IMG/VR virus record: IMGVR_UViG_3300020172_001601
Coordinates: 186,001-250,000 of that record
Direction: 5' to 3' (one strand)
Length of the DNA: 64,000 nt
Shown here: positions 1 to 64,000 of the stretch, piece after piece
Position numbering within the stretch: the first letter of the stretch is position 1
Layout of the letters: each line of letters begins with the position of its first letter
Program-made: the position numbers and the translations under genes
The notes under the pieces: model-generated
Database searches by the model: none
The model's input: the letters and a program-made list of their open reading frames with translations, nothing else
What the model was told of the DNA's origin: nothing

Positions 1-1
1 C

Positions 2-40
2 CCTAATCCTTGGTTCATTGGCGCACTCGATGACGAATAG
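2..40 (+). CDS. 3' end of a CDS entering from the left (...PNPWFIGALDDE*)
   Basis: Open frame from base 2 to TAG 38-40; carries the same WF/YxGAL motif as the next two ORFs. Confidence 0.55.
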   Translation, partial: PNPWFIGALDDE

Positions 41-302
41 GAGCGTGCATGATTCGTGGCCCGCCGCCGTGAATATGTAAAGCAAGATATAGTTTACTGA
101 AAACCCTTGCTTTGCAGCCTGCCTCACCAGCAGTAAGATTGCTGCCGGGGTTCCGATTAGATTTCCGAAAAGACTATTGAACATCACCCGATTCTGAGGA
201 ACCAATGACGAAGGCTCGTAGCCCTCCTGTTTCAGTTTGACTCCCATCATTGCTGAGGCCCAGGATTTCCGCTTCCTGGGCCTCTTTTACTTGCGAGAGA
301 TC

Positions 303-713
303 ATGTTCTCTTTGTTTCGTCTTCATCCCGATATGACAGGTCAATGGGAACAACTAATTACAGTTGATTCCTGGGAGCAGATGATTAGAGTTGTCGAACA
401 ATACTTTGACATTATTCAAGTTGTTGATGGCAATTGGTTGCCTGTTCCAAGTGATTACGAAACTGCGTTCAAGGACGAGCATGGCGATGTTTATGTCGTT
501 TATCGCATGATGCGGTCCCGATGGGACACAGATCGTTACTACGACGATTACTACGATGACATTGACAGGCAAACTCAACAAAGACGGGAATTAGAAAGAT
601 GGGAATACATCTTTCGCAATCCCGATCTCTTGATTAAGAAATACTGGCCGAAGCCAGCGTTGATCGAGGCAAATCGAAAAAACGAATGGTATGTTGGTGC
701 ATTGCATGATTGA
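303..713 (+). CDS. hypothetical protein ending KNEWYVGALHD
   Basis: Track ORF 237..713; ATG 303 taken as likelier start; stop overlaps ATG 706 of next ORF. Confidence 0.65.
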   Translation: MFSLFRLHPDMTGQWEQLITVDSWEQMIRVVEQYFDIIQVVDGNWLPVPSDYETAFKDEHGDVYVVYRMMRSRWDTDRYYDDYYDDIDRQTQQRRELERWEYIFRNPDLLIKKYWPKPALIEANRKNEWYVGALHD

Positions 714-936
714 ATTTGATGTTAAAGGCGATCAGTTGTACGCCTGCTACAGCGATGGCTCTTTCCCGGCATTCTTTGCACACGTTGCTTTGCCGGTTGT
801 GTTGACAGCGTTTCCAGATTCAAAAAACGAATGGTTTATTGGCGCACTGAGGGAGAGCGAAAATGAAAATGCGATACCACCTAGACAGGAAACAGGATGG
901 CCTTGTGGTGCTGGAAGCAGAGCCGCAACTGCGTAG
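706..936 (+). CDS. hypothetical protein containing KNEWFIGAL
   Basis: ATG coupled to previous stop; shares motif with neighbours; overlaps next gene by 74 nt. Confidence 0.5.
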   Translation: MIEFDVKGDQLYACYSDGSFPAFFAHVALPVVLTAFPDSKNEWFIGALRESENENAIPPRQETGWPCGAGSRAATA

Positions 937-1534
937 CATTTTCGTGTATAGCCAAACTCGCAATACAATTCGAGTCCCACTGCCGTACATTCTTTTCACT
1001 GTTCGATATGTGAAACTATCTTCGGGTAAGTTCTCATATCCTGGCATTTATGGTTCAGGACTCAGTGTATATGGGAACCTGAAGCCACTCGCCGATGTAT
1101 CCGATAATGTGGTGTATTTGCCTACTGACTATGCTTCCAATAAAGGGCTGGTTTGCACTGAACATAGTTCGGACAATAAGAAGTTCAATACTGTGACTGA
1201 ATTGGTCAACTTCGTGGTGACGCATTGGTGGGGCCACCTTCACTATATTGACTATCAGCCGTTTGGTGCGACTGCATGGCAGGAAGCCAAGCTGGAGCAG
1301 ATTCCAAAGGGCAAATGGCAAAAGGCTGGCGACTTCCGCAGTGCATTGCTGGAGCCAAAGTCCTATGGCTCGCCAGAACAACGGTCTATTCCAATGGATG
1401 CCAAAGTTGTAGACCTGCAATGGCCTGCCACGTTGGAAATCACGCCGTTTGAGGGTCCAGCAGAGCCAGAAAAGCAAGAATCGGACCCGTATCGGTGCGA
1501 CTGCTACGATTGTCGGGTAGCACGAGGCGAATAA
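863..1534 (+). CDS. prokaryotic E2 family D-like protein (paralog of 44901..45506)
   Basis: LRSIFV..PLPYILF..LSVY..KPL..VVYLP..GLVC..VVTHWW pattern resembles Prok-E2_D; by-eye only. Confidence 0.45.
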   Translation: MKMRYHLDRKQDGLVVLEAEPQLRSIFVYSQTRNTIRVPLPYILFTVRYVKLSSGKFSYPGIYGSGLSVYGNLKPLADVSDNVVYLPTDYASNKGLVCTEHSSDNKKFNTVTELVNFVVTHWWGHLHYIDYQPFGATAWQEAKLEQIPKGKWQKAGDFRSALLEPKSYGSPEQRSIPMDAKVVDLQWPATLEITPFEGPAEPEKQESDPYRCDCYDCRVARGE

Positions 1535-1549
1535 AATTGGTCATCCGGC

Positions 1550-1578
1550 TTTACAAAGCCGGAAACCGATGGTAGAAT
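1550..1578 (+). promoter_or_regulatory. class I sigma70-type promoter
   Basis: TTTACA-N17-TAGAAT. Confidence 0.75.
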
Positions 1579-1633
1579 GATTGCGGTGAAGAATAGATAA
1601 TCGCAGTAACCCACAAGAATTTTGGAGAAAGCC

Positions 1634-1996
1634 ATGACTCACTAGGTATCAACTTCGACCCGCAAGAGCCACGTTTACATCTTTGTCCGTCGTGACTTGC
1701 CGCCAGCACAAATTGTTGTGCAGGCTTCGCACGCTGCTTTTGAAGCAGCCTCTCTTCGCACCCCTGAACTCGACCACCCGCATTTCGTCTTGCTTGGATT
1801 CCGTAATCAGCAAGAACTCGAACGGGCGCTTCGTCGTGTTCAATCTTCGGGGTTCCAGGTCTGCCCATTTTTCGAGGCCGACCGTGGTGACGAACTTACC
1901 GCTTTCGCCACCCAGCCCATTTTCGAGCATCAGCGTTCGTTTTTTCGCCGGTATAACTGCCTGAGCGACGATCTGCTGTTTTCTGGCTTCACATAG
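1634..1996 (+). CDS. Pth2-like peptidyl-tRNA hydrolase with in-frame TAG at codon 4 (1643-1645)
   Basis: GGAGA SD then ATG ACT CAC TAG; frame continues VSTSTRKSHVYIFVRRDLPPAQIVVQASHAAFEA (Pth2 VRxDL..Q..HAA motif) to ELTAFAT; no ATG/GTG/TTG in frame between 1646 and 1697. Confidence 0.7.
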
Positions 1997-2088
1997 GGCA
2001 AATCAAAAAATATATCCTCAGCCGAAGGTCCGTCCGTTGTATTGGACGCTGATCCCGGAGAGGGTGCGCACTTACAGGAAGCAATAGC

Positions 2089-3135
2089 ATGACAGAACCA
2101 TATAAGCGAATTCACGTCTCCACCTTTGAGGAATTCTTCAAGAGTGAAGACTGGCGAAGAAACTGGATCGCCACTAATCGTCCAGAGAATGAAGTACAAG
2201 CACATGATAAACGAATGTCCGACCGTGACGAAAAGAGAAAGGAATTCAGGAAGCGATTTCCGTTCACGGTAATTCTTCAAGGGGCATATCCAGAACACGA
2301 TTTTGTAAATCGTTGGTGTTGGCAGAACATTGGTCCGATGCAATGTGAAGAATGCCATGACTCATCATCGGAATATCCCGGTTGCCCGTTGGTATTGGCG
2401 ACCGAGTATATTCAAACTGGCTGGTATCACAATCAAGCTGGTCGAAGGGTGTATTGGTCTGAGAAGGCGTACATCGAAGAGAAAGTACCAAAACACAGCC
2501 ACGAAGGAACGTGGATGGGATATTGGTTAGGGAAGACCGGATACGACTATGGTTATAGTGAGTATTACTTTCAGAATGAATCAGATCGGGATAAGTTTCT
2601 CGCCGCAACCCCGATCTTTACCCTTGGCGAACGATACGAAAAGGAAAATGAGATGACTACGACAATGACCGCAGAGAAGGCCGTTCACCAAAGCAAATGG
2701 GGTTTTCACCCTATCAGCCGTGAGGCCAGCAAGAAGCTCCGCTTCATCAACGGAGTGTATGCAAAGGCACAGCACTTGGCTGGTGCCTGGGAGCGATGGG
2801 AACGCAAGCTGCCTGAGAACCGTGTGGTGAAGCGGGCAGTTAAGGGTGCCAATGGAATGAAGATCGGAACGGAAATCGTCAAGGATGCCGCTGGCAATCC
2901 TGTGCCGTGGAGTGAACCGCAAATTTGCTCTCTGTTCCATGAGAAGGTTCCGGGCCATGTGAAGTATGGCAGCTTTGTCCGTGGCTTTGCCAAGGATAAT
3001 GGCTTCGGTGACAAGATTCTGTTTGCCTCTCGTCAGGCACGAACTCCTGAGCCGACTCCTGAAGACGTGAAGCCCTTCCCCTTCACCGAGGAAGAGATTG
3101 ATCGCCTTTACGAGACGGCCAAGGCGTGGAAATAG
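2089..3135 (+). CDS. hypothetical protein, probably two fused domains (possible internal start 2653)
   Basis: 348-codon ORF; AGGA SD; internal AAGGA..ATG at 2653 in frame. Confidence 0.75.
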   Translation: MTEPYKRIHVSTFEEFFKSEDWRRNWIATNRPENEVQAHDKRMSDRDEKRKEFRKRFPFTVILQGAYPEHDFVNRWCWQNIGPMQCEECHDSSSEYPGCPLVLATEYIQTGWYHNQAGRRVYWSEKAYIEEKVPKHSHEGTWMGYWLGKTGYDYGYSEYYFQNESDRDKFLAATPIFTLGERYEKENEMTTTMTAEKAVHQSKWGFHPISREASKKLRFINGVYAKAQHLAGAWERWERKLPENRVVKRAVKGANGMKIGTEIVKDAAGNPVPWSEPQICSLFHEKVPGHVKYGSFVRGFAKDNGFGDKILFASRQARTPEPTPEDVKPFPFTEEEIDRLYETAKAWK

Positions 3136-3232
3136 TTGAACTTGGCGCTGGACGCCAATACCGAATTGCAGATTAACTTTCAAAGGTTTATCGGCAAGAT
3201 CGGAAGCCAAGCAGTCAGATATATCTGATTGT

Positions 3233-3265
3233 AAAGCCCACTGGTTATAACCAGTGGGCTTTTTT
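3233..3265. terminator. intrinsic terminator, perfect 30-bp palindrome
   Basis: AAAGCCCACTGGTTATAACCAGTGGGCTTT followed by TTT. Confidence 0.85.
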
Positions 3266-3341
3266 ATTTATCAGACTTGATCGACCTCGATATTTTGGAG
3301 ATATTGCCTATATCCAGCAGCCCATATCGGAGGTTTCAAAC

Positions 3342-3626
3342 ATGAACTTATTCCTGCCCGTCGTAAAGCCAGAAATTGGCGGCTCTCTTCAACAAGAGAT
3401 GGTCGAGAAAGCGAACGACCTCAAATACGTCAAGCAACAATTGCGGCGACTCGATACTGAAAATCCCACAGTTGCGTATTTTATACGCAACTTTGCGAAG
3501 ACGACAAAAGATAAAGTCGGTGCAGCATATTGTGGCCTGATTGTATATCGTTTGTTGGAAAGTCAGGCCGAGGCAAACCGAATGCACCAAGAAGAACTTG
3601 AAGCCGAACAATCGGTAATGAAATAA
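3342..3626 (+). CDS. hypothetical protein
   Basis: GGAGG SD, 94-aa ORF. Confidence 0.75.
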   Translation: MNLFLPVVKPEIGGSLQQEMVEKANDLKYVKQQLRRLDTENPTVAYFIRNFAKTTKDKVGAAYCGLIVYRLLESQAEANRMHQEELEAEQSVMK

Positions 3627-3671
3627 CAGGCTCTTTGGTCAAAAGGGTTCTCAAACCAGTAGATAGGTTAT

Positions 3672-4133
3672 GTGAAACTTTATGACCATCAAAGGAGCCA
3701 AATGGAAGCAGATGAGCGTACATTCGGGGAAAAAGTCAGCGATGCTGTCGCTAAATTTGGTGGCTCTTGGTGGTTCATAATCACAGGAGCCGTAGTGATC
3801 GCACTTTGGGTGACGATCAATATAGTTCCGTTTTTAGGTTGGATTAGATGGGACGATTATCCATTTATCCTACTGAACCTTTTCCTATCGCTAATCGCTG
3901 CGTTTCAAGCGCCATTTATCTTAATGGCACAACGCCGGTGCGAAATAAAACAAGACATGATATACCGGAGTCTTTTCCGGGAGATCAAAGAGCTTGTGGA
4001 GGCTGACTTGAGCCTGGAACACGAGATCATCGAAAAAAATATAAGCCTTGAAGCTGAATTGAAGGCCGTCCGTAGGGAACTACGGTCGGTCAAAAGGATG
4101 CTCCGTGGACTGATAAAGGAGAAGGGGGTCTGA
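3672..4133 (+). CDS. DUF1003 family membrane protein
   Basis: TFGEKVSDAVAKFGGSWWFI..DDYPFILLNLFLSLIAAFQAPFILMAQRR signature. Confidence 0.85.
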   Translation: MKLYDHQRSQMEADERTFGEKVSDAVAKFGGSWWFIITGAVVIALWVTINIVPFLGWIRWDDYPFILLNLFLSLIAAFQAPFILMAQRRCEIKQDMIYRSLFREIKELVEADLSLEHEIIEKNISLEAELKAVRRELRSVKRMLRGLIKEKGV

Positions 4134-4134
4134 A

Positions 4135-4163
4135 TTTACAACTCCAACATCCAGTGGTACAAT
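4135..4163 (+). promoter_or_regulatory. class I promoter, likely leaderless mRNA
   Basis: TTTACA-N17-TACAAT, ATG 5 nt later. Confidence 0.75.
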
Positions 4164-4168
4164 AAAGT

Positions 4169-5107
4169 ATGAGATACCGAGCGACTGCGACGATTGTGTG
4201 GGACTTCGACACACAATTACCGCATAACGAAGCCCAGGAGCTTGCGAACAAGCACCTGGGAGAATTTCCCAATCAGGATGGCCTCAACGACTTACGACTT
4301 GTAGTTCGCTTAGACAAACTCAAGGAGAAGGTCGAGAAGGTCAAACTTGGGGAATTCACAATCGAAGAAGTTATCCCCTTCATCACCAAAGAAGACAGTA
4401 AACGAGAATACGAGTACGAGGGAGCCAAGCACGCAGTCAGGATGAATTCTCACAGGTATTTCATATTCCGTGAGTGCATGACCTGTGTATCGTGTGGATT
4501 GCCTGGAACTCGAATGTTTTTGGAATGTCACCCTGCGGATAAAAGCCCCCACTTCAACCTATATGGCGAAGAAGATGGCAAGCTGATATTGATGACCAAG
4601 GACCATATTCACGCCAAGGCATTCGGTGGCGAAGACCGGCACTCCAATTACCAAACCATGTGTCTGGTATGCAACAACTTAAAAGGTCACTCCAATTTGA
4701 CCTTGGAGGGCGTTCGGGAACTGCGAAATGTCTATAATGAGAATAAGAACAAAGTCACCAAAAAGAAACTGCATTTGCTCATTGAAGAAACACGAGTAAA
4801 GCTGGAACAGCCCTGGCCTAGTGCGAAGCTATCCGGGACTCAGCGAAGGAAGCGGCTGGCGAAGATGAAGGCCACTGCTGATGCAGTAATGACTGCCTGC
4901 GACATTAACCTATATTCGGCTCAAAACATAGAGATATACGGCAAGTCTGTTTATGATGCAGTAGATGATGGCCACAAGCACGTTGGCTGCATTAAAAAGG
5001 GAACTTGTCTGGAGCCTCTGGTTGCGACTAAAGAAAAGGTGATGTGCAAATTGTTCGAGCATGATGTTGTGGTATTGCACCACAGTCTCGTTAAAGCAAA
5101 GGAATAG
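4169..5107 (+). CDS. HNH endonuclease-domain protein
   Basis: CVSC..LMTKDHIHAKAFGGEDRHSNYQTMCLVCNNLKG. Confidence 0.8.
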   Translation: MRYRATATIVWDFDTQLPHNEAQELANKHLGEFPNQDGLNDLRLVVRLDKLKEKVEKVKLGEFTIEEVIPFITKEDSKREYEYEGAKHAVRMNSHRYFIFRECMTCVSCGLPGTRMFLECHPADKSPHFNLYGEEDGKLILMTKDHIHAKAFGGEDRHSNYQTMCLVCNNLKGHSNLTLEGVRELRNVYNENKNKVTKKKLHLLIEETRVKLEQPWPSAKLSGTQRRKRLAKMKATADAVMTACDINLYSAQNIEIYGKSVYDAVDDGHKHVGCIKKGTCLEPLVATKEKVMCKLFEHDVVVLHHSLVKAKE

Positions 5108-5110
5108 GCA

Positions 5111-5674
5111 ATGCCTATCTCAATCAGAGGCGTCAGCGACCATTTCCCACTCAAAGAACTCCGAGTGATGCAGGATGATCTGCGTCATTGGGACACAATG
5201 AAAGAAATGGTCGCCTTCGTTAAGGAAGGTGGTTTCTGGACTCAGGAGTATCTTGAAAAATATTCCAAGAAAAAGAAACTAACCAGGGTTTCCCCTTTGA
5301 TTGCCATTTCTCGGTTCGAGGATGGCCTTGATTTTGTTCACGACGGACACCATCGGTGTGTCGCCACTTGGCTGGGTGGACGTGAATTCCTGATACCAGA
5401 AGAGTTTCAGATCACTCCCTGGGTATATGACGATTACCTGGATATTGCCCCACAAAACAACTGGTATACGCCATTTAACCCCAAAACCCACGTCCGCACC
5501 GCCGACTTTGCAAAGTTCAAAGCCGAGGCCAAGGAACGCTTCCAGAAGGACCAAAAAGAAGCTGTTGATTGGCTCTACGATCATCTTGATGATTTTCGTG
5601 CAGTTCGCACTATTAAGAATGTGCCGGAACTGGCTGCTATTATCAATAAACAAAAACGATTGGTGACACACTAA
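5111..5674 (+). CDS. ParB/Srx-like domain protein
   Basis: PLIAI..FVHDGHHRCVATWL motif. Confidence 0.55.
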   Translation: MPISIRGVSDHFPLKELRVMQDDLRHWDTMKEMVAFVKEGGFWTQEYLEKYSKKKKLTRVSPLIAISRFEDGLDFVHDGHHRCVATWLGGREFLIPEEFQITPWVYDDYLDIAPQNNWYTPFNPKTHVRTADFAKFKAEAKERFQKDQKEAVDWLYDHLDDFRAVRTIKNVPELAAIINKQKRLVTH

Positions 5675-5677
5675 ATA
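5671..5677 (+). promoter_or_regulatory. class III (late-type) motif CTAAATA
   Basis: Matches motif upstream of capsid-targeted genes. Confidence 0.4.
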
Positions 5678-5705
5678 TGAGTGCATGACTACTAAAGGAG
5701 GAGTA

Positions 5706-6308
5706 ATGGCACTCGAACAGTGGGAAATTGACCTTCGCCGACAACTAGAAGGTAAAGTCAACAACACCAAGCCGACACAAACTTGGGAAGAAAAACTGGT
5801 GGAAGAAATTCAACCTCTGCCTCGCAATACAGAAAAGCCGAAAGATACGAACAACACAATTGTAATGTTAGTGCTGCTCATTATCCTGGGCTGTGCTACG
5901 CTTTTTGCCTATGACGCCAAGAGTGGCGGCAGGATTCAATCCTGGTTTGCTTCATTAGGTACAAAATCAAGTGATGAGCCTATTGTTCAGCAACCTTCTG
6001 TAAGTGGCGGGCCGAATAACTACGACGCCGAGATTGCATCGTTGCGTTCTGATATTCAAAGAATAGACGCTGACAATAAAGCCAAGCTAGACAAGCTGAC
6101 CACTAAGGTTCAATGGAACAGTGATCGCTTGACCCTAATGGGCTTATTGTTAAACGAAAACTTCATGATTGTTCGCAACAACTACAACAAGGGTCACTTG
6201 ATATTTTTCAATCGTGATTGGACCCTCGATCAGATGCCGCACTATTTGGAACTATCGGATGACGACAAGGAATACTTGAAGAAGTTCGTAAAGCCAAGCG
6301 GTCAGTAA
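5706..6308 (+). CDS. single-pass membrane protein with coiled coil
   Basis: GGAGGAG SD; TM IVMLVLLIILGCATLFAY; track start 5685. Confidence 0.75.
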   Translation: MALEQWEIDLRRQLEGKVNNTKPTQTWEEKLVEEIQPLPRNTEKPKDTNNTIVMLVLLIILGCATLFAYDAKSGGRIQSWFASLGTKSSDEPIVQQPSVSGGPNNYDAEIASLRSDIQRIDADNKAKLDKLTTKVQWNSDRLTLMGLLLNENFMIVRNNYNKGHLIFFNRDWTLDQMPHYLELSDDDKEYLKKFVKPSGQ

Positions 6309-6991
6309 GCCTTGTAGCTTTTGCTTGGGCTGAAGCTCTTAACAGACAACATATCTTTCACGGCAGCAGCAATATACTCTGCCGTTAGGATTGCCATATC
6401 CTTGCAATTCCTTAAATCATGCACAATCTCTATTTGCATAGAATGCACATCAGGTTCAGGATACCATTTTCTGAATAGCTGATTCATGTTCGATCTGGCC
6501 CAGCCACTCATTGGTCCACCCTTCTTGCCCTCGAAGGCATTGATGCCAGACTCGTGCAATAAATGGCAAAGTAAATCCTTATGCCAGACTTCGCAGGTGT
6601 GGCTATTGGGAGCGCCTGCTCCATATCCGATTACCATGTCCATATCATCACCAGCAATTTTGCGGTGCCTGTTTCCCATTCCGTGGATGTGGTAAATGTA
6701 CACAGCCTCGTGGGTTTGCAGGATTCTGTTCTTATATCGCAAAATTGGGTCTAGGAACTCTTCCTTGACCACATCTTCATGGCAGTGGTTCACATCGTTG
6801 CAGTCGGCCTTGTCGAGCATATAATCGACCTCATCGGCCCGCTCCCAGCCTCTATTGATGACCGCATAAGCATTGATGCTCCTGGCGATATGCTCTGCGA
6901 CGATTGATGTATTTTCATCATTGTCATTGAAGCCGTGGGGAGCCACAATGATAATGGGCAGTTTCCCCGAAATGATGCTGACTCTTTCCAT
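6302..6991 (-). CDS. Zn-dependent hydrolase, N-formylglutamate amidohydrolase/PghP-like
   Basis: IIVAPHG..E, YHIHG, MQIEI motifs; GAGGAGG SD. Confidence 0.55.
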   Translation of the reverse strand: MERVSIISGKLPIIIVAPHGFNDNDENTSIVAEHIARSINAYAVINRGWERADEVDYMLDKADCNDVNHCHEDVVKEEFLDPILRYKNRILQTHEAVYIYHIHGMGNRHRKIAGDDMDMVIGYGAGAPNSHTCEVWHKDLLCHLLHESGINAFEGKKGGPMSGWARSNMNQLFRKWYPEPDVHSMQIEIVHDLRNCKDMAILTAEYIAAAVKDMLSVKSFSPSKSYKAY

Positions 6992-7044
6992 TTTTTGCCT
7001 CCTCGACCTTTTATATCGAAATATCTATCCCCACTCAATATGAG

Positions 7045-7434
7045 TTATGGGTTCGTAGGTAATTCTGGCAGCAAAGCACGAATCGCTTCAATTCCATATT
7101 CAGCAGCAGAGGCAAGCTGTTCGTCGTGATCGTCATAGTGCTTTACAGCCCCAATTTTCTTTAAGTATGGGCCTTTTGGTTCATGGTTGGTGAAATGGCA
7201 TTGCTTGATGGGTAGTTGATGATCTTTGATGAAGTCTTTGACTCTGACTCTGGTGCCGCCATTCTTGTTGATCCATTTCACAGACTCGTGTGCCTTGTTC
7301 CGAGCAGTCACGATATAGCACTTGAATCCCTCGGCAGCATATTTGTGAACAAGACCCATCATTACAAGATTAGGCGTTCCATCTTCCATGCAAAGGGTGT
7401 CATCAAAATCGAAGGTGACAATTGGCTTGGGCAT
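7045..7434 (-). CDS. HAD-superfamily phosphatase
   Basis: FDFDDTL (motif I), IVTAR (II), HYDD (IV). Confidence 0.8.
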   Translation of the reverse strand: MPKPIVTFDFDDTLCMEDGTPNLVMMGLVHKYAAEGFKCYIVTARNKAHESVKWINKNGGTRVRVKDFIKDHQLPIKQCHFTNHEPKGPYLKKIGAVKHYDDHDEQLASAAEYGIEAIRALLPELPTNP

Positions 7435-7445
7435 AAAGCTCCCCT

Positions 7446-7865
7446 TTATTGTTTAATTGTATTGTATTCTTTGTCTAACAGGATGGCATATTTTAACCAA
7501 TCCGGTGGGAGCAAAACATAACCTTGTGGAGATATTGAACCAGGAGTTTCGTCTTCCGGCAGAATGCCAGATTCTTTTGCTATTGAGCCGATCATAAGAC
7601 GTGCCTTTTGATCTCGCACCAGATACTCACTGCTGCCAGGAATTGGCGCTACAAACTTGGCTCCATATCCAATGAGCTTGTTCCAGTCGAACCCACCTTT
7701 TGGATAGAACTCAAACCGCATGTCGATCATGCCAACTTGTTGTCCAGGTACGCAAGGTAGCTCAAGTCCAGCAGCAATAAGCGCCGGACATGGTATGGTC
7801 ATGTCACCACTTACAGAGAAGTGGGGCATCTCGTCTAATCGTAGCCAATTCTTAAACTTCATCAT
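7446..7865 (-). CDS. hypothetical protein with capsid-targeting-like N-terminus (MMKFKNWLRLDE)
   Basis: ORF plus CTAAATA 5 nt upstream on minus strand. Confidence 0.75.
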   Translation of the reverse strand: MMKFKNWLRLDEMPHFSVSGDMTIPCPALIAAGLELPCVPGQQVGMIDMRFEFYPKGGFDWNKLIGYGAKFVAPIPGSSEYLVRDQKARLMIGSIAKESGILPEDETPGSISPQGYVLLPPDWLKYAILLDKEYNTIKQ

Positions 7866-7870
7866 GCGGT

Positions 7871-7877
7871 TATTTAG
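7871..7877 (-). promoter_or_regulatory. class III (late-type) motif CTAAATA
   Basis: 5 nt before ATG 7865, no SD. Confidence 0.65.
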
Positions 7878-7896
7878 GGTTTTTGAATTGAAATGT

Positions 7897-7903
7897 CTAA
7901 ATA
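7897..7903 (+). promoter_or_regulatory. class III (late-type) motif CTAAATA, divergent partner
   Basis: Upstream of small ORF 7937. Confidence 0.5.
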
Positions 7904-7936
7904 ATAGTCCAACCCTAAACAGGAGAAAGGTGGTTA

Positions 7937-8116
7937 ATGCAAAAAGGTTCAGTTAATAGTCCCATCCGTATAGATTTATCCGAAAAAGCACCGGATGAGA
8001 TAGCTGAATATCTGCAAGCCCTCCTTGCTATCCGCTATGCCCTGCACAAAAAGGGCCTCAAATTGAAAATTGACCGCCGCCCACGGCCCGCCAAGGTCAA
8101 AATTACTCCCGCTTGA
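7937..8116 (+). CDS. small basic protein, 59 aa (below track cut-off)
   Basis: AGGAGAAAGG SD; MQKGSVNSPIRIDLSEKAPDEIAEYLQALLAIRYALHKKGLKLKIDRRPRPAKVKITPA*. Confidence 0.65.
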   Translation: MQKGSVNSPIRIDLSEKAPDEIAEYLQALLAIRYALHKKGLKLKIDRRPRPAKVKITPA

Positions 8117-8133
8117 GTTTTTCAAAATCGCAT

Positions 8134-8161
8134 TGAACCAAAGCGATTTTCGCTCTCTAGG
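8134..8161 (+). promoter_or_regulatory. class II motif
   Basis: TGAACC-N13-CTCTCTAGG. Confidence 0.6.
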
Positions 8162-8201
8162 TTTGTGAACACTCTTTTCACAACTCACCGAGAGGTCCAT
8201 C

Positions 8202-8525
8202 ATGTCTACTGATCGTTCCGTTCCAGACGGCGGTATTAAGGTTGGTCAAGGTGCCACTTATGGCATCGGCAGCGACCGCTACCCGTATACCGTCATTGAA
8301 GTCTCAAGCCCAACTCGTGTTGTGGTTCAGGCCGACAATTATCGGCGAACCGACAATAATGGGTTCTCCGAGTCTCAGACCTACGAATACACCCCTAACC
8401 CGGATGCTTGCCAAACCATCGTGACTCGTCGTAAAGACGGTCGCTGGCGAAAGAAGGGCGATACCAAGGGTGGCGGCGTATTTTCGTTCCACGGTCGAAA
8501 TGCCTACCAAGACCCCAGCTTCTAG
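8202..8525 (+). CDS. phage hypothetical protein (ends YQDPSF)
   Basis: GAGAGG SD, 107 aa. Confidence 0.8.
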   Translation: MSTDRSVPDGGIKVGQGATYGIGSDRYPYTVIEVSSPTRVVVQADNYRRTDNNGFSESQTYEYTPNPDACQTIVTRRKDGRWRKKGDTKGGGVFSFHGRNAYQDPSF

Positions 8526-8542
8526 TCAATTTGGAAAATACC

Positions 8543-8588
8543 AGAGAGGCGACGTGAACTAAACTCACGTTCGCCTCTCTTGGTTTTT
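8543..8588 (+). terminator. hairpin plus T-tract overlapping a class II motif
   Basis: AGAGAGGCGA..TCGCCTCTCT stem then TGGTTTTT. Confidence 0.55.
8555..8583 (+). promoter_or_regulatory. class II motif
   Basis: TGAACT-N14-CTCTCTTGG. Confidence 0.7.
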
Positions 8589-8621
8589 GTGGACAGCACA
8601 ATACTCCAAAAAGGCAATACC

Positions 8622-9248
8622 ATGTCGAATGTAACGAAACAATTCGTTCTTGCGGGTCGTTCGATCTTCACTATTGAAATCCCCGAAGGCTACCGAGCCG
8701 AACATAATCTCAAGCCACACTACACTTTCCGAGTGGACCATAAGGCCCCGGAAGGCAAGTGGAAGGAAACGTGGTTCGTCAAGTACCTTACCGGGTCTGA
8801 CAATACTCGTGACTACTCCTATCTCGGCCTATTGAATGTCGAGAACGGACAGGTTCGGACTACTGCCAAGAGCAAGTTGAACGACAACAATCTTGTTGTG
8901 AAATTGCTCAATCGCACCTTGGCTCTTATTTGGGCCGGTGATGTAAACCCCATGACCGAAAAGGGGTTCGGGCTTCACCATGAGGGTCGATGTGGCAAGT
9001 GTGGTCGGGTATTGACCACGCCAGAAAGCGTTCAGCGAGGCATTGGTCCAGAATGCTGGATCAATATGAATGGTGGGCATTATCCTCATTTAGCTGTCAA
9101 AGGCGAATTTGAGGATCAGGCCCGCCAGGAAATGGAAGCCGAAGATCGTGAAGAACAACGGGCTGAAGACGGTGAATATGAGGCCGATATTGCCGAGCGT
9201 GAGGCCGTTCGGAATGCTTACTTGCATCTTTCTAACGGAACCGTGTGA
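8622..9248 (+). CDS. DUF6011-domain phage protein
   Basis: GRCGKCGRVLTTPESVQRGIGPEC. Confidence 0.75.
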   Translation: MSNVTKQFVLAGRSIFTIEIPEGYRAEHNLKPHYTFRVDHKAPEGKWKETWFVKYLTGSDNTRDYSYLGLLNVENGQVRTTAKSKLNDNNLVVKLLNRTLALIWAGDVNPMTEKGFGLHHEGRCGKCGRVLTTPESVQRGIGPECWINMNGGHYPHLAVKGEFEDQARQEMEAEDREEQRAEDGEYEADIAEREAVRNAYLHLSNGTV

Positions 9249-9817
9249 TGGACGAAGACGAATTCATCTTTGGATATGACAACGACAATCCTTATTATGC
9301 CATTCATGATTATGCTCGAAGGAATGGCTACGGCAAGTATAAGCGTCCGGTCATTCGCAGTGAAGACGCTGTTCTTGAAACCTACACGAATTGGAATTCG
9401 CCACAGGCCGATAAAGAGCGAACCATCTTCGGCGACAAGGAAGCCGATCTGTTCTACAACTATTCAGATCGCCTAGCTCAATGGGACTACGACAAGGATC
9501 GCCGGGCCAATGAATATGCAGCGTTAGTGGCACAGCCAAAAACCGCTAAGTATTTCACTGCCATGTTGTCGTATTTTCACGACGGGGCTGAAGTATCTCT
9601 CCGGCATATTGTTGCTGGCTGCAATCGCTCAAATGGTTTTCCGTATTTGGTTTACGGATACAAGTATACGACAAAGCCAGAAGATGCTGGTCGCCTTGCT
9701 GAATACGACAAGATTCGGCTGGGCAGGACCGCAGCACTGGAACAGGCAAAAACAGAATTCACTGCCAAGTTCGATGAAGCGATGGCAGACGTTTTGAAAA
9801 ATACCAATTCGGCTTGA
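9245..9817 (+). CDS. hypothetical protein
   Basis: GTGA-coupled 190-aa ORF. Confidence 0.75.
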   Translation: MMDEDEFIFGYDNDNPYYAIHDYARRNGYGKYKRPVIRSEDAVLETYTNWNSPQADKERTIFGDKEADLFYNYSDRLAQWDYDKDRRANEYAALVAQPKTAKYFTAMLSYFHDGAEVSLRHIVAGCNRSNGFPYLVYGYKYTTKPEDAGRLAEYDKIRLGRTAALEQAKTEFTAKFDEAMADVLKNTNSA

Positions 9818-9843
9818 ACCAATAGCGTATTTGGTTCTCTAGG
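9815..9843 (+). promoter_or_regulatory. class II motif
   Basis: TGAACC-N14-TTCTCTAGG. Confidence 0.65.
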
Positions 9844-9887
9844 TGTCTGTAACGAACTTAACCCCTTCAGTTTCTCGGAGAATGGTC

Positions 9888-11015
9888 ATGTCGCAGCGAG
9901 TTGTCAATTACACGGCTGGTGAAAAGGTTGAAGAATTGGTGGCTCTTGGCGATATTACCGTCAGCCACAATCCTCGTGCTTCTCTTCGTGGTGTTCTCGA
10001 TCTCTTCCACAGCGACGGTAGTGCGAGCCAGTCGCCGGAAACTCGGCAGGCATTCGTCTCGTATATGAAGGAAGAACACCCGGAAATTGACGGCCTTCGT
10101 CATTCCATCGAAGAACACGGTCTGCTTCAGCCGCCAGTGGTTCGTGCCTTCCGTGCCAAGCAGGATGGTGAATATGTCCAACGCTATGGCATCGTATTGG
10201 GCGAAGGGCGTATTCTTTCTTACGCTCTGACCGAAGCGATTACCGGCGTGGCTCAAAAGGTTCGTGTCCGTATTGAATCTCGTCTCGGCGTCGATGCCGC
10301 TTTCGAGCAGGGTTTGGCCGAAAACCTTGACCGCAACGACATGAACCCCGTCGATCTGGCGACGGCATTCCACGAGATGTTGACAATCCGCATCAATCCG
10401 GCTACAAAGTCCCCCGAAGTAAATGGGGAACCCAACCCGCTGTATTCTTCTGACAGCCCGAAGGGTCGCCCATATACGCTCAAGGAACTGGCCGAACGTG
10501 TCAATAAGACATATTGGTGGGTTCGGGATCACGAAGCGATTTCGTACCTCCCGGATAACCTGAAGTCACAGTGTATCAAGTCGTGGCAGTCGGGCAAGCG
10601 CAATGTCACCCGGTTCTGCAAGTTGGGATTGAAGTACAAGGCTCAGGTCACGGGACAGCCGGAAGAAACCGGGCTTGACAGCCAGACTGGAACAAACGAT
10701 ACTGTTGTCGCAAATGACGGAACCACGACGCAACTTGTCGGAACTTCGTCGGAAACAACCCAGGTTACGCAGCTTACCGCTGCCGTGGAAACTTCGATTT
10801 CCCTCGAACCTGCACAACGTCGTCGTGTCCTTAGTCTGAAGTCGGTGGTGGGACTGTTCGACGGAACGGCATTGGAAAACAAGGAGCGGCTGGCAACGCT
10901 GGCTGAAGTGATGGGAATCACGCTTGAAGAAGCACTGACCGAACGAGATTTACGTCTCGCTAATCAGGCCGATACCCAGGCTCGCAAGCAGCAGCGACAA
11001 CTGGCAACTGCTTGA
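9888..11015 (+). CDS. ParB/RepB/Spo0J family protein
   Basis: NPRA, LRHSIEEHGLLQPPVVR, GEGR, AENLDRNDMNPVD, HTH YTLKELAERVNKT; GGAG SD 7 nt before ATG 9888. Confidence 0.8.
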   Translation: MSQRVVNYTAGEKVEELVALGDITVSHNPRASLRGVLDLFHSDGSASQSPETRQAFVSYMKEEHPEIDGLRHSIEEHGLLQPPVVRAFRAKQDGEYVQRYGIVLGEGRILSYALTEAITGVAQKVRVRIESRLGVDAAFEQGLAENLDRNDMNPVDLATAFHEMLTIRINPATKSPEVNGEPNPLYSSDSPKGRPYTLKELAERVNKTYWWVRDHEAISYLPDNLKSQCIKSWQSGKRNVTRFCKLGLKYKAQVTGQPEETGLDSQTGTNDTVVANDGTTTQLVGTSSETTQVTQLTAAVETSISLEPAQRRRVLSLKSVVGLFDGTALENKERLATLAEVMGITLEEALTERDLRLANQADTQARKQQRQLATA

Positions 11016-11033
11016 AATAAACCAAGAGAGCGC

Positions 11034-11062
11034 TGAACCAAACGGCATCGGCGCTCTCTTGG
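11034..11062 (+). promoter_or_regulatory. class II motif inside a 14-bp perfect inverted repeat (11020-11064), upstream of sigma gene
   Basis: AACCAAGAGAGCGC-TGAACC...-GCGCTCTCTTGGTT. Confidence 0.75.
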
Positions 11063-11089
11063 TTCATAGGATGACCGAACTTAATCAGG

Positions 11090-12145
11090 ATGAATCCCCA
11101 ACCGTCAAAGGAGAAGATCGTGGACTTTCAAGAAATTCCTTACGTCAAGTTGTCAGGTGGCCAGAAGAAGAAAGCCCTCGAAATTCTTGGTCGTGGAAAC
11201 GTCCTCTTGAAGAAGTGGGCTGCGTTCTTCCCACCGAAGAAGTATCGCCTGTTTCGCAACGCAGTGATGGAAGGCAGCACGAACCCTCAGCACGATGGCA
11301 AGGCGGCGATCCCGTCCAATATGCTGAAAGAGTTCCACTCGGACTTACCGTTCATGACGGCGATCCGTCACAACAAATACGATGATCTCGACGGTCGTTC
11401 TGTCGAACAGGCGATCCTCGAAGGGTTCAGCGCTCTCGCCAAACGGCACGCCCGCAAGTGGTCACTCGAAGGTGATCCGGTCGGATTGACCAAGCAAGAC
11501 TTCCTACAGGAAGCCTACATGCAGGTCATCGAAGCGATGTACTCGTGGATGCCCGAACACAATGTCGATATTTCGACGTTCATTTGGGTGTCGTTGAAGA
11601 ACCGGATGAGCAATGTCGTCAACCAACAGGGCAATATGCTCTGTCCGTTGACCAACTCCGACTTGGAGTTGATGAGCCGATTCGAGCAGACGAAGCGTGG
11701 TATGCCACAGTATGTCACGTTCGATCAGATCATCAACCAACTTGGGTTGTCGGCTGAAGAAGGGAAGCATCTGAATACGCTGTTGACTCGTGTATTCGCC
11801 GAGAATCAGTTGGGTGGTCAACAGGGCGATCAGCACGACGATATGAGCGCCACGGGCAACGATTACACCGGGCATCGTGTTGGTGTGGATCGTGAGTCGG
11901 AAACCGAAACCGTTCTGCAAGAGCAGCACGTCTTCGATACTCTGAGCCGGGCTGGACTGTCGGTACTGGAACGACAAGTGATTGAAGCGGCGATGGAACC
12001 ATTCCACGGATGGCAGACTGAATTCGCCAAGACACACATCAATCCGGCTACCAACAAGCCATACTCACGAATGAGAATCACACAGGTTCTCGAAATGGCA
12101 CGAGAAAAGGTCGCAAAGACCTTAGAGCGACAAGAAGCGGCCTAA
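11090..12145 (+). CDS. sigma70-family RNA polymerase sigma factor
   Basis: Region 2-like DFLQEAYMQVIEAMYSW..ISTFIWVSLKNRM; region 4-like LSVLERQVI..YSRMRITQVLEMAREKV; alternative GTG start 11120 with AAGGAG SD. Confidence 0.85.
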   Translation: MNPQPSKEKIVDFQEIPYVKLSGGQKKKALEILGRGNVLLKKWAAFFPPKKYRLFRNAVMEGSTNPQHDGKAAIPSNMLKEFHSDLPFMTAIRHNKYDDLDGRSVEQAILEGFSALAKRHARKWSLEGDPVGLTKQDFLQEAYMQVIEAMYSWMPEHNVDISTFIWVSLKNRMSNVVNQQGNMLCPLTNSDLELMSRFEQTKRGMPQYVTFDQIINQLGLSAEEGKHLNTLLTRVFAENQLGGQQGDQHDDMSATGNDYTGHRVGVDRESETETVLQEQHVFDTLSRAGLSVLERQVIEAAMEPFHGWQTEFAKTHINPATNKPYSRMRITQVLEMAREKVAKTLERQEAA

Positions 12146-12164
12146 CCGATGATGGGTCAAAGAG

Positions 12165-12193
12165 AAAGCCGGGGATAAAACCCCGGCTTTTTT
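12165..12193 (+). terminator. intrinsic terminator
   Basis: AAAGCCGGGG-ATAAAA-CCCCGGCTTT TTT. Confidence 0.9.
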
Positions 12194-12202
12194 ATTGCGC
12201 CG

Positions 12203-12231
12203 TGAACTAAAGAGAGGTTTGACTCTCTAGG
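12203..12231 (+). promoter_or_regulatory. class II motif, likely leaderless mRNA
   Basis: TGAACT-N14-CTCTCTAGG, ATG 5 nt later. Confidence 0.7.
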
Positions 12232-12236
12232 ATTTT

Positions 12237-12929
12237 ATGAACTACCAAATCATCACCGACGAAGCCAAGCTGGACGAATTCATCAGCTTCCTGCCCGATA
12301 TTGAAGACACAGAGGTTTACTACCTCTGTCTATTCGGTCGGCACAAGTATGCTGCTGAGTTTCCCAATACAAAAGACAGTGGGCAACTGGCTCGTATTGC
12401 TTCTCGTAAGAGTGATCTCAAAGAGAAGATTCGTCGGCTGGAATCCCCGCTGGGTTCTTTCTCACGGGACGGTGCTGTGGCTCCGCAGGAAGCATTGGCT
12501 GTCTATATCGGCCTGAACCCCAGGTCGCTTATTCAGGCCAATAAGAAGCTATTGGTTGAATTGGCGACTCGTATTGCCGAAGGCGATCTGAGTTTCAATC
12601 CGATCTCTGCCGCAACCACCGAAATTCATCGTGCCGTTTCTCGTAAGTTCTTTGTGGACTTCGACTACGATCATGTTGAGCCTGCTGATTATCTTCCCAA
12701 AATCAAGGAAATTCTGCCTGCCGGGGCTTATAAAGTCCTGAAAACACGGGGCGGTTTTCACCTGATTATTGAATTGGCGAAGATGAATAAGCCTCTCAAG
12801 AAGGATTGGCATAAGCTATTGGCTTCTCTGCCAAATTGTGATGTTCGAGGGTCTAAGAATCTGACCCCGGTTCCCGGATGTACACAGGGAGGTTTCACGC
12901 CGTATTTTGTCGCCTTGAACCAAGAGTGA
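12237..12929 (+). CDS. hypothetical protein with AEP primase-like motifs
   Basis: FFVDFDYD (hhhDhD) and KTRGGFHL (sxH-type) motifs. Confidence 0.45.
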   Translation: MNYQIITDEAKLDEFISFLPDIEDTEVYYLCLFGRHKYAAEFPNTKDSGQLARIASRKSDLKEKIRRLESPLGSFSRDGAVAPQEALAVYIGLNPRSLIQANKKLLVELATRIAEGDLSFNPISAATTEIHRAVSRKFFVDFDYDHVEPADYLPKIKEILPAGAYKVLKTRGGFHLIIELAKMNKPLKKDWHKLLASLPNCDVRGSKNLTPVPGCTQGGFTPYFVALNQE

Positions 12930-12944
12930 ACTTCGCTCTCTTGG
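12916..12944 (+). promoter_or_regulatory. class II motif
   Basis: TGAACC-N14-CTCTCTTGG in CCAAGAG/CTCTTGG stem. Confidence 0.65.
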
Positions 12945-12945
12945 C

Positions 12946-12952
12946 CTATATA
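12946..12952 (+). promoter_or_regulatory. class III (late-type) motif CTATATA
   Basis: 5 nt before ATG 12958. Confidence 0.6.
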
Positions 12953-12957
12953 CCAAC

Positions 12958-13596
12958 ATGATGACCTTCAAGGAATTTTTAATGGCCGACACCGTAAACC
13001 TTCGGGAAGTTGCCCTGTTTGACTCGCCGTCTTTGTTCAAGGAAATGGCCGTTCTGAACCAGAACGCTATTGCCAAGACTCAGACGGCGATGCAATTCAT
13101 TCATAACAACAATATCCCCGGTGTCATTATCGGCGGTATTGCCGTCGCCAACTATACCCATGACCGGGCGCTGACCCCGGACGTGGATTTTTTGACGCCC
13201 AATATCGCTGGTTTGAAGACCCTGCTACAACAGCAGAATATTCCTTTCCAGCCATTAGCTTCCAGTGGTGAGTTTGGTGGTATCTATGTTCCGTCGCTCG
13301 ATGCCGACTTCTTGGACGTGTCCGAGGGCAATGTCGGATTGAACCGTTATATCATGCAGACCGCTACGACTGCCAAAATTGGTGGCGTGTCTTTCCCGAT
13401 TATTGACGCAGCAGTATTGACCATCATGAAGTTCATTATCGGTCGTGACAAAGATCAGACTGATGCCTTCAAACTGCTGCCTACTGTGCCGAAGGCGACT
13501 CTCAAGACTCACCTGAAGGCGTTGGGTCGATACTTGCCGGAAGACATGAATGCACAAACGATCTGGAGCTATGCCAAGGCAATGTCTCCAGGTTAA
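12958..13596 (+). CDS. nucleotidyltransferase (Pol-beta fold) with capsid-targeting-like N-terminus MMTFKEFL
   Basis: VIIGGIAV..RALTPDVDFL and K..GRDKDQTD motifs. Confidence 0.75.
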   Translation: MMTFKEFLMADTVNLREVALFDSPSLFKEMAVLNQNAIAKTQTAMQFIHNNNIPGVIIGGIAVANYTHDRALTPDVDFLTPNIAGLKTLLQQQNIPFQPLASSGEFGGIYVPSLDADFLDVSEGNVGLNRYIMQTATTAKIGGVSFPIIDAAVLTIMKFIIGRDKDQTDAFKLLPTVPKATLKTHLKALGRYLPEDMNAQTIWSYAKAMSPG

Positions 13597-13597
13597 T

Positions 13598-13626
13598 TTT
13601 ACAGTTCCCTTATTCTGTGGTAAAAT
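13598..13626 (+). promoter_or_regulatory. class I promoter
   Basis: TTTACA-N17-TAAAAT. Confidence 0.75.
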
Positions 13627-13646
13627 CCCAAATAAGGGGCATTGCG

Positions 13647-14465
13647 ATGCCTTTTTCAAATGCTCAAGAAAGACCAACAATGCCTTCGATCCATATCAGC
13701 AATTTCGTGCGCCGTCAGACCGTTCAAAGCGGTTTCTCTCATTGGACTCTCACTGACGAGGAATTGCTGGCACGCATTCAGGCCAACTTCGACAAAGCCA
13801 AGCCGGGCTATCGGCCCGATGTATTGCTTGTGCCTATTGAGCCAGACGGCTTCTTCAGCAGCACTGTATTGCTCCGTGAGGGCGACAAGTTCGTGGGCGA
13901 GTATGTTGCTCGCAAGGCCGGGGAAGACCCCCGCAAGTCCACCTACGTCGTCTCCAACAGCCTTGGCGAGCCTGTAGAGAAGATTGAGGCAGTTCGTGTC
14001 GATGTTGTTCTCTATTCGCACGCTGCACTGGCCGAAAACAACGAGAATGACACTGACGCTGACTATGAAATCATTAGCGTCAATGCCAGCGCCACGGACG
14101 AAGAGGCTCCGATTCCTACTGGTGCATTGATTGCTAACCACTTGCAACTGAGTGGTGGGACTTCTACCAAAATGACCGACACTGAATTTGTGGAATTGCT
14201 CCGCAAATCAGTGATGTACTGGAAAGACAAGTCACTGGCTTGCCCCGAACATCTGAAGCCGCCGAAGGATGATCGCATTGATCGAATCAACGGTTTTATG
14301 CAAGAAACCGTTGCCCGGCTTTATGATGATATTGAAAAGTTGGGGACCAAGGTTCAAGATGAATTAGGGCATTTGCTGCCTCAGCCGCAGAACGACCGAG
14401 AACGGGTAATGTTCCTGTCTGGTCAGATTAGTTTGGGATTGTTCGTTCAGGGAGCTACGTCGTGA
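13647..14465 (+). CDS. DUF3228 family protein
   Basis: FVRRQ, GYRPDVLLVP, ARKAGEDP, DVVLYSHAALAE, YEIISVNA, GGTS. Confidence 0.7.
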   Translation: MPFSNAQERPTMPSIHISNFVRRQTVQSGFSHWTLTDEELLARIQANFDKAKPGYRPDVLLVPIEPDGFFSSTVLLREGDKFVGEYVARKAGEDPRKSTYVVSNSLGEPVEKIEAVRVDVVLYSHAALAENNENDTDADYEIISVNASATDEEAPIPTGALIANHLQLSGGTSTKMTDTEFVELLRKSVMYWKDKSLACPEHLKPPKDDRIDRINGFMQETVARLYDDIEKLGTKVQDELGHLLPQPQNDRERVMFLSGQISLGLFVQGATS

Positions 14466-15082
14466 AGACTACAGAGGTTGGCGTGGTTTGTTCTTCGTCA
14501 TTTTGCAAGAAAGTTCGTGGCAAGGGCGCAAAGCCTTGGCGATGCTGTAATCAGTGTGGCTCTCCCGTTTGTTTCAATTGTCGAGGGAGTCATATTCCTG
14601 AAGAAGAAATTCTATGCAACGCTTGTGATAAGATTGCATATGAACAAAAAGTCGCTTTAAGAAAAGCGACTCCTGTGGAATGCAAAGGGTGCAAAGCAAA
14701 TGTACTCCCCGATGAAACAAAGACGCATTATTTTCTTGGCACACACGGATTTCAACTTTGTAAATCCTGCATTCAGGTTGTCGAAAATGTTCGTGACTTC
14801 GAGGCGAAAGAAAGCAGGAAGTTAAAAGCCCAGCCCGGTCTAGTGGAAGTTACTTATGGAATTTGTCAACCAAAAGAAGACGGCGGCACAGGCTATGCTT
14901 ACCGTAAAGGCAATCTCGATTTGCAACTTGGAGACATTGTTCTGCTTCCTCCTACTTGCCTGGATCGAGAAATAAATGGCAAGTACGACAACCACGAGGG
15001 AACGGTGGTGTCCACTTACTCGGACTATTCTGGAATTGCTTCATCAATCGTTGGATTGGTAAGAAAGGCACAAAATGGCTGA
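14462..15082 (+). CDS. Cys-rich (multiple CxxC) hypothetical protein
   Basis: Several CxxC pairs; GGAG SD. Confidence 0.7.
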   Translation: MKTTEVGVVCSSSFCKKVRGKGAKPWRCCNQCGSPVCFNCRGSHIPEEEILCNACDKIAYEQKVALRKATPVECKGCKANVLPDETKTHYFLGTHGFQLCKSCIQVVENVRDFEAKESRKLKAQPGLVEVTYGICQPKEDGGTGYAYRKGNLDLQLGDIVLLPPTCLDREINGKYDNHEGTVVSTYSDYSGIASSIVGLVRKAQNG

Positions 15083-15617
15083 TACTATTCCAACACGCAT
15101 CGTAGTTAATGGTCAAGAAATGACCCTCGATGCCGCTCCACGTTTCACTTGTATTGTTCATCAGCAGGGCTTCCGGGTAAACATCCCGGAGTTCGTTGAG
15201 ATCAATAGTCGCAATACTATTGAGTGCATGGAGAAGATGAGTCAACGTGCCTGGGAGCATATCAGCACCGGGCAATTGTTTCAGGTTCTTTTTCGTGAAA
15301 TCTTCCCCGAAGAAGATTGTTCTGTGCCGATCCCAGCAACTATTGCCGAGTTGAATGCTGGTGACTTTGGTGTTGTCCACGCAGCCGGGATGATTACATT
15401 GGGCTGTGAAGCCATCTTTGAGGGCAAGACCAAACTGTTCTTTCGCACGCCAGAAGATCATCTTCACCCGAAGGCCGAACGTCGTATCATCGGAATGTTC
15501 AGAAAGATGCAAGAGCTATTGGCTCCTGATGAAGAAGCCGGAGTAGCTACTACTGAGTCACCAGATGATGAAGATGGCGACGAAGACGCCATTGAATCAG
15601 AACAGAAGGATACATAG
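15075..15617 (+). CDS. hypothetical protein, acidic tail
   Basis: Overlap-coupled 180-aa ORF. Confidence 0.7.
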   Translation: MADTIPTRIVVNGQEMTLDAAPRFTCIVHQQGFRVNIPEFVEINSRNTIECMEKMSQRAWEHISTGQLFQVLFREIFPEEDCSVPIPATIAELNAGDFGVVHAAGMITLGCEAIFEGKTKLFFRTPEDHLHPKAERRIIGMFRKMQELLAPDEEAGVATTESPDDEDGDEDAIESEQKDT

Positions 15618-15621
15618 TGTT

Positions 15622-16500
15622 GTGTCAAATCAACAAAAAATCCGCAGTGACATTTCTGATCGGGTGCTAGAAGCACTCAAGGCTGGCGCACCGCCTTGGC
15701 GTTCTAAGTACAACCGTGGATTCCCTACGAACCCTCAAACGGGTCGTAAGTTCACAGGCATCAATCCACTTATATTGGATGCCGTCGCTGATAAACACAA
15801 ATACCGTAGCAGGTATTGGGCCACTTATCATCAATGGCATGTATTGGGCATTCAGGTGCCTAAGCGTCCAGCAAACATTGAGGCTGGCGACTTCGGCATC
15901 TGTATCGTCAATTGGCAATCGTTTGTCAAGACGGTTGACCGAGGCGACATTCTACGAATGGAGCGATTTCCATTATTGCAAACACACTTGGTATTCAATG
16001 CCGAGCAGTGCTTTGGTAAGACCTGTGGGAAATATCTAATCCTCAAGGAAAACACACAAGAGCCGGATTACACCCAGGCCGAGGCCATTATTGAGGCGAC
16101 ACGGGCCAATATCCGTGAACATGGTTCCGTTAGGAAGCCTCGATATGATCGCCCTACGGATCGCATTCTCTTTCCGACTCGGAAGAACTTCTTGAATGAT
16201 GCCCAATATTGGGCAACCAAATTTCATGAAGTAATTCACTGGACAGAAGGTCGCATTGGGTGGGTTGGCACTGTCGATCAGGGCGAGTTGATTGCAGAAA
16301 TCGCCACTGGCTATCTGGAATCGGAATTGGCTCTGCCGCACGACATGGATACGGCAAACCACGACAAGTGGATGCCGACGTGGATTGAAAACATCGAGAA
16401 GAATCCCAAGTATCTCTTTGATGCAGCGGCCCAGGCCGCTCGTGCCGTGGATTATATCCTTGGCTTCACTAGAGTTCAGGAACGAGAAGACGTGATTTGA
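15622..16500 (+). CDS. ardC: ArdC-like antirestriction ssDNA-binding protein with zincin-like C-domain
   Basis: LKAGAPPWR..NPQTGRKFTGIN..WATYHQW; FHEVIHWT..ELIAEI; start approximate. Confidence 0.85.
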   Translation: MSNQQKIRSDISDRVLEALKAGAPPWRSKYNRGFPTNPQTGRKFTGINPLILDAVADKHKYRSRYWATYHQWHVLGIQVPKRPANIEAGDFGICIVNWQSFVKTVDRGDILRMERFPLLQTHLVFNAEQCFGKTCGKYLILKENTQEPDYTQAEAIIEATRANIREHGSVRKPRYDRPTDRILFPTRKNFLNDAQYWATKFHEVIHWTEGRIGWVGTVDQGELIAEIATGYLESELALPHDMDTANHDKWMPTWIENIEKNPKYLFDAAAQAARAVDYILGFTRVQEREDVI

Positions 16501-16506
16501 TCTGGT

Positions 16507-16535
16507 TTTACAACAGACTTTTTCCGTGGTATAAT
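16507..16535 (+). promoter_or_regulatory. class I promoter
   Basis: TTTACA-N17-TATAAT. Confidence 0.8.
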
Positions 16536-16590
16536 CTGTCGTTTTCCCCTTGAACATAGACATTGGACTATAACCAAAAGACAAGGTGCT

Positions 16591-17952
16591 TTGATGAAAG
16601 ACATGCAAACGTGGGTTGATTTCGCCAAGCAACAGAAGAGTTGGGCGGTCGATTCCACAAATCGTGGAGACATTCCTCCGACCATTATTGTTGAGCGTGA
16701 TGGCGAAGTTCTGGCCATCGTGATTTCGCCGGAGATTGACAAGCGATACGGTCTGCAAGCTGCATCCATGTGTCAGGCTGGGTTCGACCCCGACGCCTTG
16801 ACTATGGTTGTGGATGCTCACATCCATCAAGGCAAAAGCAAGGAAGGCCAGACAATCGAAGAGGCCAAAGAGGAATATCATAAGAAATTCCCCAAGGGTA
16901 TGCAACATGCCTGTGACAATGAAGACGCATGTGCCACTGGTGAAATCACCGATTGTCTGGTGTGCCACCGCATCACTCGTGATGGCAAGATCACGATGGT
17001 AACACTGCCATATTCATATCACGGCAAGGACGGCGGCGTGCCATTCAAGTGGCTCGATGAAGATGAACGCTACAAGGACATGGGCAATATGTCCGAAAAC
17101 AACGAAGGCGTTCGGTTGGAAGGCTTCATTCCCGACAGTCTTCGTCAAATCATGCAGACTCCTTCCATCCTTGAACACATTCCTCAGTTGCAGCAGATGG
17201 CTGATGCCAACGAGTTCACGCCAGAGCGTGTTCGTTACCATACGGCACGAGCTATTATGGCGATGATGACCGCCAAGAAGTTCGTGGTCGCCGACTTCCT
17301 TTCGGGCAGACACCCGGAATGGACCGGAGCCAAAGAGACTGGCAAGGAAATGCTCTCCAAGATGATTGAAGGCGGCATCTTCCCGAAGGAAGCCTACGAA
17401 CCGATCAAAGACATTATCGACAACCATATTGGCACCAGAGCGTTCGCTGACAAGTTGACGGCTTTGCTTACAGCCAACTCGTATTGGTTGCCGGGTGAAA
17501 TCCGTGAGGATATTCCCAAGTTCGTTTCGGAACTCGAAAGCATCTGCATGTCTCCTGTCATCCCGAAGGGCTTTGGTCCAGATGGCGACGGAGACGAAGA
17601 AGACGAAGAAGATGAAGACGATGACTCCGAACCGCAGCGGGTCCGAGTTTGGAATGGCGATCAGAGTGAGTTTTTGGGCGAAGGCAACTATGTCGGCAAT
17701 GTGGCAATCTATGCCATTGAAATGCCAGATGGTTCCCTCCGATCCAATACGAATGCTGAAGTCGAACCTGAAGAAGTGCCTGAAGGTGGTGTTGTTCGGA
17801 AAATGAAGAACAATCCCAAGATCGTTCTGGACAACGGCCAGACTGTGTATGGCTGTCAGGTCTGGTGGGAACCAGTTGAAGATGAAGGGCCGGGTGCTGC
17901 TAGTGCAGCCAGTCCTCACCAACACGGTCCTGGGTGTAAGCACAATCACTAA
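16591..17952 (+). CDS. multi-domain hypothetical protein with acidic linker
   Basis: 453-aa ORF after promoter. Confidence 0.8.
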   Translation: MMKDMQTWVDFAKQQKSWAVDSTNRGDIPPTIIVERDGEVLAIVISPEIDKRYGLQAASMCQAGFDPDALTMVVDAHIHQGKSKEGQTIEEAKEEYHKKFPKGMQHACDNEDACATGEITDCLVCHRITRDGKITMVTLPYSYHGKDGGVPFKWLDEDERYKDMGNMSENNEGVRLEGFIPDSLRQIMQTPSILEHIPQLQQMADANEFTPERVRYHTARAIMAMMTAKKFVVADFLSGRHPEWTGAKETGKEMLSKMIEGGIFPKEAYEPIKDIIDNHIGTRAFADKLTALLTANSYWLPGEIREDIPKFVSELESICMSPVIPKGFGPDGDGDEEDEEDEDDDSEPQRVRVWNGDQSEFLGEGNYVGNVAIYAIEMPDGSLRSNTNAEVEPEEVPEGGVVRKMKNNPKIVLDNGQTVYGCQVWWEPVEDEGPGAASAASPHQHGPGCKHNH

Positions 17953-17965
17953 TTGAAGGGCAACA

Positions 17966-18259
17966 ATGGAAATCGAGATTAAAGTTAGTCCTCGATGGGA
18001 AGAGGCTGATCTTGCCAAGCGTATTGCTCGCATTGTTGCCAGTGACGATACCTGTTGTGAAAAGAAGTCTGGCGGCTATGAATGGGCGCTAGACTATCGT
18101 GGCAACGATTGGTGGATGACCGGCATTCAAGACGTTGAGGGCCAGAAATACAAAATCGTCAAGGTGGCATATCGCTACGGTGGCGGCGGCAGCAACAAAG
18201 ATATGATGGAAGCCCTCAAGGTCTTTTTGCAATGGGAGGTTGGGATTCATGAAGATTGA
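17966..18259 (+). CDS. hypothetical protein
   Basis: Packed co-directional ORF. Confidence 0.7.
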   Translation: MEIEIKVSPRWEEADLAKRIARIVASDDTCCEKKSGGYEWALDYRGNDWWMTGIQDVEGQKYKIVKVAYRYGGGGSNKDMMEALKVFLQWEVGIHED

Positions 18260-18452
18260 ATACATCGTGATGGAAGGTGATCCTTGTAGTGGCACGCAGA
18301 CACTATTTGAGTCCTTGCCTATTGACAACACCTTCACTAGCGAAGAAGCAGCGGAAGCTGCAATCGCTAATTACTTTGAGAAAGAGGCAGGCGGTTTGCT
18401 GGGTCCAGGCCCGGTTTTGTTTGTCTTGAAGGTTTTCAAGGGAAAAAACTAA
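18249..18452 (+). CDS. hypothetical protein
   Basis: Packed co-directional ORF. Confidence 0.6.
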   Translation: MKIEYIVMEGDPCSGTQTLFESLPIDNTFTSEEAAEAAIANYFEKEAGGLLGPGPVLFVLKVFKGKN

Positions 18453-18512
18453 AGTTTGGCAATACTCAGCCGATATAACTTTCAACCACTAAACACTAAA
18501 CAAGAAACAATC

Positions 18513-19700
18513 ATGGCTAACGATCACGAACAACAGCAGCAACTACTCATTCCCACGACCATTAAGGTCGGCTATCAAAACCGCAGCGACACATACACCG
18601 GCAAGTTGGCCTATGTGATTTACACAGATCACAAAGGCGTACTCCGCAAAGAGAAGTCCTGGGAAAGCTGGCGAGATAAGAAGATCAAAGCCAGTGATTA
18701 TGACAATGAGCCTACTGATGGCTTCGTTCTCAACCGTGGTGTGGGTGGCGCTCGTCGTTCCTATGGTTGGAATGCTCGCAACGAATACATTCGGGTCTAC
18801 GATCCCCGTGGATTCGAGTTCGAGATTTCCATTGCCAACCTTCTCTTCATTCTTCGAGAAGGTGCCTGTAGCCCCGGCAAAGGACTCGAAGGCCAGTTCG
18901 TCTATGCTTGGGACGGCACGGAGCTAGTGTTGCTCCCCGTCGCATCGCAGGACTATCAGAACTGCAAGAACTTCACCGATCTTCAGTCTCAAGGCGTTCA
19001 CGCAAAAGACCTTGTTGACGGAGCCAGCTATACAACCAAGAAGCAGGACGTTCTTACTTATCTCGGTAAGTTCGACTACCATTTCATGCTGGAAATGCAG
19101 CACCGTTCTGATTACTCCAACGGCAATCGCTCGGTTACTCTTCAGCCAAGGACCAAGGCCGATACCAAAGGCCAGATTAAGGTGTATGTGTTCTGGAGCG
19201 GCAAGGAATTTGTTTACCTGAAAGAACTGAAGTCACTGGCTGTTCGCAATGGCGACACCATTGCCGATGACTACGCCAAGCTGGTTGACAAGTACAACAA
19301 GTCAGCCCACGGTGCCAAGGCCGTCAAGATGTTCTTGAAGGATGTTGCTGAGTCCAAAAAGGACAAAGACGGATATTACTACAACGATGATCCTTGGTAC
19401 ATCGAGGACGAAGACGGTTCTTTCATTGAGTGTCGAACCAACTACGATAGAAAGTGGAATCACACCACCGGCAAATACGACGACCACAAGATTTCTGGAA
19501 TATCGGCAGTTCATCGTTATTACATCAATGATGATGGAGTGTTCACTCAAGAGCCTTGTTCTCGTGATGTGCCGAAATCAACAAAGCCTACAATCGCTCG
19601 TCTCTTTGTTGAGACGGAAAATGGTGGCAAAATCCGTGTGGATAAAGTCACTAACACTCTTTACGGATACCGCAGCAACTCCTTCTCAAAGGACATTTAA
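18513..19700 (+). CDS. phage hypothetical protein
   Basis: About 395-aa ORF; no function recognised. Confidence 0.8.
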   Translation: MANDHEQQQQLLIPTTIKVGYQNRSDTYTGKLAYVIYTDHKGVLRKEKSWESWRDKKIKASDYDNEPTDGFVLNRGVGGARRSYGWNARNEYIRVYDPRGFEFEISIANLLFILREGACSPGKGLEGQFVYAWDGTELVLLPVASQDYQNCKNFTDLQSQGVHAKDLVDGASYTTKKQDVLTYLGKFDYHFMLEMQHRSDYSNGNRSVTLQPRTKADTKGQIKVYVFWSGKEFVYLKELKSLAVRNGDTIADDYAKLVDKYNKSAHGAKAVKMFLKDVAESKKDKDGYYYNDDPWYIEDEDGSFIECRTNYDRKWNHTTGKYDDHKISGISAVHRYYINDDGVFTQEPCSRDVPKSTKPTIARLFVETENGGKIRVDKVTNTLYGYRSNSFSKDI

Positions 19701-19705
19701 CCACT

Positions 19706-20149
19706 ATGGCAGCTACAGACAAAAAGACGCTTGAACTGATTGCTCAGGTCAAGGCAAAGAAGGCGGCAATCGCCAAGGCCGAGAAGCCTGCATACAAGAC
19801 CAACCTATCTTTTTCCTACATTGAAGGGAACAAGAGCAGCGCAACCAATCTGAACATCGAAACCGATGTAAGGAAGTTGATCTGTATTGCAGCTTTTCTC
19901 ACCGAACGCAGTGCCACCTACTCGATGGTCGCCACCAAGGTATTGGGCGTTGACAAGCCGCCTGAGTTTACCTGGGATGGCTACACGGTGGACGATTGGA
20001 TCGGCGATCTGAAGTTGAAGATTACGAAAATCCAAATCGTCGCCGAAAAGAAGAAGCTGGAAGCGTTGGAAGAACGCCTCAACAAGATTATCAGCCCTGA
20101 AAAACGTGCTGAACTCGAACTTGAGGCCATTGCCAACGAGTTGGGATAA
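19706..20149 (+). CDS. phage hypothetical coiled-coil protein
   Basis: 147-aa ORF directly after previous gene. Confidence 0.75.
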   Translation: MAATDKKTLELIAQVKAKKAAIAKAEKPAYKTNLSFSYIEGNKSSATNLNIETDVRKLICIAAFLTERSATYSMVATKVLGVDKPPEFTWDGYTVDDWIGDLKLKITKIQIVAEKKKLEALEERLNKIISPEKRAELELEAIANELG

Positions 20150-20166
20150 TTTTCCCAATTCTCACG

Positions 20167-20173
20167 CTAAATA
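20167..20173 (+). promoter_or_regulatory. class III (late-type) motif CTAAATA
   Basis: 5 nt before ATG 20179. Confidence 0.65.
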
Positions 20174-20178
20174 AAAGC

Positions 20179-21531
20179 ATGAGATTTAGTTTCCGCAAAT
20201 GGCTAGAAGCCGAAGATAACCCACAAATCCAGTGGCGTAATGATGTTCCCACCTACCATCGAGGTTTGGTTCGGGCAAATCAATTACGCCCTGGATTTGT
20301 GCATGTATATGATCCTGACCACTATAACTTGGGTGGCCGAAAGGTATTTCATGATGAACACGGCGAAGTCGGATATTCTCTATTGCCGCAAGAAGGCCCT
20401 TTACAAACACCAGAGAATCCAGGTAAGATAGAAATAGCTGGGGTGTACAACCACGGTGGGGATCGAACAAAAGGCTGGGGAGTTCATGCCATCAAGCACG
20501 CCGTCCAACAAGGCGGCAATTACTTAGAAGCCTTTGAGGGCAATGAACGATTTTCTCTGCCTTTGTATTATCATGCCCACTTAGGAGTTGAGCCAATTGG
20601 CTATTTGCCTTGGGATAATCAATATGCCCCAGCGGGTTGGAATGCCGAAAGAGACAATGAGCCAGGGATTGTCCAGATGCAAATCCCGCCAGAAGGATTG
20701 GCTGATTTAGACACTTGGCTAAGTACAAGGCATGATGACGATCAAGCTCTGTTTATGGCCAAACTAAAACGATTGAAGCAACAAGCAGGTGTTCAAATGG
20801 ACGAAAACAAAAAGCGTGGTGGTCATGATGCTAAAAAGCATAGGGACCATTGTGCATCTCCAGAGGAATACAAGCGATTGGTCGATGGAGTTGACGAATT
20901 CTATTTCGGTTCTGGCGATGACACACCTATGCCTGATCCAGACGACAAGATTGGCCGCTTCATTCATATGAAGGCCCATGAATGGAACGTCGGCATCACC
21001 GAGGCTGCTGAACGCTCTATGGCTCGTCTTTATGGGCAAATTGCCAAGAACGACAAGACCGTGATTATTCTCACTGCATTCCGGCACGAGAATGACCTGA
21101 AGACCAATCGTCAACTGAATGTATCCTTGGGTGCCGACCTTCGTAAGTTGGGCTGGGGATATACACCAGTCATGGGTGGTTTTGTCGAGAAGGGCGAAGG
21201 CGGCAAAGACGTTCACGTTCAAGAAGAATCTATGTTCGTCAATGCAACTGGCGATCCAGGACAGGTTGTATCCACGATTCATAAGCTGTTACAGAAATAT
21301 CAGCAGCAGGCCGCATTGGTTAAGCTGCCTGATGATCCTGTAGCTGTATTGCTTTGGGATGATGGGCATACCACTCCAGCCGGTCAATGGCACGCTGACC
21401 CTCAGCAAATGGCCCAATACTACACTCAGATGAGAAGTGGCCCTCCGGGTCGTCAATTCAAGTTCGAGGCCGCAGGCGACGATTCAGTGATGACTCGCAT
21501 GGCAGTCGAGAACTACTTCAAATCGCTCTAA
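20179..21531 (+). CDS. capsid-targeting-like N-terminus (MRFSFRKWLEAE), GNAT-like domain and DUF3293-like C-domain
   Basis: GVYN..KGWGVHAI..GGNYLEAF..YY..G; ILTAFR..N..L..GYTPVMGGFVE..EESMFV; domain calls tentative. Confidence 0.6.
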   Translation: MRFSFRKWLEAEDNPQIQWRNDVPTYHRGLVRANQLRPGFVHVYDPDHYNLGGRKVFHDEHGEVGYSLLPQEGPLQTPENPGKIEIAGVYNHGGDRTKGWGVHAIKHAVQQGGNYLEAFEGNERFSLPLYYHAHLGVEPIGYLPWDNQYAPAGWNAERDNEPGIVQMQIPPEGLADLDTWLSTRHDDDQALFMAKLKRLKQQAGVQMDENKKRGGHDAKKHRDHCASPEEYKRLVDGVDEFYFGSGDDTPMPDPDDKIGRFIHMKAHEWNVGITEAAERSMARLYGQIAKNDKTVIILTAFRHENDLKTNRQLNVSLGADLRKLGWGYTPVMGGFVEKGEGGKDVHVQEESMFVNATGDPGQVVSTIHKLLQKYQQQAALVKLPDDPVAVLLWDDGHTTPAGQWHADPQQMAQYYTQMRSGPPGRQFKFEAAGDDSVMTRMAVENYFKSL

Positions 21532-21540
21532 ATGTTGTCC

Positions 21541-21569
21541 TTTACAATGAGCGGATTTTACGGTAAAAT
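21541..21569 (+). promoter_or_regulatory. class I promoter, likely leaderless
   Basis: TTTACA-N17-TAAAAT, ATG 6 nt later. Confidence 0.75.
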
Positions 21570-21575
21570 CCTCCC

Positions 21576-22235
21576 ATGAAAGGCTACATCCTCCCCAACG
21601 AAAATGTCGATTATCTGGACGATCTGTTCCTTGTGAATGGATTGCTCCAGGTTCTTCCGGCATCTGTTCTCGCAGCGATCCCCCAACTCCATCTGAGCAT
21701 TTGGGGAAACAAGCGTGGCGTATATTGTTTTCCATCCACCGAACTAATCGAGTGGCTGAGAGAGCAGGTCGCTGGTCGCAGTGCCATTGAAATCTGTTCT
21801 GGCACTGGTGTTATCGGTCGGGCATTGGGAATTACCAGCACCGACTCGTATATCCAAACCACGCCCGAAATGATTGCATATTATGCTCTGTATAATCAGA
21901 AGCCCATCTTCCCGCCGCAAGACGTGCATAAGTTTGAAGCCAACGAAGCAGTGGATAACTTCAAGCCTGCCGTTGTTCTTGGCTCATATATCACGCAGAA
22001 ATATCTGCCCGGTGATGAAGACGCCGTGCCAAAAATTGGTTCATCCTTTTACGGGGTTGATGAACTAGCTCTGTTGCCCAAGGTGGAGACTTATATTGCC
22101 ATTGGCAATAAGACTTCGCATGGCGATAAGCGAATTCGTAAATTCCCACACACAACACATCAGTTTCCTTGGTTGTTTACCCGGTCGGTAAAGCCAGAGG
22201 AAAATGAAATTTCAGTCTGGAACCGAAATGAATGA
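21576..22235 (+). CDS. SAM-dependent methyltransferase-like protein
   Basis: AIEICSGTGVIGRAL glycine-rich motif I. Confidence 0.55.
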   Translation: MKGYILPNENVDYLDDLFLVNGLLQVLPASVLAAIPQLHLSIWGNKRGVYCFPSTELIEWLREQVAGRSAIEICSGTGVIGRALGITSTDSYIQTTPEMIAYYALYNQKPIFPPQDVHKFEANEAVDNFKPAVVLGSYITQKYLPGDEDAVPKIGSSFYGVDELALLPKVETYIAIGNKTSHGDKRIRKFPHTTHQFPWLFTRSVKPEENEISVWNRNE

Positions 22236-22497
22236 GCCTTTGAGCAACGAACAAATTGAGTGTCTGAATAGCTGGCCTGAGATTTGTCGTGGACATGCCA
22301 AGGACCAAAAACTCGTTCAACTCTTGAATGAGTTGTGCATCAATCACGGCTATGGTCGTATTAGTCAGCTTGCCCAGGCTCTCGAAGAAATCTGGAGGAA
22401 TCCAGAAGAGGGCGGCAAGAAGTGGCAGGAATTCCACGCTGAACGAATGGAATTGCTCAAGGGAACCATCGAGCATTTCAATAAAGCGGAGAAATAG
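22228..22497 (+). CDS. hypothetical protein
   Basis: Overlap-coupled ORF. Confidence 0.65.
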   Translation: MNEPLSNEQIECLNSWPEICRGHAKDQKLVQLLNELCINHGYGRISQLAQALEEIWRNPEEGGKKWQEFHAERMELLKGTIEHFNKAEK

Positions 22498-22698
22498 TTG
22501 ATGTTATTGATTATGTTGGGTGTGTTTTTAGGGAACTGGCTAATTGTTCCTTACTTCACCAGAAGCAAGCAGCATAAGTCGATGTATCCCAATAGTGGCC
22601 CTTCTCGTGTGGACCATACTAAGGGATTCTTCGTCGGCTTAATTGCTGCTGCTATTGTTTTCTTATTCTCTTGGCTCTTTGGGTTAAGGATGTTATGA
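22498..22698 (+). CDS. small two-TM membrane protein
   Basis: Two hydrophobic segments. Confidence 0.6.
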   Translation: MMLLIMLGVFLGNWLIVPYFTRSKQHKSMYPNSGPSRVDHTKGFFVGLIAAAIVFLFSWLFGLRML

Positions 22699-23297
22699 GA
22701 AACGTAGCGCTATTCGATTTGGATGGTTCTCTTGCGAACTATGTTGACGCATTAGTGCGTGACGTGCAGTTGTTGGCTAGTCCCGAAGACGAACCAATAA
22801 CTGCTGAGAATTTATACACGCTCGAAAAACAACAACATATTCGCAATCGACTGCGACTCATCAAGCGACAGACCAATTGGTGGTTGGACTTGGAGCCTAT
22901 TGAAGCTGGCATGAGGGCAATGCACATTGCCAAGCAGATTGGCTTTGACATTCATGTGTTGACCAAAGGCCCTAAGAAGGCCCCGATTGCCTGGAAAGAA
23001 AAGCTGGAATGGTGTCAGCGTCACATCCATGAAGACGCCGATGTTCACATTACCAGTGACAAGGGCCTCGTGTATGGCAAAGTGTTATATGATGACTATC
23101 CCGAATACATGGACACATGGTTGAAGGATCGTTCTCGTGGATTGGGCATTATGCCTATTACTTCATACAACAAAGACTATACGCATCCCAATGTGGTCAG
23201 GTGGGACGGCACCAATGTTGAAGAATTGACTACTGCGTTGACAATAGCATTTAACCGTCAGTCAGGAGAAGAATTGTGGCTACCCGTAAAAAAGTAA
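22695..23297 (+). CDS. 5'(3')-deoxyribonucleotidase, HAD NT5C family
   Basis: FDLDGSLANY, LTKGP..AWKEKLEWC, DKGLVYGKVLYDD. Confidence 0.8.
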   Translation: MRNVALFDLDGSLANYVDALVRDVQLLASPEDEPITAENLYTLEKQQHIRNRLRLIKRQTNWWLDLEPIEAGMRAMHIAKQIGFDIHVLTKGPKKAPIAWKEKLEWCQRHIHEDADVHITSDKGLVYGKVLYDDYPEYMDTWLKDRSRGLGIMPITSYNKDYTHPNVVRWDGTNVEELTTALTIAFNRQSGEELWLPVKK

Positions 23298-24094
23298 AAG
23301 AAGAACAGCCCCTCAGCCCATTCGCCAGCACGGAAAATCACAGCAGCAATGAACCGCTGTTGATTGATGCCGATGCCAGGGCTTCTTCTTTGGAATCGCT
23401 CAAGAGCATTATTGGCGCTCTGAGTTTTTTGCATGAATTGATTACGAAGGGAACGGCCACGGTTGGCACTCGGCATAATACGCTCGGAATTAGCCGTGCC
23501 GAACTGAGTCATCTTGAGAAGTTCCTTGGCGCAAAGGACGATCTGAAGCAAGAAGAGGAATTGAAAAAGAATCTTCTTCGCCAAGCCAATATGGAAGTCC
23601 ATCGCCTTCGTGAAGAAATGGGCAAGGGCGTCACCATCGAGGCTATTGGCAGTAAGCTATATCAGCTTGATCGGTCAATTTACAACTGGTGGCAGAACCT
23701 TGGGTTCACCTACAGCAAGTCTAGCTTGCAGCCCCATTCCCGTGGTGCTTCTTTTCATGTAGAATTTTCCGTTAGTGTGGAACGGCACATTGGCAGTCAT
23801 GAAGCGAAGCCTGTGACTGCCAGAGCCAGAGTTGATGCCAAGCGTGCTGCTTTGGGTGCCGAGTTGGAAATCGTATACAAAAGCGATGAACCATATGTGG
23901 TGGACAATGCCAATAACCGGGCATGGCTCACCAATAAGTTCAAAGAACGATTTCCGACGTGTCGTATTTGGAAGTGGGAAGCGATCTCTGCCCACGGCCT
24001 GGACGGTGTATTCCAGATTCGGCATGTAGAAGTTAACATCGACATGACTGATGTTGGAGACGTGATTGAAAAAAATGAAAAGTATGACGAGTAA
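23276..24094 (+). CDS. hypothetical protein
   Basis: 272-aa ORF; AGGAG SD. Confidence 0.75.
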   Translation: MATRKKVKEEQPLSPFASTENHSSNEPLLIDADARASSLESLKSIIGALSFLHELITKGTATVGTRHNTLGISRAELSHLEKFLGAKDDLKQEEELKKNLLRQANMEVHRLREEMGKGVTIEAIGSKLYQLDRSIYNWWQNLGFTYSKSSLQPHSRGASFHVEFSVSVERHIGSHEAKPVTARARVDAKRAALGAELEIVYKSDEPYVVDNANNRAWLTNKFKERFPTCRIWKWEAISAHGLDGVFQIRHVEVNIDMTDVGDVIEKNEKYDE

Positions 24095-24164
24095 CCGAAC
24101 CTGAAGGTCGAGTTGAGCGTCTGTCTTATTGGGTTCCCCCTCTACTCATTAAAGGACAGTAAGC

Positions 24165-24401
24165 GTGAAAGATGTAGATCAGGCAGTACGCCTCCATTAC
24201 AATGGACACACTGGTAAATGGACGGCTATGTGCAAGAAGGATGGAGCCGTGCTTTGTCACGGTTCCAAGCAAAATATCGAAGACTTCCTTGATTTTCAAG
24301 AGAATCAAGAGGCCGAGAAGGAGCGCAAAAGACAAGCCAGAATTCGACGACGTATGTGCAAGCTCTTGAATTGGCTTTACAACAACAAAAAACGACGGTA
24401 G
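24165..24401 (+). CDS. hypothetical protein
   Basis: AAGGA SD, GTG start. Confidence 0.6.
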   Translation: MKDVDQAVRLHYNGHTGKWTAMCKKDGAVLCHGSKQNIEDFLDFQENQEAEKERKRQARIRRRMCKLLNWLYNNKKRR

Positions 24402-24404
24402 AAT
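24376..24404 (+). promoter_or_regulatory. class I promoter
   Basis: TTTACA-N17-TAGAAT. Confidence 0.7.
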
Positions 24405-24442
24405 CTCGACAGGGCAAATACCTTTAACCTGGAGAGAATGTT

Positions 24443-25087
24443 ATGCCGAAGAGTCGAAACGATTACATCCGTGAAGAGTTGGAAAAAGACTTCGATGCGC
24501 CTGCTGCCGACATCGTAGATCGGGTCACAAAGAAGGGGCATCGCTGTGCAGCACAGCATGTCTATCAACTTCGCAGCACGTTGCGACACTCTCAGAGTCG
24601 TATTCGTGAACAGCAGGCCGCAACCCTTGCCGCCGCTCGTCAGACTCGTGAGGAAAATGCCACGTCTCTCGGCCAGCATATCCTCAACATTTTGACTGCC
24701 CATCCTGAAGGTCTTTCTGACCGGGATTTGGCAGCAGCCATTCAGAAGGCTGGCTATAGCAGCCGGGCGTCCGATTTCTTGACGGTTGTTCGTCAGAAGT
24801 TGTATGACATGGTTGAGAAGGGGCATATCGCCAAGAACGGATTGCAGTACAAACTGCAAGGCTCGGCTTTGGAAAAAGCCCAACAGCATGTTGCCCAGGT
24901 CGCCGCCGAAGCGTCTGATTACGCTTTGCTCCGAGAAGCAGTGGTCGATCTCGCCAGGGCCAAAGGCTTTGCCAACCCGGATGTTTTCCCCGATATTCTG
25001 ATTACTCAGCGACGGGAATTTACCCAGGTGCAGAAGCAATACTTCACTTTGTTCGAGGCTGGGTCAACCAATGGCATCGTCAAGTGA
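24443..25087 (+). CDS. winged-helix-like DNA-binding protein
   Basis: ILNILTAHPEGLSDRDLAAAI..VRQKLYDMVEKGHIAK..YKL. Confidence 0.55.
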   Translation: MPKSRNDYIREELEKDFDAPAADIVDRVTKKGHRCAAQHVYQLRSTLRHSQSRIREQQAATLAAARQTREENATSLGQHILNILTAHPEGLSDRDLAAAIQKAGYSSRASDFLTVVRQKLYDMVEKGHIAKNGLQYKLQGSALEKAQQHVAQVAAEASDYALLREAVVDLARAKGFANPDVFPDILITQRREFTQVQKQYFTLFEAGSTNGIVK

Positions 25088-25310
25088 GTTTTTCCCAAAG
25101 GATCGTCACCCCCAATCATTGGTTCCCCGACCCGGCTTTTTGAGGCGACTCTATTGCTGGACCACCGGGGGCCATGTTTGGAGGAAGTTTCTTTGGGGCG
25201 GCGTCGATCACCCGTTCGACTGCGATTGCTGCACAAAATGCTTCAAATTCAATGGTCCTTTGGACCCCAATAGAGACACCGAAATATTTCCGTGTCATAT
25301 TCCGTGGTAG
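25071..25310 (+). CDS. small Cys-containing hypothetical protein
   Basis: Overlap-coupled ORF. Confidence 0.55.
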   Translation: MASSSEFFPKDRHPQSLVPRPGFLRRLYCWTTGGHVWRKFLWGGVDHPFDCDCCTKCFKFNGPLDPNRDTEIFPCHIPW

Positions 25311-25313
25311 CCC

Positions 25314-25342
25314 TGAACTTGGGGAACACTTCACTCTCTAGG
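25314..25342 (+). promoter_or_regulatory. class II motif
   Basis: TGAACT-N14-CTCTCTAGG. Confidence 0.7.
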
Positions 25343-25353
25343 CAGTTGACAGA

Positions 25354-27558
25354 ATGAGCAACTCAACCGGAGCCAGTGATATGTTCACCAACAAATTTGC
25401 GGGAACTTGTAATAATCCTACTTGCAAGTGCAAAGTCGAAGCCCAAGCTGGCTTCACTCAGAAAATCAACGGTCGATGGGCCGTATGGTGCAAGCAATGC
25501 GTTCCAGGTCGTATTGAGGCTGCGCCTGCTGTCCGTCGTATTCTTACGACTGATGGAAAGATCATTACGCCGTATGAGCCTCAGAATCTTGATCTTATTC
25601 GGTCAATTCCAGGCGCACGCTGGGAAAAAGACAATCAGTGGTGGAGCGTCAGCCTCGAAATGGCCGACCGTCACCGTCTTTTGGAAGTGGCCGAGAAAAT
25701 TGGCCTCGAAGTTCCTCCGTCTCTTCGTATCATTGAAGTGACCGAGGAAGCACAGAACGCCACCAATGCCGGTCTGTATCCCTTCCAAGTGGAAGGCGTC
25801 AACTTCCTTGCCCACAAGGACAAGGCGTTGCTAGGCGACGAAATGGGCCTTGGTAAGAGTGTTCAGTCACTCATGGGCATTCCTGCTCGTGGTGCTGCCC
25901 TTGTTATTTGCCGTGCCGGTCTGAAGTACAACTGGCTCGATGAAGTCAGCAAGTGGCGTCCCGACTTGAAGCCTGTTGTTCTGAACGGTCGCAAGAGCTT
26001 CCGTTGGCCTGCTGCTGGCGAAGTCGTTATCATCAATAACGATATTCTGCCTGAAGAATTCAATACGCCCAAGAAGAACAAGGGCGAAGCAATGCAAGCC
26101 TATTGGGATCGTCTCAAGACGTATCGCAATGGCCTGAAGGAACGTCACCCACAAGCTGCCAGCGTCAACCTTATCGTTGACGAAGCACACGATTACAAGA
26201 ATCGTGATGCTGCACGCAGCCGCAAGGTGAAGGAATTCTCCAAGCTGGCTCGCAAGCTGACTGGTTTGACTGGTTCGCCGTTGACCAATCGTCCTGAAGA
26301 CCTGTTCGGTGTATTGGATGTATTGGGATTAGCAAAAGAAGTGTTCGGAACGTGGGAACGGTTCCAGCTATTGTTCAATGCCTACTCGGAGCGGGTGTGG
26401 ACTGGCAAGGGCTACATTAACAAGATTGTATGGGGTAAGCCTCAGCCTATTGTTCCTGAATTGCTTCGTCGTTCGATGCTTCGTCGTCGCCGTGCCGATG
26501 TATTGCCGGACCTTCCTGCTAAGACCTACACTAACCTGTTGGTCGGGCCGGTTGACCCTGCACTCCAGAAAGCACTGGATGAAATGTGGGAAGAATGGGG
26601 AACCGCTGTTCAAATTGAAGGCGAACTTCCTCCGTTCGAGAAGTTCAGTGAAATTCGTGAAAAGCTGGCCCGCAGTCGGGTCGATGCTATGATCGAATAC
26701 GTTGAAAACGCTGAAGAACAAGACGTTCCTTTGGTGGTGTTCAGCGCTCACTTGGCTCCGCTTGATGCCCTATTGGGTCGTCCGGGGTGGGCAGTGATTA
26801 CTGGTGTGACTTCTCCATTAAAACGTCAAGAAATTGTTCGGGCCTTTCAAGCCGGGCAATTGAAGGGCGTCGGAGTTAGCATCAAGGCTGGTGGTGTTGG
26901 GATTAACCTAACTCACGCTTGGAAGGCGTTGTTTGTTGACCTTGATTGGACTCCTGCTGCCAACTGGCAAGCAGAAGACCGTATTGCTCGTATTGGGCAA
27001 TTGTCCAATAAAGTGGAAATCATTCGCATGGTGAGCGATCACCCACTCGATCTGCATATTCAGAACATGCTGGTCGATAAGATCGACACGATCATCAAGG
27101 CGATTGATTCGTCGGTCCACGGTGAGAAGGTTGAAGTCAAACCCGGCGTACAGGGCGAGACTGAAGAAGAGTTTCAAGCCCGTATTAACAAACTATTGGA
27201 GCGTGCTGAGGCCGACATTAAAGAACGCAAGGCACGAGCCGAGAGTGATCGTAAGATCGCAGCCAAGGGCAAGGTGGGCGTCATCCATAGCCGTGAGAAG
27301 GCACGACTAACGAAGAAGGTATTGCCCCTGACTGCCGAAAGAACCGAAGCTGTTCGTGATTCTTTCAAGTATATGCTGTCCGTTTGTGACGGGGCGCATA
27401 CTTGGGATAACGTCGGCTTCAATAAACCTGACGCATCGGTGGCACACTGGTTGTTGTCGGCTGGTCTGGAAACAGATCAGGAAGTTGAAGCAGCATACTA
27501 TATGCTGACTCGATACCACCGACAGCTTGCTCCCAAGTACCCGGTGCTTTTCAAGTAA
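25354..27558 (+). CDS. SNF2/SWI2-family (SF2) helicase/ATPase
   Basis: GDEMGLGKS, VDEAH, LTGSPLTNRPEDL, QAEDRIARIGQ. Confidence 0.92.
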   Translation: MSNSTGASDMFTNKFAGTCNNPTCKCKVEAQAGFTQKINGRWAVWCKQCVPGRIEAAPAVRRILTTDGKIITPYEPQNLDLIRSIPGARWEKDNQWWSVSLEMADRHRLLEVAEKIGLEVPPSLRIIEVTEEAQNATNAGLYPFQVEGVNFLAHKDKALLGDEMGLGKSVQSLMGIPARGAALVICRAGLKYNWLDEVSKWRPDLKPVVLNGRKSFRWPAAGEVVIINNDILPEEFNTPKKNKGEAMQAYWDRLKTYRNGLKERHPQAASVNLIVDEAHDYKNRDAARSRKVKEFSKLARKLTGLTGSPLTNRPEDLFGVLDVLGLAKEVFGTWERFQLLFNAYSERVWTGKGYINKIVWGKPQPIVPELLRRSMLRRRRADVLPDLPAKTYTNLLVGPVDPALQKALDEMWEEWGTAVQIEGELPPFEKFSEIREKLARSRVDAMIEYVENAEEQDVPLVVFSAHLAPLDALLGRPGWAVITGVTSPLKRQEIVRAFQAGQLKGVGVSIKAGGVGINLTHAWKALFVDLDWTPAANWQAEDRIARIGQLSNKVEIIRMVSDHPLDLHIQNMLVDKIDTIIKAIDSSVHGEKVEVKPGVQGETEEEFQARINKLLERAEADIKERKARAESDRKIAAKGKVGVIHSREKARLTKKVLPLTAERTEAVRDSFKYMLSVCDGAHTWDNVGFNKPDASVAHWLLSAGLETDQEVEAAYYMLTRYHRQLAPKYPVLFK

Positions 27559-27565
27559 CCGACAC

Positions 27566-27599
27566 GAGAGGGGATGTTAAACCATCCCCTTTCGTCTTT
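27566..27599 (+). terminator. probable intrinsic terminator
   Basis: GAGAGGGGATG-TTAAAC-CATCCCCTTTC then GTCTTT. Confidence 0.7.
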
Positions 27600-27610
27600 G
27601 AGGGTAGTGA

Positions 27611-27823
27611 ATGATTCCGGGCAATTGTCTGGTTTGCGCACTAGCAATCTGGCTAGTGCATGGCGGGGAAATCATTAGGAGTTATCGACCGGGAACGAGA
27701 ATACCGCATTGGCTAGTCAAGTGTCGAGACGGCCTGATTAGGCACTTCACGGTTGAAAAGAACATACTCCCTAAGCCATTTTGCTATCTCGTTTTCCTTG
27801 GCCGATTTGAAAGATCGGGTTGA
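27611..27823 (+). CDS. small hypothetical protein
   Basis: GAGGG SD, 70 aa. Confidence 0.6.
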   Translation: MIPGNCLVCALAIWLVHGGEIIRSYRPGTRIPHWLVKCRDGLIRHFTVEKNILPKPFCYLVFLGRFERSG

Positions 27824-27849
27824 ACCAACCGTGGCGTCTGCTCTCTTGG
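27821..27849 (+). promoter_or_regulatory. class II motif
   Basis: TGAACC-N14-CTCTCTTGG. Confidence 0.7.
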
Positions 27850-27889
27850 TTTACAGGAAGAAACCAACCTTAACTAAGAAAGCAATCAA

Positions 27890-28201
27890 ATGCCTCAGCA
27901 ACTTGCAGTTCAGCCCGCACGATTCATCAATGCTGAACCCGGTATTCTCCCCTTCGCCGAGGGACCAGTGCCGGTCGTGCTTCTGTCCTTTGGTGCAGAA
28001 GAAGGCCCAATCGAAGATCGAGCCATTGGCATCATTGAAGCTCGTCAGATGGTGATGGACATTTTGGAATCGCTGGCTACGATGGGCGATCCGCTGGCCC
28101 AGGCTATTGGCAGTCAATTCTTCGGACAGGGCAGCGAGGCTCCTGATGACGGTGGCCAATACGACGATGGCTATTCCGACTGTGGCGATTGTGGGCAATA
28201 A
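27890..28201 (+). CDS. hypothetical protein
   Basis: ORF after class II motif. Confidence 0.65.
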   Translation: MPQQLAVQPARFINAEPGILPFAEGPVPVVLLSFGAEEGPIEDRAIGIIEARQMVMDILESLATMGDPLAQAIGSQFFGQGSEAPDDGGQYDDGYSDCGDCGQ

Positions 28202-28202
28202 C

Positions 28203-28433
28203 ATGGTTAATCCAAAGAACGCATCTTCTGCAAAACAAATGCTCGAACTCATTGCTCAACGTAGCGGTGAGGATCGGGCTAATGTTTTTTTAGACATCAT
28301 CATCGACACGATATTGCACAAGGGCGATGATGATGTTTGGACGCAGCAACAAGTTCTCAATCGTATTGCTGGAATATATGGCGTTGCACCACCAACTCTC
28401 AAGTTGAGTGCCAATAACGATATTCCGTTTTGA
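28203..28433 (+). CDS. hypothetical protein
   Basis: Packed ORF. Confidence 0.6.
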   Translation: MVNPKNASSAKQMLELIAQRSGEDRANVFLDIIIDTILHKGDDDVWTQQQVLNRIAGIYGVAPPTLKLSANNDIPF

Positions 28434-28462
28434 TTTACAACATACTGATTGTGTGGTACAAT
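28434..28462 (+). promoter_or_regulatory. class I promoter
   Basis: TTTACA-N17-TACAAT. Confidence 0.75.
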
Positions 28463-28484
28463 CCTGTTGGACGAGGGAAATTCG

Positions 28485-28961
28485 ATGAACAATTCGGCAT
28501 ATTGGATTGCCGTGAGAGGCATTGCGAAGAAAGCACTGTACGCATTCGGCACCGGCCCGCTATACGACTTTGTTCATGGAACCGTTACCAGAAGTCCTGA
28601 ACATGGAGAAAAGGTTCGTGCCTATTTGCGTGAACAGGTTGAATATTCAAGCTGGGTTGTTTCCCACAGAGTCGTTCTTGAGTCTATGCAAGAGGATGTC
28701 CGGCAGCAAGCTGACTTGTTGTTGAAGGCCAATGCTCCTACTTACTATCGCCTCCGATTTGGTGGCGTGCGGTTTGTAGTGGCTCCAGATTTCGATGACA
28801 CCGATAGTGATGATTACGAAACACCGATGCGGTGGAACCATCCCGATGAAATCGGAACGGCGATGGTTAAGTTGGAGAATCAATACAAGCAGGCCAAGTT
28901 GTCTTTGCCCACTATTGAAATCGTGGCATTCAACAAAGAACATCAGGAAATACCAAAATGA
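28485..28961 (+). CDS. hypothetical protein
   Basis: GAGGG SD. Confidence 0.7.
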   Translation: MNNSAYWIAVRGIAKKALYAFGTGPLYDFVHGTVTRSPEHGEKVRAYLREQVEYSSWVVSHRVVLESMQEDVRQQADLLLKANAPTYYRLRFGGVRFVVAPDFDDTDSDDYETPMRWNHPDEIGTAMVKLENQYKQAKLSLPTIEIVAFNKEHQEIPK

Positions 28962-29842
28962 AAAACAAAATTGATCCAAGCTGGATTTCCTGGGCCGAGA
29001 CTCAAGTTCGCTTGCTGAAGGATGGTGGATATATCATCTTCCCGTCTGACGGCGCTATCTTCCAACTCAACAAGACCAGCCAGACTCTCACGTTGGTTTG
29101 TTGCGTGCCGTCGTGGATTGGCTCGGACATTGAGACGATCAACCGTCAAGTGTTTGCCAAGATTCAATACCGATACGAGCGGCCTGTTGATGTGCCGACT
29201 ACTCCTGACGCCATCATTGACAAGATTTTCGCTAACCTACAAAAGTATGCGTCGGATATTCCTACGCTGCTACATGGCATTGGCGTGATCTTCAAACTCA
29301 AGCGAGAGAATGAGTCGCAGGACGACAAGGTATTGGACCTGATTGCCAAGAAGGGCAAGAAGCTGCCCATCAATCCCGTGACCATTAGGGGCGAAGGAAA
29401 CTTCACTGTCGGTCGTTTGTGGATCGGCGTGGACTCTGTGCCTGATACGGCTCACCGCTTCAATCCAGCGGTGCAGCGTGGTCCACGATGGGAGAAGCCC
29501 GTCACTATCCTTCTGTGGAAGGAAGGGCAAAGCCTCAACGTCGATGACCCTAATCGCCCGGCGATGATTGTGGACGAGCCAGACTTCATTCAGTTCGTCA
29601 ATTCACTGAATGATTCACTGGCAGCACACGTCAAGCTATGGGGGCAGGCTGATCGAGTGAATGAACATCAGAAGATGTTTGCTCTATTCGATAAGCATGA
29701 AGAGGATTCACGCCTTGAAGTCAAGTTGTATAGAACCAACGATGACTACACTGAGCAAACTCTGGTCGGTGAGGCGGTCCTTAACTCCAAGAAGTTCTTT
29801 GAAGGGCTGGGGCATTTATTCCCCAATGGAGAATTGTCGTGA
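28958..29842 (+). CDS. hypothetical protein
   Basis: ATGA-coupled 294-aa ORF. Confidence 0.75.
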   Translation: MKNKIDPSWISWAETQVRLLKDGGYIIFPSDGAIFQLNKTSQTLTLVCCVPSWIGSDIETINRQVFAKIQYRYERPVDVPTTPDAIIDKIFANLQKYASDIPTLLHGIGVIFKLKRENESQDDKVLDLIAKKGKKLPINPVTIRGEGNFTVGRLWIGVDSVPDTAHRFNPAVQRGPRWEKPVTILLWKEGQSLNVDDPNRPAMIVDEPDFIQFVNSLNDSLAAHVKLWGQADRVNEHQKMFALFDKHEEDSRLEVKLYRTNDDYTEQTLVGEAVLNSKKFFEGLGHLFPNGELS

Positions 29843-30204
29843 TACCACTTGGAATTTTCCTAGCAATAGTTGTTTTGATTTTTGCTGGGCTATTTTTACT
29901 TATGTGGTTCTTGGTCAGAGAAGAACCACCTTGCCTTTCACTAGGCGAACCAGAAAGAGTTACAGGTGGCTTTTCTGTAATTTCACGACCAAAGATTGTT
30001 GATTATCTGATCGACCCCGATACCAGATTATCGCATATCTTTGTAATGCCTGATGCTTTGGCAACAGGACAAATAACTGGATATATGCCCTTTACTGAAG
30101 AGGCACAAGGCATCAGCAATATCAAGCTGGTGCGATCTGGCACGGGCTTCAGGGTCTATAACCATCCGACCGTCAAAGAGGGGCAATGGTTGCCATGTCG
30201 ATAA
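29839..30204 (+). CDS. N-terminally anchored membrane protein
   Basis: TM segment residues 3-25. Confidence 0.65.
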   Translation: MIPLGIFLAIVVLIFAGLFLLMWFLVREEPPCLSLGEPERVTGGFSVISRPKIVDYLIDPDTRLSHIFVMPDALATGQITGYMPFTEEAQGISNIKLVRSGTGFRVYNHPTVKEGQWLPCR

Positions 30205-30650
30205 GGAACTACCAAGTCCGAGATTTGGTAAATACTACTGACGAGTTCGGCGCACGAACTTTCGCCTTGGTTTCCATCACCGAAACCGGCTATCGTGCTG
30301 TTGCCATGAAGGACAAAAAACGGTATAACCTAACCGACGAGCAGATCGCTTGTAAAGTTGGAACTATATCAGAAGACAGTCCTTTACTCATCGAAGACGA
30401 ATATGATGCTCAACGAGGCAAAGAATATTGTCTTCAACAGGCTCGTGAGTTTCCAGCCGAGGCCGTTAAATGGCGTGCCTTGGCGAACCTCAAACCCGGC
30501 AGCACGGTCTGTCTTGTTCACCGGCGCACGATCTTTCGAGACGCCGTGTTCCTCGCAGTAAATTTCAAAAAGCCTCTTTATCCGATTCGGGCCAAGATCA
30601 AAGGTCTGGCCCATGACTTCCGGCTTGACGCCATGCTCCCTGAAGATTGA
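30195..30650 (+). CDS. hypothetical protein
   Basis: Packed ORF. Confidence 0.7.
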   Translation: MSIRNYQVRDLVNTTDEFGARTFALVSITETGYRAVAMKDKKRYNLTDEQIACKVGTISEDSPLLIEDEYDAQRGKEYCLQQAREFPAEAVKWRALANLKPGSTVCLVHRRTIFRDAVFLAVNFKKPLYPIRAKIKGLAHDFRLDAMLPED

Positions 30651-30679
30651 TTTACAACCAATCGAAATCAGGGTATAAT
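30651..30679 (+). promoter_or_regulatory. class I promoter
   Basis: TTTACA-N17-TATAAT. Confidence 0.8.
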
Positions 30680-30702
30680 CGACTGAAACGAAAGGGAACC
30701 AC

Positions 30703-31077
30703 ATGCCAATTGAATTTGAAGATGGCTCGTCGCTTGCTACGGAAGACTGGTTCCGAATTATGTCCGTCATCAAACAACGGGCAAAAGAAGGCAAGCCGAA
30801 GCCTGTTGAGATCAAACAGAACAACGTCACCGTGAAGGTCAAGGGATTCGATCCTGTCGCAACTGGCGGCAAGGTTGTCAGTCCAGAATATGCCAACTAT
30901 ATCGAATCGACACACAATGGATGGAAAGTCCGTGTGTGGCGAAAAGAGGAAGAAGGTGTATATGGCTGCAATTACTTTCAGGGCGAAGACATTCGTTACC
31001 TCGAAGTGCCATTCGGTGATGTTCGGGACGAGAACGGGGTATTCAAATACGCTTCCTCAATCATCGACGATATTTGA
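30703..31077 (+). CDS. hypothetical protein
   Basis: AAGGGA SD. Confidence 0.7.
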   Translation: MPIEFEDGSSLATEDWFRIMSVIKQRAKEGKPKPVEIKQNNVTVKVKGFDPVATGGKVVSPEYANYIESTHNGWKVRVWRKEEEGVYGCNYFQGEDIRYLEVPFGDVRDENGVFKYASSIIDDI

Positions 31078-31087
31078 AAGAAATGAA

Positions 31088-31462
31088 ATGAACAAATCCA
31101 AAACCAAAATTTGGTTATATGTTGTAGCTGCCATCTTTCTGTTTGGGTTCGGCATTCGTGGTTGCATGTATGTCGGAACCTTCACATATTCCGAGGGCGA
31201 GCGAACCGGCACTATTGCCAAATTCAGCAACAAAGGTTTGTTCATCAAAACCTGGGAAGGCGAACTTCATCAAGGTGGCTTGGACCAAGGTGGTGTGGCC
31301 AAAGTGTGGAGCTTCAGTGTAATTGACCCTGGCGTTGTCGAAAAGATTCATGCAGCCCAACGCTCCGGTGGTCAACACACTCTGAAGTATCGTCAACAAA
31401 TGATGAAGCAAAGCTGGCGAGGCGAAACAGACTACTTCATCGTTGATGTGATAGCAGAATGA
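31088..31462 (+). CDS. membrane-anchored phage protein
   Basis: TM then YSEGERTGTIAKFSNKGLFIKTWEGEL. Confidence 0.7.
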   Translation: MNKSKTKIWLYVVAAIFLFGFGIRGCMYVGTFTYSEGERTGTIAKFSNKGLFIKTWEGELHQGGLDQGGVAKVWSFSVIDPGVVEKIHAAQRSGGQHTLKYRQQMMKQSWRGETDYFIVDVIAE

Positions 31463-31755
31463 AACCTCAAAAAAAGTTCGACATGACGATCCGAGATAAG
31501 TCCCAGGTCGCTCATGACGGTCAACATAGACATGGCAATGAACATGCCACGATTGAAGTTGAAAACGAAGGCTTGAGGTTGGTCGCCCGCCACATAAAAG
31601 TGAGCGGGTGCTTGCCTTTGCCGATAACGCCAGATATGCAGTTGCCGCTCCATTTTGAAATGAACAGTGACATGACGGGGTTGGCAACTGTCATTTGCGG
31701 GATATGCAGGAAGAAACTCGGCACTTGTTCCGTCAGACACATAAAGAAGAAATAA
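31459..31755 (+). CDS. hypothetical protein with DGQHRH motif
   Basis: ATGA-coupled; CxxC near C-end. Confidence 0.65.
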   Translation: MKPQKKFDMTIRDKSQVAHDGQHRHGNEHATIEVENEGLRLVARHIKVSGCLPLPITPDMQLPLHFEMNSDMTGLATVICGICRKKLGTCSVRHIKKK

Positions 31756-32093
31756 TGTCCAAAGTATATCACGACAAGCAATTTCCCGCCATTGAAGCAC
31801 AGGAGCGTAAGTTCCCTGATGACTTCGTGGAAGTCGCTGAGTGTGCTACTGAAGACTTGGGTGAGATATTCCAACTCACGAATCACATTGACAAAGCATG
31901 GTGGTTGAACGAGGGCGTTCTCAAGACAGTTGATGCCCAAATCCGATCCACTTCGGTTGGTGATGTTGTAGTGCTGTCGGAAGGCACTGCGTATGTTTGC
32001 CGTACTTTGGGTTGGACCGCTATTGGCAAAGTCAATGACGGCCCATTGCCCCTTGTGTTCACAACCGGGATGGGAATATTCGATGGACAATAA
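31755..32093 (+). CDS. hypothetical protein
   Basis: TAATG-coupled; RSTSVGDVV motif. Confidence 0.7.
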   Translation: MSKVYHDKQFPAIEAQERKFPDDFVEVAECATEDLGEIFQLTNHIDKAWWLNEGVLKTVDAQIRSTSVGDVVVLSEGTAYVCRTLGWTAIGKVNDGPLPLVFTTGMGIFDGQ

Positions 32094-32535
32094 TCAAAAT
32101 CATTCCAAGCCATTGCCTAAATGGACCGAGAAACTGTTTGCCTTGATTCACAAGCATTGGCAGTATCACGCTCCATGTGTGCATATCAACATTCAGGCGT
32201 TCTTTGACCATGAAAATAAGGTGTGGCAGGTGAAGGCCGCACCTGTATATCAGGAGGTCTACGGGGGCGACGAGGATGGCAAGAAGGTATGGGCTGGGTT
32301 CGTCTTCGACATGGGAGACTTCAGCCGAGAAACCGGCGTATGGATTCAAGAATACGCAATTTCCTCTTTCTGTCTGGAGTGTACGCAACACCCAAAATTG
32401 ATGGCACGAGGTAAGTTCCAAGGCCATCAGATGTTCTTGCATATTTTCTTGGAGCCGGTCGCCGAAACTGATGCTGTTGAAGTGATCGACACCATTCAAC
32501 AGGAAATTCGGGACATGCCTGATAGGGAAGAATGA
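32083..32535 (+). CDS. hypothetical protein
   Basis: Overlap-coupled ORF. Confidence 0.7.
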   Translation: MDNNQNHSKPLPKWTEKLFALIHKHWQYHAPCVHINIQAFFDHENKVWQVKAAPVYQEVYGGDEDGKKVWAGFVFDMGDFSRETGVWIQEYAISSFCLECTQHPKLMARGKFQGHQMFLHIFLEPVAETDAVEVIDTIQQEIRDMPDREE

Positions 32536-32960
32536 TGCAAGAGCCTGAACTAGAAGAAATGTTGAATGAAATGACTCTCGATGAACGAGAGGCCCAAGTA
32601 TTATTGGGTGGGCGTCTTTGGACGCCCAAGCCCGATTATATTCAATATTTTCCTCAGACCCTATACACTGACGCCGAACTGGTGGACGCTTTTGTTGATA
32701 CCACATACACTTGGTATGCGGATCAAACAAACACCATGTACGGCTGGCAAGATGAAGTACGGGCAGAACTGATTCGCTGCCTTGCAGAAAACGACGAACC
32801 AGAATCGACCCACCAGTTAATCTATGCTGAAATGAAATTCAGCAAAGAGTGGACAGGTCCAGAAGGAATGTTCACGGAATACCACCCGAAAGGAATGCTT
32901 GATGTTATATGCAAAACTGAAAGAGCGATTGACGCAGGCCATGAAAGCCAGCGACACTAG
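32532..32960 (+). CDS. hypothetical protein
   Basis: ATGA-coupled ORF. Confidence 0.65.
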   Translation: MMQEPELEEMLNEMTLDEREAQVLLGGRLWTPKPDYIQYFPQTLYTDAELVDAFVDTTYTWYADQTNTMYGWQDEVRAELIRCLAENDEPESTHQLIYAEMKFSKEWTGPEGMFTEYHPKGMLDVICKTERAIDAGHESQRH

Positions 32961-33378
32961 CGCCAAGAACGCCGTGCGAGCGGTGCTGTCGAAACTTCAA
33001 ACCTCCGGTCAAGAAACCGACGAGGCTGTGATTTCTTCTGTCAAGATGCTCATCAAGCAAAATGAAGAAGAAATTGAGACACGCAATGGTCGAGTCAAGA
33101 TGGCTGACGGTTCCATCAAGGAAGTTGCTATCTCCGGCCAGGAGAATGAGATCGCACGTCTCAATGCTGAGATTGTGGTCTACAACGAGTTCTTGCCTGA
33201 CTTCTTGAGTGCCGACAAGATCAAAGAGATTTTGGCCTTGCCGCTCCACCAGTCGCAGATCAACGCCGCCAAGAATGCTGGTGCTGCTACGGGTGTTGCC
33301 ATGAAGATTCTGAAGCCGCATGGTGCGGTGGAAGGTGGCACTGTCAAAGACGTTGTTGCTGCTATTTACGGGCAATAA
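32902..33378 (+). CDS. YqeY/GatB C-terminal-like (tRNA-binding) protein
   Basis: LKERLTQAMKASD..VRAVLS..E..VYNEFLPDFLSADKI..G.AMKIL..VEGGTVKDVV. Confidence 0.75.
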   Translation: MLYAKLKERLTQAMKASDTSAKNAVRAVLSKLQTSGQETDEAVISSVKMLIKQNEEEIETRNGRVKMADGSIKEVAISGQENEIARLNAEIVVYNEFLPDFLSADKIKEILALPLHQSQINAAKNAGAATGVAMKILKPHGAVEGGTVKDVVAAIYGQ

Positions 33379-33659
33379 TGAAGGACAATATCATGAGCGA
33401 CACACCAGATAATGTCAAAGAAATTGCTTTGTATGCGTGGCTTGGCGAAGATGAGTTCGGCTCTGGTGTAGTCGGACTCAAACAGGCATTAGTGCCTGCT
33501 GGGATGATCCCTTTGGTTGCGGTGGATAACAACAAGATCGACAGGGAATATATCCGACAGGCCATGCAAGCACAGGCTAATGCCTATGGCAAAACCATAC
33601 GCTTCTGCAAATTCACTTTTGTAGAAGAAATCATCACGATTGAACCGGAGAAGAAGTGA
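33378..33659 (+). CDS. hypothetical protein
   Basis: TAATG-coupled ORF. Confidence 0.7.
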   Translation: MKDNIMSDTPDNVKEIALYAWLGEDEFGSGVVGLKQALVPAGMIPLVAVDNNKIDREYIRQAMQAQANAYGKTIRFCKFTFVEEIITIEPEKK

Positions 33660-34342
33660 TGTTTGGAGCAATGGGCAGCATACGAAAAGACAAAATCCCC
33701 GAAGGAACCAAAGTGGATACTTTGCATTTGCCCGGCATTGCCGAGCGTAGCAACGAATCTTTGGTTGTGCAGGGGAGAGACACCAGTAAACTTCATTTGA
33801 TTGTGGATATGAGCCGCATCGGTGCGGGTCTATTCAACGTCAAGATGGAATATACTTACTTCGCTCCCAGGTCGGGCAGGAACTACCTGTTTGAAATGGT
33901 GATGATGCGGTGGCCGGACGCCAATACTTTCTTGTGGGCTATTGCTTCGTTCCCCATCGAGTATCGGCCCCAGGCTGAAGCGATGGCGAAAGAGTGTGGT
34001 CTTCGGTTGGCTGATGGCATTCCTACCATCTTCGATCATAAAGGCGCACACCAGTTCCCATTGGAAGGCCCTACGGTCTTTACCCTTGAGAACGTCAATG
34101 GTCATCAAGTGTATGGAAATGACAGAGATGCAGTCGAGAAACTGAAGAAGGAAGAACACGCCGCTATTGATGCCATCATCGGTGCTGATCGGGCCAAACT
34201 TCATGCTGAAATGAAGGGGCAAGGCTACACCGATGAACAGATCAAACGTATCCTGAATCATTGGGAATCAGGCGACGAAGCATATGACGAGCCGCCAGCC
34301 GCAGCCAGTGATGGTCAGCATCGTCACAAGGCTCCGTTGTAA
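33656..34342 (+). CDS. hypothetical protein ending SDGQHRHKAPL
   Basis: GTGA-coupled 228-aa ORF. Confidence 0.75.
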   Translation: MMFGAMGSIRKDKIPEGTKVDTLHLPGIAERSNESLVVQGRDTSKLHLIVDMSRIGAGLFNVKMEYTYFAPRSGRNYLFEMVMMRWPDANTFLWAIASFPIEYRPQAEAMAKECGLRLADGIPTIFDHKGAHQFPLEGPTVFTLENVNGHQVYGNDRDAVEKLKKEEHAAIDAIIGADRAKLHAEMKGQGYTDEQIKRILNHWESGDEAYDEPPAAASDGQHRHKAPL

Positions 34343-34377
34343 GAAATGTGCCTAACATTGGCACTAAGGAATGTACT

Positions 34378-34590
34378 ATGTCCGTCGAGAAGTTCAGCAA
34401 AGCCTTTGGCATTTACCATTGGGATACGTTCGACAACGAAACGATCCTGATTGGCGAAGCCGATACGCTTGTAGAAGCACAACAATTCGTTCAAGAGAGG
34501 TACAAGGGTAGGCTTGGTTCCGATGGAGCAGATCGAGTTGATATTGTAGATCAACTTGGCGAAGTTGTGGACCATTATTCAACCCGGTAA
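34378..34590 (+). CDS. hypothetical protein
   Basis: AAGGA SD. Confidence 0.65.
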   Translation: MSVEKFSKAFGIYHWDTFDNETILIGEADTLVEAQQFVQERYKGRLGSDGADRVDIVDQLGEVVDHYSTR

Positions 34591-34602
34591 GGTGGGTGTA
34601 GC

Positions 34603-34839
34603 GTGAATGACTTTCAAAGATATTTTGCTCAAAAGAATCGTGCTGCCACTTTGCCACAAGTCAGAGTGAGCAAGGACGAATTTGTTCGTCGTCTTGTACT
34701 GCAAGGCGAGTCACAAGACAAAGCAGAGCAGATGGCGATGGTCGCCGAGTCATTGGGAAGCCGTATCGAAATAAACAATGAAATGGTCGGCATCAACACC
34801 AAGTACGATGAACTTTTGGAGTCTTCGACCAATGACTGA
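34603..34839 (+). CDS. hypothetical protein
   Basis: Packed ORF. Confidence 0.6.
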   Translation: MNDFQRYFAQKNRAATLPQVRVSKDEFVRRLVLQGESQDKAEQMAMVAESLGSRIEINNEMVGINTKYDELLESSTND

Positions 34840-35278
34840 CAAAACCGAGTTTGAAAAGATTGGCGTGAATACTATTCGCCCGTTCAAGTCGAACGGGCGA
34901 TGGGTGTTTAAGCACAACAATCAAACATACGATATGGCTCCAGCCGGTATTATGGATACCGTATTGAGTCCGTTGGTTATTGGCGCTGATCGGTTGATCG
35001 CTCTCGGCTGTCAGATGAAAGGCATACCGAATCCTGAAGCTGGCTTTAATTTGTTGTTTTCGGAAGAATATTTTCCGAATGCCGATGTTAAGTTCAACTT
35101 CTTGGAAGTCAAGCATAGTGGCTGGATTTATGCCGTTGAGGAACTGAACCTCAAAGGCTTAATGCCCGGTCAATCTGCCTGGATTTGCCCGTACATGACG
35201 TTCTATTACCCTCAGCCGCCCAAGACGTTATATCTCAAGGTCGAACCATTGGAGTCTGGTGATGGAATTCCTGAGTGA
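34832..35278 (+). CDS. DUF6717-like protein
   Basis: IRPFK..RWVF..GAD..FNLLFSEEYFP..GWIY..WICP..PPKTLY. Confidence 0.6.
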   Translation: MTDKTEFEKIGVNTIRPFKSNGRWVFKHNNQTYDMAPAGIMDTVLSPLVIGADRLIALGCQMKGIPNPEAGFNLLFSEEYFPNADVKFNFLEVKHSGWIYAVEELNLKGLMPGQSAWICPYMTFYYPQPPKTLYLKVEPLESGDGIPE

Positions 35279-35585
35279 CGGCCAGCATCGGCACGGCGGC
35301 GAGAGAATGAACTGTTTCTTCTGTGTCAAACAGAAACAGAACTGTCAGTTGTTCCGATTGGGCGAAAATCCTTCTCATCCTCCTGAGTATGCAGCACTAT
35401 ATAAACAAAGATTTGTCATCTGTCCAGAATGCCATGCAAGAGGGCCAAAACATCTTGCACAGCATTTGATGCACTGGATAAAGGTACAAGGGTTCTTGGC
35501 CGATCACGGTGTTGGACTCCCCGAAATTGAACGACATAAGACAACCGGGGAACTGCCTATGCTCAATAAGAGGAAAAAAAGATGA
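35262..35585 (+). CDS. CxxC hypothetical protein beginning MEFLSDGQHRHGG
   Basis: GGAG SD 7 nt before ATG. Confidence 0.6.
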   Translation: MEFLSDGQHRHGGERMNCFFCVKQKQNCQLFRLGENPSHPPEYAALYKQRFVICPECHARGPKHLAQHLMHWIKVQGFLADHGVGLPEIERHKTTGELPMLNKRKKR

Positions 35586-36082
35586 AGTGCTTCGTTCACG
35601 TTGGGTTTGACCCTAAACCCCACGAGGCTGACGACCCCGCTGAAGCAATAAGTTTGGCCGAAAGGCGATTGCTTGCCAGCAATGAAGGAGAAGAGGAACA
35701 TTTACCCGTCAGATGGAGACGGGATGATTTATATCCAGATAACTTTCTGGAATACACACAAGACCAACTGGTATCTCACCTAAGCCAGAAGGGTGAAGTT
35801 GTTTTGCAACTCGCCGAACTCGATTCGGACGGCTTGCCAATTATGGGTGAAATTGCTAACATCTTTACGGCTTCTGAAGAAGAGAAGAACGCACAAGAAG
35901 CTGATGAGGCTTTGGAAAAATTGTTGGCGATTGATTCCGCAGTTGCCTCCACTTACAAAAAGCCCAAGTCGTTACCAAGAGCAAAGCCCAATCCTCCTGG
36001 AAACAAACAACGTGTTCTCAACAAACGAACCATGAAGCCTAACACGAGGCGTGTCAAGCGAAGAAGCAATCCATCCAATTAA
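35582..36082 (+). CDS. hypothetical protein with basic tail
   Basis: ATGA-coupled ORF. Confidence 0.7.
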   Translation: MKCFVHVGFDPKPHEADDPAEAISLAERRLLASNEGEEEHLPVRWRRDDLYPDNFLEYTQDQLVSHLSQKGEVVLQLAELDSDGLPIMGEIANIFTASEEEKNAQEADEALEKLLAIDSAVASTYKKPKSLPRAKPNPPGNKQRVLNKRTMKPNTRRVKRRSNPSN

Positions 36083-36092
36083 GGACAGAATC

Positions 36093-36560
36093 ATGGGTCG
36101 TGAGGACTATGAAGTTTTTAAGCTCTTGCAGCAAGATCGAATTCAAGAGGGCGCTGAACGGCGTGCGGTGAGCAATAACGAGTTCGGCGCAGCCAGTCAA
36201 TTGGCGACTCAATCAGGGATGACTCTTGTTCGTCACAGCGAGGTTCACTATCAATTGCGAGGTCAAGCTGGTTGGTTGCTCAACATCTATCCGGGCAATC
36301 GCAGGCTGTATCATGACCGTAATAGACCCAAGCCACCATACTTGAAGGTTGATCCTAATTGGACTCTTATTGACATTGTTCGCACCGCTATTGCTGCATC
36401 GAACAATACAGATTCCTTCGCTAAGGAAATCGCCAAGAGGGTTGTGACCGACGATCAAATCCAGATTCGTGCTTACTACTTGTGGGAAGCGGCTGGTTGT
36501 CCTGGTGGGGACGGCAAAGATTTCTGGTTCCAGGCAGAGAAAGAGATGCGAGGCCAATAA
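36093..36560 (+). CDS. DUF2934 domain protein
   Basis: IQIRAYYLWEAAGCPGGDGKDFWFQAEKE. Confidence 0.8.
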   Translation: MGREDYEVFKLLQQDRIQEGAERRAVSNNEFGAASQLATQSGMTLVRHSEVHYQLRGQAGWLLNIYPGNRRLYHDRNRPKPPYLKVDPNWTLIDIVRTAIAASNNTDSFAKEIAKRVVTDDQIQIRAYYLWEAAGCPGGDGKDFWFQAEKEMRGQ

Positions 36561-37087
36561 TGGACTTGTTGTGTTTATCATTGGCTACTGATATGACAGA
36601 CGCCGAGATCAAGGAGTGCATTCAGGAAATGATTCCTGTATGCACTGTTAAGGGTCAAGGATTTTGTTTAACCATCAGTGGATACGATGACGACCATCGT
36701 GAATTGTGGCAGATTCCAGAGGCCCTTGGCTTCATGAAGCGTCTTTGTGACCTGGGATTTATATCCACACTCGAAGTGTCTACGACCTGTCCCGATTTAT
36801 TGCGGGAAGAATACAAGATCGACAAATTGCCCGGCTTTGGCGCACTCGAAGTCTGGATGTGTGCCACCAATAGAATGGGTACGGGCAAGAACGATATTGA
36901 TAAAGCAACTATGGATTCATTTCAAGAAGACCTTGGCATCTCCAATAGGCGTGCTGAAGCAGTAATGAAAGAACCATCCTACCGAACTGGCATCAAGAAG
37001 TCTGGTTATCGAACACAAATACCAGATGCCTCAATCAAACACCACGGCTTCAATAAAGATCGTGGTCCCCGTTGGAAACCCAGGTGA
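36560..37087 (+). CDS. hypothetical protein
   Basis: TAATG-coupled ORF. Confidence 0.7.
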   Translation: MDLLCLSLATDMTDAEIKECIQEMIPVCTVKGQGFCLTISGYDDDHRELWQIPEALGFMKRLCDLGFISTLEVSTTCPDLLREEYKIDKLPGFGALEVWMCATNRMGTGKNDIDKATMDSFQEDLGISNRRAEAVMKEPSYRTGIKKSGYRTQIPDASIKHHGFNKDRGPRWKPR

Positions 37088-37090
37088 TAT

Positions 37091-37300
37091 ATGATCCCAA
37101 CAATCACTGACTCCAGAGATATGGTGATGCTTCGGTGTATGACCAATTGCACAATTGGTGGTAGAATCACTTTGCCGTCTGGTTTGGAAATTCCACCACC
37201 ACCAGCAGGCAAAGTGTGGCACGTCAATAACGGCGTCATCACCGAACAAACCAAACAAGAAAAGCGGCACGATCACTGCCATACTTGCAAAAGGCGATAA
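37091..37300 (+). CDS. small hypothetical protein
   Basis: Packed ORF. Confidence 0.55.
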   Translation: MIPTITDSRDMVMLRCMTNCTIGGRITLPSGLEIPPPPAGKVWHVNNGVITEQTKQEKRHDHCHTCKRR

Positions 37301-37301
37301 C

Positions 37302-37679
37302 ATGCAATACCGGACACGGAAGCTGGTAAAGCCCGGCGATCTCAATGGCGAAAATACACTCTTCGGTGGCCGTCTCATGGAGTGGCTTGATGAAGAGTGT
37401 GCGATATATGCTATTTGCCAACTTGAATCAACAAAGTTGAGAACCAAGATCATTGGCGAGATTGATTTCAAAGCTGCCGCCCATCAAGGCGAAGTAATCG
37501 AGATTGGTGTAGAGGCAATTAAATTTGGCACCACCAGTCTCACCATGCGTGCTGAGGTTCGTAACAAAACTACTAAACAGGTCATCGTCACAATTGACAA
37601 GATTGTGATGGTAATGGTGGATGAAAATGGAAAGCCAACACCCCACGGAAAAACTGCTGTCAAAGCCGAGGTCAATTAG
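37302..37679 (+). CDS. acyl-CoA thioesterase (hotdog fold)
   Basis: VKPGDLNGENTLFGGRLMEWLDE..EIDFKAAAHQGEVIEI..GTTSL. Confidence 0.85.
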   Translation: MQYRTRKLVKPGDLNGENTLFGGRLMEWLDEECAIYAICQLESTKLRTKIIGEIDFKAAAHQGEVIEIGVEAIKFGTTSLTMRAEVRNKTTKQVIVTIDKIVMVMVDENGKPTPHGKTAVKAEVN

Positions 37680-37680
37680 T

Positions 37681-37953
37681 GTGACAGGTTGTTTGTCCCC
37701 CTTCAGGGATGGACAACCTTGTTTCATTCAGATGCCCGGCAACCCACATTTTTGGGTTGCAGTTTTTACCACAAAAGATAAACTGGAAGAATCGTGTGCC
37801 GACCTTGGCATTACAGATTACACCATTAAGCAAGTGACTGATGGAAAAGATTTCATCGAGTCAATTGTTGAAGGTGGCGTAAGGATCATGCTTGATCCAT
37901 ATGCAGTTAGGAGTGAGAACAAGACTCGTTGGACAGAAATCATATTGGAGTGA
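37681..37953 (+). CDS. hypothetical protein
   Basis: GTG directly after previous stop. Confidence 0.6.
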   Translation: MTGCLSPFRDGQPCFIQMPGNPHFWVAVFTTKDKLEESCADLGITDYTIKQVTDGKDFIESIVEGGVRIMLDPYAVRSENKTRWTEIILE

Positions 37954-37955
37954 CC

Positions 37956-38264
37956 ATGAACGAACCGTTTAATTACACCGTGGTCATTCGTGGCCTTGAC
38001 GGTGTTCCATTGAGGACTACTTCTCAAGGCGCAAAAGCATTGATGAAGTCTTTCCATGAAGAACCCAATATGGAACAACTCTTGTTGGAAGCGGTGGACT
38101 CCGGTACGCCGTTCAAGAACAAGCTGGTCAGCGTTACTGCTGTGTTTCCACGTCCAAAGATCAAACAAGCCACTGTTATGACAGCGGCGGTTGCTGCGAA
38201 GGCCAAAGCAGCACCGAAGAAAGCTGTTAAGAAGGCCGTCAAAAAAACCACTAAGAGGAATTGA
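37956..38264 (+). CDS. hypothetical protein with histone H1-like AKK tail
   Basis: C-end AAKAKAAPKKAVKKAVKKTTK. Confidence 0.7.
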   Translation: MNEPFNYTVVIRGLDGVPLRTTSQGAKALMKSFHEEPNMEQLLLEAVDSGTPFKNKLVSVTAVFPRPKIKQATVMTAAVAAKAKAAPKKAVKKAVKKTTKRN

Positions 38265-38268
38265 ACAC

Positions 38269-38562
38269 ATGGCGAAGGTTACAGTAACATTTGAAGACAT
38301 TGACGAAGGCGTAAGCGTCAAGGTTGAATCGGACCCAGCATTTCCCGGTCCTGCGGCTACTCAAGAGGAACAAGACAGCCTCACTGACGCCCAACAAATG
38401 GGTTTGCGTATGACTCACCTATTGACCGAAGAAATGGCGTCCCAAGAAGGACACCATCATGAACACGACCACGATCATGAACACGACGAACATTGCACCC
38501 GCCATCACCATGCCGCCGAGGTTCCGAGCGACGGGACGCCTGCGGTACAGTCCAACGAATAA
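38269..38562 (+). CDS. hypothetical protein with His-rich tail
   Basis: GAGGA SD; GHHHEHDHDHEHDEH. Confidence 0.7.
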   Translation: MAKVTVTFEDIDEGVSVKVESDPAFPGPAATQEEQDSLTDAQQMGLRMTHLLTEEMASQEGHHHEHDHDHEHDEHCTRHHHAAEVPSDGTPAVQSNE

Positions 38563-38938
38563 TGGCAAGATTATTCGTCGTGATGGCGGCACAACCAAGT
38601 GGTGGCTCGTAATCGACTGTGATCCCAATATCGGCAGGTATTATCGTGAACTATATCGAATTGACAATTACAGTGTTAGGACAATACAACGTCCTGCCTG
38701 GGATGCTCACATTTCGGTAATTGCAAACGAACGACCGCCTGATGAGACTCACTGGCGAAAATACGAGGGGCGACGGATTGAATATGAGTATATCCATTAC
38801 GCACAAAGCAATGGCACATATTTTTGGTTGCCTGTTTGGTGCGAAGAAGCCCTCGATATACGGGAAGAATTGGGACTGAAAAGAACCCCATACCATCCGT
38901 TGCACTTGACCGTGGGAAATTGCAAAGAGACTCAATAA
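38510..38938 (+). CDS. 2H phosphoesterase superfamily protein
   Basis: Two HxS/T motifs: DAHISV and LHLTV. Confidence 0.75.
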   Translation: MPPRFRATGRLRYSPTNNGKIIRRDGGTTKWWLVIDCDPNIGRYYRELYRIDNYSVRTIQRPAWDAHISVIANERPPDETHWRKYEGRRIEYEYIHYAQSNGTYFWLPVWCEEALDIREELGLKRTPYHPLHLTVGNCKETQ

Positions 38939-38968
38939 AAGAAGGGGACGTGCCGACACGTCCCCTTC
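38937..38968 (-). terminator. intrinsic terminator oriented on minus strand
   Basis: GAAGGGGACGTG-CCGA-CACGTCCCCTTC 12-bp stem; T-tract only on minus strand. Confidence 0.7.
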
Positions 38969-39003
38969 AAGCGTTTAATGTGATTATATCCTTGGTGGAT
39001 ACT

Positions 39004-39010
39004 TATATAG
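39004..39010 (-). promoter_or_regulatory. class III (late-type) motif CTATATA on minus strand
   Basis: About 35 nt upstream of the minus-strand terminator stem. Confidence 0.4.
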
Positions 39011-39039
39011 CTACTCGATCTGTAAATCTGCGGATCGGC

Positions 39040-39069
39040 TTTACAAGAATACCATAATCGTGGTAGAAT
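39040..39069 (+). promoter_or_regulatory. class I promoter
   Basis: TTTACA-N18-TAGAAT. Confidence 0.7.
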
Positions 39070-39082
39070 CCAAAGGAGCCTC

Positions 39083-39319
39083 ATGAAGTTCAAGATCACT
39101 GTGGAATTGCTGCAAGGCGACGTGCCGGTTGCACCAAAAGACCTCAAAGCCTTCGGTACAATCAACTTCGTCAAGGCTGCTCCCAAAGCCTTTAAGCGGG
39201 CTATGAAGGCGACTTGTTGGCCCTTCAATGCGAATGTCACGGTGGACTTGGTTGACGAACATTCCTCCCCCAAGAAGCGAAAGAAAAAGGGCAAGAAAAA
39301 TGGTGGAGAAAAAATTTAA
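39083..39319 (+). CDS. small basic hypothetical protein
   Basis: AAGGAG SD. Confidence 0.7.
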   Translation: MKFKITVELLQGDVPVAPKDLKAFGTINFVKAAPKAFKRAMKATCWPFNANVTVDLVDEHSSPKKRKKKGKKNGGEKI

Positions 39320-39752
39320 CCGAATTGGTCTTCGGGACCAACGTGTGGCAAATATTGAGTCGCATGAAGTAACCGATCTCAATAAGACCTATTGCCCTTG
39401 CTGCACTGCCGGTCCTATGGACGGCGTGACAGGCGCAGAGATCGAAGATGTTGATCCTTATTTGGACGACGCTTCAATCCGACATGCTGGATACAAAGAG
39501 CCACGGAAGGTATTTCCCCACGATGGCTCGCCAACCATTTGTGCATATTGTGGTGAACTTCTGGTGTTTCGTGTCGTTGATAACGCCCTTACTCTGGCGT
39601 ATCCGACTGACGCCGAGCTTGATGTTTGGAAGTCTGATTCGCAAGCATGGAATTTGATTTCCAAGATACAAGAAAGAATGAAGCAAGAGGCCCGTGAGGG
39701 TCGATTACGGGGAGACAAACGATATGCAAAATCAAAACCAAGACGATTCTGA
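39300..39752 (+). CDS. zinc-ribbon hypothetical protein
   Basis: CPCC..CAYC pairs. Confidence 0.7.
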   Translation: MVEKKFNRIGLRDQRVANIESHEVTDLNKTYCPCCTAGPMDGVTGAEIEDVDPYLDDASIRHAGYKEPRKVFPHDGSPTICAYCGELLVFRVVDNALTLAYPTDAELDVWKSDSQAWNLISKIQERMKQEAREGRLRGDKRYAKSKPRRF

Positions 39753-40143
39753 GCGGCTGGCACTTGATCTGCCGCCACTTCCTAAGTTGCCACCAATGCC
39801 GCCGATGATTCCCACTAGCACAGTGCTGATGATTGTATTTGTGGGATCAATAGCCGCATGGTGCTTCTCACGATCCAATTGGATTGGTGGATGTGCTGAC
39901 CTGGGCATCATTGCTTTGAGTGTCACGTTTGCTGTGATACGATATAGAAGCATGAAGGAACTCTATCGACACCACCGCAACCTACTTACTATTCAGAAAA
40001 TCCTGACGAAACCAGTAGAAATGGTCGAGGAAGGAAATTCTATGATCCTGACATTCCTCAGACCGTCTGATCGGCTCATGGATGAAATGAATAAGATTGC
40101 TGCGGAAGTCATCAGCAAAAAGAGTCCCAAAAGTGACACCTGA
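39724..40143 (+). CDS. two-TM membrane protein
   Basis: Hydrophobic segments; GGAG SD. Confidence 0.65.
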   Translation: MQNQNQDDSERLALDLPPLPKLPPMPPMIPTSTVLMIVFVGSIAAWCFSRSNWIGGCADLGIIALSVTFAVIRYRSMKELYRHHRNLLTIQKILTKPVEMVEEGNSMILTFLRPSDRLMDEMNKIAAEVISKKSPKSDT

Positions 40144-40699
40144 TGAATTGAACACTCTCTATCAAGAAAGCTGCGCCATCATCATGCCTCATATTCGACT
40201 CGAAGAGTCGGAGCAGGGCGATCCTGTTCAGGGGCAAGCCAATCTACAGAAAGGCGTAGAGGGCCTGGAAACGGTCCTCAAATTCAATCCAACCAACTGG
40301 CCCGCTCGATGGATGCTTGGCAAGGCCAAGCAAGCCCTGGGCCTCCACGAAGAATCGTACACAGCATTCCTTACAGCACACCGCAATGTATTGACCGATC
40401 AAAACGTCATGCGGGAGTTGGCTCTGGAGTGTCTACAAACCAAACGATTCAAGCAAGCCGTCCACTATTGCCATGTGGCGATGGAGTTCGATCCCGACGA
40501 CTATTCGCTGTGGCCCAATATGGCTGTTGCTCAACTGTTCAACGGCAGTATTGATGAAGCTGAATCTTGGGCCAACAAATCGTTGGTAAAGATTCCAGGC
40601 GATGAACCTGCAATGAACGTCTTGAAAATCATTAGTGAAATCAGAGCGGGCAAACGAGGCATCCCAACTGATTTTGCACTTATGGAGAAAGAGTCGTAG
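40133..40699 (+). CDS. TPR-repeat protein
   Basis: NPTNWPARWMLGKAKQALG..EES; A..FDPDDYSLWPNMAVAQLFNG..EA. Confidence 0.75.
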   Translation: MTPDELNTLYQESCAIIMPHIRLEESEQGDPVQGQANLQKGVEGLETVLKFNPTNWPARWMLGKAKQALGLHEESYTAFLTAHRNVLTDQNVMRELALECLQTKRFKQAVHYCHVAMEFDPDDYSLWPNMAVAQLFNGSIDEAESWANKSLVKIPGDEPAMNVLKIISEIRAGKRGIPTDFALMEKES

Positions 40700-40701
40700 A
40701 C

Positions 40702-41001
40702 ATGATGTACTTTCTCAAAATTCTCGACAATCGCTTATTCAAATGCCTGGGAATGCCCATCGTAAGCGGATTGCTTTGCTGGGCATGGTTTGTTTCTCAA
40801 TTCGACAATTTTGAGAATGAATGGCCATATTGCATATTCGGTGCTTTGATTGGTGCCAACATTACTGAAGTGGCCAAGCTATGGAGTAAAAGACGTGAGC
40901 GAAAATTGGAAACTCCACGACCTAGTAATAGTGAAACAACAACCCAAGATGCAGCCTTTTGTGCAGATCGAGGGATTGATAGCAGTAATCACCGAGATTG
41001 A
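40702..41001 (+). CDS. membrane protein
   Basis: Two hydrophobic segments. Confidence 0.55.
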   Translation: MMYFLKILDNRLFKCLGMPIVSGLLCWAWFVSQFDNFENEWPYCIFGALIGANITEVAKLWSKRRERKLETPRPSNSETTTQDAAFCADRGIDSSNHRD

Positions 41002-41302
41002 TGGCGACTACGCTACAATCACCGAATTGCAGCTTTCTGGTCGTGCCGAAGGTGGCAGTGGCGCTGTTGAATTGGCGTGCCTGGAGCGACCTACGAAGGT
41101 CAGCGGCCCAATGCGAGCAGCTTACGCTGTGTACAAGCAAGGCGTCATTGAGGCAATGGACGACATAGACGACAGTGAAGACGCTCGCAAACGTCGCCGT
41201 CGATCCTTAAAGGTTGTTGCTCAAAACAACAATATTGACCCAAAGGCATTACATAAAATACTCAAAGACCTCGATGCCGCAGGAGTCATTAACTATTTAT
41301 GA
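40949..41302 (+). CDS. hypothetical protein
   Basis: Start approximate. Confidence 0.6.
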   Translation: MQPFVQIEGLIAVITEIDGDYATITELQLSGRAEGGSGAVELACLERPTKVSGPMRAAYAVYKQGVIEAMDDIDDSEDARKRRRRSLKVVAQNNNIDPKALHKILKDLDAAGVINYL

Positions 41303-41610
41303 ACGGAAGCGAACTGGACGAGATTTTAACCCGGAGCAGAAACTTCCGCAATAGATTGCTGAGGATTCATGGCTTAACAGTTTTGGCTTTATTGGCTATA
41401 CAAATAACCATTGTTGTATTTGACCTATTGCCAAAGTGGACCATCGGCATTCTTCCAATGGCAATCATCATTTGGGGAGTATTCGTTACGGTTCTATTTG
41501 AAATGCACTCTCGTCGCTCTCAAAAAGAGATTGACGACTACTTCGATAAAGCCTACTCGAAAACCAGAGTCAAAAATGAAAAGCATATTCGATCAAGTCT
41601 GGAGGAATAA
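41299..41610 (+). CDS. two-TM membrane protein
   Basis: ATGA-coupled; hydrophobic. Confidence 0.65.
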   Translation: MNGSELDEILTRSRNFRNRLLRIHGLTVLALLAIQITIVVFDLLPKWTIGILPMAIIIWGVFVTVLFEMHSRRSQKEIDDYFDKAYSKTRVKNEKHIRSSLEE

Positions 41611-42181
41611 TCTCGTCGGCCAAGGGTATTATCTCTTGGACGTTGGGATCGTGGATTCCAAAACACTGCGACAACGCATGTTTGAAGTCAAAGATAAGCT
41701 GAGTGAGTTTGTTCCATTTGGCTTCCGGTCAATGGCTCGATTCGACCAGCAAGAAACCACACGCTACCACCAAGATGGTGGCCCTGATCTCAATATCCTG
41801 ATGCTTGGCTATGAATCATCCAAGGTCAAGAGCAGGCTGTTCATTGCAGACCATGTGTGCGCTGCCAATGATATTCGAGAGATTCCACCAATCAAGGTGA
41901 CGCCCGAATACATCATCACCGAAGCCCTGTTTGGCCGTGATGAACTATTGGACTTCTACACCAGTGAACTGCCTCAACCCAAAGAAGGACACTCATACAT
42001 TCTGCTCATCAATAACTCCAAAGAACTTGGAGTATTGCACAAGGCTATTGTTGAGAAGAACCCAAGCGAACGACGCATCATTAACTCGATCATGCTCTCG
42101 GTAGGCGAAGACGAAGTTGGCATTGAACAACAACAAGACTTCCTTACTACAGACAATATCAGCGAAAAGTCATATGACTAA
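41576..42181 (+). CDS. hypothetical protein, possible Fe(II)/2OG-like HxD...H fold
   Basis: RYHQDGG..LINNS..VLHKA..RRII; tentative. Confidence 0.4.
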   Translation: MKSIFDQVWRNNLVGQGYYLLDVGIVDSKTLRQRMFEVKDKLSEFVPFGFRSMARFDQQETTRYHQDGGPDLNILMLGYESSKVKSRLFIADHVCAANDIREIPPIKVTPEYIITEALFGRDELLDFYTSELPQPKEGHSYILLINNSKELGVLHKAIVEKNPSERRIINSIMLSVGEDEVGIEQQQDFLTTDNISEKSYD

Positions 42182-42776
42182 GAGAGGCCACTTCCCAGGC
42201 AACAACATCTACAGAGGCTTCCGAATTATTCGGGAAGACTCGGTGTTGATTGTAAGCGACTCAATATCCTTCAGTGATGTTGAGTCCGCTATACGCAAGG
42301 TATTGAAGTGCATAAACGGCAAATGCTCCAATCGGCGTATTGAATTTCCAGACGATGAAACAATTGAATCTGTTGTCAATAATAGTATGGGGCTTTATGC
42401 CCTATATGGTCCCGTACCAGAAGTCAAAGGGCAAACATCACGTCTTGCTATTGCATGGTGGACTGATGACAATTTAATCAAACATTTGAGAGTCTTCGGC
42501 GACCGTATTCATTGCACCGAGCCGCACGCCGAAGTGCCTCGATTGTATTCTTTTGGACACGAATCCTATTATGTCATCTACCCTACTAATCATCCTCATC
42601 ATTGTCTTCATTGTAAATGCCAACTCAAGAAGGGCGAGGGAACGTGGCATAAGAATGAGAAGGAGATCGACCCGATGGAAATAGAGCCAATAATTGCATA
42701 TTTCTTATGCAATGGCTGTCAATACGAACACGACACGGGTTTCCGGCAAGGCAATTTGAGAAAAAGAGCTAGATAA
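42174..42776 (+). CDS. hypothetical protein
   Basis: Overlap-coupled ORF. Confidence 0.65.
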   Translation: MTKRGHFPGNNIYRGFRIIREDSVLIVSDSISFSDVESAIRKVLKCINGKCSNRRIEFPDDETIESVVNNSMGLYALYGPVPEVKGQTSRLAIAWWTDDNLIKHLRVFGDRIHCTEPHAEVPRLYSFGHESYYVIYPTNHPHHCLHCKCQLKKGEGTWHKNEKEIDPMEIEPIIAYFLCNGCQYEHDTGFRQGNLRKRAR

Positions 42777-43431
42777 ACTTCTCGCCGAATCGCAATCCGC
42801 AATTAGTTGGATTGGGTAGGTTGTTGTATCCTGAGTTGTATAATCCCACATGCTCGACCAAACTAGGTGCGGCATAATAGCAATCCAATCCTTGATGTAA
42901 AAAGAATTCGCCCAATACAGCATCAGCGGCGAACCACTCGGTATTGAGCTTGGGTGCCTTCGAGAACAACTCCATTGATTTACGTTGCATCACAATGCAC
43001 TGACACCCCCATGTGTCCCAGCCTCGATTGATTCTTGCCCAGCCATGATGCTTTTGTAGCCAAGGCCATGTTTTCACATATGCTTTCGGAGTATACGCTG
43101 AGATAAAACCTATTTGCTTTCTAATTGATGAACATAATCCAGCTATGTGTTTCATTGTGTCTGGCGCACACAATATGTCATCTTCTGCGAACATATACCA
43201 CGGCTCATTGCTTGTTTCCAACAAGCGTTCCATGTTGATCTTCCACTGTTGACAATTTCCAATAGGAGCCTTGTTGTAAAAGATTTCAACATTGTCATGT
43301 TTGCCAATTATCGCACCAGGATCAGCCGAAATGTTTATTTTTTGACTGAAACCACTATGTCGCAATGATGAAATGGTGTTGTCAATAGTAGGCACTGGAC
43401 GGGTGCCGGTAATCACAGTGATCGCTATCAT
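42769..43431 (-). CDS. glycosyltransferase family 2-like protein
   Basis: YMFAEDDIL (DxD-type), WGCQC, AADAVLG, SLVEHVG; AGGAG SD. Confidence 0.7.
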   Translation of the reverse strand: MIAITVITGTRPVPTIDNTISSLRHSGFSQKINISADPGAIIGKHDNVEIFYNKAPIGNCQQWKINMERLLETSNEPWYMFAEDDILCAPDTMKHIAGLCSSIRKQIGFISAYTPKAYVKTWPWLQKHHGWARINRGWDTWGCQCIVMQRKSMELFSKAPKLNTEWFAADAVLGEFFLHQGLDCYYAAPSLVEHVGLYNSGYNNLPNPTNCGLRFGEKFI

Positions 43432-43487
43432 TTGAAGTTCTCCTGGATATATAAGAGTAGGCTATTAGCCGAAGACAAGGAGGTTTT

Positions 43488-43988
43488 ATGCGTCACTGGA
43501 TTTTAGCTTTGTTTGTATTGTCTATTGCAGGTTGTCTGCCTACGGGCCAATCTCAATATGACCCGGTTGATTGGAATTCTCAGGCACCACCAATGCCAGA
43601 GAAGCCACAGCCGACCCCAGAAACCCATGAAGTACCGGCTACGTTACAAGCCCTATTAAAGCTCCACAATGAGCAACGTGAGCTTAAAGGGCGTCCCGGT
43701 TTTCAACTTGACCCATATCTTTGCAAATACGCTCAGAACCACTCAGACTGGATGGCAAAGAAGAATAACTTAAAGCACTCAGACATTGGTGCCTTAATGG
43801 GCAAGTATTCAACAGCAGGTGAGAATATTGCCTGGAATCAAAAAACAGAAGCCGAAGTGGTAGATGCGTGGATGCGCTCGTCGGGCCACAGAGCGAATAT
43901 CATGAACCGAGCGTTCACCAAAGTTGGCTTTGGTGTGGCGTACAACAGTAATGGTGAGCCATATTGGTGTACATGCTTTGGTGGCTAA
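43488..43988 (+). CDS. CAP/SCP domain lipoprotein
   Basis: Lipobox IAGC; LHNEQR..AQNHSDWMA..GENIA..WMRSSGHRANIM..VGFG; AAGGAGG SD. Confidence 0.9.
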   Translation: MRHWILALFVLSIAGCLPTGQSQYDPVDWNSQAPPMPEKPQPTPETHEVPATLQALLKLHNEQRELKGRPGFQLDPYLCKYAQNHSDWMAKKNNLKHSDIGALMGKYSTAGENIAWNQKTEAEVVDAWMRSSGHRANIMNRAFTKVGFGVAYNSNGEPYWCTCFGG

Positions 43989-43993
43989 TGCCG

Positions 43994-44021
43994 GGCCAGT
44001 GATGAAAGTCGCTGGCCTTTT
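43994..44021 (+). terminator. intrinsic terminator
   Basis: GGCCAGTGA-TGAAAG-TCGCTGGCC TTTT. Confidence 0.7.
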
Positions 44022-44028
44022 CTATATA
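44022..44028 (+). promoter_or_regulatory. class III (late-type) motif CTATATA
   Basis: 5 nt before ATG 44034. Confidence 0.6.
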
Positions 44029-44033
44029 CATTC

Positions 44034-44474
44034 ATGCCAATCTTGAAATTCAAACAATGGATATGCGAATCAGCCGACTTCCCGGAGCCTGAAGACCTCA
44101 GTGCGTTCCTGTCTCATGCGGCTACGGTTTGTATTCGCACCCACCAAGAAATGTTCAAGATGGCCCAAACTCAAAAACAAAAGGATTTGGTGGGCGAAAT
44201 AAGCAGCCTTGGTGAATTACTTCAACATATCCATCAGAGTTTGGAAGACAAAATTCCAAATGAGCCATTCGATACTGACAAGTTTCAAGGCAGACCGTCT
44301 CCGACATTGAATAAGCCGCAATATCCCATCAAATATCCTACGTTACAGTCGATCATTCCCATTCTGAGAACTATCGGCGGCAACCCAGCCATCGACAAGC
44401 CAACTTCGCAGGCTCTTTCCGACAAAATCCAGTCGTTGATGCGTGCTTGGAAATCTGCTTTACAGCAAAGCTGA
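44034..44474 (+). CDS. hypothetical protein with capsid-targeting-like N-terminus (MPILKFKQWICES)
   Basis: ORF plus class III motif. Confidence 0.7.
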   Translation: MPILKFKQWICESADFPEPEDLSAFLSHAATVCIRTHQEMFKMAQTQKQKDLVGEISSLGELLQHIHQSLEDKIPNEPFDTDKFQGRPSPTLNKPQYPIKYPTLQSIIPILRTIGGNPAIDKPTSQALSDKIQSLMRAWKSALQQS

Positions 44475-44487
44475 AATACGGTAGAAT
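44459..44487 (+). promoter_or_regulatory. class I promoter
   Basis: TTTACA-N17-TAGAAT. Confidence 0.7.
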
Positions 44488-44502
44488 CTGCTGCAAGGAA
44501 CG

Positions 44503-44901
44503 GTGGAGCCGAACATGGGATGGAAATGGTGGGCGAAGACATATTTCAAAGTGCTTTTCAGCCGTGATTTATGGCTTTCGACCTTTTTCGTCATCTTGGA
44601 AGTCTTGATGGTTCTCGGCTGTTTTGACAGCGATAGATTTCGACAACAACCAGTCATCCATGTTTCCATGTGCCTTGGAAGCCTTTTCGCCCTTGCGGTC
44701 ACATTCACGACCCTGGGGATTGTTCAGGCTTATATCACACACAGAGGTAAAGAGAAGTTTCGTCTTGAACGTGAGCGGCGGGAACAGGAATTTCAGGACC
44801 GAATTCGTCAGCCAGTGCCTATACCAGAGCAACCACCAGAGCCAGAAATCAGTCCGTGGCTTTTAGGTGGTTGGGATAAACATTTGACTAAGGGTGAATA
44901 A
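44503..44901 (+). CDS. two-TM membrane protein
   Basis: Hydrophobic segments. Confidence 0.65.
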   Translation: MEPNMGWKWWAKTYFKVLFSRDLWLSTFFVILEVLMVLGCFDSDRFRQQPVIHVSMCLGSLFALAVTFTTLGIVQAYITHRGKEKFRLERERREQEFQDRIRQPVPIPEQPPEPEISPWLLGGWDKHLTKGE

Positions 44902-45506
44902 TGCCTGCTGAATCCAGTAATGCACAAGGATACGGACTCGTTTTGGTCCCACAGCCACCGATGGTCAGGACCATCTTTTTCGCTGAAGGTGGCAAGCGGC
45001 AGTTGTCCTTTCCTTATACTCTATTCGGGTTGTTCTATTTTAGAACCCCTGAATACAAGTATCACTTGAAGCGACTGCATGTTATTTTTGGACAGAAGCC
45101 ATTTACCGGCACCGATCTGACCGAAGAGTTCTTCGGCCTGCCTCTCCGTAATCACGACGGCGCATTTGCCACCTGCTTCTATCAGTGGGACGTGGAACAG
45201 ACGGCTGAGAAGTTCGCCGAGAAGATCATCGGCCAGTATTGGATGAGTCCTTACGCCGAATATAACGATTGGGCATCATGGTGGACCAATCGTTATGGCG
45301 CTCTGAATCCCAATTTCCTCAAGCAGTGGCAAGAAGCTACCGATAAGAAGGACTATGACTTCATCATGAACGAGCCTTTGCTCAAGGCCGATCACCACGT
45401 TAATCTTGGGAAATTGCTCGAAGCCAATAAGAGCCATTATTCCCAAGGCGGTATTGAAGTCGTGACCCTTGGACCCAAACTGGATTTGGTTAAGGAAATC
45501 GAATGA
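44901..45506 (+). CDS. prokaryotic E2 family D-like protein (paralog of 863..1534)
   Basis: VRTIFF..LSFPYTLF..LHVIFGQKP..LPLRNHDG..C..YWMSPY..QWQEAT. Confidence 0.5.
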   Translation: MPAESSNAQGYGLVLVPQPPMVRTIFFAEGGKRQLSFPYTLFGLFYFRTPEYKYHLKRLHVIFGQKPFTGTDLTEEFFGLPLRNHDGAFATCFYQWDVEQTAEKFAEKIIGQYWMSPYAEYNDWASWWTNRYGALNPNFLKQWQEATDKKDYDFIMNEPLLKADHHVNLGKLLEANKSHYSQGGIEVVTLGPKLDLVKEIE

Positions 45507-45727
45507 CCCGCTTCTTTTACTATTCCGTGGCTAAGTTGCCTGGGGACATGACTCCAGATGAATTGGAACAAGAAATCACAGCAGCACTTCAATACGAAGA
45601 CCGCTGCCGTGAGATCGGCCAAGGCGTCAACACAAAGGAATCGCTCCGTAAACGATCCTGTGAGTTGGAGTTAGTCAAACACCCAAATGGTATCGACCGC
45701 TGGACAGCACTTGTGGTAAACGTGTAA
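45503..45727 (+). CDS. hypothetical protein
   Basis: ATGA-coupled. Confidence 0.6.
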   Translation: MTRFFYYSVAKLPGDMTPDELEQEITAALQYEDRCREIGQGVNTKESLRKRSCELELVKHPNGIDRWTALVVNV

Positions 45728-45729
45728 AA

Positions 45730-46092
45730 ATGGAACTAAAGACTCTTGCATCCGAAATGACGGCGCAAGCTGAGGCAATGCCAATGACCATCGAACGTAT
45801 GATGGAGGGCATTGCCTCGCAGTCATTTCCAGCCGAGCTTAAACGCAAAGAAACAATTGATGGCATTGGTGCTGTTCAGGTGCAATACAGCCATGACCAT
45901 CTAAGTCCCGGCAAATACATTAAGCATTTGTCTTTTTCACGGGATGATTTGGAACGTCCAAGTATTGAAGTCCAAAAGGCGTTTCAAGAAGCGTTCTTTG
46001 ATAACAACAAAGATATTCTCGAACTGCCCTCAACCCTGCCATATGTCATTCAGATGGCAAGACTGGTGAGTTTCGATGTTCGCAATAACTGA
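45730..46092 (+). CDS. hypothetical protein
   Basis: Packed ORF. Confidence 0.65.
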   Translation: MELKTLASEMTAQAEAMPMTIERMMEGIASQSFPAELKRKETIDGIGAVQVQYSHDHLSPGKYIKHLSFSRDDLERPSIEVQKAFQEAFFDNNKDILELPSTLPYVIQMARLVSFDVRNN

Positions 46093-46390
46093 ATTCACTG
46101 AAGGCAAATATTATCTGCTCACTGGCTCAGGAGAGAAGTGGTCGGACTATGATGGCCCATTTGACACTGCACGAGAAGCCGTCCAGCACATGGCTGTATT
46201 GTGCGGTGAATACACGACGCCAGAAATGGTGAATTCTGCCGTATTGACATACTTCAGCAATAACATGCTGGACTTGTTGAAAGACGACAACGGTAGCCCA
46301 ATCAACGGCAACCAAATTTACTGGAAGAACACCATCTGGAAGGATGGGGAAATCATTTGGGAAGGTAGCGATGCACGATCCAACACATGA
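46076..46390 (+). CDS. hypothetical protein
   Basis: Packed ORF. Confidence 0.6.
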   Translation: MFAITEFTEGKYYLLTGSGEKWSDYDGPFDTAREAVQHMAVLCGEYTTPEMVNSAVLTYFSNNMLDLLKDDNGSPINGNQIYWKNTIWKDGEIIWEGSDARSNT

Positions 46391-46664
46391 ATACGATGAT
46401 AACTGCGAAGGTTGTCAGCCAGCGATGATGGACATAAAGACTGGCAAGCCAATGGAGCAAGACCATCCTGTAATGGTTGCTCTTATGAAGGCTTGGAGGG
46501 AAAAAACTACGTTGACTGAGCGTCGTGCGACCAGCCGGGTATGGATGGGACAATCCCAAAACCCCATTGATTTTGAAATCATGCACAGGGTCGGCGGCAT
46601 CATTCAAAAGGCCATAGACGAGGTTGAAGGCAATGCAAACGAAGTTCATGGAAGTGACGAATAA
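46371..46664 (+). CDS. hypothetical protein
   Basis: GAAGG SD. Confidence 0.65.
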   Translation: MHDPTHEYDDNCEGCQPAMMDIKTGKPMEQDHPVMVALMKAWREKTTLTERRATSRVWMGQSQNPIDFEIMHRVGGIIQKAIDEVEGNANEVHGSDE

Positions 46665-47001
46665 CAACAAGAATTGGGGCAAGTTCCTGCTGTTTCGTTT
46701 TGACAACGAATGGCAATACAAGTCTGCATTCACTGGTCGTTCGTTGCTTCATGAAGTTGGTTGGAACCAAGAGAATATTTTCGTCTTGGACCTTCAAACT
46801 GGCGAAGGCGCTCGATTCATGCCCGGTGGCCTCGCCAGTGCTGATTTGGATAAACACAAAATATGGGTTTGTCCAATGTACGAGCCTTTCTTAAACTGGC
46901 TCTACAGACAAAACTTGGAAGACCTTACCAAGTTGCCTGACTCCCTGGATATTCCAGAGGCAGAGTTCGCAATGAGAGGCTACAGAAGGGGCGGCAAATG
47001 A
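46633..47001 (+). CDS. hypothetical protein
   Basis: Packed ORF. Confidence 0.7.
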   Translation: MQTKFMEVTNNNKNWGKFLLFRFDNEWQYKSAFTGRSLLHEVGWNQENIFVLDLQTGEGARFMPGGLASADLDKHKIWVCPMYEPFLNWLYRQNLEDLTKLPDSLDIPEAEFAMRGYRRGGK

Positions 47002-47321
47002 ATCAGCCTGATCTGCACCATGAAGGCCCGCTCACCGTTGAATTGGTGCGTGGCCTCATGGACAAACTCAAAGTGGCATTGGATGAGATTGTGGCGTTCG
47101 TCCCGCCTGATGCCGATATTGAATGGGTGTTCTGCAAGAGCAATTGGGCAGAGGCACTGCAATATGCAGGCATTCGCTGTGCCGCCATATTGACGAAACT
47201 GGAATGCCAAATTGAATATCGCCTGGAAGACGATCACAAGAGTATTGACATTACTTTGTGTATTCTTCGAGACTATGAAGCAGCTAAGGCAAAGGGGTTC
47301 GAGCGTGATAACAACGTATAA
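46998..47321 (+). CDS. hypothetical protein
   Basis: ATGA-coupled. Confidence 0.65.
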   Translation: MNQPDLHHEGPLTVELVRGLMDKLKVALDEIVAFVPPDADIEWVFCKSNWAEALQYAGIRCAAILTKLECQIEYRLEDDHKSIDITLCILRDYEAAKAKGFERDNNV

Positions 47322-47511
47322 CCCAAAGACAGGCAAATGGGAACCTGAATCCAAAGAGGACGTTCTCAAAAAAGAAGACATTGAAGGCAATAGGCCCTGC
47401 GATCTATGCTGGGAAGCAGCCAGAGATCAAGGCGTTTATTCTTTCCCATTGAAGGAAACAGTTACACTAAAGCGATGCCCTTGTGGTCGCATGATTGGAG
47501 TTGAAAAATGA
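47305..47511 (+). CDS. small hypothetical protein
   Basis: CDLC..CPC; start approximate. Confidence 0.5.
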   Translation: MITTYNPKTGKWEPESKEDVLKKEDIEGNRPCDLCWEAARDQGVYSFPLKETVTLKRCPCGRMIGVEK

Positions 47512-47738
47512 CCGATCAATGGTGGTGTTCGAGTTGCCCAAAGTGCAAAGAGAAAAATTGGATCAACAATGGCGATCCATCTGATATGACCGCAATGGAT
47601 GTAGAGGGCATTCGTTGCTGGAATTGCAAGCACTGTTGGCGGCTGTCCGAGGAATTGGACTACGCCGACGAAATGGAAGAAGACGACGATCCGTACTACG
47701 AGGATGGCCGTCACTTTGTAGAGGTCAAACACGAATAG
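47508..47738 (+). CDS. zinc-ribbon small protein
   Basis: CPKC..CWNC; GGAG SD. Confidence 0.65.
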   Translation: MTDQWWCSSCPKCKEKNWINNGDPSDMTAMDVEGIRCWNCKHCWRLSEELDYADEMEEDDDPYYEDGRHFVEVKHE

Positions 47739-47767
47739 TTTACAAGTCTTTTAATGCGTGGTAGAAT
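47739..47767 (+). promoter_or_regulatory. class I promoter, likely leaderless
   Basis: TTTACA-N17-TAGAAT, ATG 5 nt later. Confidence 0.75.
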
Positions 47768-47772
47768 CGGCT

Positions 47773-48162
47773 ATGAAAACACTCACCACTGAAAACATGG
47801 GCGTTTACGTCGGCGGGCAGGTTGAAATCCTGGGGACCGGCGCAAACGAATACCGATACCGAGGTCAGATCAGCAAGATCGAAGTGCTGCCTGAGCCTGA
47901 ACGACCAAAGCCGGTCGGCGCAGGTCAAGACGCCACGCTTCATGTTGAGTTCGAGTACATCTGCGAATTCAAACATGGCGAGGGATACAAGCCGTCCGAG
48001 AATAAGCCGTATGATCTTGGGCTGCTTATTTGCGCACCGAGCGATATAGGCATGGATCGGCTTTGCATCAACTCCAGTATCCTTGGTGAAATGGCGATCT
48101 TTTACCCGCCCGCCCACAACAAGCGGGTGTTGCCAGATGGGGATATGGAACACAATGAGTAA
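47773..48162 (+). CDS. hypothetical protein
   Basis: ORF directly after promoter. Confidence 0.7.
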   Translation: MKTLTTENMGVYVGGQVEILGTGANEYRYRGQISKIEVLPEPERPKPVGAGQDATLHVEFEYICEFKHGEGYKPSENKPYDLGLLICAPSDIGMDRLCINSSILGEMAIFYPPAHNKRVLPDGDMEHNE

Positions 48163-48541
48163 AGTTCGACTCGATATTGGTCGCCCTTCGCCTATGCCCG
48201 GTCGGTATCGCCCTGATTATTGGGTGGTTCGACATGAAGGCACGCTTATTGTTAGATACAATAGCGACCTTAATCGTTTCGGATGGGAACGGCTGAAGGC
48301 AATCGCCGAGAAAGCCCTCAAAGAATGCGACCTGTGGGACTCACACGGTACGCATCGTGCCGAGATCGGCAATCTTGATGGCATTCTCTATATTGCCTTC
48401 CCCATTAAAGACCCTGATGGCAAAGTCAACGTCTGCATTGAAACGCAGGCAGGCTTTGAATCAGGCTTGGGCGTTAAGCTGTCTGACCTTGCGGAGTTCA
48501 ATTACATTAGCGACGGACAACACAAACATGGCAATAACTAA
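48155..48541 (+). CDS. hypothetical protein ending SDGQHKHGNN
   Basis: Overlap-coupled ORF. Confidence 0.7.
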   Translation: MSKVRLDIGRPSPMPGRYRPDYWVVRHEGTLIVRYNSDLNRFGWERLKAIAEKALKECDLWDSHGTHRAEIGNLDGILYIAFPIKDPDGKVNVCIETQAGFESGLGVKLSDLAEFNYISDGQHKHGNN

Positions 48542-48803
48542 AGTCGATGATGTTTGCCCAATATGCAACAAAGAAATAGAGCCAGGACTGGCGATCTATA
48601 TCACCAAGGTCAACTTGACTGATAATGGTCGCACTGGCCCAGGTGATGGTGGTATGTCTTTTGGTGGCACATATAGGCCAACACCAGAAGGCAAACTCCG
48701 AATTCAATATCTTGGTAGTTCCAAACCAAGGGTATGCGTCCATCAAGGATGCTACGAGGCAAAGATCGAAGGCATCCTGTTTGGAAAGAAGAAAAAGAAA
48801 TGA
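48528..48803 (+). CDS. hypothetical protein
   Basis: CPIC..HxxC. Confidence 0.6.
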   Translation: MAITKVDDVCPICNKEIEPGLAIYITKVNLTDNGRTGPGDGGMSFGGTYRPTPEGKLRIQYLGSSKPRVCVHQGCYEAKIEGILFGKKKKK

Positions 48804-49216
48804 GAAAGTCAGAACCATTGTCGCCTGAAGCCCAAGAAGACTTCGGCAAAGCATTGGAAGACGTATGCTCCAATCTGCTCAAGCGAGCCGACGAAGAGCG
48901 CAAACAAACAGAGCCTTGGAAGAACCTGTTTGCTGCTTCTGAGCAAGGACTGAAGGGTATTCTGAGTGAATCCAAGAATCAAATGATGACGATTGCACTC
49001 AATACCACCAAGGTAATTACAGAGAAATTCGGCATCAGATGCAGCGACAAATTGTTCGGTTTGATTAAGGCGTTGCCATATGCCATGAGCTATGCAGGTG
49101 ACGCCATCCACGATCAACAAGGGCTGTCTTGCTGTGTCGATAAGGCCCGTGAGGTTTACTACCGAGAAGTCTTGGAAGAAATCAGGAAGTTGATTGAGGA
49201 AAAGGCCAATGCCTAA
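48800..49216 (+). CDS. hypothetical protein
   Basis: ATGA-coupled. Confidence 0.7.
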   Translation: MRKSEPLSPEAQEDFGKALEDVCSNLLKRADEERKQTEPWKNLFAASEQGLKGILSESKNQMMTIALNTTKVITEKFGIRCSDKLFGLIKALPYAMSYAGDAIHDQQGLSCCVDKAREVYYREVLEEIRKLIEEKANA

Positions 49217-49454
49217 AATCACTGGAGAAATACCAGCCGGGGAACTAGAGATCAAGCATCTTTATTTCCCCGGCGTTGTCATTAGTGATACTTGTCCCAA
49301 TTGCGGCAAGGAGTGTTCGACCGATCTATCCCGCCATTCTACATCGTATCCCGTTGTCAATAAGCCAAGTACATTTGGCATGTATTGTGGCGATGGCTGC
49401 GAACATGAATGGGAAGTCCCAATTCTCTTTACGTTAAAGCTGGAAGCTCAATAG
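49209..49454 (+). CDS. zinc-ribbon small protein
   Basis: CPNC..CGDGC. Confidence 0.65.
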   Translation: MPKITGEIPAGELEIKHLYFPGVVISDTCPNCGKECSTDLSRHSTSYPVVNKPSTFGMYCGDGCEHEWEVPILFTLKLEAQ

Positions 49455-49600
49455 GTCTAATAGTGATTCGATTTCTTATTGGTTGGTTTATCTTGTCTGT
49501 GATTCTTACTTTGTTTCTTGGAAGGCTGTTTGCCATCCAAAAAGAAGGTGATCGGACAGCCCTGCGTCGAGACGACTTGCCCCCAAAGAAAATTGAGTAA
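49409..49600 (+). CDS. small membrane protein
   Basis: One TM; start uncertain. Confidence 0.45.
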   Translation: MGSPNSLYVKAGSSIGLIVIRFLIGWFILSVILTLFLGRLFAIQKEGDRTALRRDDLPPKKIE

Positions 49601-49602
49601 TC

Positions 49603-50151
49603 ATGAAGTATATCGAAGGCGATTTGTTTGACCACGTTCCAAACGACTCAGATGAAGTCGTTATCATTGCCCACGTCTGCAATGATATTGGAGCATGGGG
49701 CGCAGGATTTGTGGTGCCGCTGGGTCGCAAATATCCATCGGCCAGAGAGTCCTATATGACCATGACCGAGAGAAATCTCGGCGAAGTCATGTTCGTGCCA
49801 ATGGCTGAGAAGGTTGTTGTCGCCAATATGATCGGACAAGAAGGCGTAGGCCCGAAGTTCGATGGCAACAAGATGATCCCGCCAATACGCTATGAAGAAC
49901 TCAAGAAGTGTATGCACCATGTCCATGACATGGCGAAGCTACTTCAGAAGCAAGGCAAGAAGGTTCGCATTGCTTGCCCCATGTTCGGTGCTGGCTTGGC
50001 TGGTGGTGATTGGGACACTATTGCTCTCATGATATTTTTGATCTGGTCTGAGCAAGGCATTGAGACTAACATCTATTATCTTCCTCAATTCCTTCCCCCA
50101 GGTTTTACACCCCCAGGAGCAGATGATGGCAAGCAAGAAATCCCCGCTTGA
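49603..50151 (+). CDS. macrodomain (ADP-ribose binding/hydrolase) protein
   Basis: YIEGDLF..IAHVCNDIGAWGAGF..IACPMFGAGLAGGDW. Confidence 0.88.
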   Translation: MKYIEGDLFDHVPNDSDEVVIIAHVCNDIGAWGAGFVVPLGRKYPSARESYMTMTERNLGEVMFVPMAEKVVVANMIGQEGVGPKFDGNKMIPPIRYEELKKCMHHVHDMAKLLQKQGKKVRIACPMFGAGLAGGDWDTIALMIFLIWSEQGIETNIYYLPQFLPPGFTPPGADDGKQEIPA

Positions 50152-50383
50152 ATGGTCGCCTGAAGAAATGGCTCAATATGTCGGCACTGTGCGAGATGCC
50201 GTTGAGTTATTCTTGAAAGAGTCAGGTGTCGGCAGTAAGTTTTCAGACCTTGTGGAATTCATGAATACACGGTTCCGCACTGCGGACGAACAAATGTTCA
50301 AAGAATGGACCCAAAAGGAATTTCCTGGTCAATTCACTTACACCCACACTCACACGGCAACCTACGATGGCGACGAAGATTGA
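50123..50383 (+). CDS. hypothetical protein
   Basis: AGGAG SD. Confidence 0.6.
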   Translation: MMASKKSPLEWSPEEMAQYVGTVRDAVELFLKESGVGSKFSDLVEFMNTRFRTADEQMFKEWTQKEFPGQFTYTHTHTATYDGDED

Positions 50384-50591
50384 TTACACTGAGGCCGCAA
50401 GAGTTGTTGACGAATCCATTGTATGGGTAGATGGAGTCGTCAACCGCCTCAAGACCACGCCTTGGCCGGGTGTAGAAAATCTATTGGAGAATAGATCGTC
50501 TCGTGCTATAAAGGAAGCCGAGATATATTTGACCTCTGCGTTAGAGGCATTACAGAAAGCCAAGCGACGATTGGAGTCCACGGATGAATGA
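50367..50591 (+). CDS. hypothetical protein
   Basis: Packed ORF. Confidence 0.6.
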   Translation: MATKIDYTEAARVVDESIVWVDGVVNRLKTTPWPGVENLLENRSSRAIKEAEIYLTSALEALQKAKRRLESTDE

Positions 50592-50979
50592 CATTGAAGA
50601 GGTATTAGGAAATGCCAAAGTAGTGTTCGGCCTCAAAAGGCAAGGTCACATTCCAGCAATCGAAAGAATGCTCAAAGAGGGCAAGAGTTGGAACGATATT
50701 GGTGAAGCAATTCATTGGTGTCCTATAACGGCCAGAGAACACTATGAACGATACCTACACCGTCCAGAAGCAATACAGACCGTATGGTTTGAAGTTGAAA
50801 ATGAAGTTTGTCCCTTGCTCGCAAGAGCAGTCGAAATGCTGAGAAAATTCGGCAGCAAACCAGACGTGCCAGTTTGGGATCGCAACAACATTGCAAGCCT
50901 GATTTTCGAGGCAGAACAACATCTGCTTTCAACGCCAAGCAAGATACACCCTATTCTGAAGCCTCAAGATGACGAATGA
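50584..50979 (+). CDS. hypothetical protein
   Basis: GGAG SD. Confidence 0.65.
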   Translation: MNDIEEVLGNAKVVFGLKRQGHIPAIERMLKEGKSWNDIGEAIHWCPITAREHYERYLHRPEAIQTVWFEVENEVCPLLARAVEMLRKFGSKPDVPVWDRNNIASLIFEAEQHLLSTPSKIHPILKPQDDE

Positions 50980-51178
50980 CGAACGACTACAGCGGGGACG
51001 ACTGGCTTTTGCAGCCAGTTGTCTCAAGCTGGCACGACAAGAACTGAAGGATCATGGACGTGAGTTCATGAAGCCCGGCGAAGACGTTTATGACTCTGCC
51101 GTGCAATATGGCGGGAAGATTAACCTGACGAGAGATGAAATCATCGAGGCCGAAAAACTCTCCAAGAGGAAGAAATGA
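50969..51178 (+). CDS. hypothetical protein
   Basis: Packed ORF. Confidence 0.6.
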   Translation: MTNDERLQRGRLAFAASCLKLARQELKDHGREFMKPGEDVYDSAVQYGGKINLTRDEIIEAEKLSKRKK

Positions 51179-51801
51179 AAGATTACAACATCATTAGGCG
51201 ATTGTTCCCTGGCCTTGAAGGGGATTGGTCGAAGCTGAATGTCGATGATATTGCAGTTGATGCCTGCAAATTGTTGAACATTGGTCCTAATGATCCTAAT
51301 CCTTTTCTTGATCCTGAAACCGTGGACAACTGGATGGGTTTTGTTCACAAGCTGTTGCGGTGCGATTATTCCTATGGTGGATACCTGGAAGATCGCTCGA
51401 CCCTATGGCGAGGCCACTATCAGAAGCCAGGAGAACTGATTCACCTTGGCGTTGATTTCAATGTATCTGAAGGCGTAGTTGTTACGATGCCCACATGGGG
51501 CAAACTGGTGCATAGCTTTAACGACCCCGATCAAAACGGCGGCTGGGGCGGCAAGCTGATCTTCGAGTGCAAACAAGGATATTTGCTCTTTGGACACCTG
51601 AAGGATATTCCCAATGATATTGGGACCAAATATAGCCCAGGTCATAAGATCGGCGTAGTTGCCGAGGCAGAATGCAATGGTGGCTGGGGGCCACACCTGC
51701 ATCTGCAATTGATGAGAGAATTCAATCCCGATGTAGATGGATATGGTCCGTACTACGAAGGAATTCAAAAAGACTTTTTTGATCCGTTGGAGTTCCTGTG
51801 A
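51175..51801 (+). CDS. M23 family metallopeptidase
   Basis: HLGVDF (HxxxD), LFGHL, GPHLHLQ (HxH). Confidence 0.85.
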   Translation: MKDYNIIRRLFPGLEGDWSKLNVDDIAVDACKLLNIGPNDPNPFLDPETVDNWMGFVHKLLRCDYSYGGYLEDRSTLWRGHYQKPGELIHLGVDFNVSEGVVVTMPTWGKLVHSFNDPDQNGGWGGKLIFECKQGYLLFGHLKDIPNDIGTKYSPGHKIGVVAEAECNGGWGPHLHLQLMREFNPDVDGYGPYYEGIQKDFFDPLEFL

Positions 51802-52136
51802 GCGAATCAAGATTCATGTTCAAAGGCATTGAGTGCGTCTTCAGCGAGAAGGCCGAGGCTATCGTCCCATCTGACGACGCCAAGACATTTTTGCTGGAGA
51901 CTTTCTTTTCTTATGAACCCATTAACTCCATTCGATGGGTAGATGCCAAATCTTTGGATGACGCCAGAAAAGATGATGGATCGTTGCCGATGTATACGAT
52001 TGGCAACGGTGAAAGCGAATTGCTGTTATGGCCTCTTTTGAATGATGGCGATCTTTGGATGGGAATTGAATCTGCTGAAGAAAGACCTGATTTGATTGGA
52101 GAACTTTTTGGGGGTAGATTAAAAACAAAAAGTTAA
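51798..52136 (+). CDS. hypothetical protein
   Basis: GTGA-coupled. Confidence 0.6.
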   Translation: MSESRFMFKGIECVFSEKAEAIVPSDDAKTFLLETFFSYEPINSIRWVDAKSLDDARKDDGSLPMYTIGNGESELLLWPLLNDGDLWMGIESAEERPDLIGELFGGRLKTKS

Positions 52137-52187
52137 CTATAATATCGGTGGCGTCTTAACCCTAGAGAAGAAGAAGGAGATAGAAAG

Positions 52188-52940
52188 ATGCAAGAAGAAG
52201 TAAAACCTGACACCACCAAAGAAATGAAGTCAAATCTCGGTGGCTCCCCCAACGTCGTATTCTCGTTTGATACGACCGGCTCGATGAACCCCTGTATTCA
52301 ACAGGTGCGTCAAAAACTGCGTGATCTCGTTGAAATGATGAGTGCTGATATTCCCGGCCTCAAGATCGGTTTGATTGCCCACGGCGATTATTGTGATGGT
52401 GACAATGCCATTGCATTCCTCGATCTGACTGATGACCTCGAAAAGATCATGACATTCATCAATACTACGCCCAATACAAGCGGCGGTGATGCTCCTGAGT
52501 GCTATGAATACGCTCTCCAAACGGCAAGGCAAATGTCCTGGCCCAAGGAAGGCGGCAGCGTAGTTCTCATTGGCGATGATGAGCCACACGAAGTTAATCC
52601 CAACAATATCAATTGGCGGGACGAAGTTCGGCAAATGCTTGAACTCAATGTTAAAGTGTTTCCGATGCAGTGTCTCTTCCGAGACAGCCGTGCTAAGGTC
52701 AACGCTTTTTGGGAAGAAGTTTCCCAAATTAGCGAAACTCCACTGTTGATGCTTGAATCGTTCGGCGATAGCGCCAATACTCTTGAAGCTGTTGCATATG
52801 CTTCATCGGGCGGTGCAGCATATGACACCTATAAGTCCAAGTTCGCTACGGAAGTCACTAGCGGTCTGCGAGCATGTGCCACCAGCAATCTTGTGGACAA
52901 TCAGTCCAAGCTGGAGGCGTTTGCAAAAAGGGGCGAGTAA
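52188..52940 (+). CDS. von Willebrand factor A (MIDAS) domain protein
   Basis: FSFDTTGSM, GDYCD, GGDAPECYE, LIGDDEPH; AAGGAG SD. Confidence 0.88.
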   Translation: MQEEVKPDTTKEMKSNLGGSPNVVFSFDTTGSMNPCIQQVRQKLRDLVEMMSADIPGLKIGLIAHGDYCDGDNAIAFLDLTDDLEKIMTFINTTPNTSGGDAPECYEYALQTARQMSWPKEGGSVVLIGDDEPHEVNPNNINWRDEVRQMLELNVKVFPMQCLFRDSRAKVNAFWEEVSQISETPLLMLESFGDSANTLEAVAYASSGGAAYDTYKSKFATEVTSGLRACATSNLVDNQSKLEAFAKRGE

Positions 52941-53209
52941 TGAGCATGAGAGAACAGGTAGAAGAAACGCTCAAAGAGGAAAATCCTGATGCTTTGTTTC
53001 TTGATGGTTTCGATGAAGCCATCATCGGCATTGCCAGACGAGCAAACCTTGCTGTCGTTGCATACAACGAATCGGCCTGCATTGATATTTTGATGAAAGA
53101 TCAAGGCATGACCGAGGACGACGCCTGGGAATATTTTGGATTCAATGTCCAAGGTGCCTGGATGGGCGAACACACGCCAGTTCTCATCAGCTATGTTCGA
53201 TGGGCATAG
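52940..53209 (+). CDS. phage hypothetical protein
   Basis: DGFDEAIIG..DDAWEYFGFNVQGAWMGEHTP. Confidence 0.75.
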   Translation: MSMREQVEETLKEENPDALFLDGFDEAIIGIARRANLAVVAYNESACIDILMKDQGMTEDDAWEYFGFNVQGAWMGEHTPVLISYVRWA

Positions 53210-53236
53210 CCCACTTCGCCACAATTCGATCTTCTT

Positions 53237-53267
53237 AAACCACCCGTGTACACCACGGGTGGTTTTT
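53237..53267 (+). terminator. intrinsic terminator
   Basis: AAACCACCCGTG-TACAC-CACGGGTGGTTT TT. Confidence 0.85.
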
Positions 53268-53269
53268 GT

Positions 53270-53298
53270 TTTACAGCCCATTATTTTCGTGGTAAAAT
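53270..53298 (+). promoter_or_regulatory. class I promoter
   Basis: TTTACA-N17-TAAAAT. Confidence 0.75.
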
Positions 53299-53319
53299 CA
53301 GCTTTTCGGAATATCGGGT

Positions 53320-53348
53320 TGAACTCCATGAAGAGTTTGCTCTCTAGG
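53320..53348 (+). promoter_or_regulatory. class II motif
   Basis: TGAACT-N14-CTCTCTAGG. Confidence 0.7.
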
Positions 53349-53349
53349 G

Positions 53350-53586
53350 ATGCAGCAGATGCAATCACCACCACAAGCAGGCGAAGTTTGGATCAACATC
53401 CACACTAGCTCTAAGGTGACGATTCAACGTGTAGAAGAAGTTGCTCAAGCCAGGGGTGGGTTGGTTGTCGTATACGACCAACCCAATTGGAAGAGTCAAC
53501 GATGCAATATTGAAACTTTCAATGTCAATTGGAAGCGTCACAAACCAGCCAGCAAGTGGTTCTTGGGAGCCTTCAATTCGGAGTGA
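53350..53586 (+). CDS. hypothetical protein
   Basis: ORF after tandem promoters. Confidence 0.6.
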   Translation: MQQMQSPPQAGEVWINIHTSSKVTIQRVEEVAQARGGLVVVYDQPNWKSQRCNIETFNVNWKRHKPASKWFLGAFNSE

Positions 53587-53590
53587 TAAA

Positions 53591-54601
53591 ATGGGCATGT
53601 TCAGTTGGAAGTGCAAAGGCTGTGGCCACGAACTCATTGAACGAGAATTAGTCCGTTTGAACGGACAGGTTCAAGAGTATGATGGCTATGGTGGATCAGC
53701 CGCCAATAGTGGCGATTATGATCCTTCTGCATGGCACAACCGCTGTTACAAGAAGGCATCCCGTCCACACCAGCTTGAAGAGTCCGCAAGCAGCCACGCC
53801 CCGAACCAAGGATTCGGCCCATCGAAGCTAGAGTTTTTGTCTGGATACGATGAAAATGTTCCTGTCGGTGAATTCACCGTTATGGTTTATGCAAGTCATC
53901 ATACGGAACAGGAAAGCCGTCAATTTGACTTTTACTACACCAACAACGGAAAGCTGGAAGACCAGCGTGAATATCAGGAGCAATACGACAAGGCTGGCGA
54001 AGATGCCGAATTCGACTACGACGCATGGCTGAAACTGTCAGATGCCGACCGGGAAATCGCACACAAAGAACATCAAGACAAGCTCCGATTGTCTGTTGAG
54101 GTATTGTTAGGCTCGGCTATGCCTCGAATCAATGCCAAGACCTTTGCATCATTGCAAGAGGCAATCGACGCAGTGGACGCTGTGTTGCCAGAACTCCCCG
54201 CTGAATTAGGTGGCGAATACGACTTAACCATTTATGGAAAGCAGGGCAAGATTGAAGGCGCTGTTTACCAACGCTCTGTTAGTCGAAAATACGACCGCAC
54301 TGGCGAGAATTGGGTCAAGTTGGACGTATTGGAAGTCGAAGAATCATATCGTCTCGGCTCAGACAAAGCTGGCCTTGCCGATGAACAGTTGGATTTGGCA
54401 ATAGAACGATTCAACGAAGCCCAACAAGCGCTCAATGATGCTTCCGAGGCACTTGGTCGTGCTGCACAACCGTTCGTCAACACAGACGACAAAGAAAAGC
54501 TACATGAATTGGCTGATCGTCTGCCAAAGGCGTGGTCAGGAGTTCGTAGGGTTTACGAAAAGCTAATTGGGCTTGAACCTGACAAAGAGCAAACTCTCTA
54601 G
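53591..54601 (+). CDS. hypothetical protein
   Basis: 336-aa ORF; N-terminal CKGC. Confidence 0.75.
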   Translation: MGMFSWKCKGCGHELIERELVRLNGQVQEYDGYGGSAANSGDYDPSAWHNRCYKKASRPHQLEESASSHAPNQGFGPSKLEFLSGYDENVPVGEFTVMVYASHHTEQESRQFDFYYTNNGKLEDQREYQEQYDKAGEDAEFDYDAWLKLSDADREIAHKEHQDKLRLSVEVLLGSAMPRINAKTFASLQEAIDAVDAVLPELPAELGGEYDLTIYGKQGKIEGAVYQRSVSRKYDRTGENWVKLDVLEVEESYRLGSDKAGLADEQLDLAIERFNEAQQALNDASEALGRAAQPFVNTDDKEKLHELADRLPKAWSGVRRVYEKLIGLEPDKEQTL

Positions 54602-54632
54602 GAGATTGCAAACCAACAATAGGAGTAGCGAA

Positions 54633-54938
54633 ATGCCTTCAGTATACGAAATGGAACATGAGCCAGAAGTTGCCAAAGTCCTTGATGGGATGCGGCTGAA
54701 AATGGCTGAAGTGTTCGGCGTTACTGTCACAGGCAATCGCTGCACAGTTCGATGGACTATGGATGGGCAGTTGGTCGATGTTCACATGATTATTGAGAAC
54801 GTCACCACGCCCGATGAACATCGCCAACATATGGAGCAATACGCTCGTATGGAGGCCCTGCTCAAGAAATACGAAAAGAAGTTTCCCGATCTCCGGGAAG
54901 AACTCGCTCACGCTGAAACTGGTGAATGGAGCAAGTGA
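54633..54938 (+). CDS. hypothetical protein
   Basis: AGGAG SD. Confidence 0.7.
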   Translation: MPSVYEMEHEPEVAKVLDGMRLKMAEVFGVTVTGNRCTVRWTMDGQLVDVHMIIENVTTPDEHRQHMEQYARMEALLKKYEKKFPDLREELAHAETGEWSK

Positions 54939-55660
54939 TGAAAGACACAATTGAAGTTGGAATCTACTCGCACAATTTGTCAATTTCATTTCATGAAGTG
55001 GAAGGCGAAGAATATCAAGTAAATTTCTACGCCAGTCTAATGGGCTATTTAGGAGAAAGCGACGACGACGTTCAAGTTGCTCATGTGGAAGGAACCATTG
55101 CCACATTGCCTCACAGGGTTGGAAAAGGAATAAACAGAATATTTCCATTAGAAGTTGGAGAGCATTTTTATGCTTATCCGGCACTGTCTCCATTGTATCT
55201 TGCAAACGGTCATTTGAGTGACCGCATGTGGGCAAAAGTTGGTGGAGATGAGTTTTCAACAAGAGCAATCTATGTTGATAAAGTGGTAGTAGAAAAAGGC
55301 TTCACTTCCACCAATCTGGGAGCGAAGTTGGTAATCGCTGCCATGAAACTCATTTACAAAATTCTTCAGGAAGAACTGCCAGTCATTGCCATTCTTGGCA
55401 GTTACGATGGATATGCCGAACGTGGAAAATCGGTAAGAAAATATTTCAAGAGGCATGGGTTCAAACCACTCAAGCCGAAAGAAGAATTGGCTCATTTTTT
55501 GCCAATATCGACTATCAGAATGGCACCTAGCATTGAAGATGTTCAAGTTTTTTTTAGCGAACAAAAGAAAAACAGAAAGCTAAAGAAGAAGTCGCTTACT
55601 TTGCGAGAGCAGCTTGCTCTTGCAAATGCAAATTCAAAAGGAGCAAGTGATGAAACGTAG
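54938..55660 (+). CDS. GNAT-fold-like protein
   Basis: IYVDKVVVEKGFTSTNLGAKLV..RKYFKRHGF; tentative. Confidence 0.5.
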   Translation: MKDTIEVGIYSHNLSISFHEVEGEEYQVNFYASLMGYLGESDDDVQVAHVEGTIATLPHRVGKGINRIFPLEVGEHFYAYPALSPLYLANGHLSDRMWAKVGGDEFSTRAIYVDKVVVEKGFTSTNLGAKLVIAAMKLIYKILQEELPVIAILGSYDGYAERGKSVRKYFKRHGFKPLKPKEELAHFLPISTIRMAPSIEDVQVFFSEQKKNRKLKKKSLTLREQLALANANSKGASDET

Positions 55661-56096
55661 CAAGCCCTACATCGACCCCGAAAGAATCGAAGAACCACCT
55701 GAAGTGGACCTGGCGCAACTGCGTCAACTCACTGAGCAGGCCATTCAGCGGGGCAAATGGAAAGAAGAAAAACGACTGGCTGACATTAAGGCCGAAGAAG
55801 AACGCAAGGCCAAACGTGACCAGTTGTTCGCAGCTACGGTATTGGCCGAGTTTCCCGACAAGTGTGAGAAGGAAGCAGGTCGAGGCCGATCCCACGCCAT
55901 CATCATGGGTCTGAAATACGACCGAGATTACACCTACCAAGGCAGTAATTTCAATACGTTGTCGCATGACCGACTTACAGGCCCAGGAGCAATAGTCTGG
56001 AACTACCTGCAAGCAGCCGGACTCAAACCCACTATTGAGTATTGGCACGACGGCATGGGCATGGACAGTGGCTTTAACATCGTAGTTCATTGGTAA
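55650..56096 (+). CDS. hypothetical protein
   Basis: AAGGAG SD. Confidence 0.7.
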   Translation: MKRSKPYIDPERIEEPPEVDLAQLRQLTEQAIQRGKWKEEKRLADIKAEEERKAKRDQLFAATVLAEFPDKCEKEAGRGRSHAIIMGLKYDRDYTYQGSNFNTLSHDRLTGPGAIVWNYLQAAGLKPTIEYWHDGMGMDSGFNIVVHW

Positions 56097-56107
56097 GGTA
56101 CTAATCC

Positions 56108-56632
56108 ATGTGCATGACTCAACGTGTTGCTTCTGAAAAGCTAGTCTCTTTGGTGCCGCAGAGTGCCTACAAGGTGTTCTCCCGCACCAAAGATGGACAG
56201 CTTCAGTCTGTCTTTGTCCCGACCTTCAAAGCGGGATTGATCTATCCACCCAATCAACGCATTCGAGTGGATACTGAAGACGCCACGTTCTTCGCCTTCG
56301 AGAACTTCAAGAACGCAATATCCATTGCCCGGCAAGGCCGCAAGCGATGGAATATGGTCAACGGCGACCTAATCGTATTGCCTGTCACAATGCACGAAAT
56401 CGTCGCAACAGGCAAGTACCACGTCCCCAGCGAAGACATTCAGTGCTTGGATGGGTATTACCCAGCCTTCGAGTCCAAAGAAATCGAAGTTCACGACTCT
56501 GAGGAAAATCGCAACGCCTTCTACGACGCTGTATTGTCGCAGTGGTTGAAGACAGCACAATATGGCATGTCCAAGATCGACAAAGAGGCTTTTGCCGCTC
56601 GTGTTCCACACTTGGCCGAAGTTTTCAAATAG
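56108..56632 (+). CDS. hypothetical protein
   Basis: Packed ORF. Confidence 0.7.
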   Translation: MCMTQRVASEKLVSLVPQSAYKVFSRTKDGQLQSVFVPTFKAGLIYPPNQRIRVDTEDATFFAFENFKNAISIARQGRKRWNMVNGDLIVLPVTMHEIVATGKYHVPSEDIQCLDGYYPAFESKEIEVHDSEENRNAFYDAVLSQWLKTAQYGMSKIDKEAFAARVPHLAEVFK

Positions 56633-56635
56633 CCT

Positions 56636-56664
56636 TGAACCTGAGAGCTAAGTCGCTCTCTTGG
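56636..56664 (+). promoter_or_regulatory. class II motif
   Basis: TGAACC-N14-CTCTCTTGG with GAGAGC/GCTCTC stem. Confidence 0.7.
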
Positions 56665-56682
56665 TATTCAGGAGATCAAATC

Positions 56683-57063
56683 ATGTGTGGAATACGAGGC
56701 ATCTGTGATGAGTGCGGAATAGAGTGCGATTCCGTCACTGTGGACGAAGGAATCGGCCCCTATGAGTATTGGGGCAGTCGTGGTGTTCATCACGATTACG
56801 TCGAACGCTCGCCATGCTGTCATGCTGAAGTCGTTGAAGGTGGAAACTCACTGGTTCGGATCAGCGACCATACTGCTCGCCGTGACCATAAGCGTGGCGG
56901 CATCAAGAAGGGTGATCGTTATCGAGTTGTTGTTACTCGATGCTGGCGTCGGCATGGGCCACACTGGATTAGCACCCGCAAGATCAAGAGCAATACGCCT
57001 GCTCCGGTGTTTGGGAAATTCAAATTCCTGAAAGGGGCGCAAAGTGAAGGTCAAGTGGGATAA
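56683..57063 (+). CDS. Cys-containing hypothetical protein
   Basis: AGGAG SD; CDEC..PCC. Confidence 0.7.
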   Translation: MCGIRGICDECGIECDSVTVDEGIGPYEYWGSRGVHHDYVERSPCCHAEVVEGGNSLVRISDHTARRDHKRGGIKKGDRYRVVVTRCWRRHGPHWISTRKIKSNTPAPVFGKFKFLKGAQSEGQVG

Positions 57064-57098
57064 ACAAACTCCAACCAAAACAGAAAAGGAACCTGAAC

Positions 57099-57512
57099 AT
57101 GCCTTGCCGATCTGATTACATGGAACCCAATGCACGAGAAATCGAAAGCAAGCGGGTTTGTCAATTGCTCAAGTATCTTTTCGCTGCCGCCAATATCCCG
57201 GCCACCGCTCAGGTGATCGGGCGAGTTGAACAAGGCGCAAAGGAATTCTACGGCAACCCCGACAGCCTCGATGCCGACACCGACCTGCTTTGCCAGTTGC
57301 TACGGACACTTCCAGATGACACGGCGGCGACAGTCGTGTATGATGGTCGTAATCCCGAAGCACGCAAGCTCGCCGATTGGTGGGATCATCACCAAGCCGC
57401 TGACACCGAGCGTGAGGCCGAGGAAGAACACCGTCGCAACAATGAAGTTCTTCGGCAGCAAGCACTCAGCAAGCTGACGCCCGAAGAAATCGCCGCCTTG
57501 AGAATTAAGTAG
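57099..57512 (+). CDS. phage hypothetical protein (MPCRSDY start)
   Basis: AAGGA SD. Confidence 0.75.
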   Translation: MPCRSDYMEPNAREIESKRVCQLLKYLFAAANIPATAQVIGRVEQGAKEFYGNPDSLDADTDLLCQLLRTLPDDTAATVVYDGRNPEARKLADWWDHHQAADTEREAEEEHRRNNEVLRQQALSKLTPEEIAALRIK

Positions 57513-57523
57513 GATCGAGTCAG

Positions 57524-57916
57524 ATGTTCGCTCACGATTTTGCCAGAATAGTTGATGTTTTAACATTCAACACCAATTCTGGACATGACTTTTATATCGC
57601 CACCGTCCAGACCAATGAGGGCGAGCTATACTTGGCTCGCCAAGCTGGGTCTACTCGGTGGAATAAAAGGCTGGCCGATGCCTTGGTGGGCGGCGGGTAT
57701 TTCATCGGAGAGCGATACGCAAGGCAATGTGCCGATGAAATGTGTGGCATTTACAAAGATTTTCAGCCCGAACAAGTGGTTGTAAAGCAACTGGATATTG
57801 ATGATGCAGTGTCTCAATTGAACGCTGCATTTCAACAGGCCGTGTCAGAAATGGCAAAGGCCAAAGAGTTATCCAAGTCACAGAAGAGAACTTACCAATA
57901 TGACACTGGTAATTGA
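57524..57916 (+). CDS. hypothetical protein
   Basis: Packed ORF. Confidence 0.65.
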   Translation: MFAHDFARIVDVLTFNTNSGHDFYIATVQTNEGELYLARQAGSTRWNKRLADALVGGGYFIGERYARQCADEMCGIYKDFQPEQVVVKQLDIDDAVSQLNAAFQQAVSEMAKAKELSKSQKRTYQYDTGN

Positions 57917-58313
57917 CAAAAAAGGCCAACTATGGCAAATCGACAGGCGGGGTCACTATGTTATACATCGTGACCCCGCCCCTGCCGATGCAGTGGTTAT
58001 ACGGGCCGATTTCGAGGATGGCTTCACCGCCACTGCGGAAGAATATGCAACAGCTTTTGGCATAAGGAATTATAACATGCGTGTTTCAGCACAAACAACA
58101 ACATACGAACTGACAGTCACCGAACTCAAGAGCCTAATGGCAAAAGAATTGAATGTTGGTGAAGACAAAATCAACATTCGATTCTTGACTCGTGAGGTTG
58201 GCGACGACCGTTTTGGCCCAACCAGCCAAGAAACCTACGCTCTCGAAGTTATCGTGAGTGGACCCAAAGCAAATAACAATCCACATGACCTTATCAGTGG
58301 ACAGCCTAGATGA
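57900..58313 (+). CDS. hypothetical protein
   Basis: Packed ORF. Confidence 0.65.
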   Translation: MTLVIDKKGQLWQIDRRGHYVIHRDPAPADAVVIRADFEDGFTATAEEYATAFGIRNYNMRVSAQTTTYELTVTELKSLMAKELNVGEDKINIRFLTREVGDDRFGPTSQETYALEVIVSGPKANNNPHDLISGQPR

Positions 58314-58738
58314 TGACACCGCCATGCCCCATATGCAGTGAATATGTAAATGGTGGCATGACGCTCGTGCGTCACCTATGCAATAACCACGGACTCACTA
58401 CTGAAAAGGCCAACGATGTAGTTGATGATCTGTATGCGAAGATCAACGACAAAAGGAGAATAGGCGTGCCACCTGCTGCCCCACGAGAATTCACTGTGAT
58501 GTACGAACACCTGACTGGCGATCAATGCGAAGCATTGAAAGAACGAGTCAGGGACAAAGAGAAGGAATTCACCTGGGGAACCTATGGTCCTGACCGGGAT
58601 GAAGACCTTCAGAAGTACACCATCGACAAACTGTCTTCGCAGCACTTGGAAAACATCCTAATCACCCAGCCACAAATCCCCAATGAATTGGCGGCTGCAA
58701 TCCTCATGCTTTTGAAGAAACGATACGGGGCCTTATGA
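58310..58738 (+). CDS. hypothetical protein, N-terminal C2H2-like
   Basis: CPIC..HL..H; ATGA-coupled. Confidence 0.7.
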   Translation: MMTPPCPICSEYVNGGMTLVRHLCNNHGLTTEKANDVVDDLYAKINDKRRIGVPPAAPREFTVMYEHLTGDQCEALKERVRDKEKEFTWGTYGPDRDEDLQKYTIDKLSSQHLENILITQPQIPNELAAAILMLLKKRYGAL

Positions 58739-58875
58739 GAAAGAATACATCAGCCTTCGCAGGTTTCCTAATCATTTGGGGCTGCTGTATGATTGGCGCA
58801 CACACCAAATGGCAATTGGGACTCGCATCGTTCTTCGTGGCATCTGGTGTTGCATTTTACGCAAGAGAAAAATGA
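58735..58875 (+). CDS. 46-aa membrane peptide (not in track)
   Basis: ATGA overlaps at both ends; MRKNTSAFAGFLIIWGCCMIGAHTKWQLGLASFFVASGVAFYAREK*. Confidence 0.6.
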   Translation: MRKNTSAFAGFLIIWGCCMIGAHTKWQLGLASFFVASGVAFYAREK

Positions 58876-59153
58876 AAAAGAAAAAGAAACGTAAGGAATT
58901 CAAACGTGGCACGGTTGTCGTGTTTGAGCCAAAGAACTTCAACCCGGAGTATTGGGACAAACTCTCCGAGGAAGATCGAGTCAAATACTATGGCGCTCTC
59001 GGCTATGGCAGCAAGAAGCCCAAGTTCTTTGTCTATTTGACTAAGATCAGAAACGCTCCCGGTCATTGTGTACTCGTCTCGCTCGATGACCAGACAATCG
59101 AAACCATGAGACATGACAGTGACTTCAGAGAAGTGGAAGAGGATGAGTTCTAA
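58872..59153 (+). CDS. hypothetical protein
   Basis: ATGA-coupled start replaces track start 58776. Confidence 0.65.
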   Translation: MKKKKKRKEFKRGTVVVFEPKNFNPEYWDKLSEEDRVKYYGALGYGSKKPKFFVYLTKIRNAPGHCVLVSLDDQTIETMRHDSDFREVEEDEF

Positions 59154-59422
59154 TGAATAACTTTTGGGATTATCACGGCTGGCTGTTCATCTTGGCAATG
59201 TTCTTTTTTCCAAGACTCACCATGCTTTTCGCCACCACGGTCGGCGGTGGCTTTCTGTATTGGCTTGGCTGGCTGCTTGCCCCTCGACTGACTGTGGCCA
59301 TCCTCGCCACCATCCTGTTCCATGAACACAATACAGTGTTGCTGATCTTCACATGGATATGGGCCTTGGGCGGCGAAACCACCGAGAAGACCGTGATTCG
59401 ATCCAAAACCTCTTCGAGCTAA
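59153..59422 (+). CDS. small multi-TM membrane protein
   Basis: Three hydrophobic segments. Confidence 0.7.
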   Translation: MNNFWDYHGWLFILAMFFFPRLTMLFATTVGGGFLYWLGWLLAPRLTVAILATILFHEHNTVLLIFTWIWALGGETTEKTVIRSKTSSS

Positions 59423-59428
59423 ACAAGT

Positions 59429-59457
59429 TTTACAACGGCCTGTATTTGGGGTATAAT
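59429..59457 (+). promoter_or_regulatory. class I promoter of smpB, near-leaderless
   Basis: TTTACA-N17-TATAAT, ATG 8 nt later. Confidence 0.8.
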
Positions 59458-59465
59458 CACTCACT

Positions 59466-59906
59466 ATGAGCAATAATCAGGTCGTATGCCAGAACCGCAA
59501 AGCCCGTTTCGAGTACGAAGTTCTCGAAACGCTTGAAGCCGGTATTGTCCTTAAAGGGACTGAAATCAAATCGGTGAGACAACACCACGTCTCGCTCGAT
59601 GGTGCATTTGCCGTCGTTGCCAATGGCGAAGTCACGTTGGTAAATTGCAATATCGAACCATACAAACAGGGCAACGTCCACAACCACGAACCCAAGCGAC
59701 AACGACGACTGCTCCTGAACAAGTCCGAGATCGCCAAGTTCGCTGAGAAGGCCAAAGTCAAAGGGTTCACCCTCGTTCCCCTGTCCATGTACATCAAGAA
59801 TGGCAAGGCCAAGGTCGAACTGGCTGTATGCCGTGGCAAGCAAATTCACGACAAGCGACAGTCCATCAAGGACCGTGATCTTTCAAGGGAACTGAGGCAG
59901 CAATGA
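59466..59906 (+). CDS. smpB: SsrA(tmRNA)-binding protein SmpB
   Basis: QNRKARFEY..EAGIVLKGTEIKSVR..NHEPKR.RRLLL..GFTLVPL..KAKVELA..GKQ.HDKR. Confidence 0.97.
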   Translation: MSNNQVVCQNRKARFEYEVLETLEAGIVLKGTEIKSVRQHHVSLDGAFAVVANGEVTLVNCNIEPYKQGNVHNHEPKRQRRLLLNKSEIAKFAEKAKVKGFTLVPLSMYIKNGKAKVELAVCRGKQIHDKRQSIKDRDLSRELRQQ

Positions 59907-60172
59907 GTGAAGTAAAGTGTGTAAAAATTCGTGATATGGCGATTCTCGTTGACCGAGACATAGAGCCAGTAGGCAACAAATTGATTATCACTGGTTCTTA
60001 CTTTTGCTTTACGATAGACAATGTAAAAGCAAATGAAATTATTCGTTTGGGAAAATACCTTCAACAAGAAGGATTGAAACTCGCCGACGAGGGTGATTTG
60101 CCCGACGAACTTGAAGATGATGATGAGGAAGATTTGCCCGACGAACTTGAAGATGATGAGGAAGACGAATGA
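59903..60172 (+). CDS. hypothetical protein with duplicated acidic tail
   Basis: ATGA-coupled to smpB. Confidence 0.65.
   Translation: MSEVKCVKIRDMAILVDRDIEPVGNKLIITGSYFCFTIDNVKANEIIRLGKYLQQEGLKLADEGDLPDELEDDDEEDLPDELEDDEEDE
60095..60163 (+). repeat. tandem duplication, 36 nt plus 33 nt (DLPDELEDDDEE / DLPDELEDDEE)
   Basis: GATTTGCCCGACGAACTTGAAGATGATGA repeated exactly. Confidence 0.9.
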
Positions 60173-60414
60173 CATTCAAATTTGAAGTTGGACAAGAATA
60201 CCAAACTCAAGCTGGTGAAACCGTCAAGGTTCTCGGAAGAACGGACAACCCTGGATATGAATGCTTGATTTGTAGTGACAATAAGCATCGCTACGATAGG
60301 TCAACGCATTCTGATGACGCTGGACGAGTCACCGGAACCGATCACGATTATTCATGTCCAGATAACTTCGTGAGACAAGCAAATGAACAAGCGGGAAGCG
60401 TTCAAGCAAGCTAA
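60169..60414 (+). CDS. hypothetical protein
   Basis: ATGA-coupled. Confidence 0.65.
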   Translation: MTFKFEVGQEYQTQAGETVKVLGRTDNPGYECLICSDNKHRYDRSTHSDDAGRVTGTDHDYSCPDNFVRQANEQAGSVQAS

Positions 60415-60598
60415 GGCCATCTATCCTGGCCTGAAGCCCACAAGAGCGAGTGGTTTCACCCTGACCCAAGATGGTCAGGGTGTTATCGTTGCGGGATACG
60501 ATGAAGATGTAGTGATGGTCTTGCACAACGAGACTGACATATACAGACTCATGAATATGTGCCAGTTGGCTATTGAACGCAGAAAGAAAAAGAAATGA
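60383..60598 (+). CDS. hypothetical protein
   Basis: Packed ORF. Confidence 0.6.
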   Translation: MNKREAFKQAKAIYPGLKPTRASGFTLTQDGQGVIVAGYDEDVVMVLHNETDIYRLMNMCQLAIERRKKKK

Positions 60599-61317
60599 CA
60601 TTCATATTCTCGCCAGCAACACAAGCCGACTTGGTGATCGCTGAGTTGCCCTTTGAAGACACACTGTCGCAAATCACCAACGAAGACAATTATGTTGACA
60701 TTGATATTGCCGGGAAAGCATATCCTGTCAATATGGGTGCGTCACGGCTACGCATCATCAAGAAAAGCCCTGTTTGCGCCTGCTGTGGCATCCGAGCAAC
60801 TGAATGCTCCCTCGATCTTGATGCCCAATCCACCAAAGAAGCTGGCGAACTCCGCTATCACGTCAATTTCTATGCTGCCACCGGGGTCAAGGATCATGAC
60901 CACCAACATATGATCCTGTTCACCAGGGACCATATTGTTCCGAAGTTCAAAGGCGGCGATGAATCTGAAGAGAATTCACAAACTCTCTGCTTCAATTGCA
61001 ATTGCCTCAAAGACTCCACCGAAATGGACTTGGAACACATGAGGAAGGCCCTCTTCCCGGCCTACCGTGCCTACCAATCGTCCAAAGCCCTGAATCTCGC
61101 CAAAGATCGTCTGCACATGCACTACGTTCGTTTGGAAAAGGCCAATAGAGCCGTCGAGAACATCACACAGGCCCTCACTATTGTCACCGACCACCGGGCC
61201 GAAGGCTTAAAAGACAAGCGGGACAAGAGTGCAGAAACAGCGACGAAGTTGCTCTCTTATATTGAACAAGTTGAACGTCAATCCCAACTCAATGGTGTTG
61301 TTCCAAAGGTAGAATGA
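60595..61317 (+). CDS. HNH endonuclease-domain protein (same family as 4169..5107)
   Basis: CACC..LFTRDHIVPKFKGGDESEENSQTLCFNCNCLK. Confidence 0.8.
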   Translation: MTFIFSPATQADLVIAELPFEDTLSQITNEDNYVDIDIAGKAYPVNMGASRLRIIKKSPVCACCGIRATECSLDLDAQSTKEAGELRYHVNFYAATGVKDHDHQHMILFTRDHIVPKFKGGDESEENSQTLCFNCNCLKDSTEMDLEHMRKALFPAYRAYQSSKALNLAKDRLHMHYVRLEKANRAVENITQALTIVTDHRAEGLKDKRDKSAETATKLLSYIEQVERQSQLNGVVPKVE

Positions 61318-61667
61318 AAATGAATACAATTGACAGAACAAAAAAATTATTGTTAGTTCTTTGGAACGGCAATTATGACCATGCCTTTATTTGCAGTGAC
61401 AAAGTTGGATATTATGACAAGGGCGACCGTCATGAAAAAGAAATTGCAAAACATCTAAGCAAACCCGGCACTCAAGTTGTATTTCTGTCAGACAATACAG
61501 AGCATGATGACACCGAAATCATCTTTGATGAGTATTTGCCCAATATCATTGAAGGGAAAAATTCCCCAGATGATTATGGTTTTGAAGTCACATCGGTCTT
61601 CAATACACTTGGCGAATGGGCTGGAGAAGACGAAGACGAAGACGAAGACGAGGAACTTGACGAATGA
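61314..61667 (+). CDS. hypothetical protein, (ED)n tail
   Basis: ATGA-coupled. Confidence 0.65.
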   Translation: MKMNTIDRTKKLLLVLWNGNYDHAFICSDKVGYYDKGDRHEKEIAKHLSKPGTQVVFLSDNTEHDDTEIIFDEYLPNIIEGKNSPDDYGFEVTSVFNTLGEWAGEDEDEDEDEELDE

Positions 61668-61975
61668 TCGTATTAGAAGGTGGACAATATCGCAAGTTTA
61701 AGAGCAAAAAGCCTAAACTATGCGATTGCACGGTCGGTGTTGACCCTAATAGCCACCAACCACACCTGCTGAGATGTAAGAATGTGGCTCAGTATCTTTG
61801 GTTCTCTAGGCACTGGTTCCTGGAAATCACCAAAGAATCTACTGAGCCTATTTTCTTTAACATTCCAGCAATAGTCTGCGAATCTTGCCTCGAACGGCTC
61901 AAATTGACCAAACCGCCCAGCGACCTAGACAAATACCGGGAACTGCATAAAAAGAACAAAAGTGCGGCTAAATAA
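61664..61975 (+). CDS. hypothetical protein
   Basis: ATGA-coupled. Confidence 0.6.
   Translation: MIVLEGGQYRKFKSKKPKLCDCTVGVDPNSHQPHLLRCKNVAQYLWFSRHWFLEITKESTEPIFFNIPAIVCESCLERLKLTKPPSDLDKYRELHKKNKSAAK
61968..61974 (+). promoter_or_regulatory. class III (late-type) motif CTAAATA
   Basis: 4 nt before ATG 61979. Confidence 0.65.
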
Positions 61976-61978
61976 AGC

Positions 61979-63433
61979 ATGTTGAAGTTCAAGACATGGC
62001 TAGAAGCCGAACAACCAGTAACAAACCCTGCCGCCCCAATCCAGAAAGGCGTCGGATACTACCTGCGCCTTGCCGGACTACCCCAAGGTGTCGCCAAACA
62101 CCCTGATGCCTATAAACTCATTGAGCAGGCATACAAGCAACTCCAAGCCCAAGGCAATCCAGAAGCCCATGAAGCCTATATCCGACTGCACGGCTATCTC
62201 GATAGACAACAGGGCGGCAAACACTTCAATAACTTCTTTACGGACGTAACACAAGGCAAAGAAGCATACGTTCCACACTCTGAGTTCCAGCCAGTCCTTG
62301 ATATGTCACAACAACAAGACTGGATGAAAACAAGAGAACAATACCACGGCAACTTCGACAAGCATATCAAAACCAGCATCCCTACGTTCGGAGAACTACA
62401 GGATAAGAAAGGCCATGCAATATCGACTGCCTTCAAAGACCAAGAACTCGATATGCTCGATATTGGTGGCTCTGAAGGATCATTCGCCCGCACCATCAGC
62501 CATATGACTAATGGTCAAATAAAGACTGAAGTGCTGGACCCTAACGATGCCATGCACGACTTCTACCACAGCAAGGGACAAACCCCAGGCAGCACATATA
62601 ACAAAGCCGCTTTCATGAAGGGCTGGATCAATGACGATGGCTCGAAAACGCCCGAACTCAATAGCGAGACAACAGATAAACGATATGATATTATCCACGA
62701 GTCTATGGCATTCCAGTTCATGAGCAACCAACGTGATGCCCAAGTCGCCGAGGCCAAGGCATTACTCAAGCCAACTGGCATGTTCCTCACCGAACAAAAG
62801 CTAAAGAACGATAATTGGGACGCCAATGAGAAGTTCAAAGACGAAAACCACAAGAACCTCTATTACAGCAATGAGGCACTGAAACAAAAAGAAAAGGTTG
62901 TCGCCTTCGCTGCGGAAAAGAAGCCACAGTTTGCTCAAAATCAAGACGAAGAAGAAGCAGTCGGCATGGTGAATAACATGGTTCACCACAATGAATACGA
63001 ACAAACCCTTGCCAAACACTTCCAAATCGTGTATCAGTATTGGGATAGCGGGAACTTCAAAGGCTACGCAGCCAGCGATCAACCCGATATGGTCACAAAG
63101 TTCCTGCACGCATTGGGCAACGTCAGTAGTAAATTCTCAAACGTCCCGCTCCCAAGAAGAATAACGGTCGGAGAATCCATCATGCCATCCTTCAAAGAAT
63201 GGTCGAAACAACACAGCATCGAAGACGTGACCAACGGCATCCTCCCGCACCGGGACAAGCTGGAGAAAATGACCGGCCATGAGATCAAGAAGCTGTACGG
63301 GGATAAACTCGTACACGCCGCTCGTAAACTCGATATGGACCTCAGCGACGACGATATTGATGAAATCATCGACAAGGCATGTGGAATCGAAGAAATCGAG
63401 CCGCACCACAGCCACTACCATCTGCACACTTAA
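61979..63433 (+). CDS. class I SAM-dependent methyltransferase (CmoA-like) with capsid-targeting-like N-terminus MLKFKTWLEAE
   Basis: FDKHIKTSIPTF, MLDIGGSEG, EVLDPN, YDII, LLKPTGMFL..K, QYWDSGNF. Confidence 0.7.
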   Translation: MLKFKTWLEAEQPVTNPAAPIQKGVGYYLRLAGLPQGVAKHPDAYKLIEQAYKQLQAQGNPEAHEAYIRLHGYLDRQQGGKHFNNFFTDVTQGKEAYVPHSEFQPVLDMSQQQDWMKTREQYHGNFDKHIKTSIPTFGELQDKKGHAISTAFKDQELDMLDIGGSEGSFARTISHMTNGQIKTEVLDPNDAMHDFYHSKGQTPGSTYNKAAFMKGWINDDGSKTPELNSETTDKRYDIIHESMAFQFMSNQRDAQVAEAKALLKPTGMFLTEQKLKNDNWDANEKFKDENHKNLYYSNEALKQKEKVVAFAAEKKPQFAQNQDEEEAVGMVNNMVHHNEYEQTLAKHFQIVYQYWDSGNFKGYAASDQPDMVTKFLHALGNVSSKFSNVPLPRRITVGESIMPSFKEWSKQHSIEDVTNGILPHRDKLEKMTGHEIKKLYGDKLVHAARKLDMDLSDDDIDEIIDKACGIEEIEPHHSHYHLHT

Positions 63434-63435
63434 AA

Positions 63436-63503
63436 GCTATCCTGATAGCCATTAAGCCCCTAAAAGACCGATAATAGCTATCCTGGTAGCTTTTATCGGT
63501 CTT
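63436..63503. repeat. two near-identical palindromic 14-mers, the second inside an 11-bp-arm hairpin
   Basis: GCTATCCTGATAGC (63436-49) and GCTATCCTGGTAGC (63477-90); AAGACCGATAA/TTATCGGTCTT arms. Confidence 0.75.
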
Positions 63504-63547
63504 CTTATTTTGCCTACTTTACTGATGATAAAATTGGCAAGTTATGA

Positions 63548-63577
63548 TTTACAGAAACACCATTACAGTGGTAAAAT
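63548..63577 (+). promoter_or_regulatory. class I promoter
   Basis: TTTACA-N18-TAAAAT. Confidence 0.7.
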
Positions 63578-63626
63578 GCCTTGGTCAACTTTTCGACACT
63601 CTCTGTCCCCCTTCTAGGACTGTCCC

Positions 63627-64000
63627 ATGCGATTGTTCACTGCCCTGATCGTTTCGTTGATTTTGTTCTCCACAGCCTCGACTGCTGAAGCTGGCAGAAA
63701 ACACAGATGCCAGCCCCGATGCGTCCAATATCGTCAGCCTGTTCATTGCCAACCAAGATGCGTCCAATATCGTCAGCCTGTTCATTGCCAGCCCCGATGC
63801 GTCCAGCCTCAGCCTCAGCCTCAGCCTCAGCCTATTTACGTCGATCCAATTCACTCAGAATCTCAAACCAAATACATCGCACAACCACAACTCAATCAGA
63901 ATATCATCGAGAACCCACAGCCTGCTTCTGTTCCTGATAAAGACAAGCCGTTTATGCAGCGGCCATCAGACTTTGGCAGAGTGCCATACAATCAGGGCGT
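63627..64000 (+). CDS. secreted Cys/Gln/Pro-repeat protein, runs off the window (not in track)
   Basis: Signal peptide MRLFTALIVSLILFSTASTAEA; open frame to the end. Confidence 0.75.
   Translation, partial: MRLFTALIVSLILFSTASTAEAGRKHRCQPRCVQYRQPVHCQPRCVQYRQPVHCQPRCVQPQPQPQPQPIYVDPIHSESQTKYIAQPQLNQNIIENPQPASVPDKDKPFMQRPSDFGRVPYNQG
63708..63833 (+). repeat. 39-nt tandem repeat x2.5 (CQPRCVQYRQPVH) plus (CAGCCT)x5
   Basis: Directly visible; unit lengths are multiples of 3 inside the ORF. Confidence 0.9.

Follow-up and report, generated by a model that had tools for sequence, protein, structure and literature searches.

Genes scattered across the genome of an uncultured freshwater phage share a short N-terminal peptide, found on at least 16-17 genes in a genome-wide scan of its 340-kb record. 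We put at roughly 60% the probability that this peptide is a T4-type capsid-targeting propeptide on proteins that would be made late, packaged in the head, trimmed there, and injected, mostly from leaderless late cassettes. The record, IMGVR_UViG_3300020172_001601, is 69% complete and belongs to a genome of roughly half a megabase; the window analyzed here is the 64,000-nt stretch at its positions 186,001-250,000, in which five tagged genes are spread over 7446-63433 (Table 1). In all five, CTA(A/T)ATA is followed after 4-5 nt by the ATG, without a Shine-Dalgarno (SD) sequence. Their tag of about ten residues has the pattern M-x(1-4)-F-(K/R)-x-(W/F)-(L/I)...E, with a fuller consensus of M-(K/L/M)-(T/N/S)-F-(K/R)-(E/Q/D)-(W/F)-(L/I/V)-E-x-x-E, and orthologue comparison suggests a few further genes with degenerate tags.

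Table 1. Tagged genes, late-promoter-like boxes, and neighboring elements in the window (window coordinates)
Feature	Position	Strand	Details
CTAAATA box	5671..5677	+	7 nt before untagged 207-aa gene at 5685-6308
Tagged gene, 139 aa	7446..7865	-	N-terminus MMKFKNWLRLDE; tag coded by about 7830-7865
CTAAATA box	7871..7877	-	5 nt before ATG at 7865
Second CTAAATA, divergent	7897-7903	+	Near 7865 gene
Inverted repeat CCAAGAG...CTCTTGG	12920..12944	+	Directly upstream of 12946 box
CTATATA box	12946..12952	+	5 nt before ATG at 12958
Tagged gene, 212 aa	12958..13596	+	MMTFKEFLMAD, then conserved VNL-x-E/D
CTAAATA box	20167..20173	+	5 nt before ATG at 20179
Tagged gene, 450 aa	20179..21531	+	N-terminus MRFSFRKWLEAE
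GC-rich hairpin then TTTT, terminator-like	43994..44017	+	Directly upstream of 44022 box
CTATATA box	44022..44028	+	5 nt before ATG at 44034
Tagged gene, 146 aa	44034..44474	+	N-terminus MPILKFKQWICES; no recognizable function
CTAAATA box	61968..61974	+	4 nt before ATG at 61979; overlaps end of preceding gene
Tagged gene, 484 aa	61979..63433	+	MLKFKTWLEAE

What do the five window genes encode? A sequence-only reading had picked them out as a set with a common peptide, a common box, and no SD; their coordinates, strands, N-termini, and upstream boxes are all as it gave them, and no SD-like 4-mer lies at positions -18 to -5 in any. It had also called the products enzymes and effectors, which fits some of the cargo (enzymes of takeover/counter-defence type) and goes too far for two of the five window proteins, which have no recognizable function. 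The 212-aa protein is a MenT1/DUF2204-like nucleotidyltransferase, in whose predicted structure residues 1-10 form a low-confidence appendage; in both AlphaFold2 models the tag is a detached, low-confidence N-terminal helix. In the 484-aa protein, aa about 110-350 form a class-I SAM methyltransferase domain. The 450-aa protein combines a GNAT-like domain (about aa 41-191) with a C-terminal SAM-lyase-family domain (aa 296-419), and its GNAT-like domain is homologous to the C-terminal domain of the minor capsid protein of Microbacterium phage Barnstormer. MuF-type minor capsid proteins can carry C-terminal polymorphic effector domains, so that an enzyme domain is delivered through the capsid; in that case a covalent fusion joins the effector to a structural protein, whereas the proteins here are free-standing and carry only a short tag. 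The 139-aa protein matched no family or fold, protein-atlas searches with the 139- and 146-aa proteins yielded nothing usable, and PDB sequence searches with the 450- and 484-aa proteins gave no match.

How tightly are box and peptide linked? Over every ATG opening at least 60 codons, the box x peptide table (8/5/32/2975) gives an odds ratio of 149 (Fisher P = 5.6e-13), and the 340-kb genome has 8 copies of CTAWATA-N5-ATG versus 0 for the reversed control. A chance origin of the pairing is excluded. The genome-wide co-occurrence scan that the sequence-only reading had proposed thus returned strong linkage and a set larger than five. The further idea of one promoter-plus-peptide code is too strict, although the linkage is significant, because promoter and peptide are also found apart: in five tagged genes there is an SD but no box nearby, and the tag is missing from at least four genes with a box at 4/5-nt spacing. 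The window itself holds a box before an untagged gene (Table 1, first row), which shows that the box is not tied to the peptide.

LR756511 (595 kb), the nearest relative, shows the pairing of box and peptide too (P = 9e-18), with 30-45 tagged genes, and it recurs at about 70 gene starts of uncultured viral contigs. Homologues as distant as about 45% identity still have the tag; apparent tagless homologues are gene-caller truncations, an internal Met having replaced the leaderless start in two database entries checked. The pairing is absent from the nine cultured T4-like or jumbo phages tested: no leaderless tagged genes occur in Aeh1, Syn9, S-PM2, P-SSM2, or HTVC008M, and in XacN1, Mel-JY01, Xoo-sp13, and RAS14 the tag pattern is not in excess over its reversed control. 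The closest cultured relatives are among these phages and lack the tag, so the head-targeting reading has no experimental precedent in the clade, which counts against it.

What is the peptide? In T4, a capsid-targeting sequence (CTS) is carried by IPI, IPII, IPIII, and Alt (Mullaney and Black 1996, cited in PMC5694885; review, PMC3012670). Read directly, T4 ipII and ipIII begin MKTYQEFIAE and ipI begins MKTFKEF; near matches are the tag of the window gene at 12958 and, in LR756511, MKTFNQWLE, MKTFAEWIVE, and MKTFSEWLEA, so the likeness proposed from the window is borne out against the T4 sequences themselves. Like the T4 CTS, the tag is a 10-20-residue N-terminal peptide, of pattern M-K-T-(F/Y)-(K/Q)-E-(F/W)-(I/L)-x-E, on unrelated proteins (mean column identity among the cargo is 5%), with a Glu where the gp21 protease would cut. 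Of the 46 tags in the two genomes, 40 have their first Glu 0-3 residues past the aliphatic position, as do 53 of 61 IMG/VR tags (87%), the latter counted at positions left free by the search pattern, and the 212-aa family keeps L-x-E/D after a variable-length linker. Glu is thus enriched where a protease site would be, and cleavage would occur there. The canonical T4 prohead-protease site is Leu/Ile-x-Glu. Unlike in T4, the Glu here often directly follows the aliphatic residue and Trp is preferred at the second aromatic position; many tags therefore read W-L-Glu, and this aromatic-Leu-Glu in place of the canonical site counts against the head-targeting reading.

Are T4-type head genes present in these phages? 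In LR756511, genes for a portal, a gp21-type protease (6.7e-28), a coiled-coil scaffold, and a gp23 capsid protein (5e-87) stand in T4 order, with a tagged gene directly beside the operon, and a gp55-like sigma factor matches phrog_234 (E = 7.4e-8 and 1.8e-5), weakly and in a family that control genomes also match, which counts against the head-targeting reading. Protease and capsid genes lie side by side in 8 of 20 large tag-bearing IMG/VR contigs. The T4 likeness in protease, scaffold, and capsid genes is thus seen in relatives. In the 340-kb record, searches for the prohead protease (PF03420, phrog_207), capsid (PF07068), and gp55 (phrog_234) found none, and the only head-gene trace is a 95-aa capsid fragment. 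The lack of a protease, full capsid gene, and gp55 in the record counts against the head-targeting reading; it probably follows from the record's incompleteness, and partial synteny with LR756511 suggests that the head module lies beyond the contig end.

The tagged cargo includes an ADP-ribosyltransferase (ART-PolyVal), the MenT-like nucleotidyltransferase, kinases, a methyltransferase, and the GNAT + SAM-lyase fusion, and by analogy it resembles known head-delivered effectors. T4 Alt, an ADP-ribosyltransferase, corresponds to the tagged ART-PolyVal here, and takeover/counter-defence enzymes are cargo in both systems. A 538-aa CCA-adding-type enzyme and proteins over 1000 aa also carry the tag; neither is obvious head cargo, which counts against the head-targeting reading. 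Pfam searches with the large tagged LR756511 proteins and the conserved tagged genes near the tail module returned a PolyA_pol head domain only. Could the peptide then be a signal for a target other than the prohead—a phage chaperone, a protease degron, a replication or assembly compartment, or the cell envelope? Such heterogeneous cargo with housekeeping-like enzymes would suit it, as would the head genes missing from the record and the departure of the Glu from the T4 site. We consider it unlikely, however, because the tag nearly matches T4 targeting sequences and occurs in phages with T4 head-assembly genes, in LR756511 next to the head operon itself. Export in particular is a poor match, since the peptide is short and acidic and has neither a hydrophobic core nor a twin-arginine. 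Late expression may still hold if the target is not the prohead.

A different possibility is that recombination has spread box and first codons together as a mobile regulatory cassette, resembling the promoter-stem-loop cassettes of T4-type phages, with the peptide a functionless by-product. Two window genes do have 16 identical nt across the tag (20199-20214 and 61996-62011), several cassettes are flanked by hairpins, and none of the five window genes has a homologue in LR756511, which places them in a variable region. We nevertheless hold the explanation to be very improbable: the codons at F, K, E, and L of the tag vary synonymously while the amino-acid pattern is kept, diverged orthologues on many contigs keep the tag, SD-led genes without a box carry it, and the IMG/VR matches are strongly in frame (72 vs. 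6). The synonymous variation and the tag on SD-led genes point to selection on the peptide, not on the RNA.

Is the box a late promoter? CTAAATA is the late-promoter box of Aeromonas phage Aeh1, where it begins at -12 (Nolan et al. 2006, PMC1524935), and CTA(A/T)ATA, which had been proposed as a T4-type late box, is this published element. It fits a TATAAATA-like late box centered near -10 without a -35 element; with the Aeh1 start at -12, a 5-nt spacer puts +1 on the A of the ATG. About 24 of the 39 box copies in this genome are in sense orientation to a gene that starts at most 60 nt downstream, the box is among the most enriched upstream 7-mers, and it stands before genes of the tail module here and before the head operon in LR756511, where its fourth base is free (TA-N-ATA). 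Judged by this placement, the box very probably behaves as a promoter. The likeness to Aeh1 extends to the heptamer, its position before structural genes, and a putative gp55-like gene in the relative; unlike in Aeh1, the box is often so near the ATG that the mRNA would be leaderless. An SD-like 4-mer precedes 203 of 381 genes of at least 100 aa (53%) versus 87 of 381 random 14-mers (23%), and cassette genes with a 4-5-nt spacer have none at -18 to -5, except a variant-box gene at 303679, with GGGAAGG upstream of its box. T4 internal-protein genes have SD sites and are not leaderless, whereas the tagged genes are dispersed, most of them 4-5 nt after a box and without SD; that the T4 genes are not leaderless counts against the head-targeting reading. 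That the N-terminal codons are instead a translation-initiation element for leaderless mRNAs, with the box a ribosome-loading or RNA-processing signal, would suit the fixed 4-5-nt spacing without SD but is scarcely credible, because leaderless-type genes without the tag and tagged genes with an SD both exist, the box also lies 18-53 nt upstream in promoter-like fashion, often with an SD in between, T4 has the same peptide on SD-led genes, and synonymous sites are not conserved at the nucleotide level.

A distinct upstream motif marks a 265-293 kb block of small genes and, in favor of the head-targeting reading, stands before none of the tagged genes; we take it to be a second promoter class, for which neither a multisubunit nor a T7-like phage RNA polymerase was found. 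The sequence was located in DNA metagenomes only, with no RNA run listed. In the literature searched, gp55-type late promoters are not linked with leaderless genes, save in the unrelated AR9 system.

How would a capsid-targeting tag work in this phage? We infer that a gp55-type box, C/T-T-A-N-A-T-A, would set transcription to begin at the A of the ATG or right beside it, so that the tag would be encoded by the opening codons of a leaderless mRNA; most tagged genes would be such self-contained cassettes, some with a terminator hairpin upstream. Proteins carrying the peptide would be made late in infection and recruited into the scaffolding core while the prohead assembles; there, a gp21-family prohead protease would trim them behind a Glu that lies 8-17 residues from the N-terminus. 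After trimming, they would stay inside the head until injected into the cell along with the DNA. In phiKZ-like giant phages such as SPN3US, a prohead protease related to that of T4 processes many head-internal ejection proteins that the phage delivers into the cell; the propeptides are mostly over 100 residues, with cleavage motif A/S/G-x-E (PMC5694885). The proteins described here are like those of SPN3US in that N-termini are conserved among diverged paralogues, and unlike them in their shared short tag and leaderless late cassette, neither of which is described for SPN3US-type phages. T4 has four or five tagged internal proteins, in contrast to at least 16-17 in 340 kb here and 30-45 in the 595-kb relative. 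No paper linking huge phages with capsid-targeting sequences was found in the literature searched.

Nearly all that is known of huge phages comes from metagenomes, and no role has been assigned to most of their genes. The odds are about even that a clade of ~0.5-Mb freshwater/sediment phages has broadened the T4 tag into an address label used across the whole genome, on dozens of dispersed genes. Genes so labeled would be rapidly exchanged, most of them expressed from leaderless late-promoter cassettes. If this is true, the injected proteome of uncultured giant phages would be readable straight from sequence—a MenT-like nucleotidyltransferase, a GNAT + SAM-lyase fusion, methyltransferases, ADP-ribosyltransferases, and kinases—and the tag would list a first-strike arsenal for counter-defence and host takeover, pointing to new effector families among the tagged proteins without known function. 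Current annotations hide this proteome because gene callers cut leaderless starts, and the swap for internal Met codons in the two entries checked exposes a systematic annotation error. The findings also suggest a class of late, leaderless phage mRNAs, and they would carry the T4 targeting principle, which already serves as a tool for packaging proteins, over to a much larger capsid and set of cargo.

What do five scattered genes of the window have in common? They come from bases 186,001-250,000 of a 340,341-bp IMG/VR virus record (47.8% G+C; completeness ~69% by CheckV estimate) that originated in a freshwater metagenome and whose sequence recurs in freshwater and sediment metagenomes. On re-reading the sequence, we found the genes, their N-termini, their boxes and their missing Shine-Dalgarno (SD) sites all to be as the sequence-only reading had described. 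Each ATG is preceded by CTAAATA or CTATATA (the box, CTAWATA, a heptamer resembling T4-type late promoters), and none of the five has an SD-like 4-mer upstream; such a 4-mer is found elsewhere in the genome at 53% of genes of at least 100 aa vs. 23% of random 14-mers.

Coordinates and features of the tagged window genes, the head genes of the relative LR756511 and associated loci (L-numbers are loci: L009, L020, L021, L025 and L026 in the own genome, i.e., the whole record; L062 in LR756511; L202 and L203 are contigs with homologues of the 212-aa protein)
Feature	Location	Strand	N-terminus	Spacer (nt)	Upstream hairpin	Length (aa)	Match
Window gene	window 7446-7865	-	MMKFKNWLRLDE	5			no match found
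Window gene	window 12958-13596	+	MMTFKEFLMAD	5	12920-12944	212	nucleotidyltransferase; model matches MenT1 toxin fold
Window gene	window 20179-21531	+	MRFSFRKWLEAE	5	20140-20159	450	GNAT-like domain and SAM-lyase-family domain (PF23780)
Window gene	window 44034-44474	+	MPILKFKQWICES	5	43994-44017		no match found
Window gene	window 61979-63433	+	MLKFKTWLEAE	4		484	class-I methyltransferase domain
LR756511 protease							S77/gp21-type, E 6.7e-28
LR756511 scaffold-like protein						310	coiled-coil
LR756511 capsid protein							gp23 family, E 5e-87
16-nt identity, ATGGCTAGAAGCCGAA	window 20199-20214 and 61996-62011						
Divergent CTAAATA pair	window 7871-7877 and 7897-7903	- and +					
Isolated capsid-segment ORF	own genome 124977-125141 (L009 1501-1665)					95	gp23-type capsid segment only
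Small genes with TAGGTCCAGTGTACCCTAGTGGGTGT	own genome 265000-293100 (L020/L021/L025)						
Cluster next to tail module	own genome 303679-311000 (L026)						
LR756511 portal gene	L062 11014-13587	-					
212-aa homologues	L202 2960-3030 and L203 2960-3030						
ArdC-N plus MPTase-PolyVal protein	L203 4076-4939						

The shared N-terminal peptide of about ten residues (the tag) nearly matches the N-termini of T4 internal proteins, read directly as MKTYQEFIAE in ipII/ipIII and MKTFKEF in ipI, which upholds its proposed likeness to a capsid-targeting pattern. In T4, these sequences direct internal proteins to the scaffolding core, after which gp21 cleaves them off (PMC3012670, PMC5694885). The tag consensus is M-(L/M/K)-(T/N/S)-F-(K/R)-(E/Q/D)-(W/F)-(L/I/V)-E-x-x-E, with the first Glu 0-3 residues past the aliphatic position in 40 of 46 tags from the record and LR756511 and in 53 of 61 IMG/VR tags, at positions that the search left unconstrained. 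AlphaFold2 models the tag as a short low-confidence helix detached from a well-modelled body (pLDDT 59 at residues 1-10 vs. 92 overall in the 212-aa protein; below 50 at residues 1-16 in the 450-aa protein). We favor, at a probability of about 0.6, a T4-derived capsid-targeting tag that has spread to dozens of genes within a clade of ~0.5-Mb phages, where its usual carrier would be a leaderless late-promoter cassette. That the tag is meant for another destination is less well supported.

What might such a tag deliver? T4 internal proteins are diverse, the targeting sequence being their sole shared feature (PMC3012670), and the tagged cargo fits this likeness as a mix of takeover, counter-defense and RNA-repair enzymes. 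The proposal that the set consists of enzymes and effectors holds for three window proteins with enzyme-like domains but finds no support in the two without a match. The 212-aa model matches the MenT1 toxin fold 8an5_B with E 5.8e-7 and TM 0.58/0.66; MenT enzymes modify tRNA. In the 450-aa protein, the SAM-lyase-family domain scores E 6.8e-12, the structural matches of the model are GNATs and the T3 SAM lyase 8bb1, and the GNAT part shares homology with the C-terminal domain of the Microbacterium phage Barnstormer minor capsid protein (gene 4, between the portal and scaffold genes). Most of 72 tagged proteins from LR756511 and IMG/VR had no Pfam match; the families matched were ART-PolyVal, Zeta-toxin/AAA_33 kinases, Peptidase_C39, ankyrin repeats, HAD_SAK_1 plus tRNA-ligase CPD, and DnaJ. 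On the 9.7-kb contig L203, a tagged MenT-like gene is accompanied by genes for an ArdC-N plus MPTase-PolyVal protein and a ParB_N protein, both typical of proteins transferred with incoming DNA.

How tightly are box and tag coupled? A scan of all possible starts for M-x(0-6)-F-(K/R/N/S/T)-x-(W/F/Y)-(L/I/M/V) with an acidic residue after it yielded 16-17 tagged genes genome-wide, and the proposed check for co-occurrence of motif and peptide gave a strong association (odds ratio 149, p 5.6e-13; all ATGs opening at least 60 codons). CTAWATA-N5-ATG occurs eight times in the genome vs. zero for the reversed control. Just 39 CTAWATA heptamers exist on both strands, ~24 of them sense-oriented and no more than 60 nt upstream of an ORF, 13 of those at exactly 4-5 nt. 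The notion of one promoter-plus-peptide code is too strict, as the two elements are also found apart: five tagged genes lack a box within 30 nt (four have an SD-like site), and at least four untagged genes, one heading the tail module, have a box at 4-5 nt. In three other tagged genes, an SD separates the start from a box at 10-18 nt or more upstream, and in an operon-like run of four tagged genes on the minus strand (258-263.5 kb) only the first has a box, while two of the three later ones have an SD-like site. Additional, degenerate tags adjoin the tail module, as seen by comparing orthologues with LR756511. Less well supported are the readings of box plus tag as a recombination cassette and of the tag codons as a translation element: codons at conserved tag residues vary synonymously (TTC/TTT, AAA/AAG, GAA/GAG and six Leu/Ile codons), so selection acts on the peptide. 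The leaderless arrangement does not account for the tag. The cluster next to the tail module, with full or degenerate tags, is conserved between this phage and LR756511, in contrast to the non-conserved tagged genes of the window, and encodes, among others, a 538-aa enzyme that has a PolyA_pol/CCA-adding head domain.

In phage Aeh1, the late-promoter box CTAAATA begins at -12 (PMC1524935), a position that puts its last A at -6, so a 5-nt spacer would set +1 on the A of the ATG. The box is one of the 7-mers most enriched upstream of genes, precedes other genes at variable distance followed by an SD, and lies upstream of tail-module genes at 311.8, 312.4 and 338.4 kb; a putative role as a promoter rather than a ribosome site would fit. 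Neither a multisubunit nor a T7-like RNA polymerase was detected in the own genome or LR756511. A second upstream motif of ~26 nt, TAGGTCCAGTGTACCCTAGTGGGTGT, accompanies ~60 small genes at 265-293 kb, with copies nearly all on the plus strand and one before almost every small gene, and is found upstream of none of the tagged genes; it looks like a separate promoter class, possibly early, which would make at least two classes. LR756511 seems to use AAGCTGTACT in its place. In three of the five window genes, a terminator-like hairpin immediately precedes the box, and the tagged genes at genome positions 24141 and 26279 have stronger ones upstream, which gives the genes the look of insulated, moron-like cassettes. 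Two window genes share 16 identical nucleotides spanning W-L-E-A-E of the tag, a possible trace of recent recombination between cassettes or of copying from one to another. One intergenic region holds two divergent CTAAATA copies within 33 nt, the plus-strand copy having no called gene within 298 nt.

Is the pairing found beyond this record? The closest GenBank record, LR756511.1, is an unannotated 595-kb uncultured phage that has 111 proteins in common with ours in partly collinear order (baseplate wedge protein, 46% identity). Box and tag are paired there too (odds ratio 32, p 9e-18), with a looser box, (C/T/A)TA-N-ATA, and 30-45 tagged genes, whose tags include MLTFTEWLETN, MKTFNQWLESVE, MKTFAEWIVE and MKTFKDWMQLKE. 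When IMG/VR was scanned for the exact pattern (box, 4-5 nt, ATG, 1-3 codons, F-K-x-W-aliphatic), 89 stretches matched, on contigs of 4 to 572 kb; among distinct matches, the ATG was in frame with the F-K codons in 72 vs. out of frame in 6, chance being 3:4. None of nine cultured phages tested (five T4-like and four jumbo, including the closest by capsid protein, Mel-JY01, Xoo-sp13, RAS14 and XacN1) showed the pairing. Homologues of the 212-aa and 450-aa proteins keep the tag down to ~45% identity while residues beyond it diverge; the 212-aa family comprises tag, indel-rich linker, conserved VNL-x-E/D and globular domain. Seemingly tagless database homologues were dismissed as artifacts: in two, the tags MRKFKEYCM... 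and MNFKEYLM... can be read from the DNA ahead of the called start, with ATAGATA-N5 and TTAAATA-N4 before them. Public calls for the L202 and L203 homologues start at an internal Met, 8-9 codons downstream of a putative leaderless start with tag and TA-N-ATA box. Gene callers appear to skip leaderless starts, and database entries for at least some tagged genes are therefore cut short.

The head machinery that such a tag would serve is present in LR756511, where the portal, a 616-aa protein, the protease (525953-526621, minus strand), the scaffold-like protein and the capsid protein are encoded in T4 order on the same strand. The first gene of this operon has CTATATA 44 nt upstream, and a tagged gene of 1076 aa with CTAAATA-N4 directly follows the capsid gene; a second protease paralogue and two gp55-like matches (E 7.4e-8 and 1.8e-5) were also found in LR756511. 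Its portal protein contains an intein-like insertion running from CVAGDT to VMHNC. Protease and capsid genes are adjacent in 8 of 20 large tag-bearing IMG/VR contigs, one of the eight being a complete 572-kb genome with terminal repeats, and CheckV puts the genome size of tag-bearing contigs at ~0.5 Mb. Searches of the 340-kb record for the protease, a full capsid gene and gp55 found only a 95-aa capsid fragment. The record's last mapped genes correspond to ~555 kb of LR756511, whose head module lies at 520-534 kb, and the missing head genes would be most simply explained by the record's incompleteness. The 95-aa ORF matches approximately residues 70-125 of the LR756511 capsid protein, a segment that we take to be equivalent to the T4 Gol peptide, among nonstructural neighbors; it may act as a decoy or a regulatory fragment, or be a remnant.

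The concept of capsid targeting is already known from T4. Its scale, dispersal, leaderless coupling and occurrence in huge phages appear to be without a description in the literature searched; we therefore regard the arrangement as a variant of the T4 system rather than a new concept.

What the first reader, a model, noticed from the sequence alone, without database searches (positions are those of the whole stretch)
8142..56660. Class II sites are built into hairpins that pair the CT-rich box, with different arms at different sites
Seen: 14-bp perfect IR at 11020-64; 10-bp arms plus inner stem at 8543-80; CCAAGAG/CTCTTGG (12920-44); AGAGAG/CTCTCT (12211-28); GAGAGC/GCTCTC (56643-60); GAACCAA/TTGGTTC (9816-37); AACCAA/TTGGTT (27823-51); AGCGA/TCGCT (8142-54); TGGGGA/TCTCTA with G:T pairs (25320-40). 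The 53320 copy is weak. The partner arm differs between sites, so pairing rather than sequence looks selected. Established: N4 virion RNAP uses hairpin promoters. Inference: cruciform or ssDNA-dependent promoter gating, or RNA hairpins in read-through transcripts (terminator or processing sites) overlapping the promoter.
Basis: partly seen in the sequence, partly recalled or inferred. Interest (0 to 1): 0.62.

Follow-up and report, generated by a model that had tools for sequence, protein, structure and literature searches.

The report
Phage promoters nested inside terminator hairpins
In an uncultivated giant phage, two of eleven copies of a phage-specific promoter lie inside long hairpins that relatives keep through compensating base changes, most likely terminators that stop upstream transcripts where new ones start. 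The other claimed pairings look like chance.

Summary
The motif is real. TGAAC-N16-TCTCTWGG occurs 20 times (25 when relaxed) in the 340-kb phage record, always on the + strand and always at gene ends or before genes. It has the shape of an ECF-type sigma promoter, and the phage carries four sigma-like genes.

The claim that these sites are built into hairpins holds for only two of the eleven window copies.
- **Supported:** 8540-8584 and 11020-11064 fold far better than shuffles (z -6.7 and -7.2). The orthologous junctions of six to eight related megaphages keep both hairpins with different arm sequences. Nine of 12 pairs at one site and 7 of 13 at the other show compensatory double changes.
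- **Not supported:** the other nine sites fold no better than shuffles (z -1.7 to +1.7), and relatives do not keep their short pairings.

In both real hairpins the 5' arm fills the gap after the upstream stop codon. The loop holds the -35 box, the 3' arm is the spacer end plus the -10 box, and a T-rich tract follows.

Best reading: an intrinsic-terminator-like RNA hairpin acts on read-through transcripts and is fused to the next gene's promoter. Transcripts from that promoter lack the 5' arm and so escape it. Class I (sigma70-type) promoters of the same genome show the same nesting. No RNA data were available. N4-like or cruciform gating is not supported.

The parts
8134..8162 (+). Class II promoter copy, TGAAC-N15-TCTCTAGG, upstream of ORF 8202-8525. 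No significant hairpin.
   Evidence: Fold z -0.95.
8202..8525 (+). 107-aa ORF (phrog_33370, function unknown). Its TAG stop at 8523-8525 precedes hairpin 1.
8540..8584 (+). Hairpin 1. The 5' arm is 8540-8557, the loop 8558-8564 and the 3' arm 8565-8584. The first three bases of the -35 box lie in the 5' arm and its last two in the loop. The 3' arm is the spacer end plus the -10 box.
   Evidence: RNA MFE -29.3, z -6.67. Kept in L094-L098, with 7 of 13 pairs showing double changes. Cognate arms fold to -25.8 against -15.9 for non-cognate arms.
8555..8583 (+). Class II promoter nested in hairpin 1 (TGAAC 8555-8559, TCTCTTGG 8576-8583).
8584..8590 (+). T-rich tract (TTTTTGT) directly after hairpin 1. 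It coincides with the expected start region of the nested promoter.
   Evidence: Tail counts.
9815..9843 (+). Class II promoter. Its TGA is the stop codon of ORF 9245-9817. The GAACCAA/TTGGTTC pairing is not significant and is not kept in relatives.
   Evidence: z -0.57.
9843..11015 (+). ParB-like ORF, used to find relatives. Its TGA stop is at 11013-11015.
11020..11064 (+). Hairpin 2: a 14-bp perfect inverted repeat (11020-11033 with 11051-11064) that extends inward. The loop holds the -35 box and the 3' arm is the spacer end plus the -10 box.
   Evidence: RNA MFE -32, z -7.16. In 8 orthologues, 9 of 12 pairs show double changes and 97.9% of cells are paired, against 37-60% when the partner is slid.
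11034..11062 (+). Class II promoter nested in hairpin 2. It drives the sigma-like ORF.
11090..12145 (+). Sigma-like ORF of 351 aa, with weak matches to Sigma70 region 2 and TIGR02937, both below the cut-offs.
12169..12193 (+). Separate canonical terminator (CCGGGG, 6-nt loop, CCCCGG, then CTTTTTT) just upstream of the next class II promoter.
   Evidence: The orthologous terminators are kept in L094-L096 and L099.
12203..12231 (+). Class II promoter. The 6-bp AGAGAG/CTCTCT pairing in its spacer is not significant and is lost in L096 and L099.
   Evidence: z -1.50..
12916..12944 (+). Class II promoter. Its -35 box and half its spacer lie in the coding end of ORF 12237-12929. The CCAAGAG/CTCTTGG pairing is broken in L095, L099 and L102.
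   Evidence: z -1.67..
25314..25342 (+). Class II promoter upstream of the SNF2-type helicase ORF 25354-27558. No hairpin.
   Evidence: z +1.72..
27821..27849 (+). Class II promoter. The AACCAA/TTGGTT pairing comes from the promoter consensus itself.
   Evidence: z -0.38..
53320..53348 (+). Class II promoter. No hairpin.
   Evidence: z +0.65.
54574..54602 (+). No significant hairpin.
   Evidence: z -1.73.
56636..56664 (+). Class II promoter. The 6-bp GAGAGC/GCTCTC pairing is kept with one G-T pair in L110 and lost in L111.
   Evidence: z -1.27..

Best explanation
Class II sites are promoters for host RNA polymerase carrying a phage-encoded sigma factor of the ECF kind. They have a -35 box TGAAC, a fixed 16-nt gap and a -10 box TCTCTWGG.

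At two junctions in the window (8540-8584 and 11020-11064) this promoter is fused with an intrinsic-terminator-like hairpin. A third such junction lies outside the window at genome 280450. The parts of the hairpin are laid out as follows:
- The 5' arm sits in the short non-coding gap after the upstream stop codon.
- The loop carries the -35 box.
- The 3' arm is the end of the spacer plus the -10 box.
- The T/G-rich stretch that follows every class II -10 box serves as the U-tract.

The hairpin forms only in RNA that reads through from the upstream gene. It ends or stabilises that RNA within a few bases of where the nested promoter starts. Transcripts from the nested promoter begin 3' of the hairpin, lack the 5' arm and so are immune to it. 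This insulates each gene, notably the sigma-like gene 11090-12145, from upstream read-through in a genome with almost no intergenic space.

Shown: the motif, the hairpins and their covariation. Inferred: promoter activity, RNA-level action and termination.
For: **The motif behaves as a promoter.**
- It has 20 strict and 25 relaxed copies, all on the + strand, with none for the control pattern.
- All copies lie at gene ends, 9-122 nt before start codons. One lies 13 nt before a tRNA.
- The same bipartite motif sits at orthologous junctions of relatives with 45-91% protein identity, with lineage variants CGAAC, CGAAG, CCTCT and GGTCTTCC.
- The phage has four sigma-family genes. No RNA polymerase beta domain was found in the 340 kb held. 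The search for a T7-like polymerase is uninformative because its control was silent.

**The two hairpins are real.**
- z is -6.7 and -7.2.
- Every orthologue has z between -3.8 and -8.4.
- RNAalifold finds 9 of 12 and 7 of 13 pairs with compensatory double changes.
- 97.9% of cells are paired against 37-60% when the partner is slid, and 0 of 500 shuffles reach that value.
- A 5' arm joined to its own core folds to about -25 kcal/mol, against about -16 when joined to another orthologue's core.

**The terminator reading.**
- The 5' arms begin 5-15 nt after the stops of co-directional genes.
- Hairpin 1 is followed by TTTTTGT. The orthologues of hairpin 2 in L095, L097, L099 and L102 are followed by TTTTTGT, TTTGTGT or TTTTAGT.
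- Other class II promoters have a separate canonical terminator just upstream, at window 12169-12193 and genome 58420.
- Class I promoters at genome 179542 and 139055 sit inside GC-rich hairpins followed by T-rich tracts of 7 T and of TTGTTT.
- L098 has such hairpins at three class II junctions and a loop-over-the-minus-10 form with a T tract at a fourth. The fusion has therefore arisen repeatedly.
Against: - No RNA data: no RNA run was listed, so no transcript start or end has been observed.
- In the window itself, hairpin 2 is followed by TTCATAGG, a poor U-tract. Its loop is 11-17 nt, longer than in canonical terminators.
- T enrichment after the hairpins is modest: 3.8-4.4 T against 3.3 T in 9 nt, P = 0.04, and the sites are not independent.
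- The + and - strands fold equally well and G-U pairs are few, so covariation cannot tell RNA from DNA pairing.
- Two other promoter-overlapping hairpins, at genome 162689 and 163572, have no T tract.
- The sigma factor that reads class II has not been assigned.
Confidence: 0.6

Rival explanations
1. The two hairpins act in RNA as processing or stability elements rather than terminators. They could be an RNase III-type cleavage site or a 3' exonuclease block at the end of the upstream message. This would resemble the RNase III sites that lie next to promoters in phage T7.
For: The stems are 17-19 pairs with bulges, long enough for a double-strand-specific RNase. Hairpin 2 in the window, L094, L096 and L098 has a poor U-tract. 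Hairpins at genome 162689 and 163572 have no T tract.
Against: Hairpin 1 and most orthologues of hairpin 2 carry a T-rich tract directly after the stem. Canonical terminators occupy the same position at neighbouring junctions. Nothing here tests cleavage.
Confidence: 0.2
2. This is DNA-level gating. Under negative supercoiling the inverted repeat extrudes as a cruciform, or as a single-strand hairpin as at N4 virion polymerase promoters. That would hide or expose the -35 and -10 boxes and so switch the promoter.
For: The arms cover the -10 box and flank the -35 box. Both strands fold equally well, with DNA MFE about -20 kcal/mol. Covariation is equally compatible with DNA pairing.
Against: At least 19 of 25 class II promoters have no significant hairpin. 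The central spacers are 7-17 nt and the stems have bulges, which disfavours extrusion (established knowledge). The geometry is unlike N4 promoters. No phage RNA polymerase was found, and the 3114-aa ORF has no match to any family or solved structure. The A-rich and T-rich flanks and the position just after stop codons have no role in this model.
Confidence: 0.1
3. The inverted repeats are operators for a dimeric DNA-binding regulator that overlaps the promoter.
For: Inverted repeats flanking a -35 box are a common operator layout. A ParB-like gene and several helix-turn-helix genes lie nearby.
Against: The arm sequences differ between the sites of one genome. They also change freely between orthologues while staying complementary. 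That is the signature of nucleic-acid pairing, not of recognition by one protein.
Confidence: 0.03
4. The short pairings at the other nine sites are also selected, as weak hairpins that tune the promoter or read-through.
For: There is a slight excess of 6-bp stems on the CT box after removing the two long hairpins: 4 of 23 against 1.4 expected, P = 0.05. The 56643-60 pairing survives in L110 through a G-T pair. The 12211-28 pairing shifts register but persists in L095.
Against: None of these sites folds better than shuffles. The pairings are lost in L096 and L099 (12204 site), in L095, L099 and L102 (12917 site), in L094-L096 (9816 site) and in L111 (56637 site). The 12917 spacer is under coding constraint. 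The AACC/GGTT pairing follows from the promoter consensus.
Confidence: 0.1

Closest known systems
ECF (group 4) sigma promoters, for example the E. coli sigma-E type GGAACTT-N16-TCTRA (my own knowledge)
   Same: Both are bipartite, with a GAAC-containing -35 box, a rigid 16-nt gap and a short pyrimidine-rich TCT-type -10 box. The genome encodes small sigma factors with regions 2 and 4 only.
   Different: The -10 box is longer (CTCTCTWGG), and there is a conserved ATCG about 6 nt upstream of the -35 box. The cognate sigma is not identified and no transcription start is mapped.
Intrinsic (Rho-independent) terminators
   Same: Both have a stable stem directly after a stop codon, followed by a T-rich tract and preceded by an A-rich tract. 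Hairpin 1 has a 7-nt loop and a TTTTTGT tail.
   Different: The 3' arm and the U-tract are at the same time the -10 box and the start region of a promoter, and the loop holds its -35 box. Hairpin 2 has a long loop and, in this genome, a weak U-tract.
Phage T7 RNase III sites that lie beside or over T7 promoters, such as R1.1, R3.8, R6.5 and R13 (my own knowledge, Dunn and Studier 1983)
   Same: Intergenic RNA hairpins share a few tens of bases with phage promoters in a tightly packed genome.
   Different: T7 uses its own single-subunit polymerase and the hairpins are cleavage sites. Here the promoters are sigma-type and a terminator role is more likely. Cleavage was not tested.
Coliphage N4 virion RNA polymerase hairpin promoters
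   Same: An inverted repeat lies within a phage promoter.
   Different: N4 hairpins are 5-7 bp with a 3-nt loop, are required at every early promoter, and are read as single-stranded DNA by a giant virion polymerase. Here stems are 12-19 bp around the -35 box, most promoters lack them, and no such polymerase was detected.
Sigma cascades of large phages such as SPO1 gp28 and gp33/34, T4 gp55 and phiEco32 gp36 (my own knowledge; PMC4331800 for phiEco32-like phages)
   Same: The phage has several sigma-family genes and at least two promoter classes. One sigma gene lies behind a class I promoter and another behind a class II promoter.
   Different: There are four sigma-like genes in a genome of over 340 kb from an uncultivated lineage. 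The timing of the classes is unknown.

Membership tests
Sigma-70-family (ECF-type) promoter | Two conserved boxes with a fixed spacing of 16-17 nt | tested here: met
   TGAAC and TCTCT are 16 nt apart in 23 of 25 sites, and 15 and 17 nt apart in one site each.
Sigma-70-family (ECF-type) promoter | Oriented with the genes and placed just upstream of them | tested here: met
   There are 20 hits on the + strand and 0 on the - strand. Sites lie 9-122 nt before start codons, and one lies 13 nt before a tRNA.
Sigma-70-family (ECF-type) promoter | A cognate sigma factor is available | tested here: inconclusive
   Four sigma-like genes are present. Which of them reads class II could not be tested.
Sigma-70-family (ECF-type) promoter | Transcription starts 6-9 nt after the -10 box | not testable with these tools
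   No RNA run was listed.
Intrinsic terminator | A stable stem, more stable than chance | tested here: met
   z is -6.67 and -7.16. Covariation supports the stems.
Intrinsic terminator | A short loop of about 3-8 nt | tested here: inconclusive
   Hairpin 1 has a 7-nt loop. Hairpin 2 has 11-17 nt with an inner 2-bp stem. Orthologues range from 4 to 11 nt.
Intrinsic terminator | A U-tract directly after the stem | tested here: inconclusive
   Met at hairpin 1 (TTTTTGT) and at the hairpin 2 orthologues in L095, L097, L099 and L102. Weak at hairpin 2 in the window, L094, L096 and L098.
Intrinsic terminator | Lies downstream of a co-directional gene | tested here: met
   The stops are at 8523-8525 and 11013-11015, and the 5' arms start at 8540 and 11020.
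Intrinsic terminator | Transcripts end there | not testable with these tools
   No RNA reads were available.
N4-type hairpin promoter | A 5-7 bp stem with a 3-nt loop at every promoter of the class | tested here: not met
   Nine of 11 window sites have no significant hairpin. The two real hairpins have 17-19 pairs around the -35 box.
N4-type hairpin promoter | A giant virion RNA polymerase related to T7 RNA polymerase is encoded | tested here: inconclusive
   PF00940 found nothing, but its control was silent too. The one giant ORF (3114 aa, genome 312408-321752) matches no Pfam, PHROG or PDB sequence. The record is 69% complete.

The most novel reading that the evidence does not exclude
Nesting a promoter inside a terminator hairpin may be a general design rule of this megaphage family, used with both promoter classes and re-invented at different junctions in different lineages. 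It may do more than save space. It would release RNA polymerase exactly on the next promoter, so that the core enzyme, which is known to stay on DNA after intrinsic termination and to reinitiate nearby (PMC6978380, PMC6978322), is handed straight to a new sigma-dependent start. That would couple the end of one transcription unit to the start of the next.
Probability: 0.12. Interest if true: 0.65.

Novelty: new variant of a known kind. Interest (0 to 1): 0.42.

Why it matters
The finding gives a well-supported promoter class for an uncultivated family of giant phages, with related contigs up to 673 kb. These phages appear to run host RNA polymerase with several sigma factors of their own.

It also shows, with covariation evidence, a compact layout in which a terminator-like hairpin and the next promoter share the same 45 bases. 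The -10 box doubles as a stem arm, and the promoter's transcripts escape the hairpin.

This layout is a useful annotation rule for such genomes, because promoter and terminator predictors that mask each other's sites would miss it. It is also a natural template for compact insulating parts. It does not reveal a new mode of promoter recognition.

Tried and rejected
- **Megablast of window 8000-28000 against cultured phages:** no match.
- **ParB-like protein against IMG/VR by pattern:** no relative.
- **Motif scan of IMG/VR:** 78 mostly single chance hits. Two records, G001 and G002, carry 3 and 2 oriented copies but no homologue of the ParB-like or sigma-like genes, so I did not use them as orthologues.
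- **RNA runs:** none was listed.
- **Consensus terminator scan:** uninformative. Its loop limit excludes these hairpins, and the counts equal those of shuffles.
- **Rfam:** no family in the window.
- **Strand asymmetry and G-U counts to tell RNA from DNA pairing:** no difference.
- **T-tract enrichment:** only modest.
- **My first natural-sequence null:** it wrongly included the reverse-strand copies of the same hairpins. I corrected this.
- **My permissive hairpin finder (at least 8 pairs, G-T allowed, one mismatch):** it flags nearly every site, so I used it only together with an energy cut-off.
- **TAG as a sense codon, tested because of the two CUA tRNAs:** there is no sign of recoding in the 340 kb held, so I kept table 11 throughout.
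- **Literature search for described promoter-in-terminator fusions in phages:** nothing specific was found.

Full report
**Context.** The window is bases 186001-250000 of a 340,341-bp IMG/VR virus record that CheckV rates 69% complete. It is therefore part of a very large phage genome. It has no near relative among cultured phages. Most genes lie on the + strand with almost no intergenic space.

**The motif.**
- The strict pattern occurs 20 times in the record, all on the + strand, with no hit for the backwards control.
- A relaxed pattern gives 25 credible sites, 11 of them in the window.
- The aligned consensus adds an ATCG about 6 nt upstream of the -35 box, a C after TGAAC, a G/C before CTCTCT and a T/G-rich stretch after WGG.
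- Sites lie 9-122 nt before start codons, and one lies 13 nt before a tRNA.
- At six or seven sites the TGA of the TGAAC box is the stop codon of the upstream gene. At three sites the TAG of CTCTAGG is.
- This is the anatomy of a sigma-70-family promoter of the ECF kind.
- The record encodes four sigma-like proteins: FliA-like (180 aa), ECF-like (232 aa), RpoD/RpoS-like (315 aa) and a weak one of 351 aa at window 11090-12145.
- No RNA polymerase beta domain was found. A T7-like polymerase search was silent, but so was its control.
- A second, more numerous promoter class is present: TTTACA, 13-14 nt, TGGTAnAAT, which is sigma-70 type with an extended -10 box. It has 46 copies on the + strand.

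Only two are more than chance.
- Folding 61 nt around each window site against 200 dinucleotide shuffles gives z -6.67 for the 8556 site and z -7.16 for the 11035 site. The other nine sites fall between -1.73 and +1.72.
- Pooled tests show an excess of perfect stems of at least 6 bp on the CT box. A column-permutation null gives 6 of 23 sites against 1.4 expected, reached in 0 of 300 permutations. The other CTCTCT occurrences of the genome give 6 of 25 against 1.5 expected, P = 0.003.
- Without the two long hairpins the excess is borderline, at 4 of 23 against 1.4, P = 0.05.

**Relatives.** The ParB-like ORF 9843-11015 has 31 homologues of 41-100% identity in metagenomes, on contigs up to 602 and 673 kb. 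I fetched nine syntenic loci, L094-L103, of 45-91% protein identity, and two more, L110 and L111, for the 56-kb region.
- All carry the same kind of promoter at orthologous junctions, on the + strand only.
- Lineage variants are CGAAC or CGAAG at the -35 box, and CCTCTAGGCT or GGTCTTCCTG at the -10 box.

**Covariation.**
- At the ParB-to-sigma junction, eight orthologues keep a hairpin whose inner arm differs from genome to genome. The pairs are GCGC/GCGC, TGCAGA/TCTGCA, GTTTGGT/ACCAAAC, CGCAGA/TCTGCG, GGAAAA/TTTTCC, ATCGCAAA/TTTGCGAT and, in L098, an 18-pair stem.
- RNAalifold predicts 12 pairs there, 9 of them with compensatory double changes.
- 97.9% of cells are paired against 37-60% when the 3' partner is slid by 1-3 columns. 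No shuffle out of 500 reaches the observed values.
- Even the first base of the -35 box (T or C) covaries with a spacer base (A or G).
- At the junction after the 107-aa ORF, six orthologues give 13 pairs, 7 of them with double changes.
- A 5' arm joined to its own core folds to about -25 kcal/mol. Joined to another orthologue's core it folds to about -16.
- The most distant relative, L101, still has a 14-bp hairpin around the -35 box at the ParB junction.
- The short pairings are not conserved. The 9816 pairing is broken in L094-L096, the 12204 pairing is lost in L096 and L099, and the 12917 pairing is broken in L095, L099 and L102. The 12917 spacer is also coding sequence. The 56637 pairing is kept with one G-T pair in L110 and lost in L111.

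**Anatomy of the real hairpins.**
- The 5' arm starts 5-15 nt after the stop codon of a co-directional gene.
- The loop carries the -35 box, whose first two or three bases lie in the stem.
- The 3' arm is the end of the spacer plus the -10 box.
- An A-rich tract precedes the stem and a T/G-rich tract follows it.
- Hairpin 1 is followed by TTTTTGT, so it looks like a textbook intrinsic terminator.
- Hairpin 2 has a weak tail in this genome. Its tail is TTTTTGT, TTTGTGT or TTTTAGT in L095, L097, L099 and L102.
- A third site with the same layout lies at genome 280450.

**The same idea elsewhere in the genome.**
- The neighbouring class II promoter at 12203 has a separate canonical terminator just upstream, at 12169-12193.
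- Class I promoters at genome 179542 and 139055 sit inside strong hairpins of -29 and -31 kcal/mol. There the 5' arm is the promoter spacer, the loop holds the -10 box, and the 3' arm is followed by a T-rich tract.
- In L098, three of five class II promoters in 11 kb have the window-type nesting and a fourth has the loop-over-the-minus-10 type with a T tract. One of these is the orthologue of window 9816, which has no hairpin here. The fusion is therefore gained and lost at individual junctions.

**Mechanism (inference).**
- The hairpin forms in RNA that reads through from the upstream gene. It terminates that RNA, or at least caps its 3' end, within a few bases of the nested promoter's expected start.
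- Transcripts from the nested promoter start 3' of the stem, lack the 5' arm and are not terminated.
- Each short transcription unit is thereby insulated. These include the sigma-like gene, whose junction hairpin is the most deeply conserved.
- The overlap costs no extra intergenic space.

**What I cannot show.**
- RNA against DNA pairing cannot be settled, because the two strands fold equally well and G-U pairs are few.
- Termination against processing cannot be settled.
- Which sigma reads class II is unknown.
- No RNA run was listed.

**Rivals.**
- A processing or stability hairpin is the main rival (0.2).
- Cruciform or N4-like gating (0.1) is disfavoured because most promoters of the class have no hairpin. 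The geometry is also wrong, the loops are long and the stems are bulged.
- A protein operator (0.03) is disfavoured because the arms vary freely while staying complementary.

**Verdict.** The promoter class is real and strong. Two of its eleven window copies are nested in conserved, covarying hairpins, and the remaining pairings are chance or at best marginal. This is a new variant of known elements, a terminator-promoter fusion, in a new phage lineage, and it is of moderate interest.

Noticed in passing
window 1550, 4135, 13598, 16507, 21541, 24376, 28434, 30651, 39040, 44459, 47739, 53270, 59429, 63548 (start of TTTACA): A second, more numerous promoter class: TTTACA, 13-14 nt, TGGTAnAAT (sigma-70 type with an extended -10 box). 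The record has 46 copies on the + strand and 4 on the - strand. It precedes the ECF-like sigma gene at genome 62375.
   Followed up: partly
G000 genome 179542 and 139055 (outside the window); also 163572 and 162689: Class I promoters, and one class II promoter, are nested in strong hairpins of a second type. The 5' arm is the spacer, the loop holds the -10 box and the 3' arm covers the start region. Those at 179542 and 139055 are followed by T-rich tracts; those at 163572 and 162689 are not.
   Followed up: partly
L007:1539-1612 and L007:2236-2306 (genome about 182011 and 182708): There are two tRNAs with anticodon CUA, which reads the amber codon. The first lies 13 nt after a class II promoter. 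A crude test found no sign of TAG recoding in the 340 kb held, but 31% of the genome is missing.
   Followed up: partly
window 9815-9817, 27821-27823 and five or so sites outside the window; window 54600-54602: Promoter boxes double as stop codons. The TGA of TGAAC ends the upstream ORF at 6-7 class II sites and the TAG of CTCTAGG does so at 3. Some of the short upstream ORFs may not be real genes.
   Followed up: partly
L112 (genome 312408-321752, + strand): An open reading frame of 3114 aa has no Pfam, PHROG or PDB sequence match.
   Followed up: partly
genome 48022-48564, 62375-63073, 155954-156901; window 11090-12145: There are four sigma-family genes in one phage: FliA/WhiG-like, ECF-like, RpoD/RpoS-like and a weak 351-aa one. 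The last sits behind the class II promoter with the conserved hairpin.
   Followed up: partly
L098:3777, 4931, 6172, 7319; L101:4931, 6175, 8563, 10845: The promoter consensus drifts between lineages. L098 has CGAAG-N16-CCTCTAGGCT and L101 has CGAACC-N16/17-GGTCTTCCTG. This should be mirrored by changes in the cognate sigma and could be used to identify it.
   Followed up: no
window 66695-equivalent, genome 66677-66723: A tandem duplication of TGAACCTGATCG lies at one class II site, giving two -35 boxes 18 nt apart.
   Followed up: no
window 53441-54601: The positional counterpart of this ORF in relative L111 (1711-2679) carries a precomputed Gp23 (T4 major capsid) Pfam hit. The window ORF itself has no Pfam hit at E 0.01. 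It lies behind both a class I promoter (53270) and a class II promoter (53320).
   Followed up: no
L038, L041, L055 (IMG/VR record of 223 kb) and L031, L089 (49.6 kb): Two other viral records carry oriented copies of the same promoter pattern. They have no homologue of the ParB-like or sigma-like genes, so they may be distant relatives or users of a similar sigma.
   Followed up: partly

What the first reader, a model, noticed from the sequence alone, without database searches (positions are those of the whole stretch)
8134..56664. Second promoter class clustered around, and upstream of, a phage sigma factor
Seen: TGAAC(C/T)-N14-(C/T)TCTCT(A/T)GG at 8134 (N13), 8555, 9815, 11034, 12203, 12916, 25314, 27821, 53320 and 56636. 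Six of ten lie within 8.1-13 kb around the sigma70-family gene, and one is directly upstream of it. Read as -35 TGAAC(C/T) / 17 nt / -10 TCT(A/T)G, this is alternative (ECF-like) sigma geometry; at 12237 the ATG falls at the expected +1. Downstream genes include ParB, the sigma itself, the AEP-like protein and the SNF2 helicase. Inference: a self-amplifying middle regulon driven by the phage sigma, or by a hijacked host ECF sigma.
Basis: partly seen in the sequence, partly recalled or inferred. Interest (0 to 1): 0.78.

Follow-up and report, generated by a model that had tools for sequence, protein, structure and literature searches.

The report
Alternative-sigma promoter class in a huge phage
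The repeated two-box motif is a real, sharply defined promoter class of an uncultivated freshwater jumbo phage that has four sigma-factor genes and at least four promoter classes, but the neighbouring sigma gene is shown only to be a target of the class, not its reader.

Summary
Shuffles give none. The whole 340-kb phage contig has 24 copies. All are on the + strand and intergenic, 2-60 nt upstream of a start codon in most cases, one 10 nt before a tRNA, one just after a strong terminator.

Relatives keep the two boxes at orthologous intergenic sites while spacers and flanks drift, and the boxes change lineage by lineage. It is best read as a promoter for host core RNA polymerase plus a phage-encoded alternative sigma.

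- The window's sigma (11120-12145) is a real but very divergent sigma with a full-length sigma2-sigma3-sigma4 fold. It is not ECF-type.
- The genome has three more sigma genes, one of them ECF-like and behind an early sigma-70-type promoter.
- It also has three other promoter classes.
- The window's sigma gene sits in a module driven only by this motif, with no early promoter.

I therefore favour a cascade (early sigma reads the motif and switches on this sigma) over self-amplification. This is a new member of a known kind, the phage sigma cascade.

The parts
8134..8161 (+). Class B promoter (N13 spacer), 41 nt upstream of gene 8202-8525
   Evidence: A relative in run X5 has a T inserted in the spacer, which restores N14.
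8555..8583 (+). Class B promoter upstream of the DUF6011 gene (8622-9248). It is embedded in the hairpin 8538-8590.
9815..9843 (+). Class B promoter upstream of the ParB-like gene (9888-11015)
11034..11062 (+). Class B promoter 58 nt upstream of the sigma gene. It is embedded in the hairpin 11018-11066.
11120..12145 (+). Divergent sigma-70-family gene ('sig4', 341 aa, GTG start with AGGAG 6 nt upstream). Full-length sigma2-sigma3-sigma4 architecture.
   Evidence: Pfam Sigma70_r2 scores only 18 bits, below the cut-off. A family profile hits SigA regions 2-3 at E 6e-4. The AF2 model has pLDDT 78.7. Foldseek top 20 hits are full-length sigma A, probability 1.0. 57 homologues, 93-39% identical, from metagenome contigs of 1-600 kb.
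12168..12194 (+). Intrinsic terminator after the sigma gene, directly before the next class B promoter
   Evidence: dG -23.3 kcal/mol, z -5.9, followed by a U run
12203..12231 (+). Class B promoter. The ATG of gene 12237-12929 lies 5 nt after the motif, so the mRNA would be (near-)leaderless.
   Evidence: The L005 orthologue has 8 nt there.
12916..12944 (+). Class B promoter upstream of gene 12982-13596
25314..25342 (+). Class B promoter upstream of the SNF2-family helicase gene (25381-27558)
27821..27849 (+). Class B promoter, 119 nt upstream of the small gene 27968-28201
53270..53348 (+). Tandem pair: class A (sigma-70-like, TTTACA-N14-TGGTAAAAT) at 53270, then class B at 53320-53348
54574..54602 (+).
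56636..56664 (+). Class B promoter 19 nt upstream of gene 56683-57063, with a CAGGAGA ribosome site between them
8538..8590 (+). Stable hairpin that engulfs the 8555 promoter. The 3' arm is the -10 box, the loop holds the -35 box, and a U-rich tail follows. Probably a terminator overlapping the promoter.
   Evidence: dG -28.4 kcal/mol, z -6.7. Orthologous hairpins with different arm sequences occur in L005 and L006.
11018..11066 (+). Very stable hairpin that engulfs the sigma gene's promoter
   Evidence: dG -32 kcal/mol, z -8.9. Orthologous hairpins occur in L005 and L006, z -3.9 and -6.0.

Best explanation
The motif is the promoter of a discrete 'middle' transcription class (class B) of a huge phage that has no RNA polymerase gene on this contig and redirects the host core enzyme with its own sigma factors.

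How it reads: tTGAAC is the -35 element. YTCTCTWGG covers roughly -14 to -6. Transcription would start 5-8 nt after the motif.

Genes it drives: a ParB-like protein, an SNF2 helicase, an NAD-ligase operon, ThiF-like, PARP-like and AAA proteins, the tRNA array, an amber-suppressor tRNA, and the divergent sigma gene in the window.

I favour an early-expressed phage sigma, best candidate the ECF-like 220-aa sigma at genome 62411-63073, which has a sigma-70-type promoter. On this view the window's sigma is a product of class B and goes on to direct a later class. That would be a cascade of the SPO1 or T4 kind.

Shown: the motif's discreteness, strand and position rules; its conservation and lineage-specific drift in relatives; four sigma genes; four promoter classes; the fold of the window's sigma.

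Inferred: that it is a promoter, where transcription starts, the timing, and which sigma reads it.
For: Promoter:
- 24 sites, all + strand and all intergenic, with none expected by chance.
- Spacing to the ribosome site and start codon is short. One site ends 10 nt before a tRNA.
- One site lies directly after a strong terminator.
- It forms tandems with class A and class C promoters.
- Between this phage and L005, identity is 0.83 in the -35 box and 0.94 in the -10 box, against 0.52 in the spacer and 0.40 upstream.

Phage-encoded reader:
- No T7-like polymerase or RpoB hit on the contig. The T7-like model's control search hit nothing anywhere, so only the RpoB result counts.
- Four Sigma70_r2 hits.
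- The boxes change together within each relative. L005 has TAGGTCGAACC...CTCTCTWGG, L006/L024 has CGAACC...TCTCTTG, and L008 has GTGAACCAAA...CCTCTTTGT. These phages range from 33 to 48% GC.

Cascade rather than self-drive:
- The 7.9-13.6 kb module has six class B promoters and no strong sigma-70-type promoter on the + strand. The only + strand consensus matches there are inside genes. The genes upstream of it are divergent.
- The same layout occurs in L005, L006 and L007.
- The ECF-like sigma has a canonical class A promoter 45 nt upstream here, and also in L025, L039 and G001.
- It scores 21.0 bits against a 21.1 cut-off for Pfam Sigma70_ECF.
- A GAAC -35 element is the ECF hallmark (established knowledge).
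Against: - No transcript data exist. No RNA run was listed, so no start site is shown.
- Nothing ties the ECF-like sigma to this motif beyond its type and timing.
- The 9-bp downstream box is longer than a typical ECF -10 element. It would fit a sigma with region 3, which the window's sigma has.
- The densest cluster of sites surrounds the window's sigma, and the site upstream of it is kept in every relative that has the motif.
- In L008 that gene has a class A promoter as well as class B, as expected for kick-start plus self-amplification.
- The contig is only about 69% complete, so further factors may be missing.
Confidence: 0.4

Rival explanations
1. One reading: the window's sigma (11120-12145) itself reads class B, so the class is a self-amplifying regulon centred on its own gene.
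For: - Six of 24 sites lie within 4.8 kb around the gene (P = 2e-5).
- The site upstream of the gene is kept in L005-L008.
- L008 has class A plus class B upstream of the gene.
- The sigma has regions 2, 3 and 4, which suits a long -10 block.
- Its recognition helix SRMRITQ is invariant in the relatives that keep the GAACC(A)AA core.
- It has weak RpoH-like matches. The motif loosely resembles sigma-32 promoters, TTGAAA plus a C/T-rich extended -10 (my own knowledge).
Against: - There is no early promoter for the gene in this phage, L005, L006 or L007. Transcription from upstream cannot read into the module, because the upstream genes are divergent.
- G001 has a 41%-identical homologue with the same recognition helix, but no GAACC-type motif upstream of the orthologous genes on its 90-kb fragment.
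- Known phage cascades place the next sigma's gene under the previous promoter class (established knowledge).
Confidence: 0.3
2. A host alternative sigma of the RpoE/AlgU (ECF) type reads the motif, and the phage exploits a host stress regulon.
For: GAACY, 17 nt, TCTWG is close to the published RpoE/AlgU consensus GAACTT-N16/17-TCTGA (my own knowledge). The geometry was checked.
Against: - The nine downstream bases are almost invariant, which is unlike cellular ECF regulons.
- The flanks of both boxes change together between phages whose proteins are about 88% identical. This phage has aTCGnnyTGAACC and L005 has TAGGTCGAACC.
- Relatives range from 33 to 48% GC, which suggests different hosts.
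- The phage carries four sigma genes of its own.
- The host is unknown.
Confidence: 0.12
3. Sigma appropriation: host sigma-70 (or the RpoD-like phage sigma at genome 155954-156901) reads the site with the help of a phage activator bound at the TGAACC box, as T4 MotA/AsiA does.
For: tTGAAC lies where TTGACA would and shares 4 of 6 bases. A conserved TCG lies further upstream.
Against: There is no TAnnnT -10 hexamer, and the variable W position is A or T. No MotA or AsiA homologue was looked for.
Confidence: 0.08
4. Not a promoter: the motif is an operator, a terminator part or an RNA-level element.
For: Two sites lie inside strong conserved hairpins. Hairpin potential is mildly enriched over all sites: mean longest stem 5.2 against 4.3 in shuffles.
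Against: - Most sites have no hairpin.
- The two boxes are asymmetric, at a fixed distance, with free spacers.
- The sites lie at a short, promoter-like distance before ribosome sites, a tRNA and a leaderless start, and after terminators.
Confidence: 0.05

Closest known systems
Bacillus phage SPO1 sigma cascade (gp28 for middle promoters, gp33/34 for late promoters)
   Same: There is no phage polymerase. Successive phage sigmas redirect host core polymerase to sharply conserved, non-sigma-70 promoter classes. The next sigma's gene sits behind the previous class.
   Different: This phage has four sigma-family genes and at least four promoter classes, with different box sequences. The proteins are not detectably related to gp28 or gp34: the PHROG hits are only to generic sigma families, and the window's sigma has none.
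ECF (group 4) sigma promoters, for example RpoE/AlgU GAACTT-N16/17-TCTGA
   Same: AAC in the -35 element, a 16-17 nt spacer, a TCT-type -10 element, and a sigma gene preceded by the motif.
   Different: The downstream box is 9 bp long and almost invariant. The adjacent sigma is not a two-domain ECF protein. No anti-sigma gene is evident.
Sigma-dependent jumbo phages of the T4-like 'group 2' (PMC7824862), with T4 late promoters read by gp55
   Same: Jumbo phages without a polymerase that encode sigma factors. A T4-late-like class (CTAAATA) is present in this genome. PMC1524935 holds that string and the term late promoter.
   Different: Class B is two-part and depends on a -35 element, unlike gp55 promoters. 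A gp55 or gp33 homologue was not searched for.
Coliphage phiEco32 gp36, an ECF-like phage sigma for middle and late promoters
   Same: A phage-encoded divergent sigma made early that switches host polymerase to a phage-specific promoter class (my own knowledge).
   Different: phiEco32 has one sigma and one class with a single -10-like element. This phage has several sigmas and a two-box motif.

Membership tests
Sigma-dependent bacterial promoter (alternative-sigma type) | Two conserved boxes separated by a spacer of fixed length and free sequence | tested here: met
   TGAACY, then N14 (one N13 and one N15), then YTCTCTWGG. Spacer information content is about 0.
Sigma-dependent bacterial promoter (alternative-sigma type) | Oriented with, and just upstream of, transcription units in non-coding DNA | tested here: met
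   All 24 sites are on the + strand, like nearly all the genes, and all 24 are intergenic.
Sigma-dependent bacterial promoter (alternative-sigma type) | Transcripts start a few nt downstream of the -10 box | not testable with these tools
   No RNA run was listed for this sequence. Read laying had only DNA contigs to work with.
Sigma-dependent bacterial promoter (alternative-sigma type) | Conserved as boxes, not as flanks, in related genomes | tested here: met
   Against L005, box identity is 0.83 and 0.94, spacer 0.52, upstream 0.40. Variants occur at orthologous sites in L006, L007, L008 and L024.
ECF-type promoter | AAC in the -35 element and a 16-17 nt spacer | tested here: met
   GAAC is invariant. 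There are 17 nt between TGAACY and TCTWG.
ECF-type promoter | Short -10 element of the CGT/GTC or TCTGA kind | tested here: inconclusive
   TCT is present, but it sits inside a 9-bp invariant block, CTCTCTWGG.
Sigma-70 family (the window's gene 11120-12145) | Region 2 recognisable by sequence | tested here: inconclusive
   Pfam Sigma70_r2 scores 18.2 bits against a cut-off of 24. A profile of 23 homologues hits SigA regions 2-3 in the PDB at E 6e-4.
Sigma-70 family (the window's gene 11120-12145) | Sigma fold | tested here: met
   AF2 model, pLDDT 78.7. Foldseek finds 70 PDB hits at E 1e-3 or better. The 50 listed are nearly all chains of RNA polymerase-sigma complexes, and the best are full-length sigma A at probability 1.0. 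The Atlas neighbours are sigma clusters.
ECF sigma (group 4), for the window's gene | Two-domain protein (sigma2 and sigma4, no sigma3), about 170-220 aa | tested here: not met
   341 aa. The match extends through region 3. The model aligns over about 360 columns to full-length sigma A.
ECF sigma (group 4), for the window's gene | Match to ECF or region 4_2 family models | tested here: not met
   No Sigma70_ECF, r4 or r4_2 hit. Only the superfamily model TIGR02937, at 24.7 bits against a cut-off of 42.9.
Phage sigma cascade | Several phage sigma genes and no phage RNA polymerase | tested here: met
   Four Sigma70_r2 places. No PF00562 hit, with working controls. The PF00940 search also found nothing, but its control hit nothing either. 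The contig is about 69% complete.
Phage sigma cascade | Distinct promoter classes, with a sigma gene behind the preceding class | tested here: met
   Classes A, B, C and D. The ECF-like sigma lies behind class A and the window's sigma behind class B.
Phage sigma cascade | Temporal succession of the classes during infection | not testable with these tools
   No host, no culture and no RNA data.

The most novel reading that the evidence does not exclude
A transcription programme with four or more tiers in an uncultivated phage of more than 340 kb. A sigma family known only from metagenome contigs, some of them hundreds of kb long, with no Pfam or PHROG family of its own, would sit at the hub. 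Some class B promoters would be built into terminator hairpins: the -10 box forms the 3' arm and the -35 box sits in the loop. The same class would switch on an amber-suppressor tRNA. Promoter choice, termination and stop-codon read-through would then be coupled in one module.
Probability: 0.15. Interest if true: 0.7.

Novelty: new member of a known kind. Interest (0 to 1): 0.45.

Why it matters
Huge phages from metagenomes are known to carry sigma genes, but their promoter grammar is almost undescribed because they have no cultured hosts. This contig gives an unusually clean case.
- It has four crisp promoter classes and four sigma genes.
- One class has 24 near-identical sites whose boxes drift lineage by lineage in relatives.
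- That makes the pairing of sigmas with promoters directly testable in vitro, without the host.
- It also offers a set of possibly orthogonal sigma and promoter parts.

If the class B promoters built into hairpins prove functional, they would be a compact design that overlaps a terminator with a promoter.

Tried and rejected
- **RNA evidence.** No RNA run was listed. Read laying on four DNA runs showed only that relatives exist and that the listed indels fall in spacers or flanks. The substitution list was cut, so no footprint was drawn from it.
- **Complex prediction.** The job with the ECF-like sigma, the window's sigma and promoter DNA was not folded. It counts neither for nor against binding.
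- **Cultured relatives.** No megablast hit in the phage collection. By tblastn, only a 595-kb uncultured phage has distant homologues of the window's sigma and the FliA-like sigma, the latter also matching weakly in a few Clostridium, Bacillus and faecal phage records. The ECF-like sigma has no match. That 595-kb phage shows no enrichment of the motif.
- **Telling the sigmas apart by presence or absence.** This failed. The 462-kb and 602-kb relatives carry both the ECF-like sigma and the window's sigma. The 90-kb IMG/VR relative G001 has all four sigmas but no detectable motif class.
- **Recognition helices.** Those of both candidate sigmas are conserved across the relatives. The only difference in the ECF-like sigma between this phage and L005 is Ser to Thr at the start of the helix. 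That is suggestive but not evidence.
- **JGI and ENA contigs** behind L005 and L006 could not be searched whole.
- **TAG recoding.** Reading through TAG adds few long ORFs, so global recoding is rejected.
- **Non-coding stretch after the site at genome 267918.** No meaningful Rfam hit.
- **'AEP-like' label.** No support.


Full report
**The observation**

The pattern TGAACY-N13/14-YTCTCTWGG has 11 exact matches in the window, all on the + strand. One hundred dinucleotide-preserving shuffles gave none.

The window is bases 186001-250000 of a single 340,341-bp virus contig (47.8% GC). It comes from a freshwater metagenome, and CheckV rates it about 69% complete.

Genome-wide the exact pattern has 22 matches. 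A weight matrix built from the 20 N14 sites adds two one-mismatch sites. The 22 sites the matrix finds score 30 or more and almost nothing else reaches 8. There is nothing on the minus strand and nothing in Markov nulls.

All 24 sites are intergenic in a contig that is 85% coding. Six of them lie within 4.8 kb, where 0.54 are expected.

It includes a TCG about 5 nt upstream, A-rich bases after GAACC, and a T-rich pattern after the last G.

**Is it a promoter?**

- Nearly all genes are on the + strand, as are all 24 sites.
- Most sites end 2-60 nt before a start codon, often with CAGGAGA in between.
- At 12237 the ATG begins 5 nt after the motif. The L005 orthologue has 8 nt there.
- The site at genome 181973 ends 10 nt before a tRNA gene.
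- The site at 12203 follows an intrinsic terminator with dG -23.3 kcal/mol and z -5.9.
- Class B sites form tandems with two other promoter-like classes.

Relatives were found through homologues of the neighbouring sigma, and each was checked at orthologous intergenic positions.
- L005 (88% identical sigma) keeps all six sites of the cluster. Box identity is 0.83 and 0.94, against 0.52 in the spacer and 0.40 upstream.
- L006/L024 (75%), L007 (55%) and L008 (49%) keep a GAACC(A/T)AA box and a CTCT-type box at the same places.
- The flanks and the downstream box are altered in a way that is uniform within each genome. L005 has TAGGTCGAACC...CTCTCTWGG, L006 has CGAACC...TCTCTTG, and L008 has GTGAACCAAA...CCTCTTTGT.
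- The most distant relatives, L009 and G001, show no such motif.

This is the behaviour of a promoter that co-evolves with its recognition factor. No RNA run was listed, so start sites are inferred, not shown.

**What reads it?**

No T7-like polymerase or RpoB-like gene was found on the contig. The T7-like model's control search hit nothing anywhere, so only the RpoB result is informative. Four places match Sigma70 region 2:

| Gene | Position | Size | Nearest kind |
|---|---|---|---|
| sig1 | genome 48022-48564 | 180 aa | FliA/WhiG-like |
| sig2 | genome 62411-63073 | 220 aa | ECF-like: Pfam Sigma70_ECF 21.0 bits against a 21.1 cut-off, TIGR02937 |
| sig3 | genome 155954-156901 | 315 aa | RpoD/RpoS-like |
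| sig4 | window 11120-12145 | 341 aa | Only weak matches |

For sig4:
- A profile of 23 homologues matches regions 2-3 of primary sigmas in the PDB at E 6e-4.
- The AlphaFold2 model (pLDDT 78.7) aligns over its whole length to full-length sigma A at probability 1.0.
- Its nearest Atlas neighbours are sigma clusters.

So sig4 is a genuine, very divergent sigma. It has three domains and is not an ECF protein.

**The wider promoter landscape**

| Class | Motif | Copies and place | Likely role |
|---|---|---|---|
| A | TTTACA-N14-TGGTAnAAT | About 50, genome 11-254 kb, 14 in the window | Classical sigma-70 promoter with an extended -10. Presumably early. |
| B | This finding | 24 | See above |
| C | TAGGTCcAgTGTACCCTAGnGGGtgt | 60 on the + strand, genome 265-293 kb, one before almost every small gene there | Unknown reader |
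| D | CTAAATA, then an ATG 2-9 nt later | 13 such CTAAATA-plus-ATG sites, often after terminators, in the regions without A or B | Resembles T4-type late promoters (PMC1524935 holds the string CTAAATA and the term late promoter) |

Classes A and D are also present in the relatives.

sig2 has a canonical class A promoter 45 nt upstream. The same is true in L025, L039 and G001. sig3 lies in an operon that begins at a class A promoter.

sig4 lies in a 5.7-kb module (7.9-13.6 kb) with six class B promoters. The module has no strong sigma-70-type promoter on the + strand; the only consensus matches there lie inside genes. It is bounded upstream by divergent genes. L005, L006 and L007 have the same layout. 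L008 has an added class A promoter.

Class B genes include a ParB-like protein, an SNF2 helicase, an NAD-dependent ligase operon, ThiF-like, PARP-like and AAA proteins, and tRNAs. That is a DNA-metabolism or 'middle' set.

**Weighing the models**

The geometry suits an ECF-type sigma: GAAC, 17 nt, TCT. It also fits the standard -35/-10 frame (tTGAAC at -35 to -30), so a three-domain sigma could read it too.

For a cascade:
- sig4 has no visible kick-start promoter in four of five phages.
- sig2 is early and ECF-like.
- Known phage cascades place the next sigma's gene under the preceding promoter class.

For self-amplification:
- The site density around sig4 is high.
- The site upstream of sig4 is conserved.
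- L008 has the A-plus-B tandem.
- The long -10 block suits a sigma with region 3.

Against a host sigma:
- The motif is almost invariant.
- The boxes shift together within each lineage, even between closely related phages.
- The relatives span 33-48% GC.

I put the cascade at 0.40, self-amplification at 0.30, a host ECF sigma at 0.12, activator-assisted sigma-70 at 0.08, and 'not a promoter' at 0.05. The attempt to model sigma-DNA complexes was not run by the tool and gives no evidence either way.

**Comparison with known systems, and novelty**

Phage sigma cascades are long known: SPO1, T4 and phiEco32. A comparative study of jumbo phages already notes that those without a polymerase encode sigma factors (PMC7824862).

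This is therefore a new member of a known kind. It is notable for the number of sigmas and classes, for the sharpness of the motifs, and for the divergence of sig4, which has no PHROG family.

**An unexpected extra**

Two class B promoters, at 8555 and 11034, lie inside very stable hairpins. The 3' arm is the -10 box. The free energies are -28.4 and -32 kcal/mol, with z -6.7 and -8.9. The orthologous sites in L005 and L006 keep the hairpin with different arm sequences. I read these as terminators that overlap promoters, but this is untested.

Noticed in passing
window 8538-8590 and 11018-11066; L005:7355-7412 and 9896-9946; L006:7365-7420 and 9893-9945: Two class B promoters lie inside strong hairpins. 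The 3' arm is the -10 box, the loop holds the -35 box, and a U-rich tail follows. Relatives keep the hairpins through compensatory changes. They may be terminators overlapping promoters, or a control on the sigma gene's promoter.
   Followed up: partly
genome 265225-292979 (outside the window; window ends at genome 250000): Class C: 60 + strand copies of TAGGTCcAgTGTACCCTAGnGGGtgt, one before almost every small gene in a 28-kb block. The long unbroken motif looks more like a single-subunit polymerase promoter than a sigma promoter, yet no such polymerase was found on the contig. L005's class B sites carry the same TAGGTC hexamer directly 5' of GAACC.
   Followed up: partly
window 5671(+), 7871(-), 7897(+), 20167(+), 61968(+); genome-wide: Class D: CTAAATA followed 2-9 nt later by ATG, often after terminators. 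It resembles a T4-type late promoter driving leaderless mRNAs. A divergent pair lies just upstream of the sigma module. The motif is conserved at orthologous sites in L005-L008.
   Followed up: partly
window 1550, 4135, 13598, 16507, 21541, 24376, 28434, 30651, 39040, 44459, 47739, 53270, 59429, 63548: Class A: TTTACA-N14-TGGTAnAAT, a sigma-70-type promoter with an extended -10 element. There are about 50 genome-wide.
   Followed up: partly
genome 182011-182084 and 182708-182778 (about 4 kb before the window): Two tRNAs with a CUA anticodon (amber suppressors) lie behind a class A plus class B tandem. The contig has 52 tRNA genes. Reading through TAG adds few long ORFs, so there is no global recoding. 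TAG stops are rare in the late-type regions.
   Followed up: partly
window 11063-11119; L005:9943-10000; L006:9940-10000; L008:9930-10000: The 5' leader of the sigma gene is conserved and carries repeats of (C)AGGATGA: two copies here and three in L008. It may be a translational control site.
   Followed up: no
genome 47930-48021; L039:4347-4428; G001 about 30970-31066: The FliA-like sigma gene has a strongly conserved upstream sequence, TATATAATT.ACTG..ACTTTCACTTACTTTC..GGACTTTCAA, even in distant relatives. It fits none of classes A-D.
   Followed up: no
genome 267946-268300: A class B site is followed by about 355 nt with no ORF and no meaningful Rfam match. This may be a non-coding RNA.
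   Followed up: partly
   Followed up: yes
genome 160914-162539, 66768-67538; L024, L025: A PARP-like protein with a WGR domain and a ThiF/E2/JAB-like set lie behind class B sites. One relative (L025) has a TnpB/IS605-family gene inserted next to the ligase operon.
   Followed up: no
L008:9640-9720: Upstream of the sigma gene in this relative, the -10 part of a class B site (AGGTTCATTTCTCTTTGTTC) is repeated three times in tandem.
   Followed up: no
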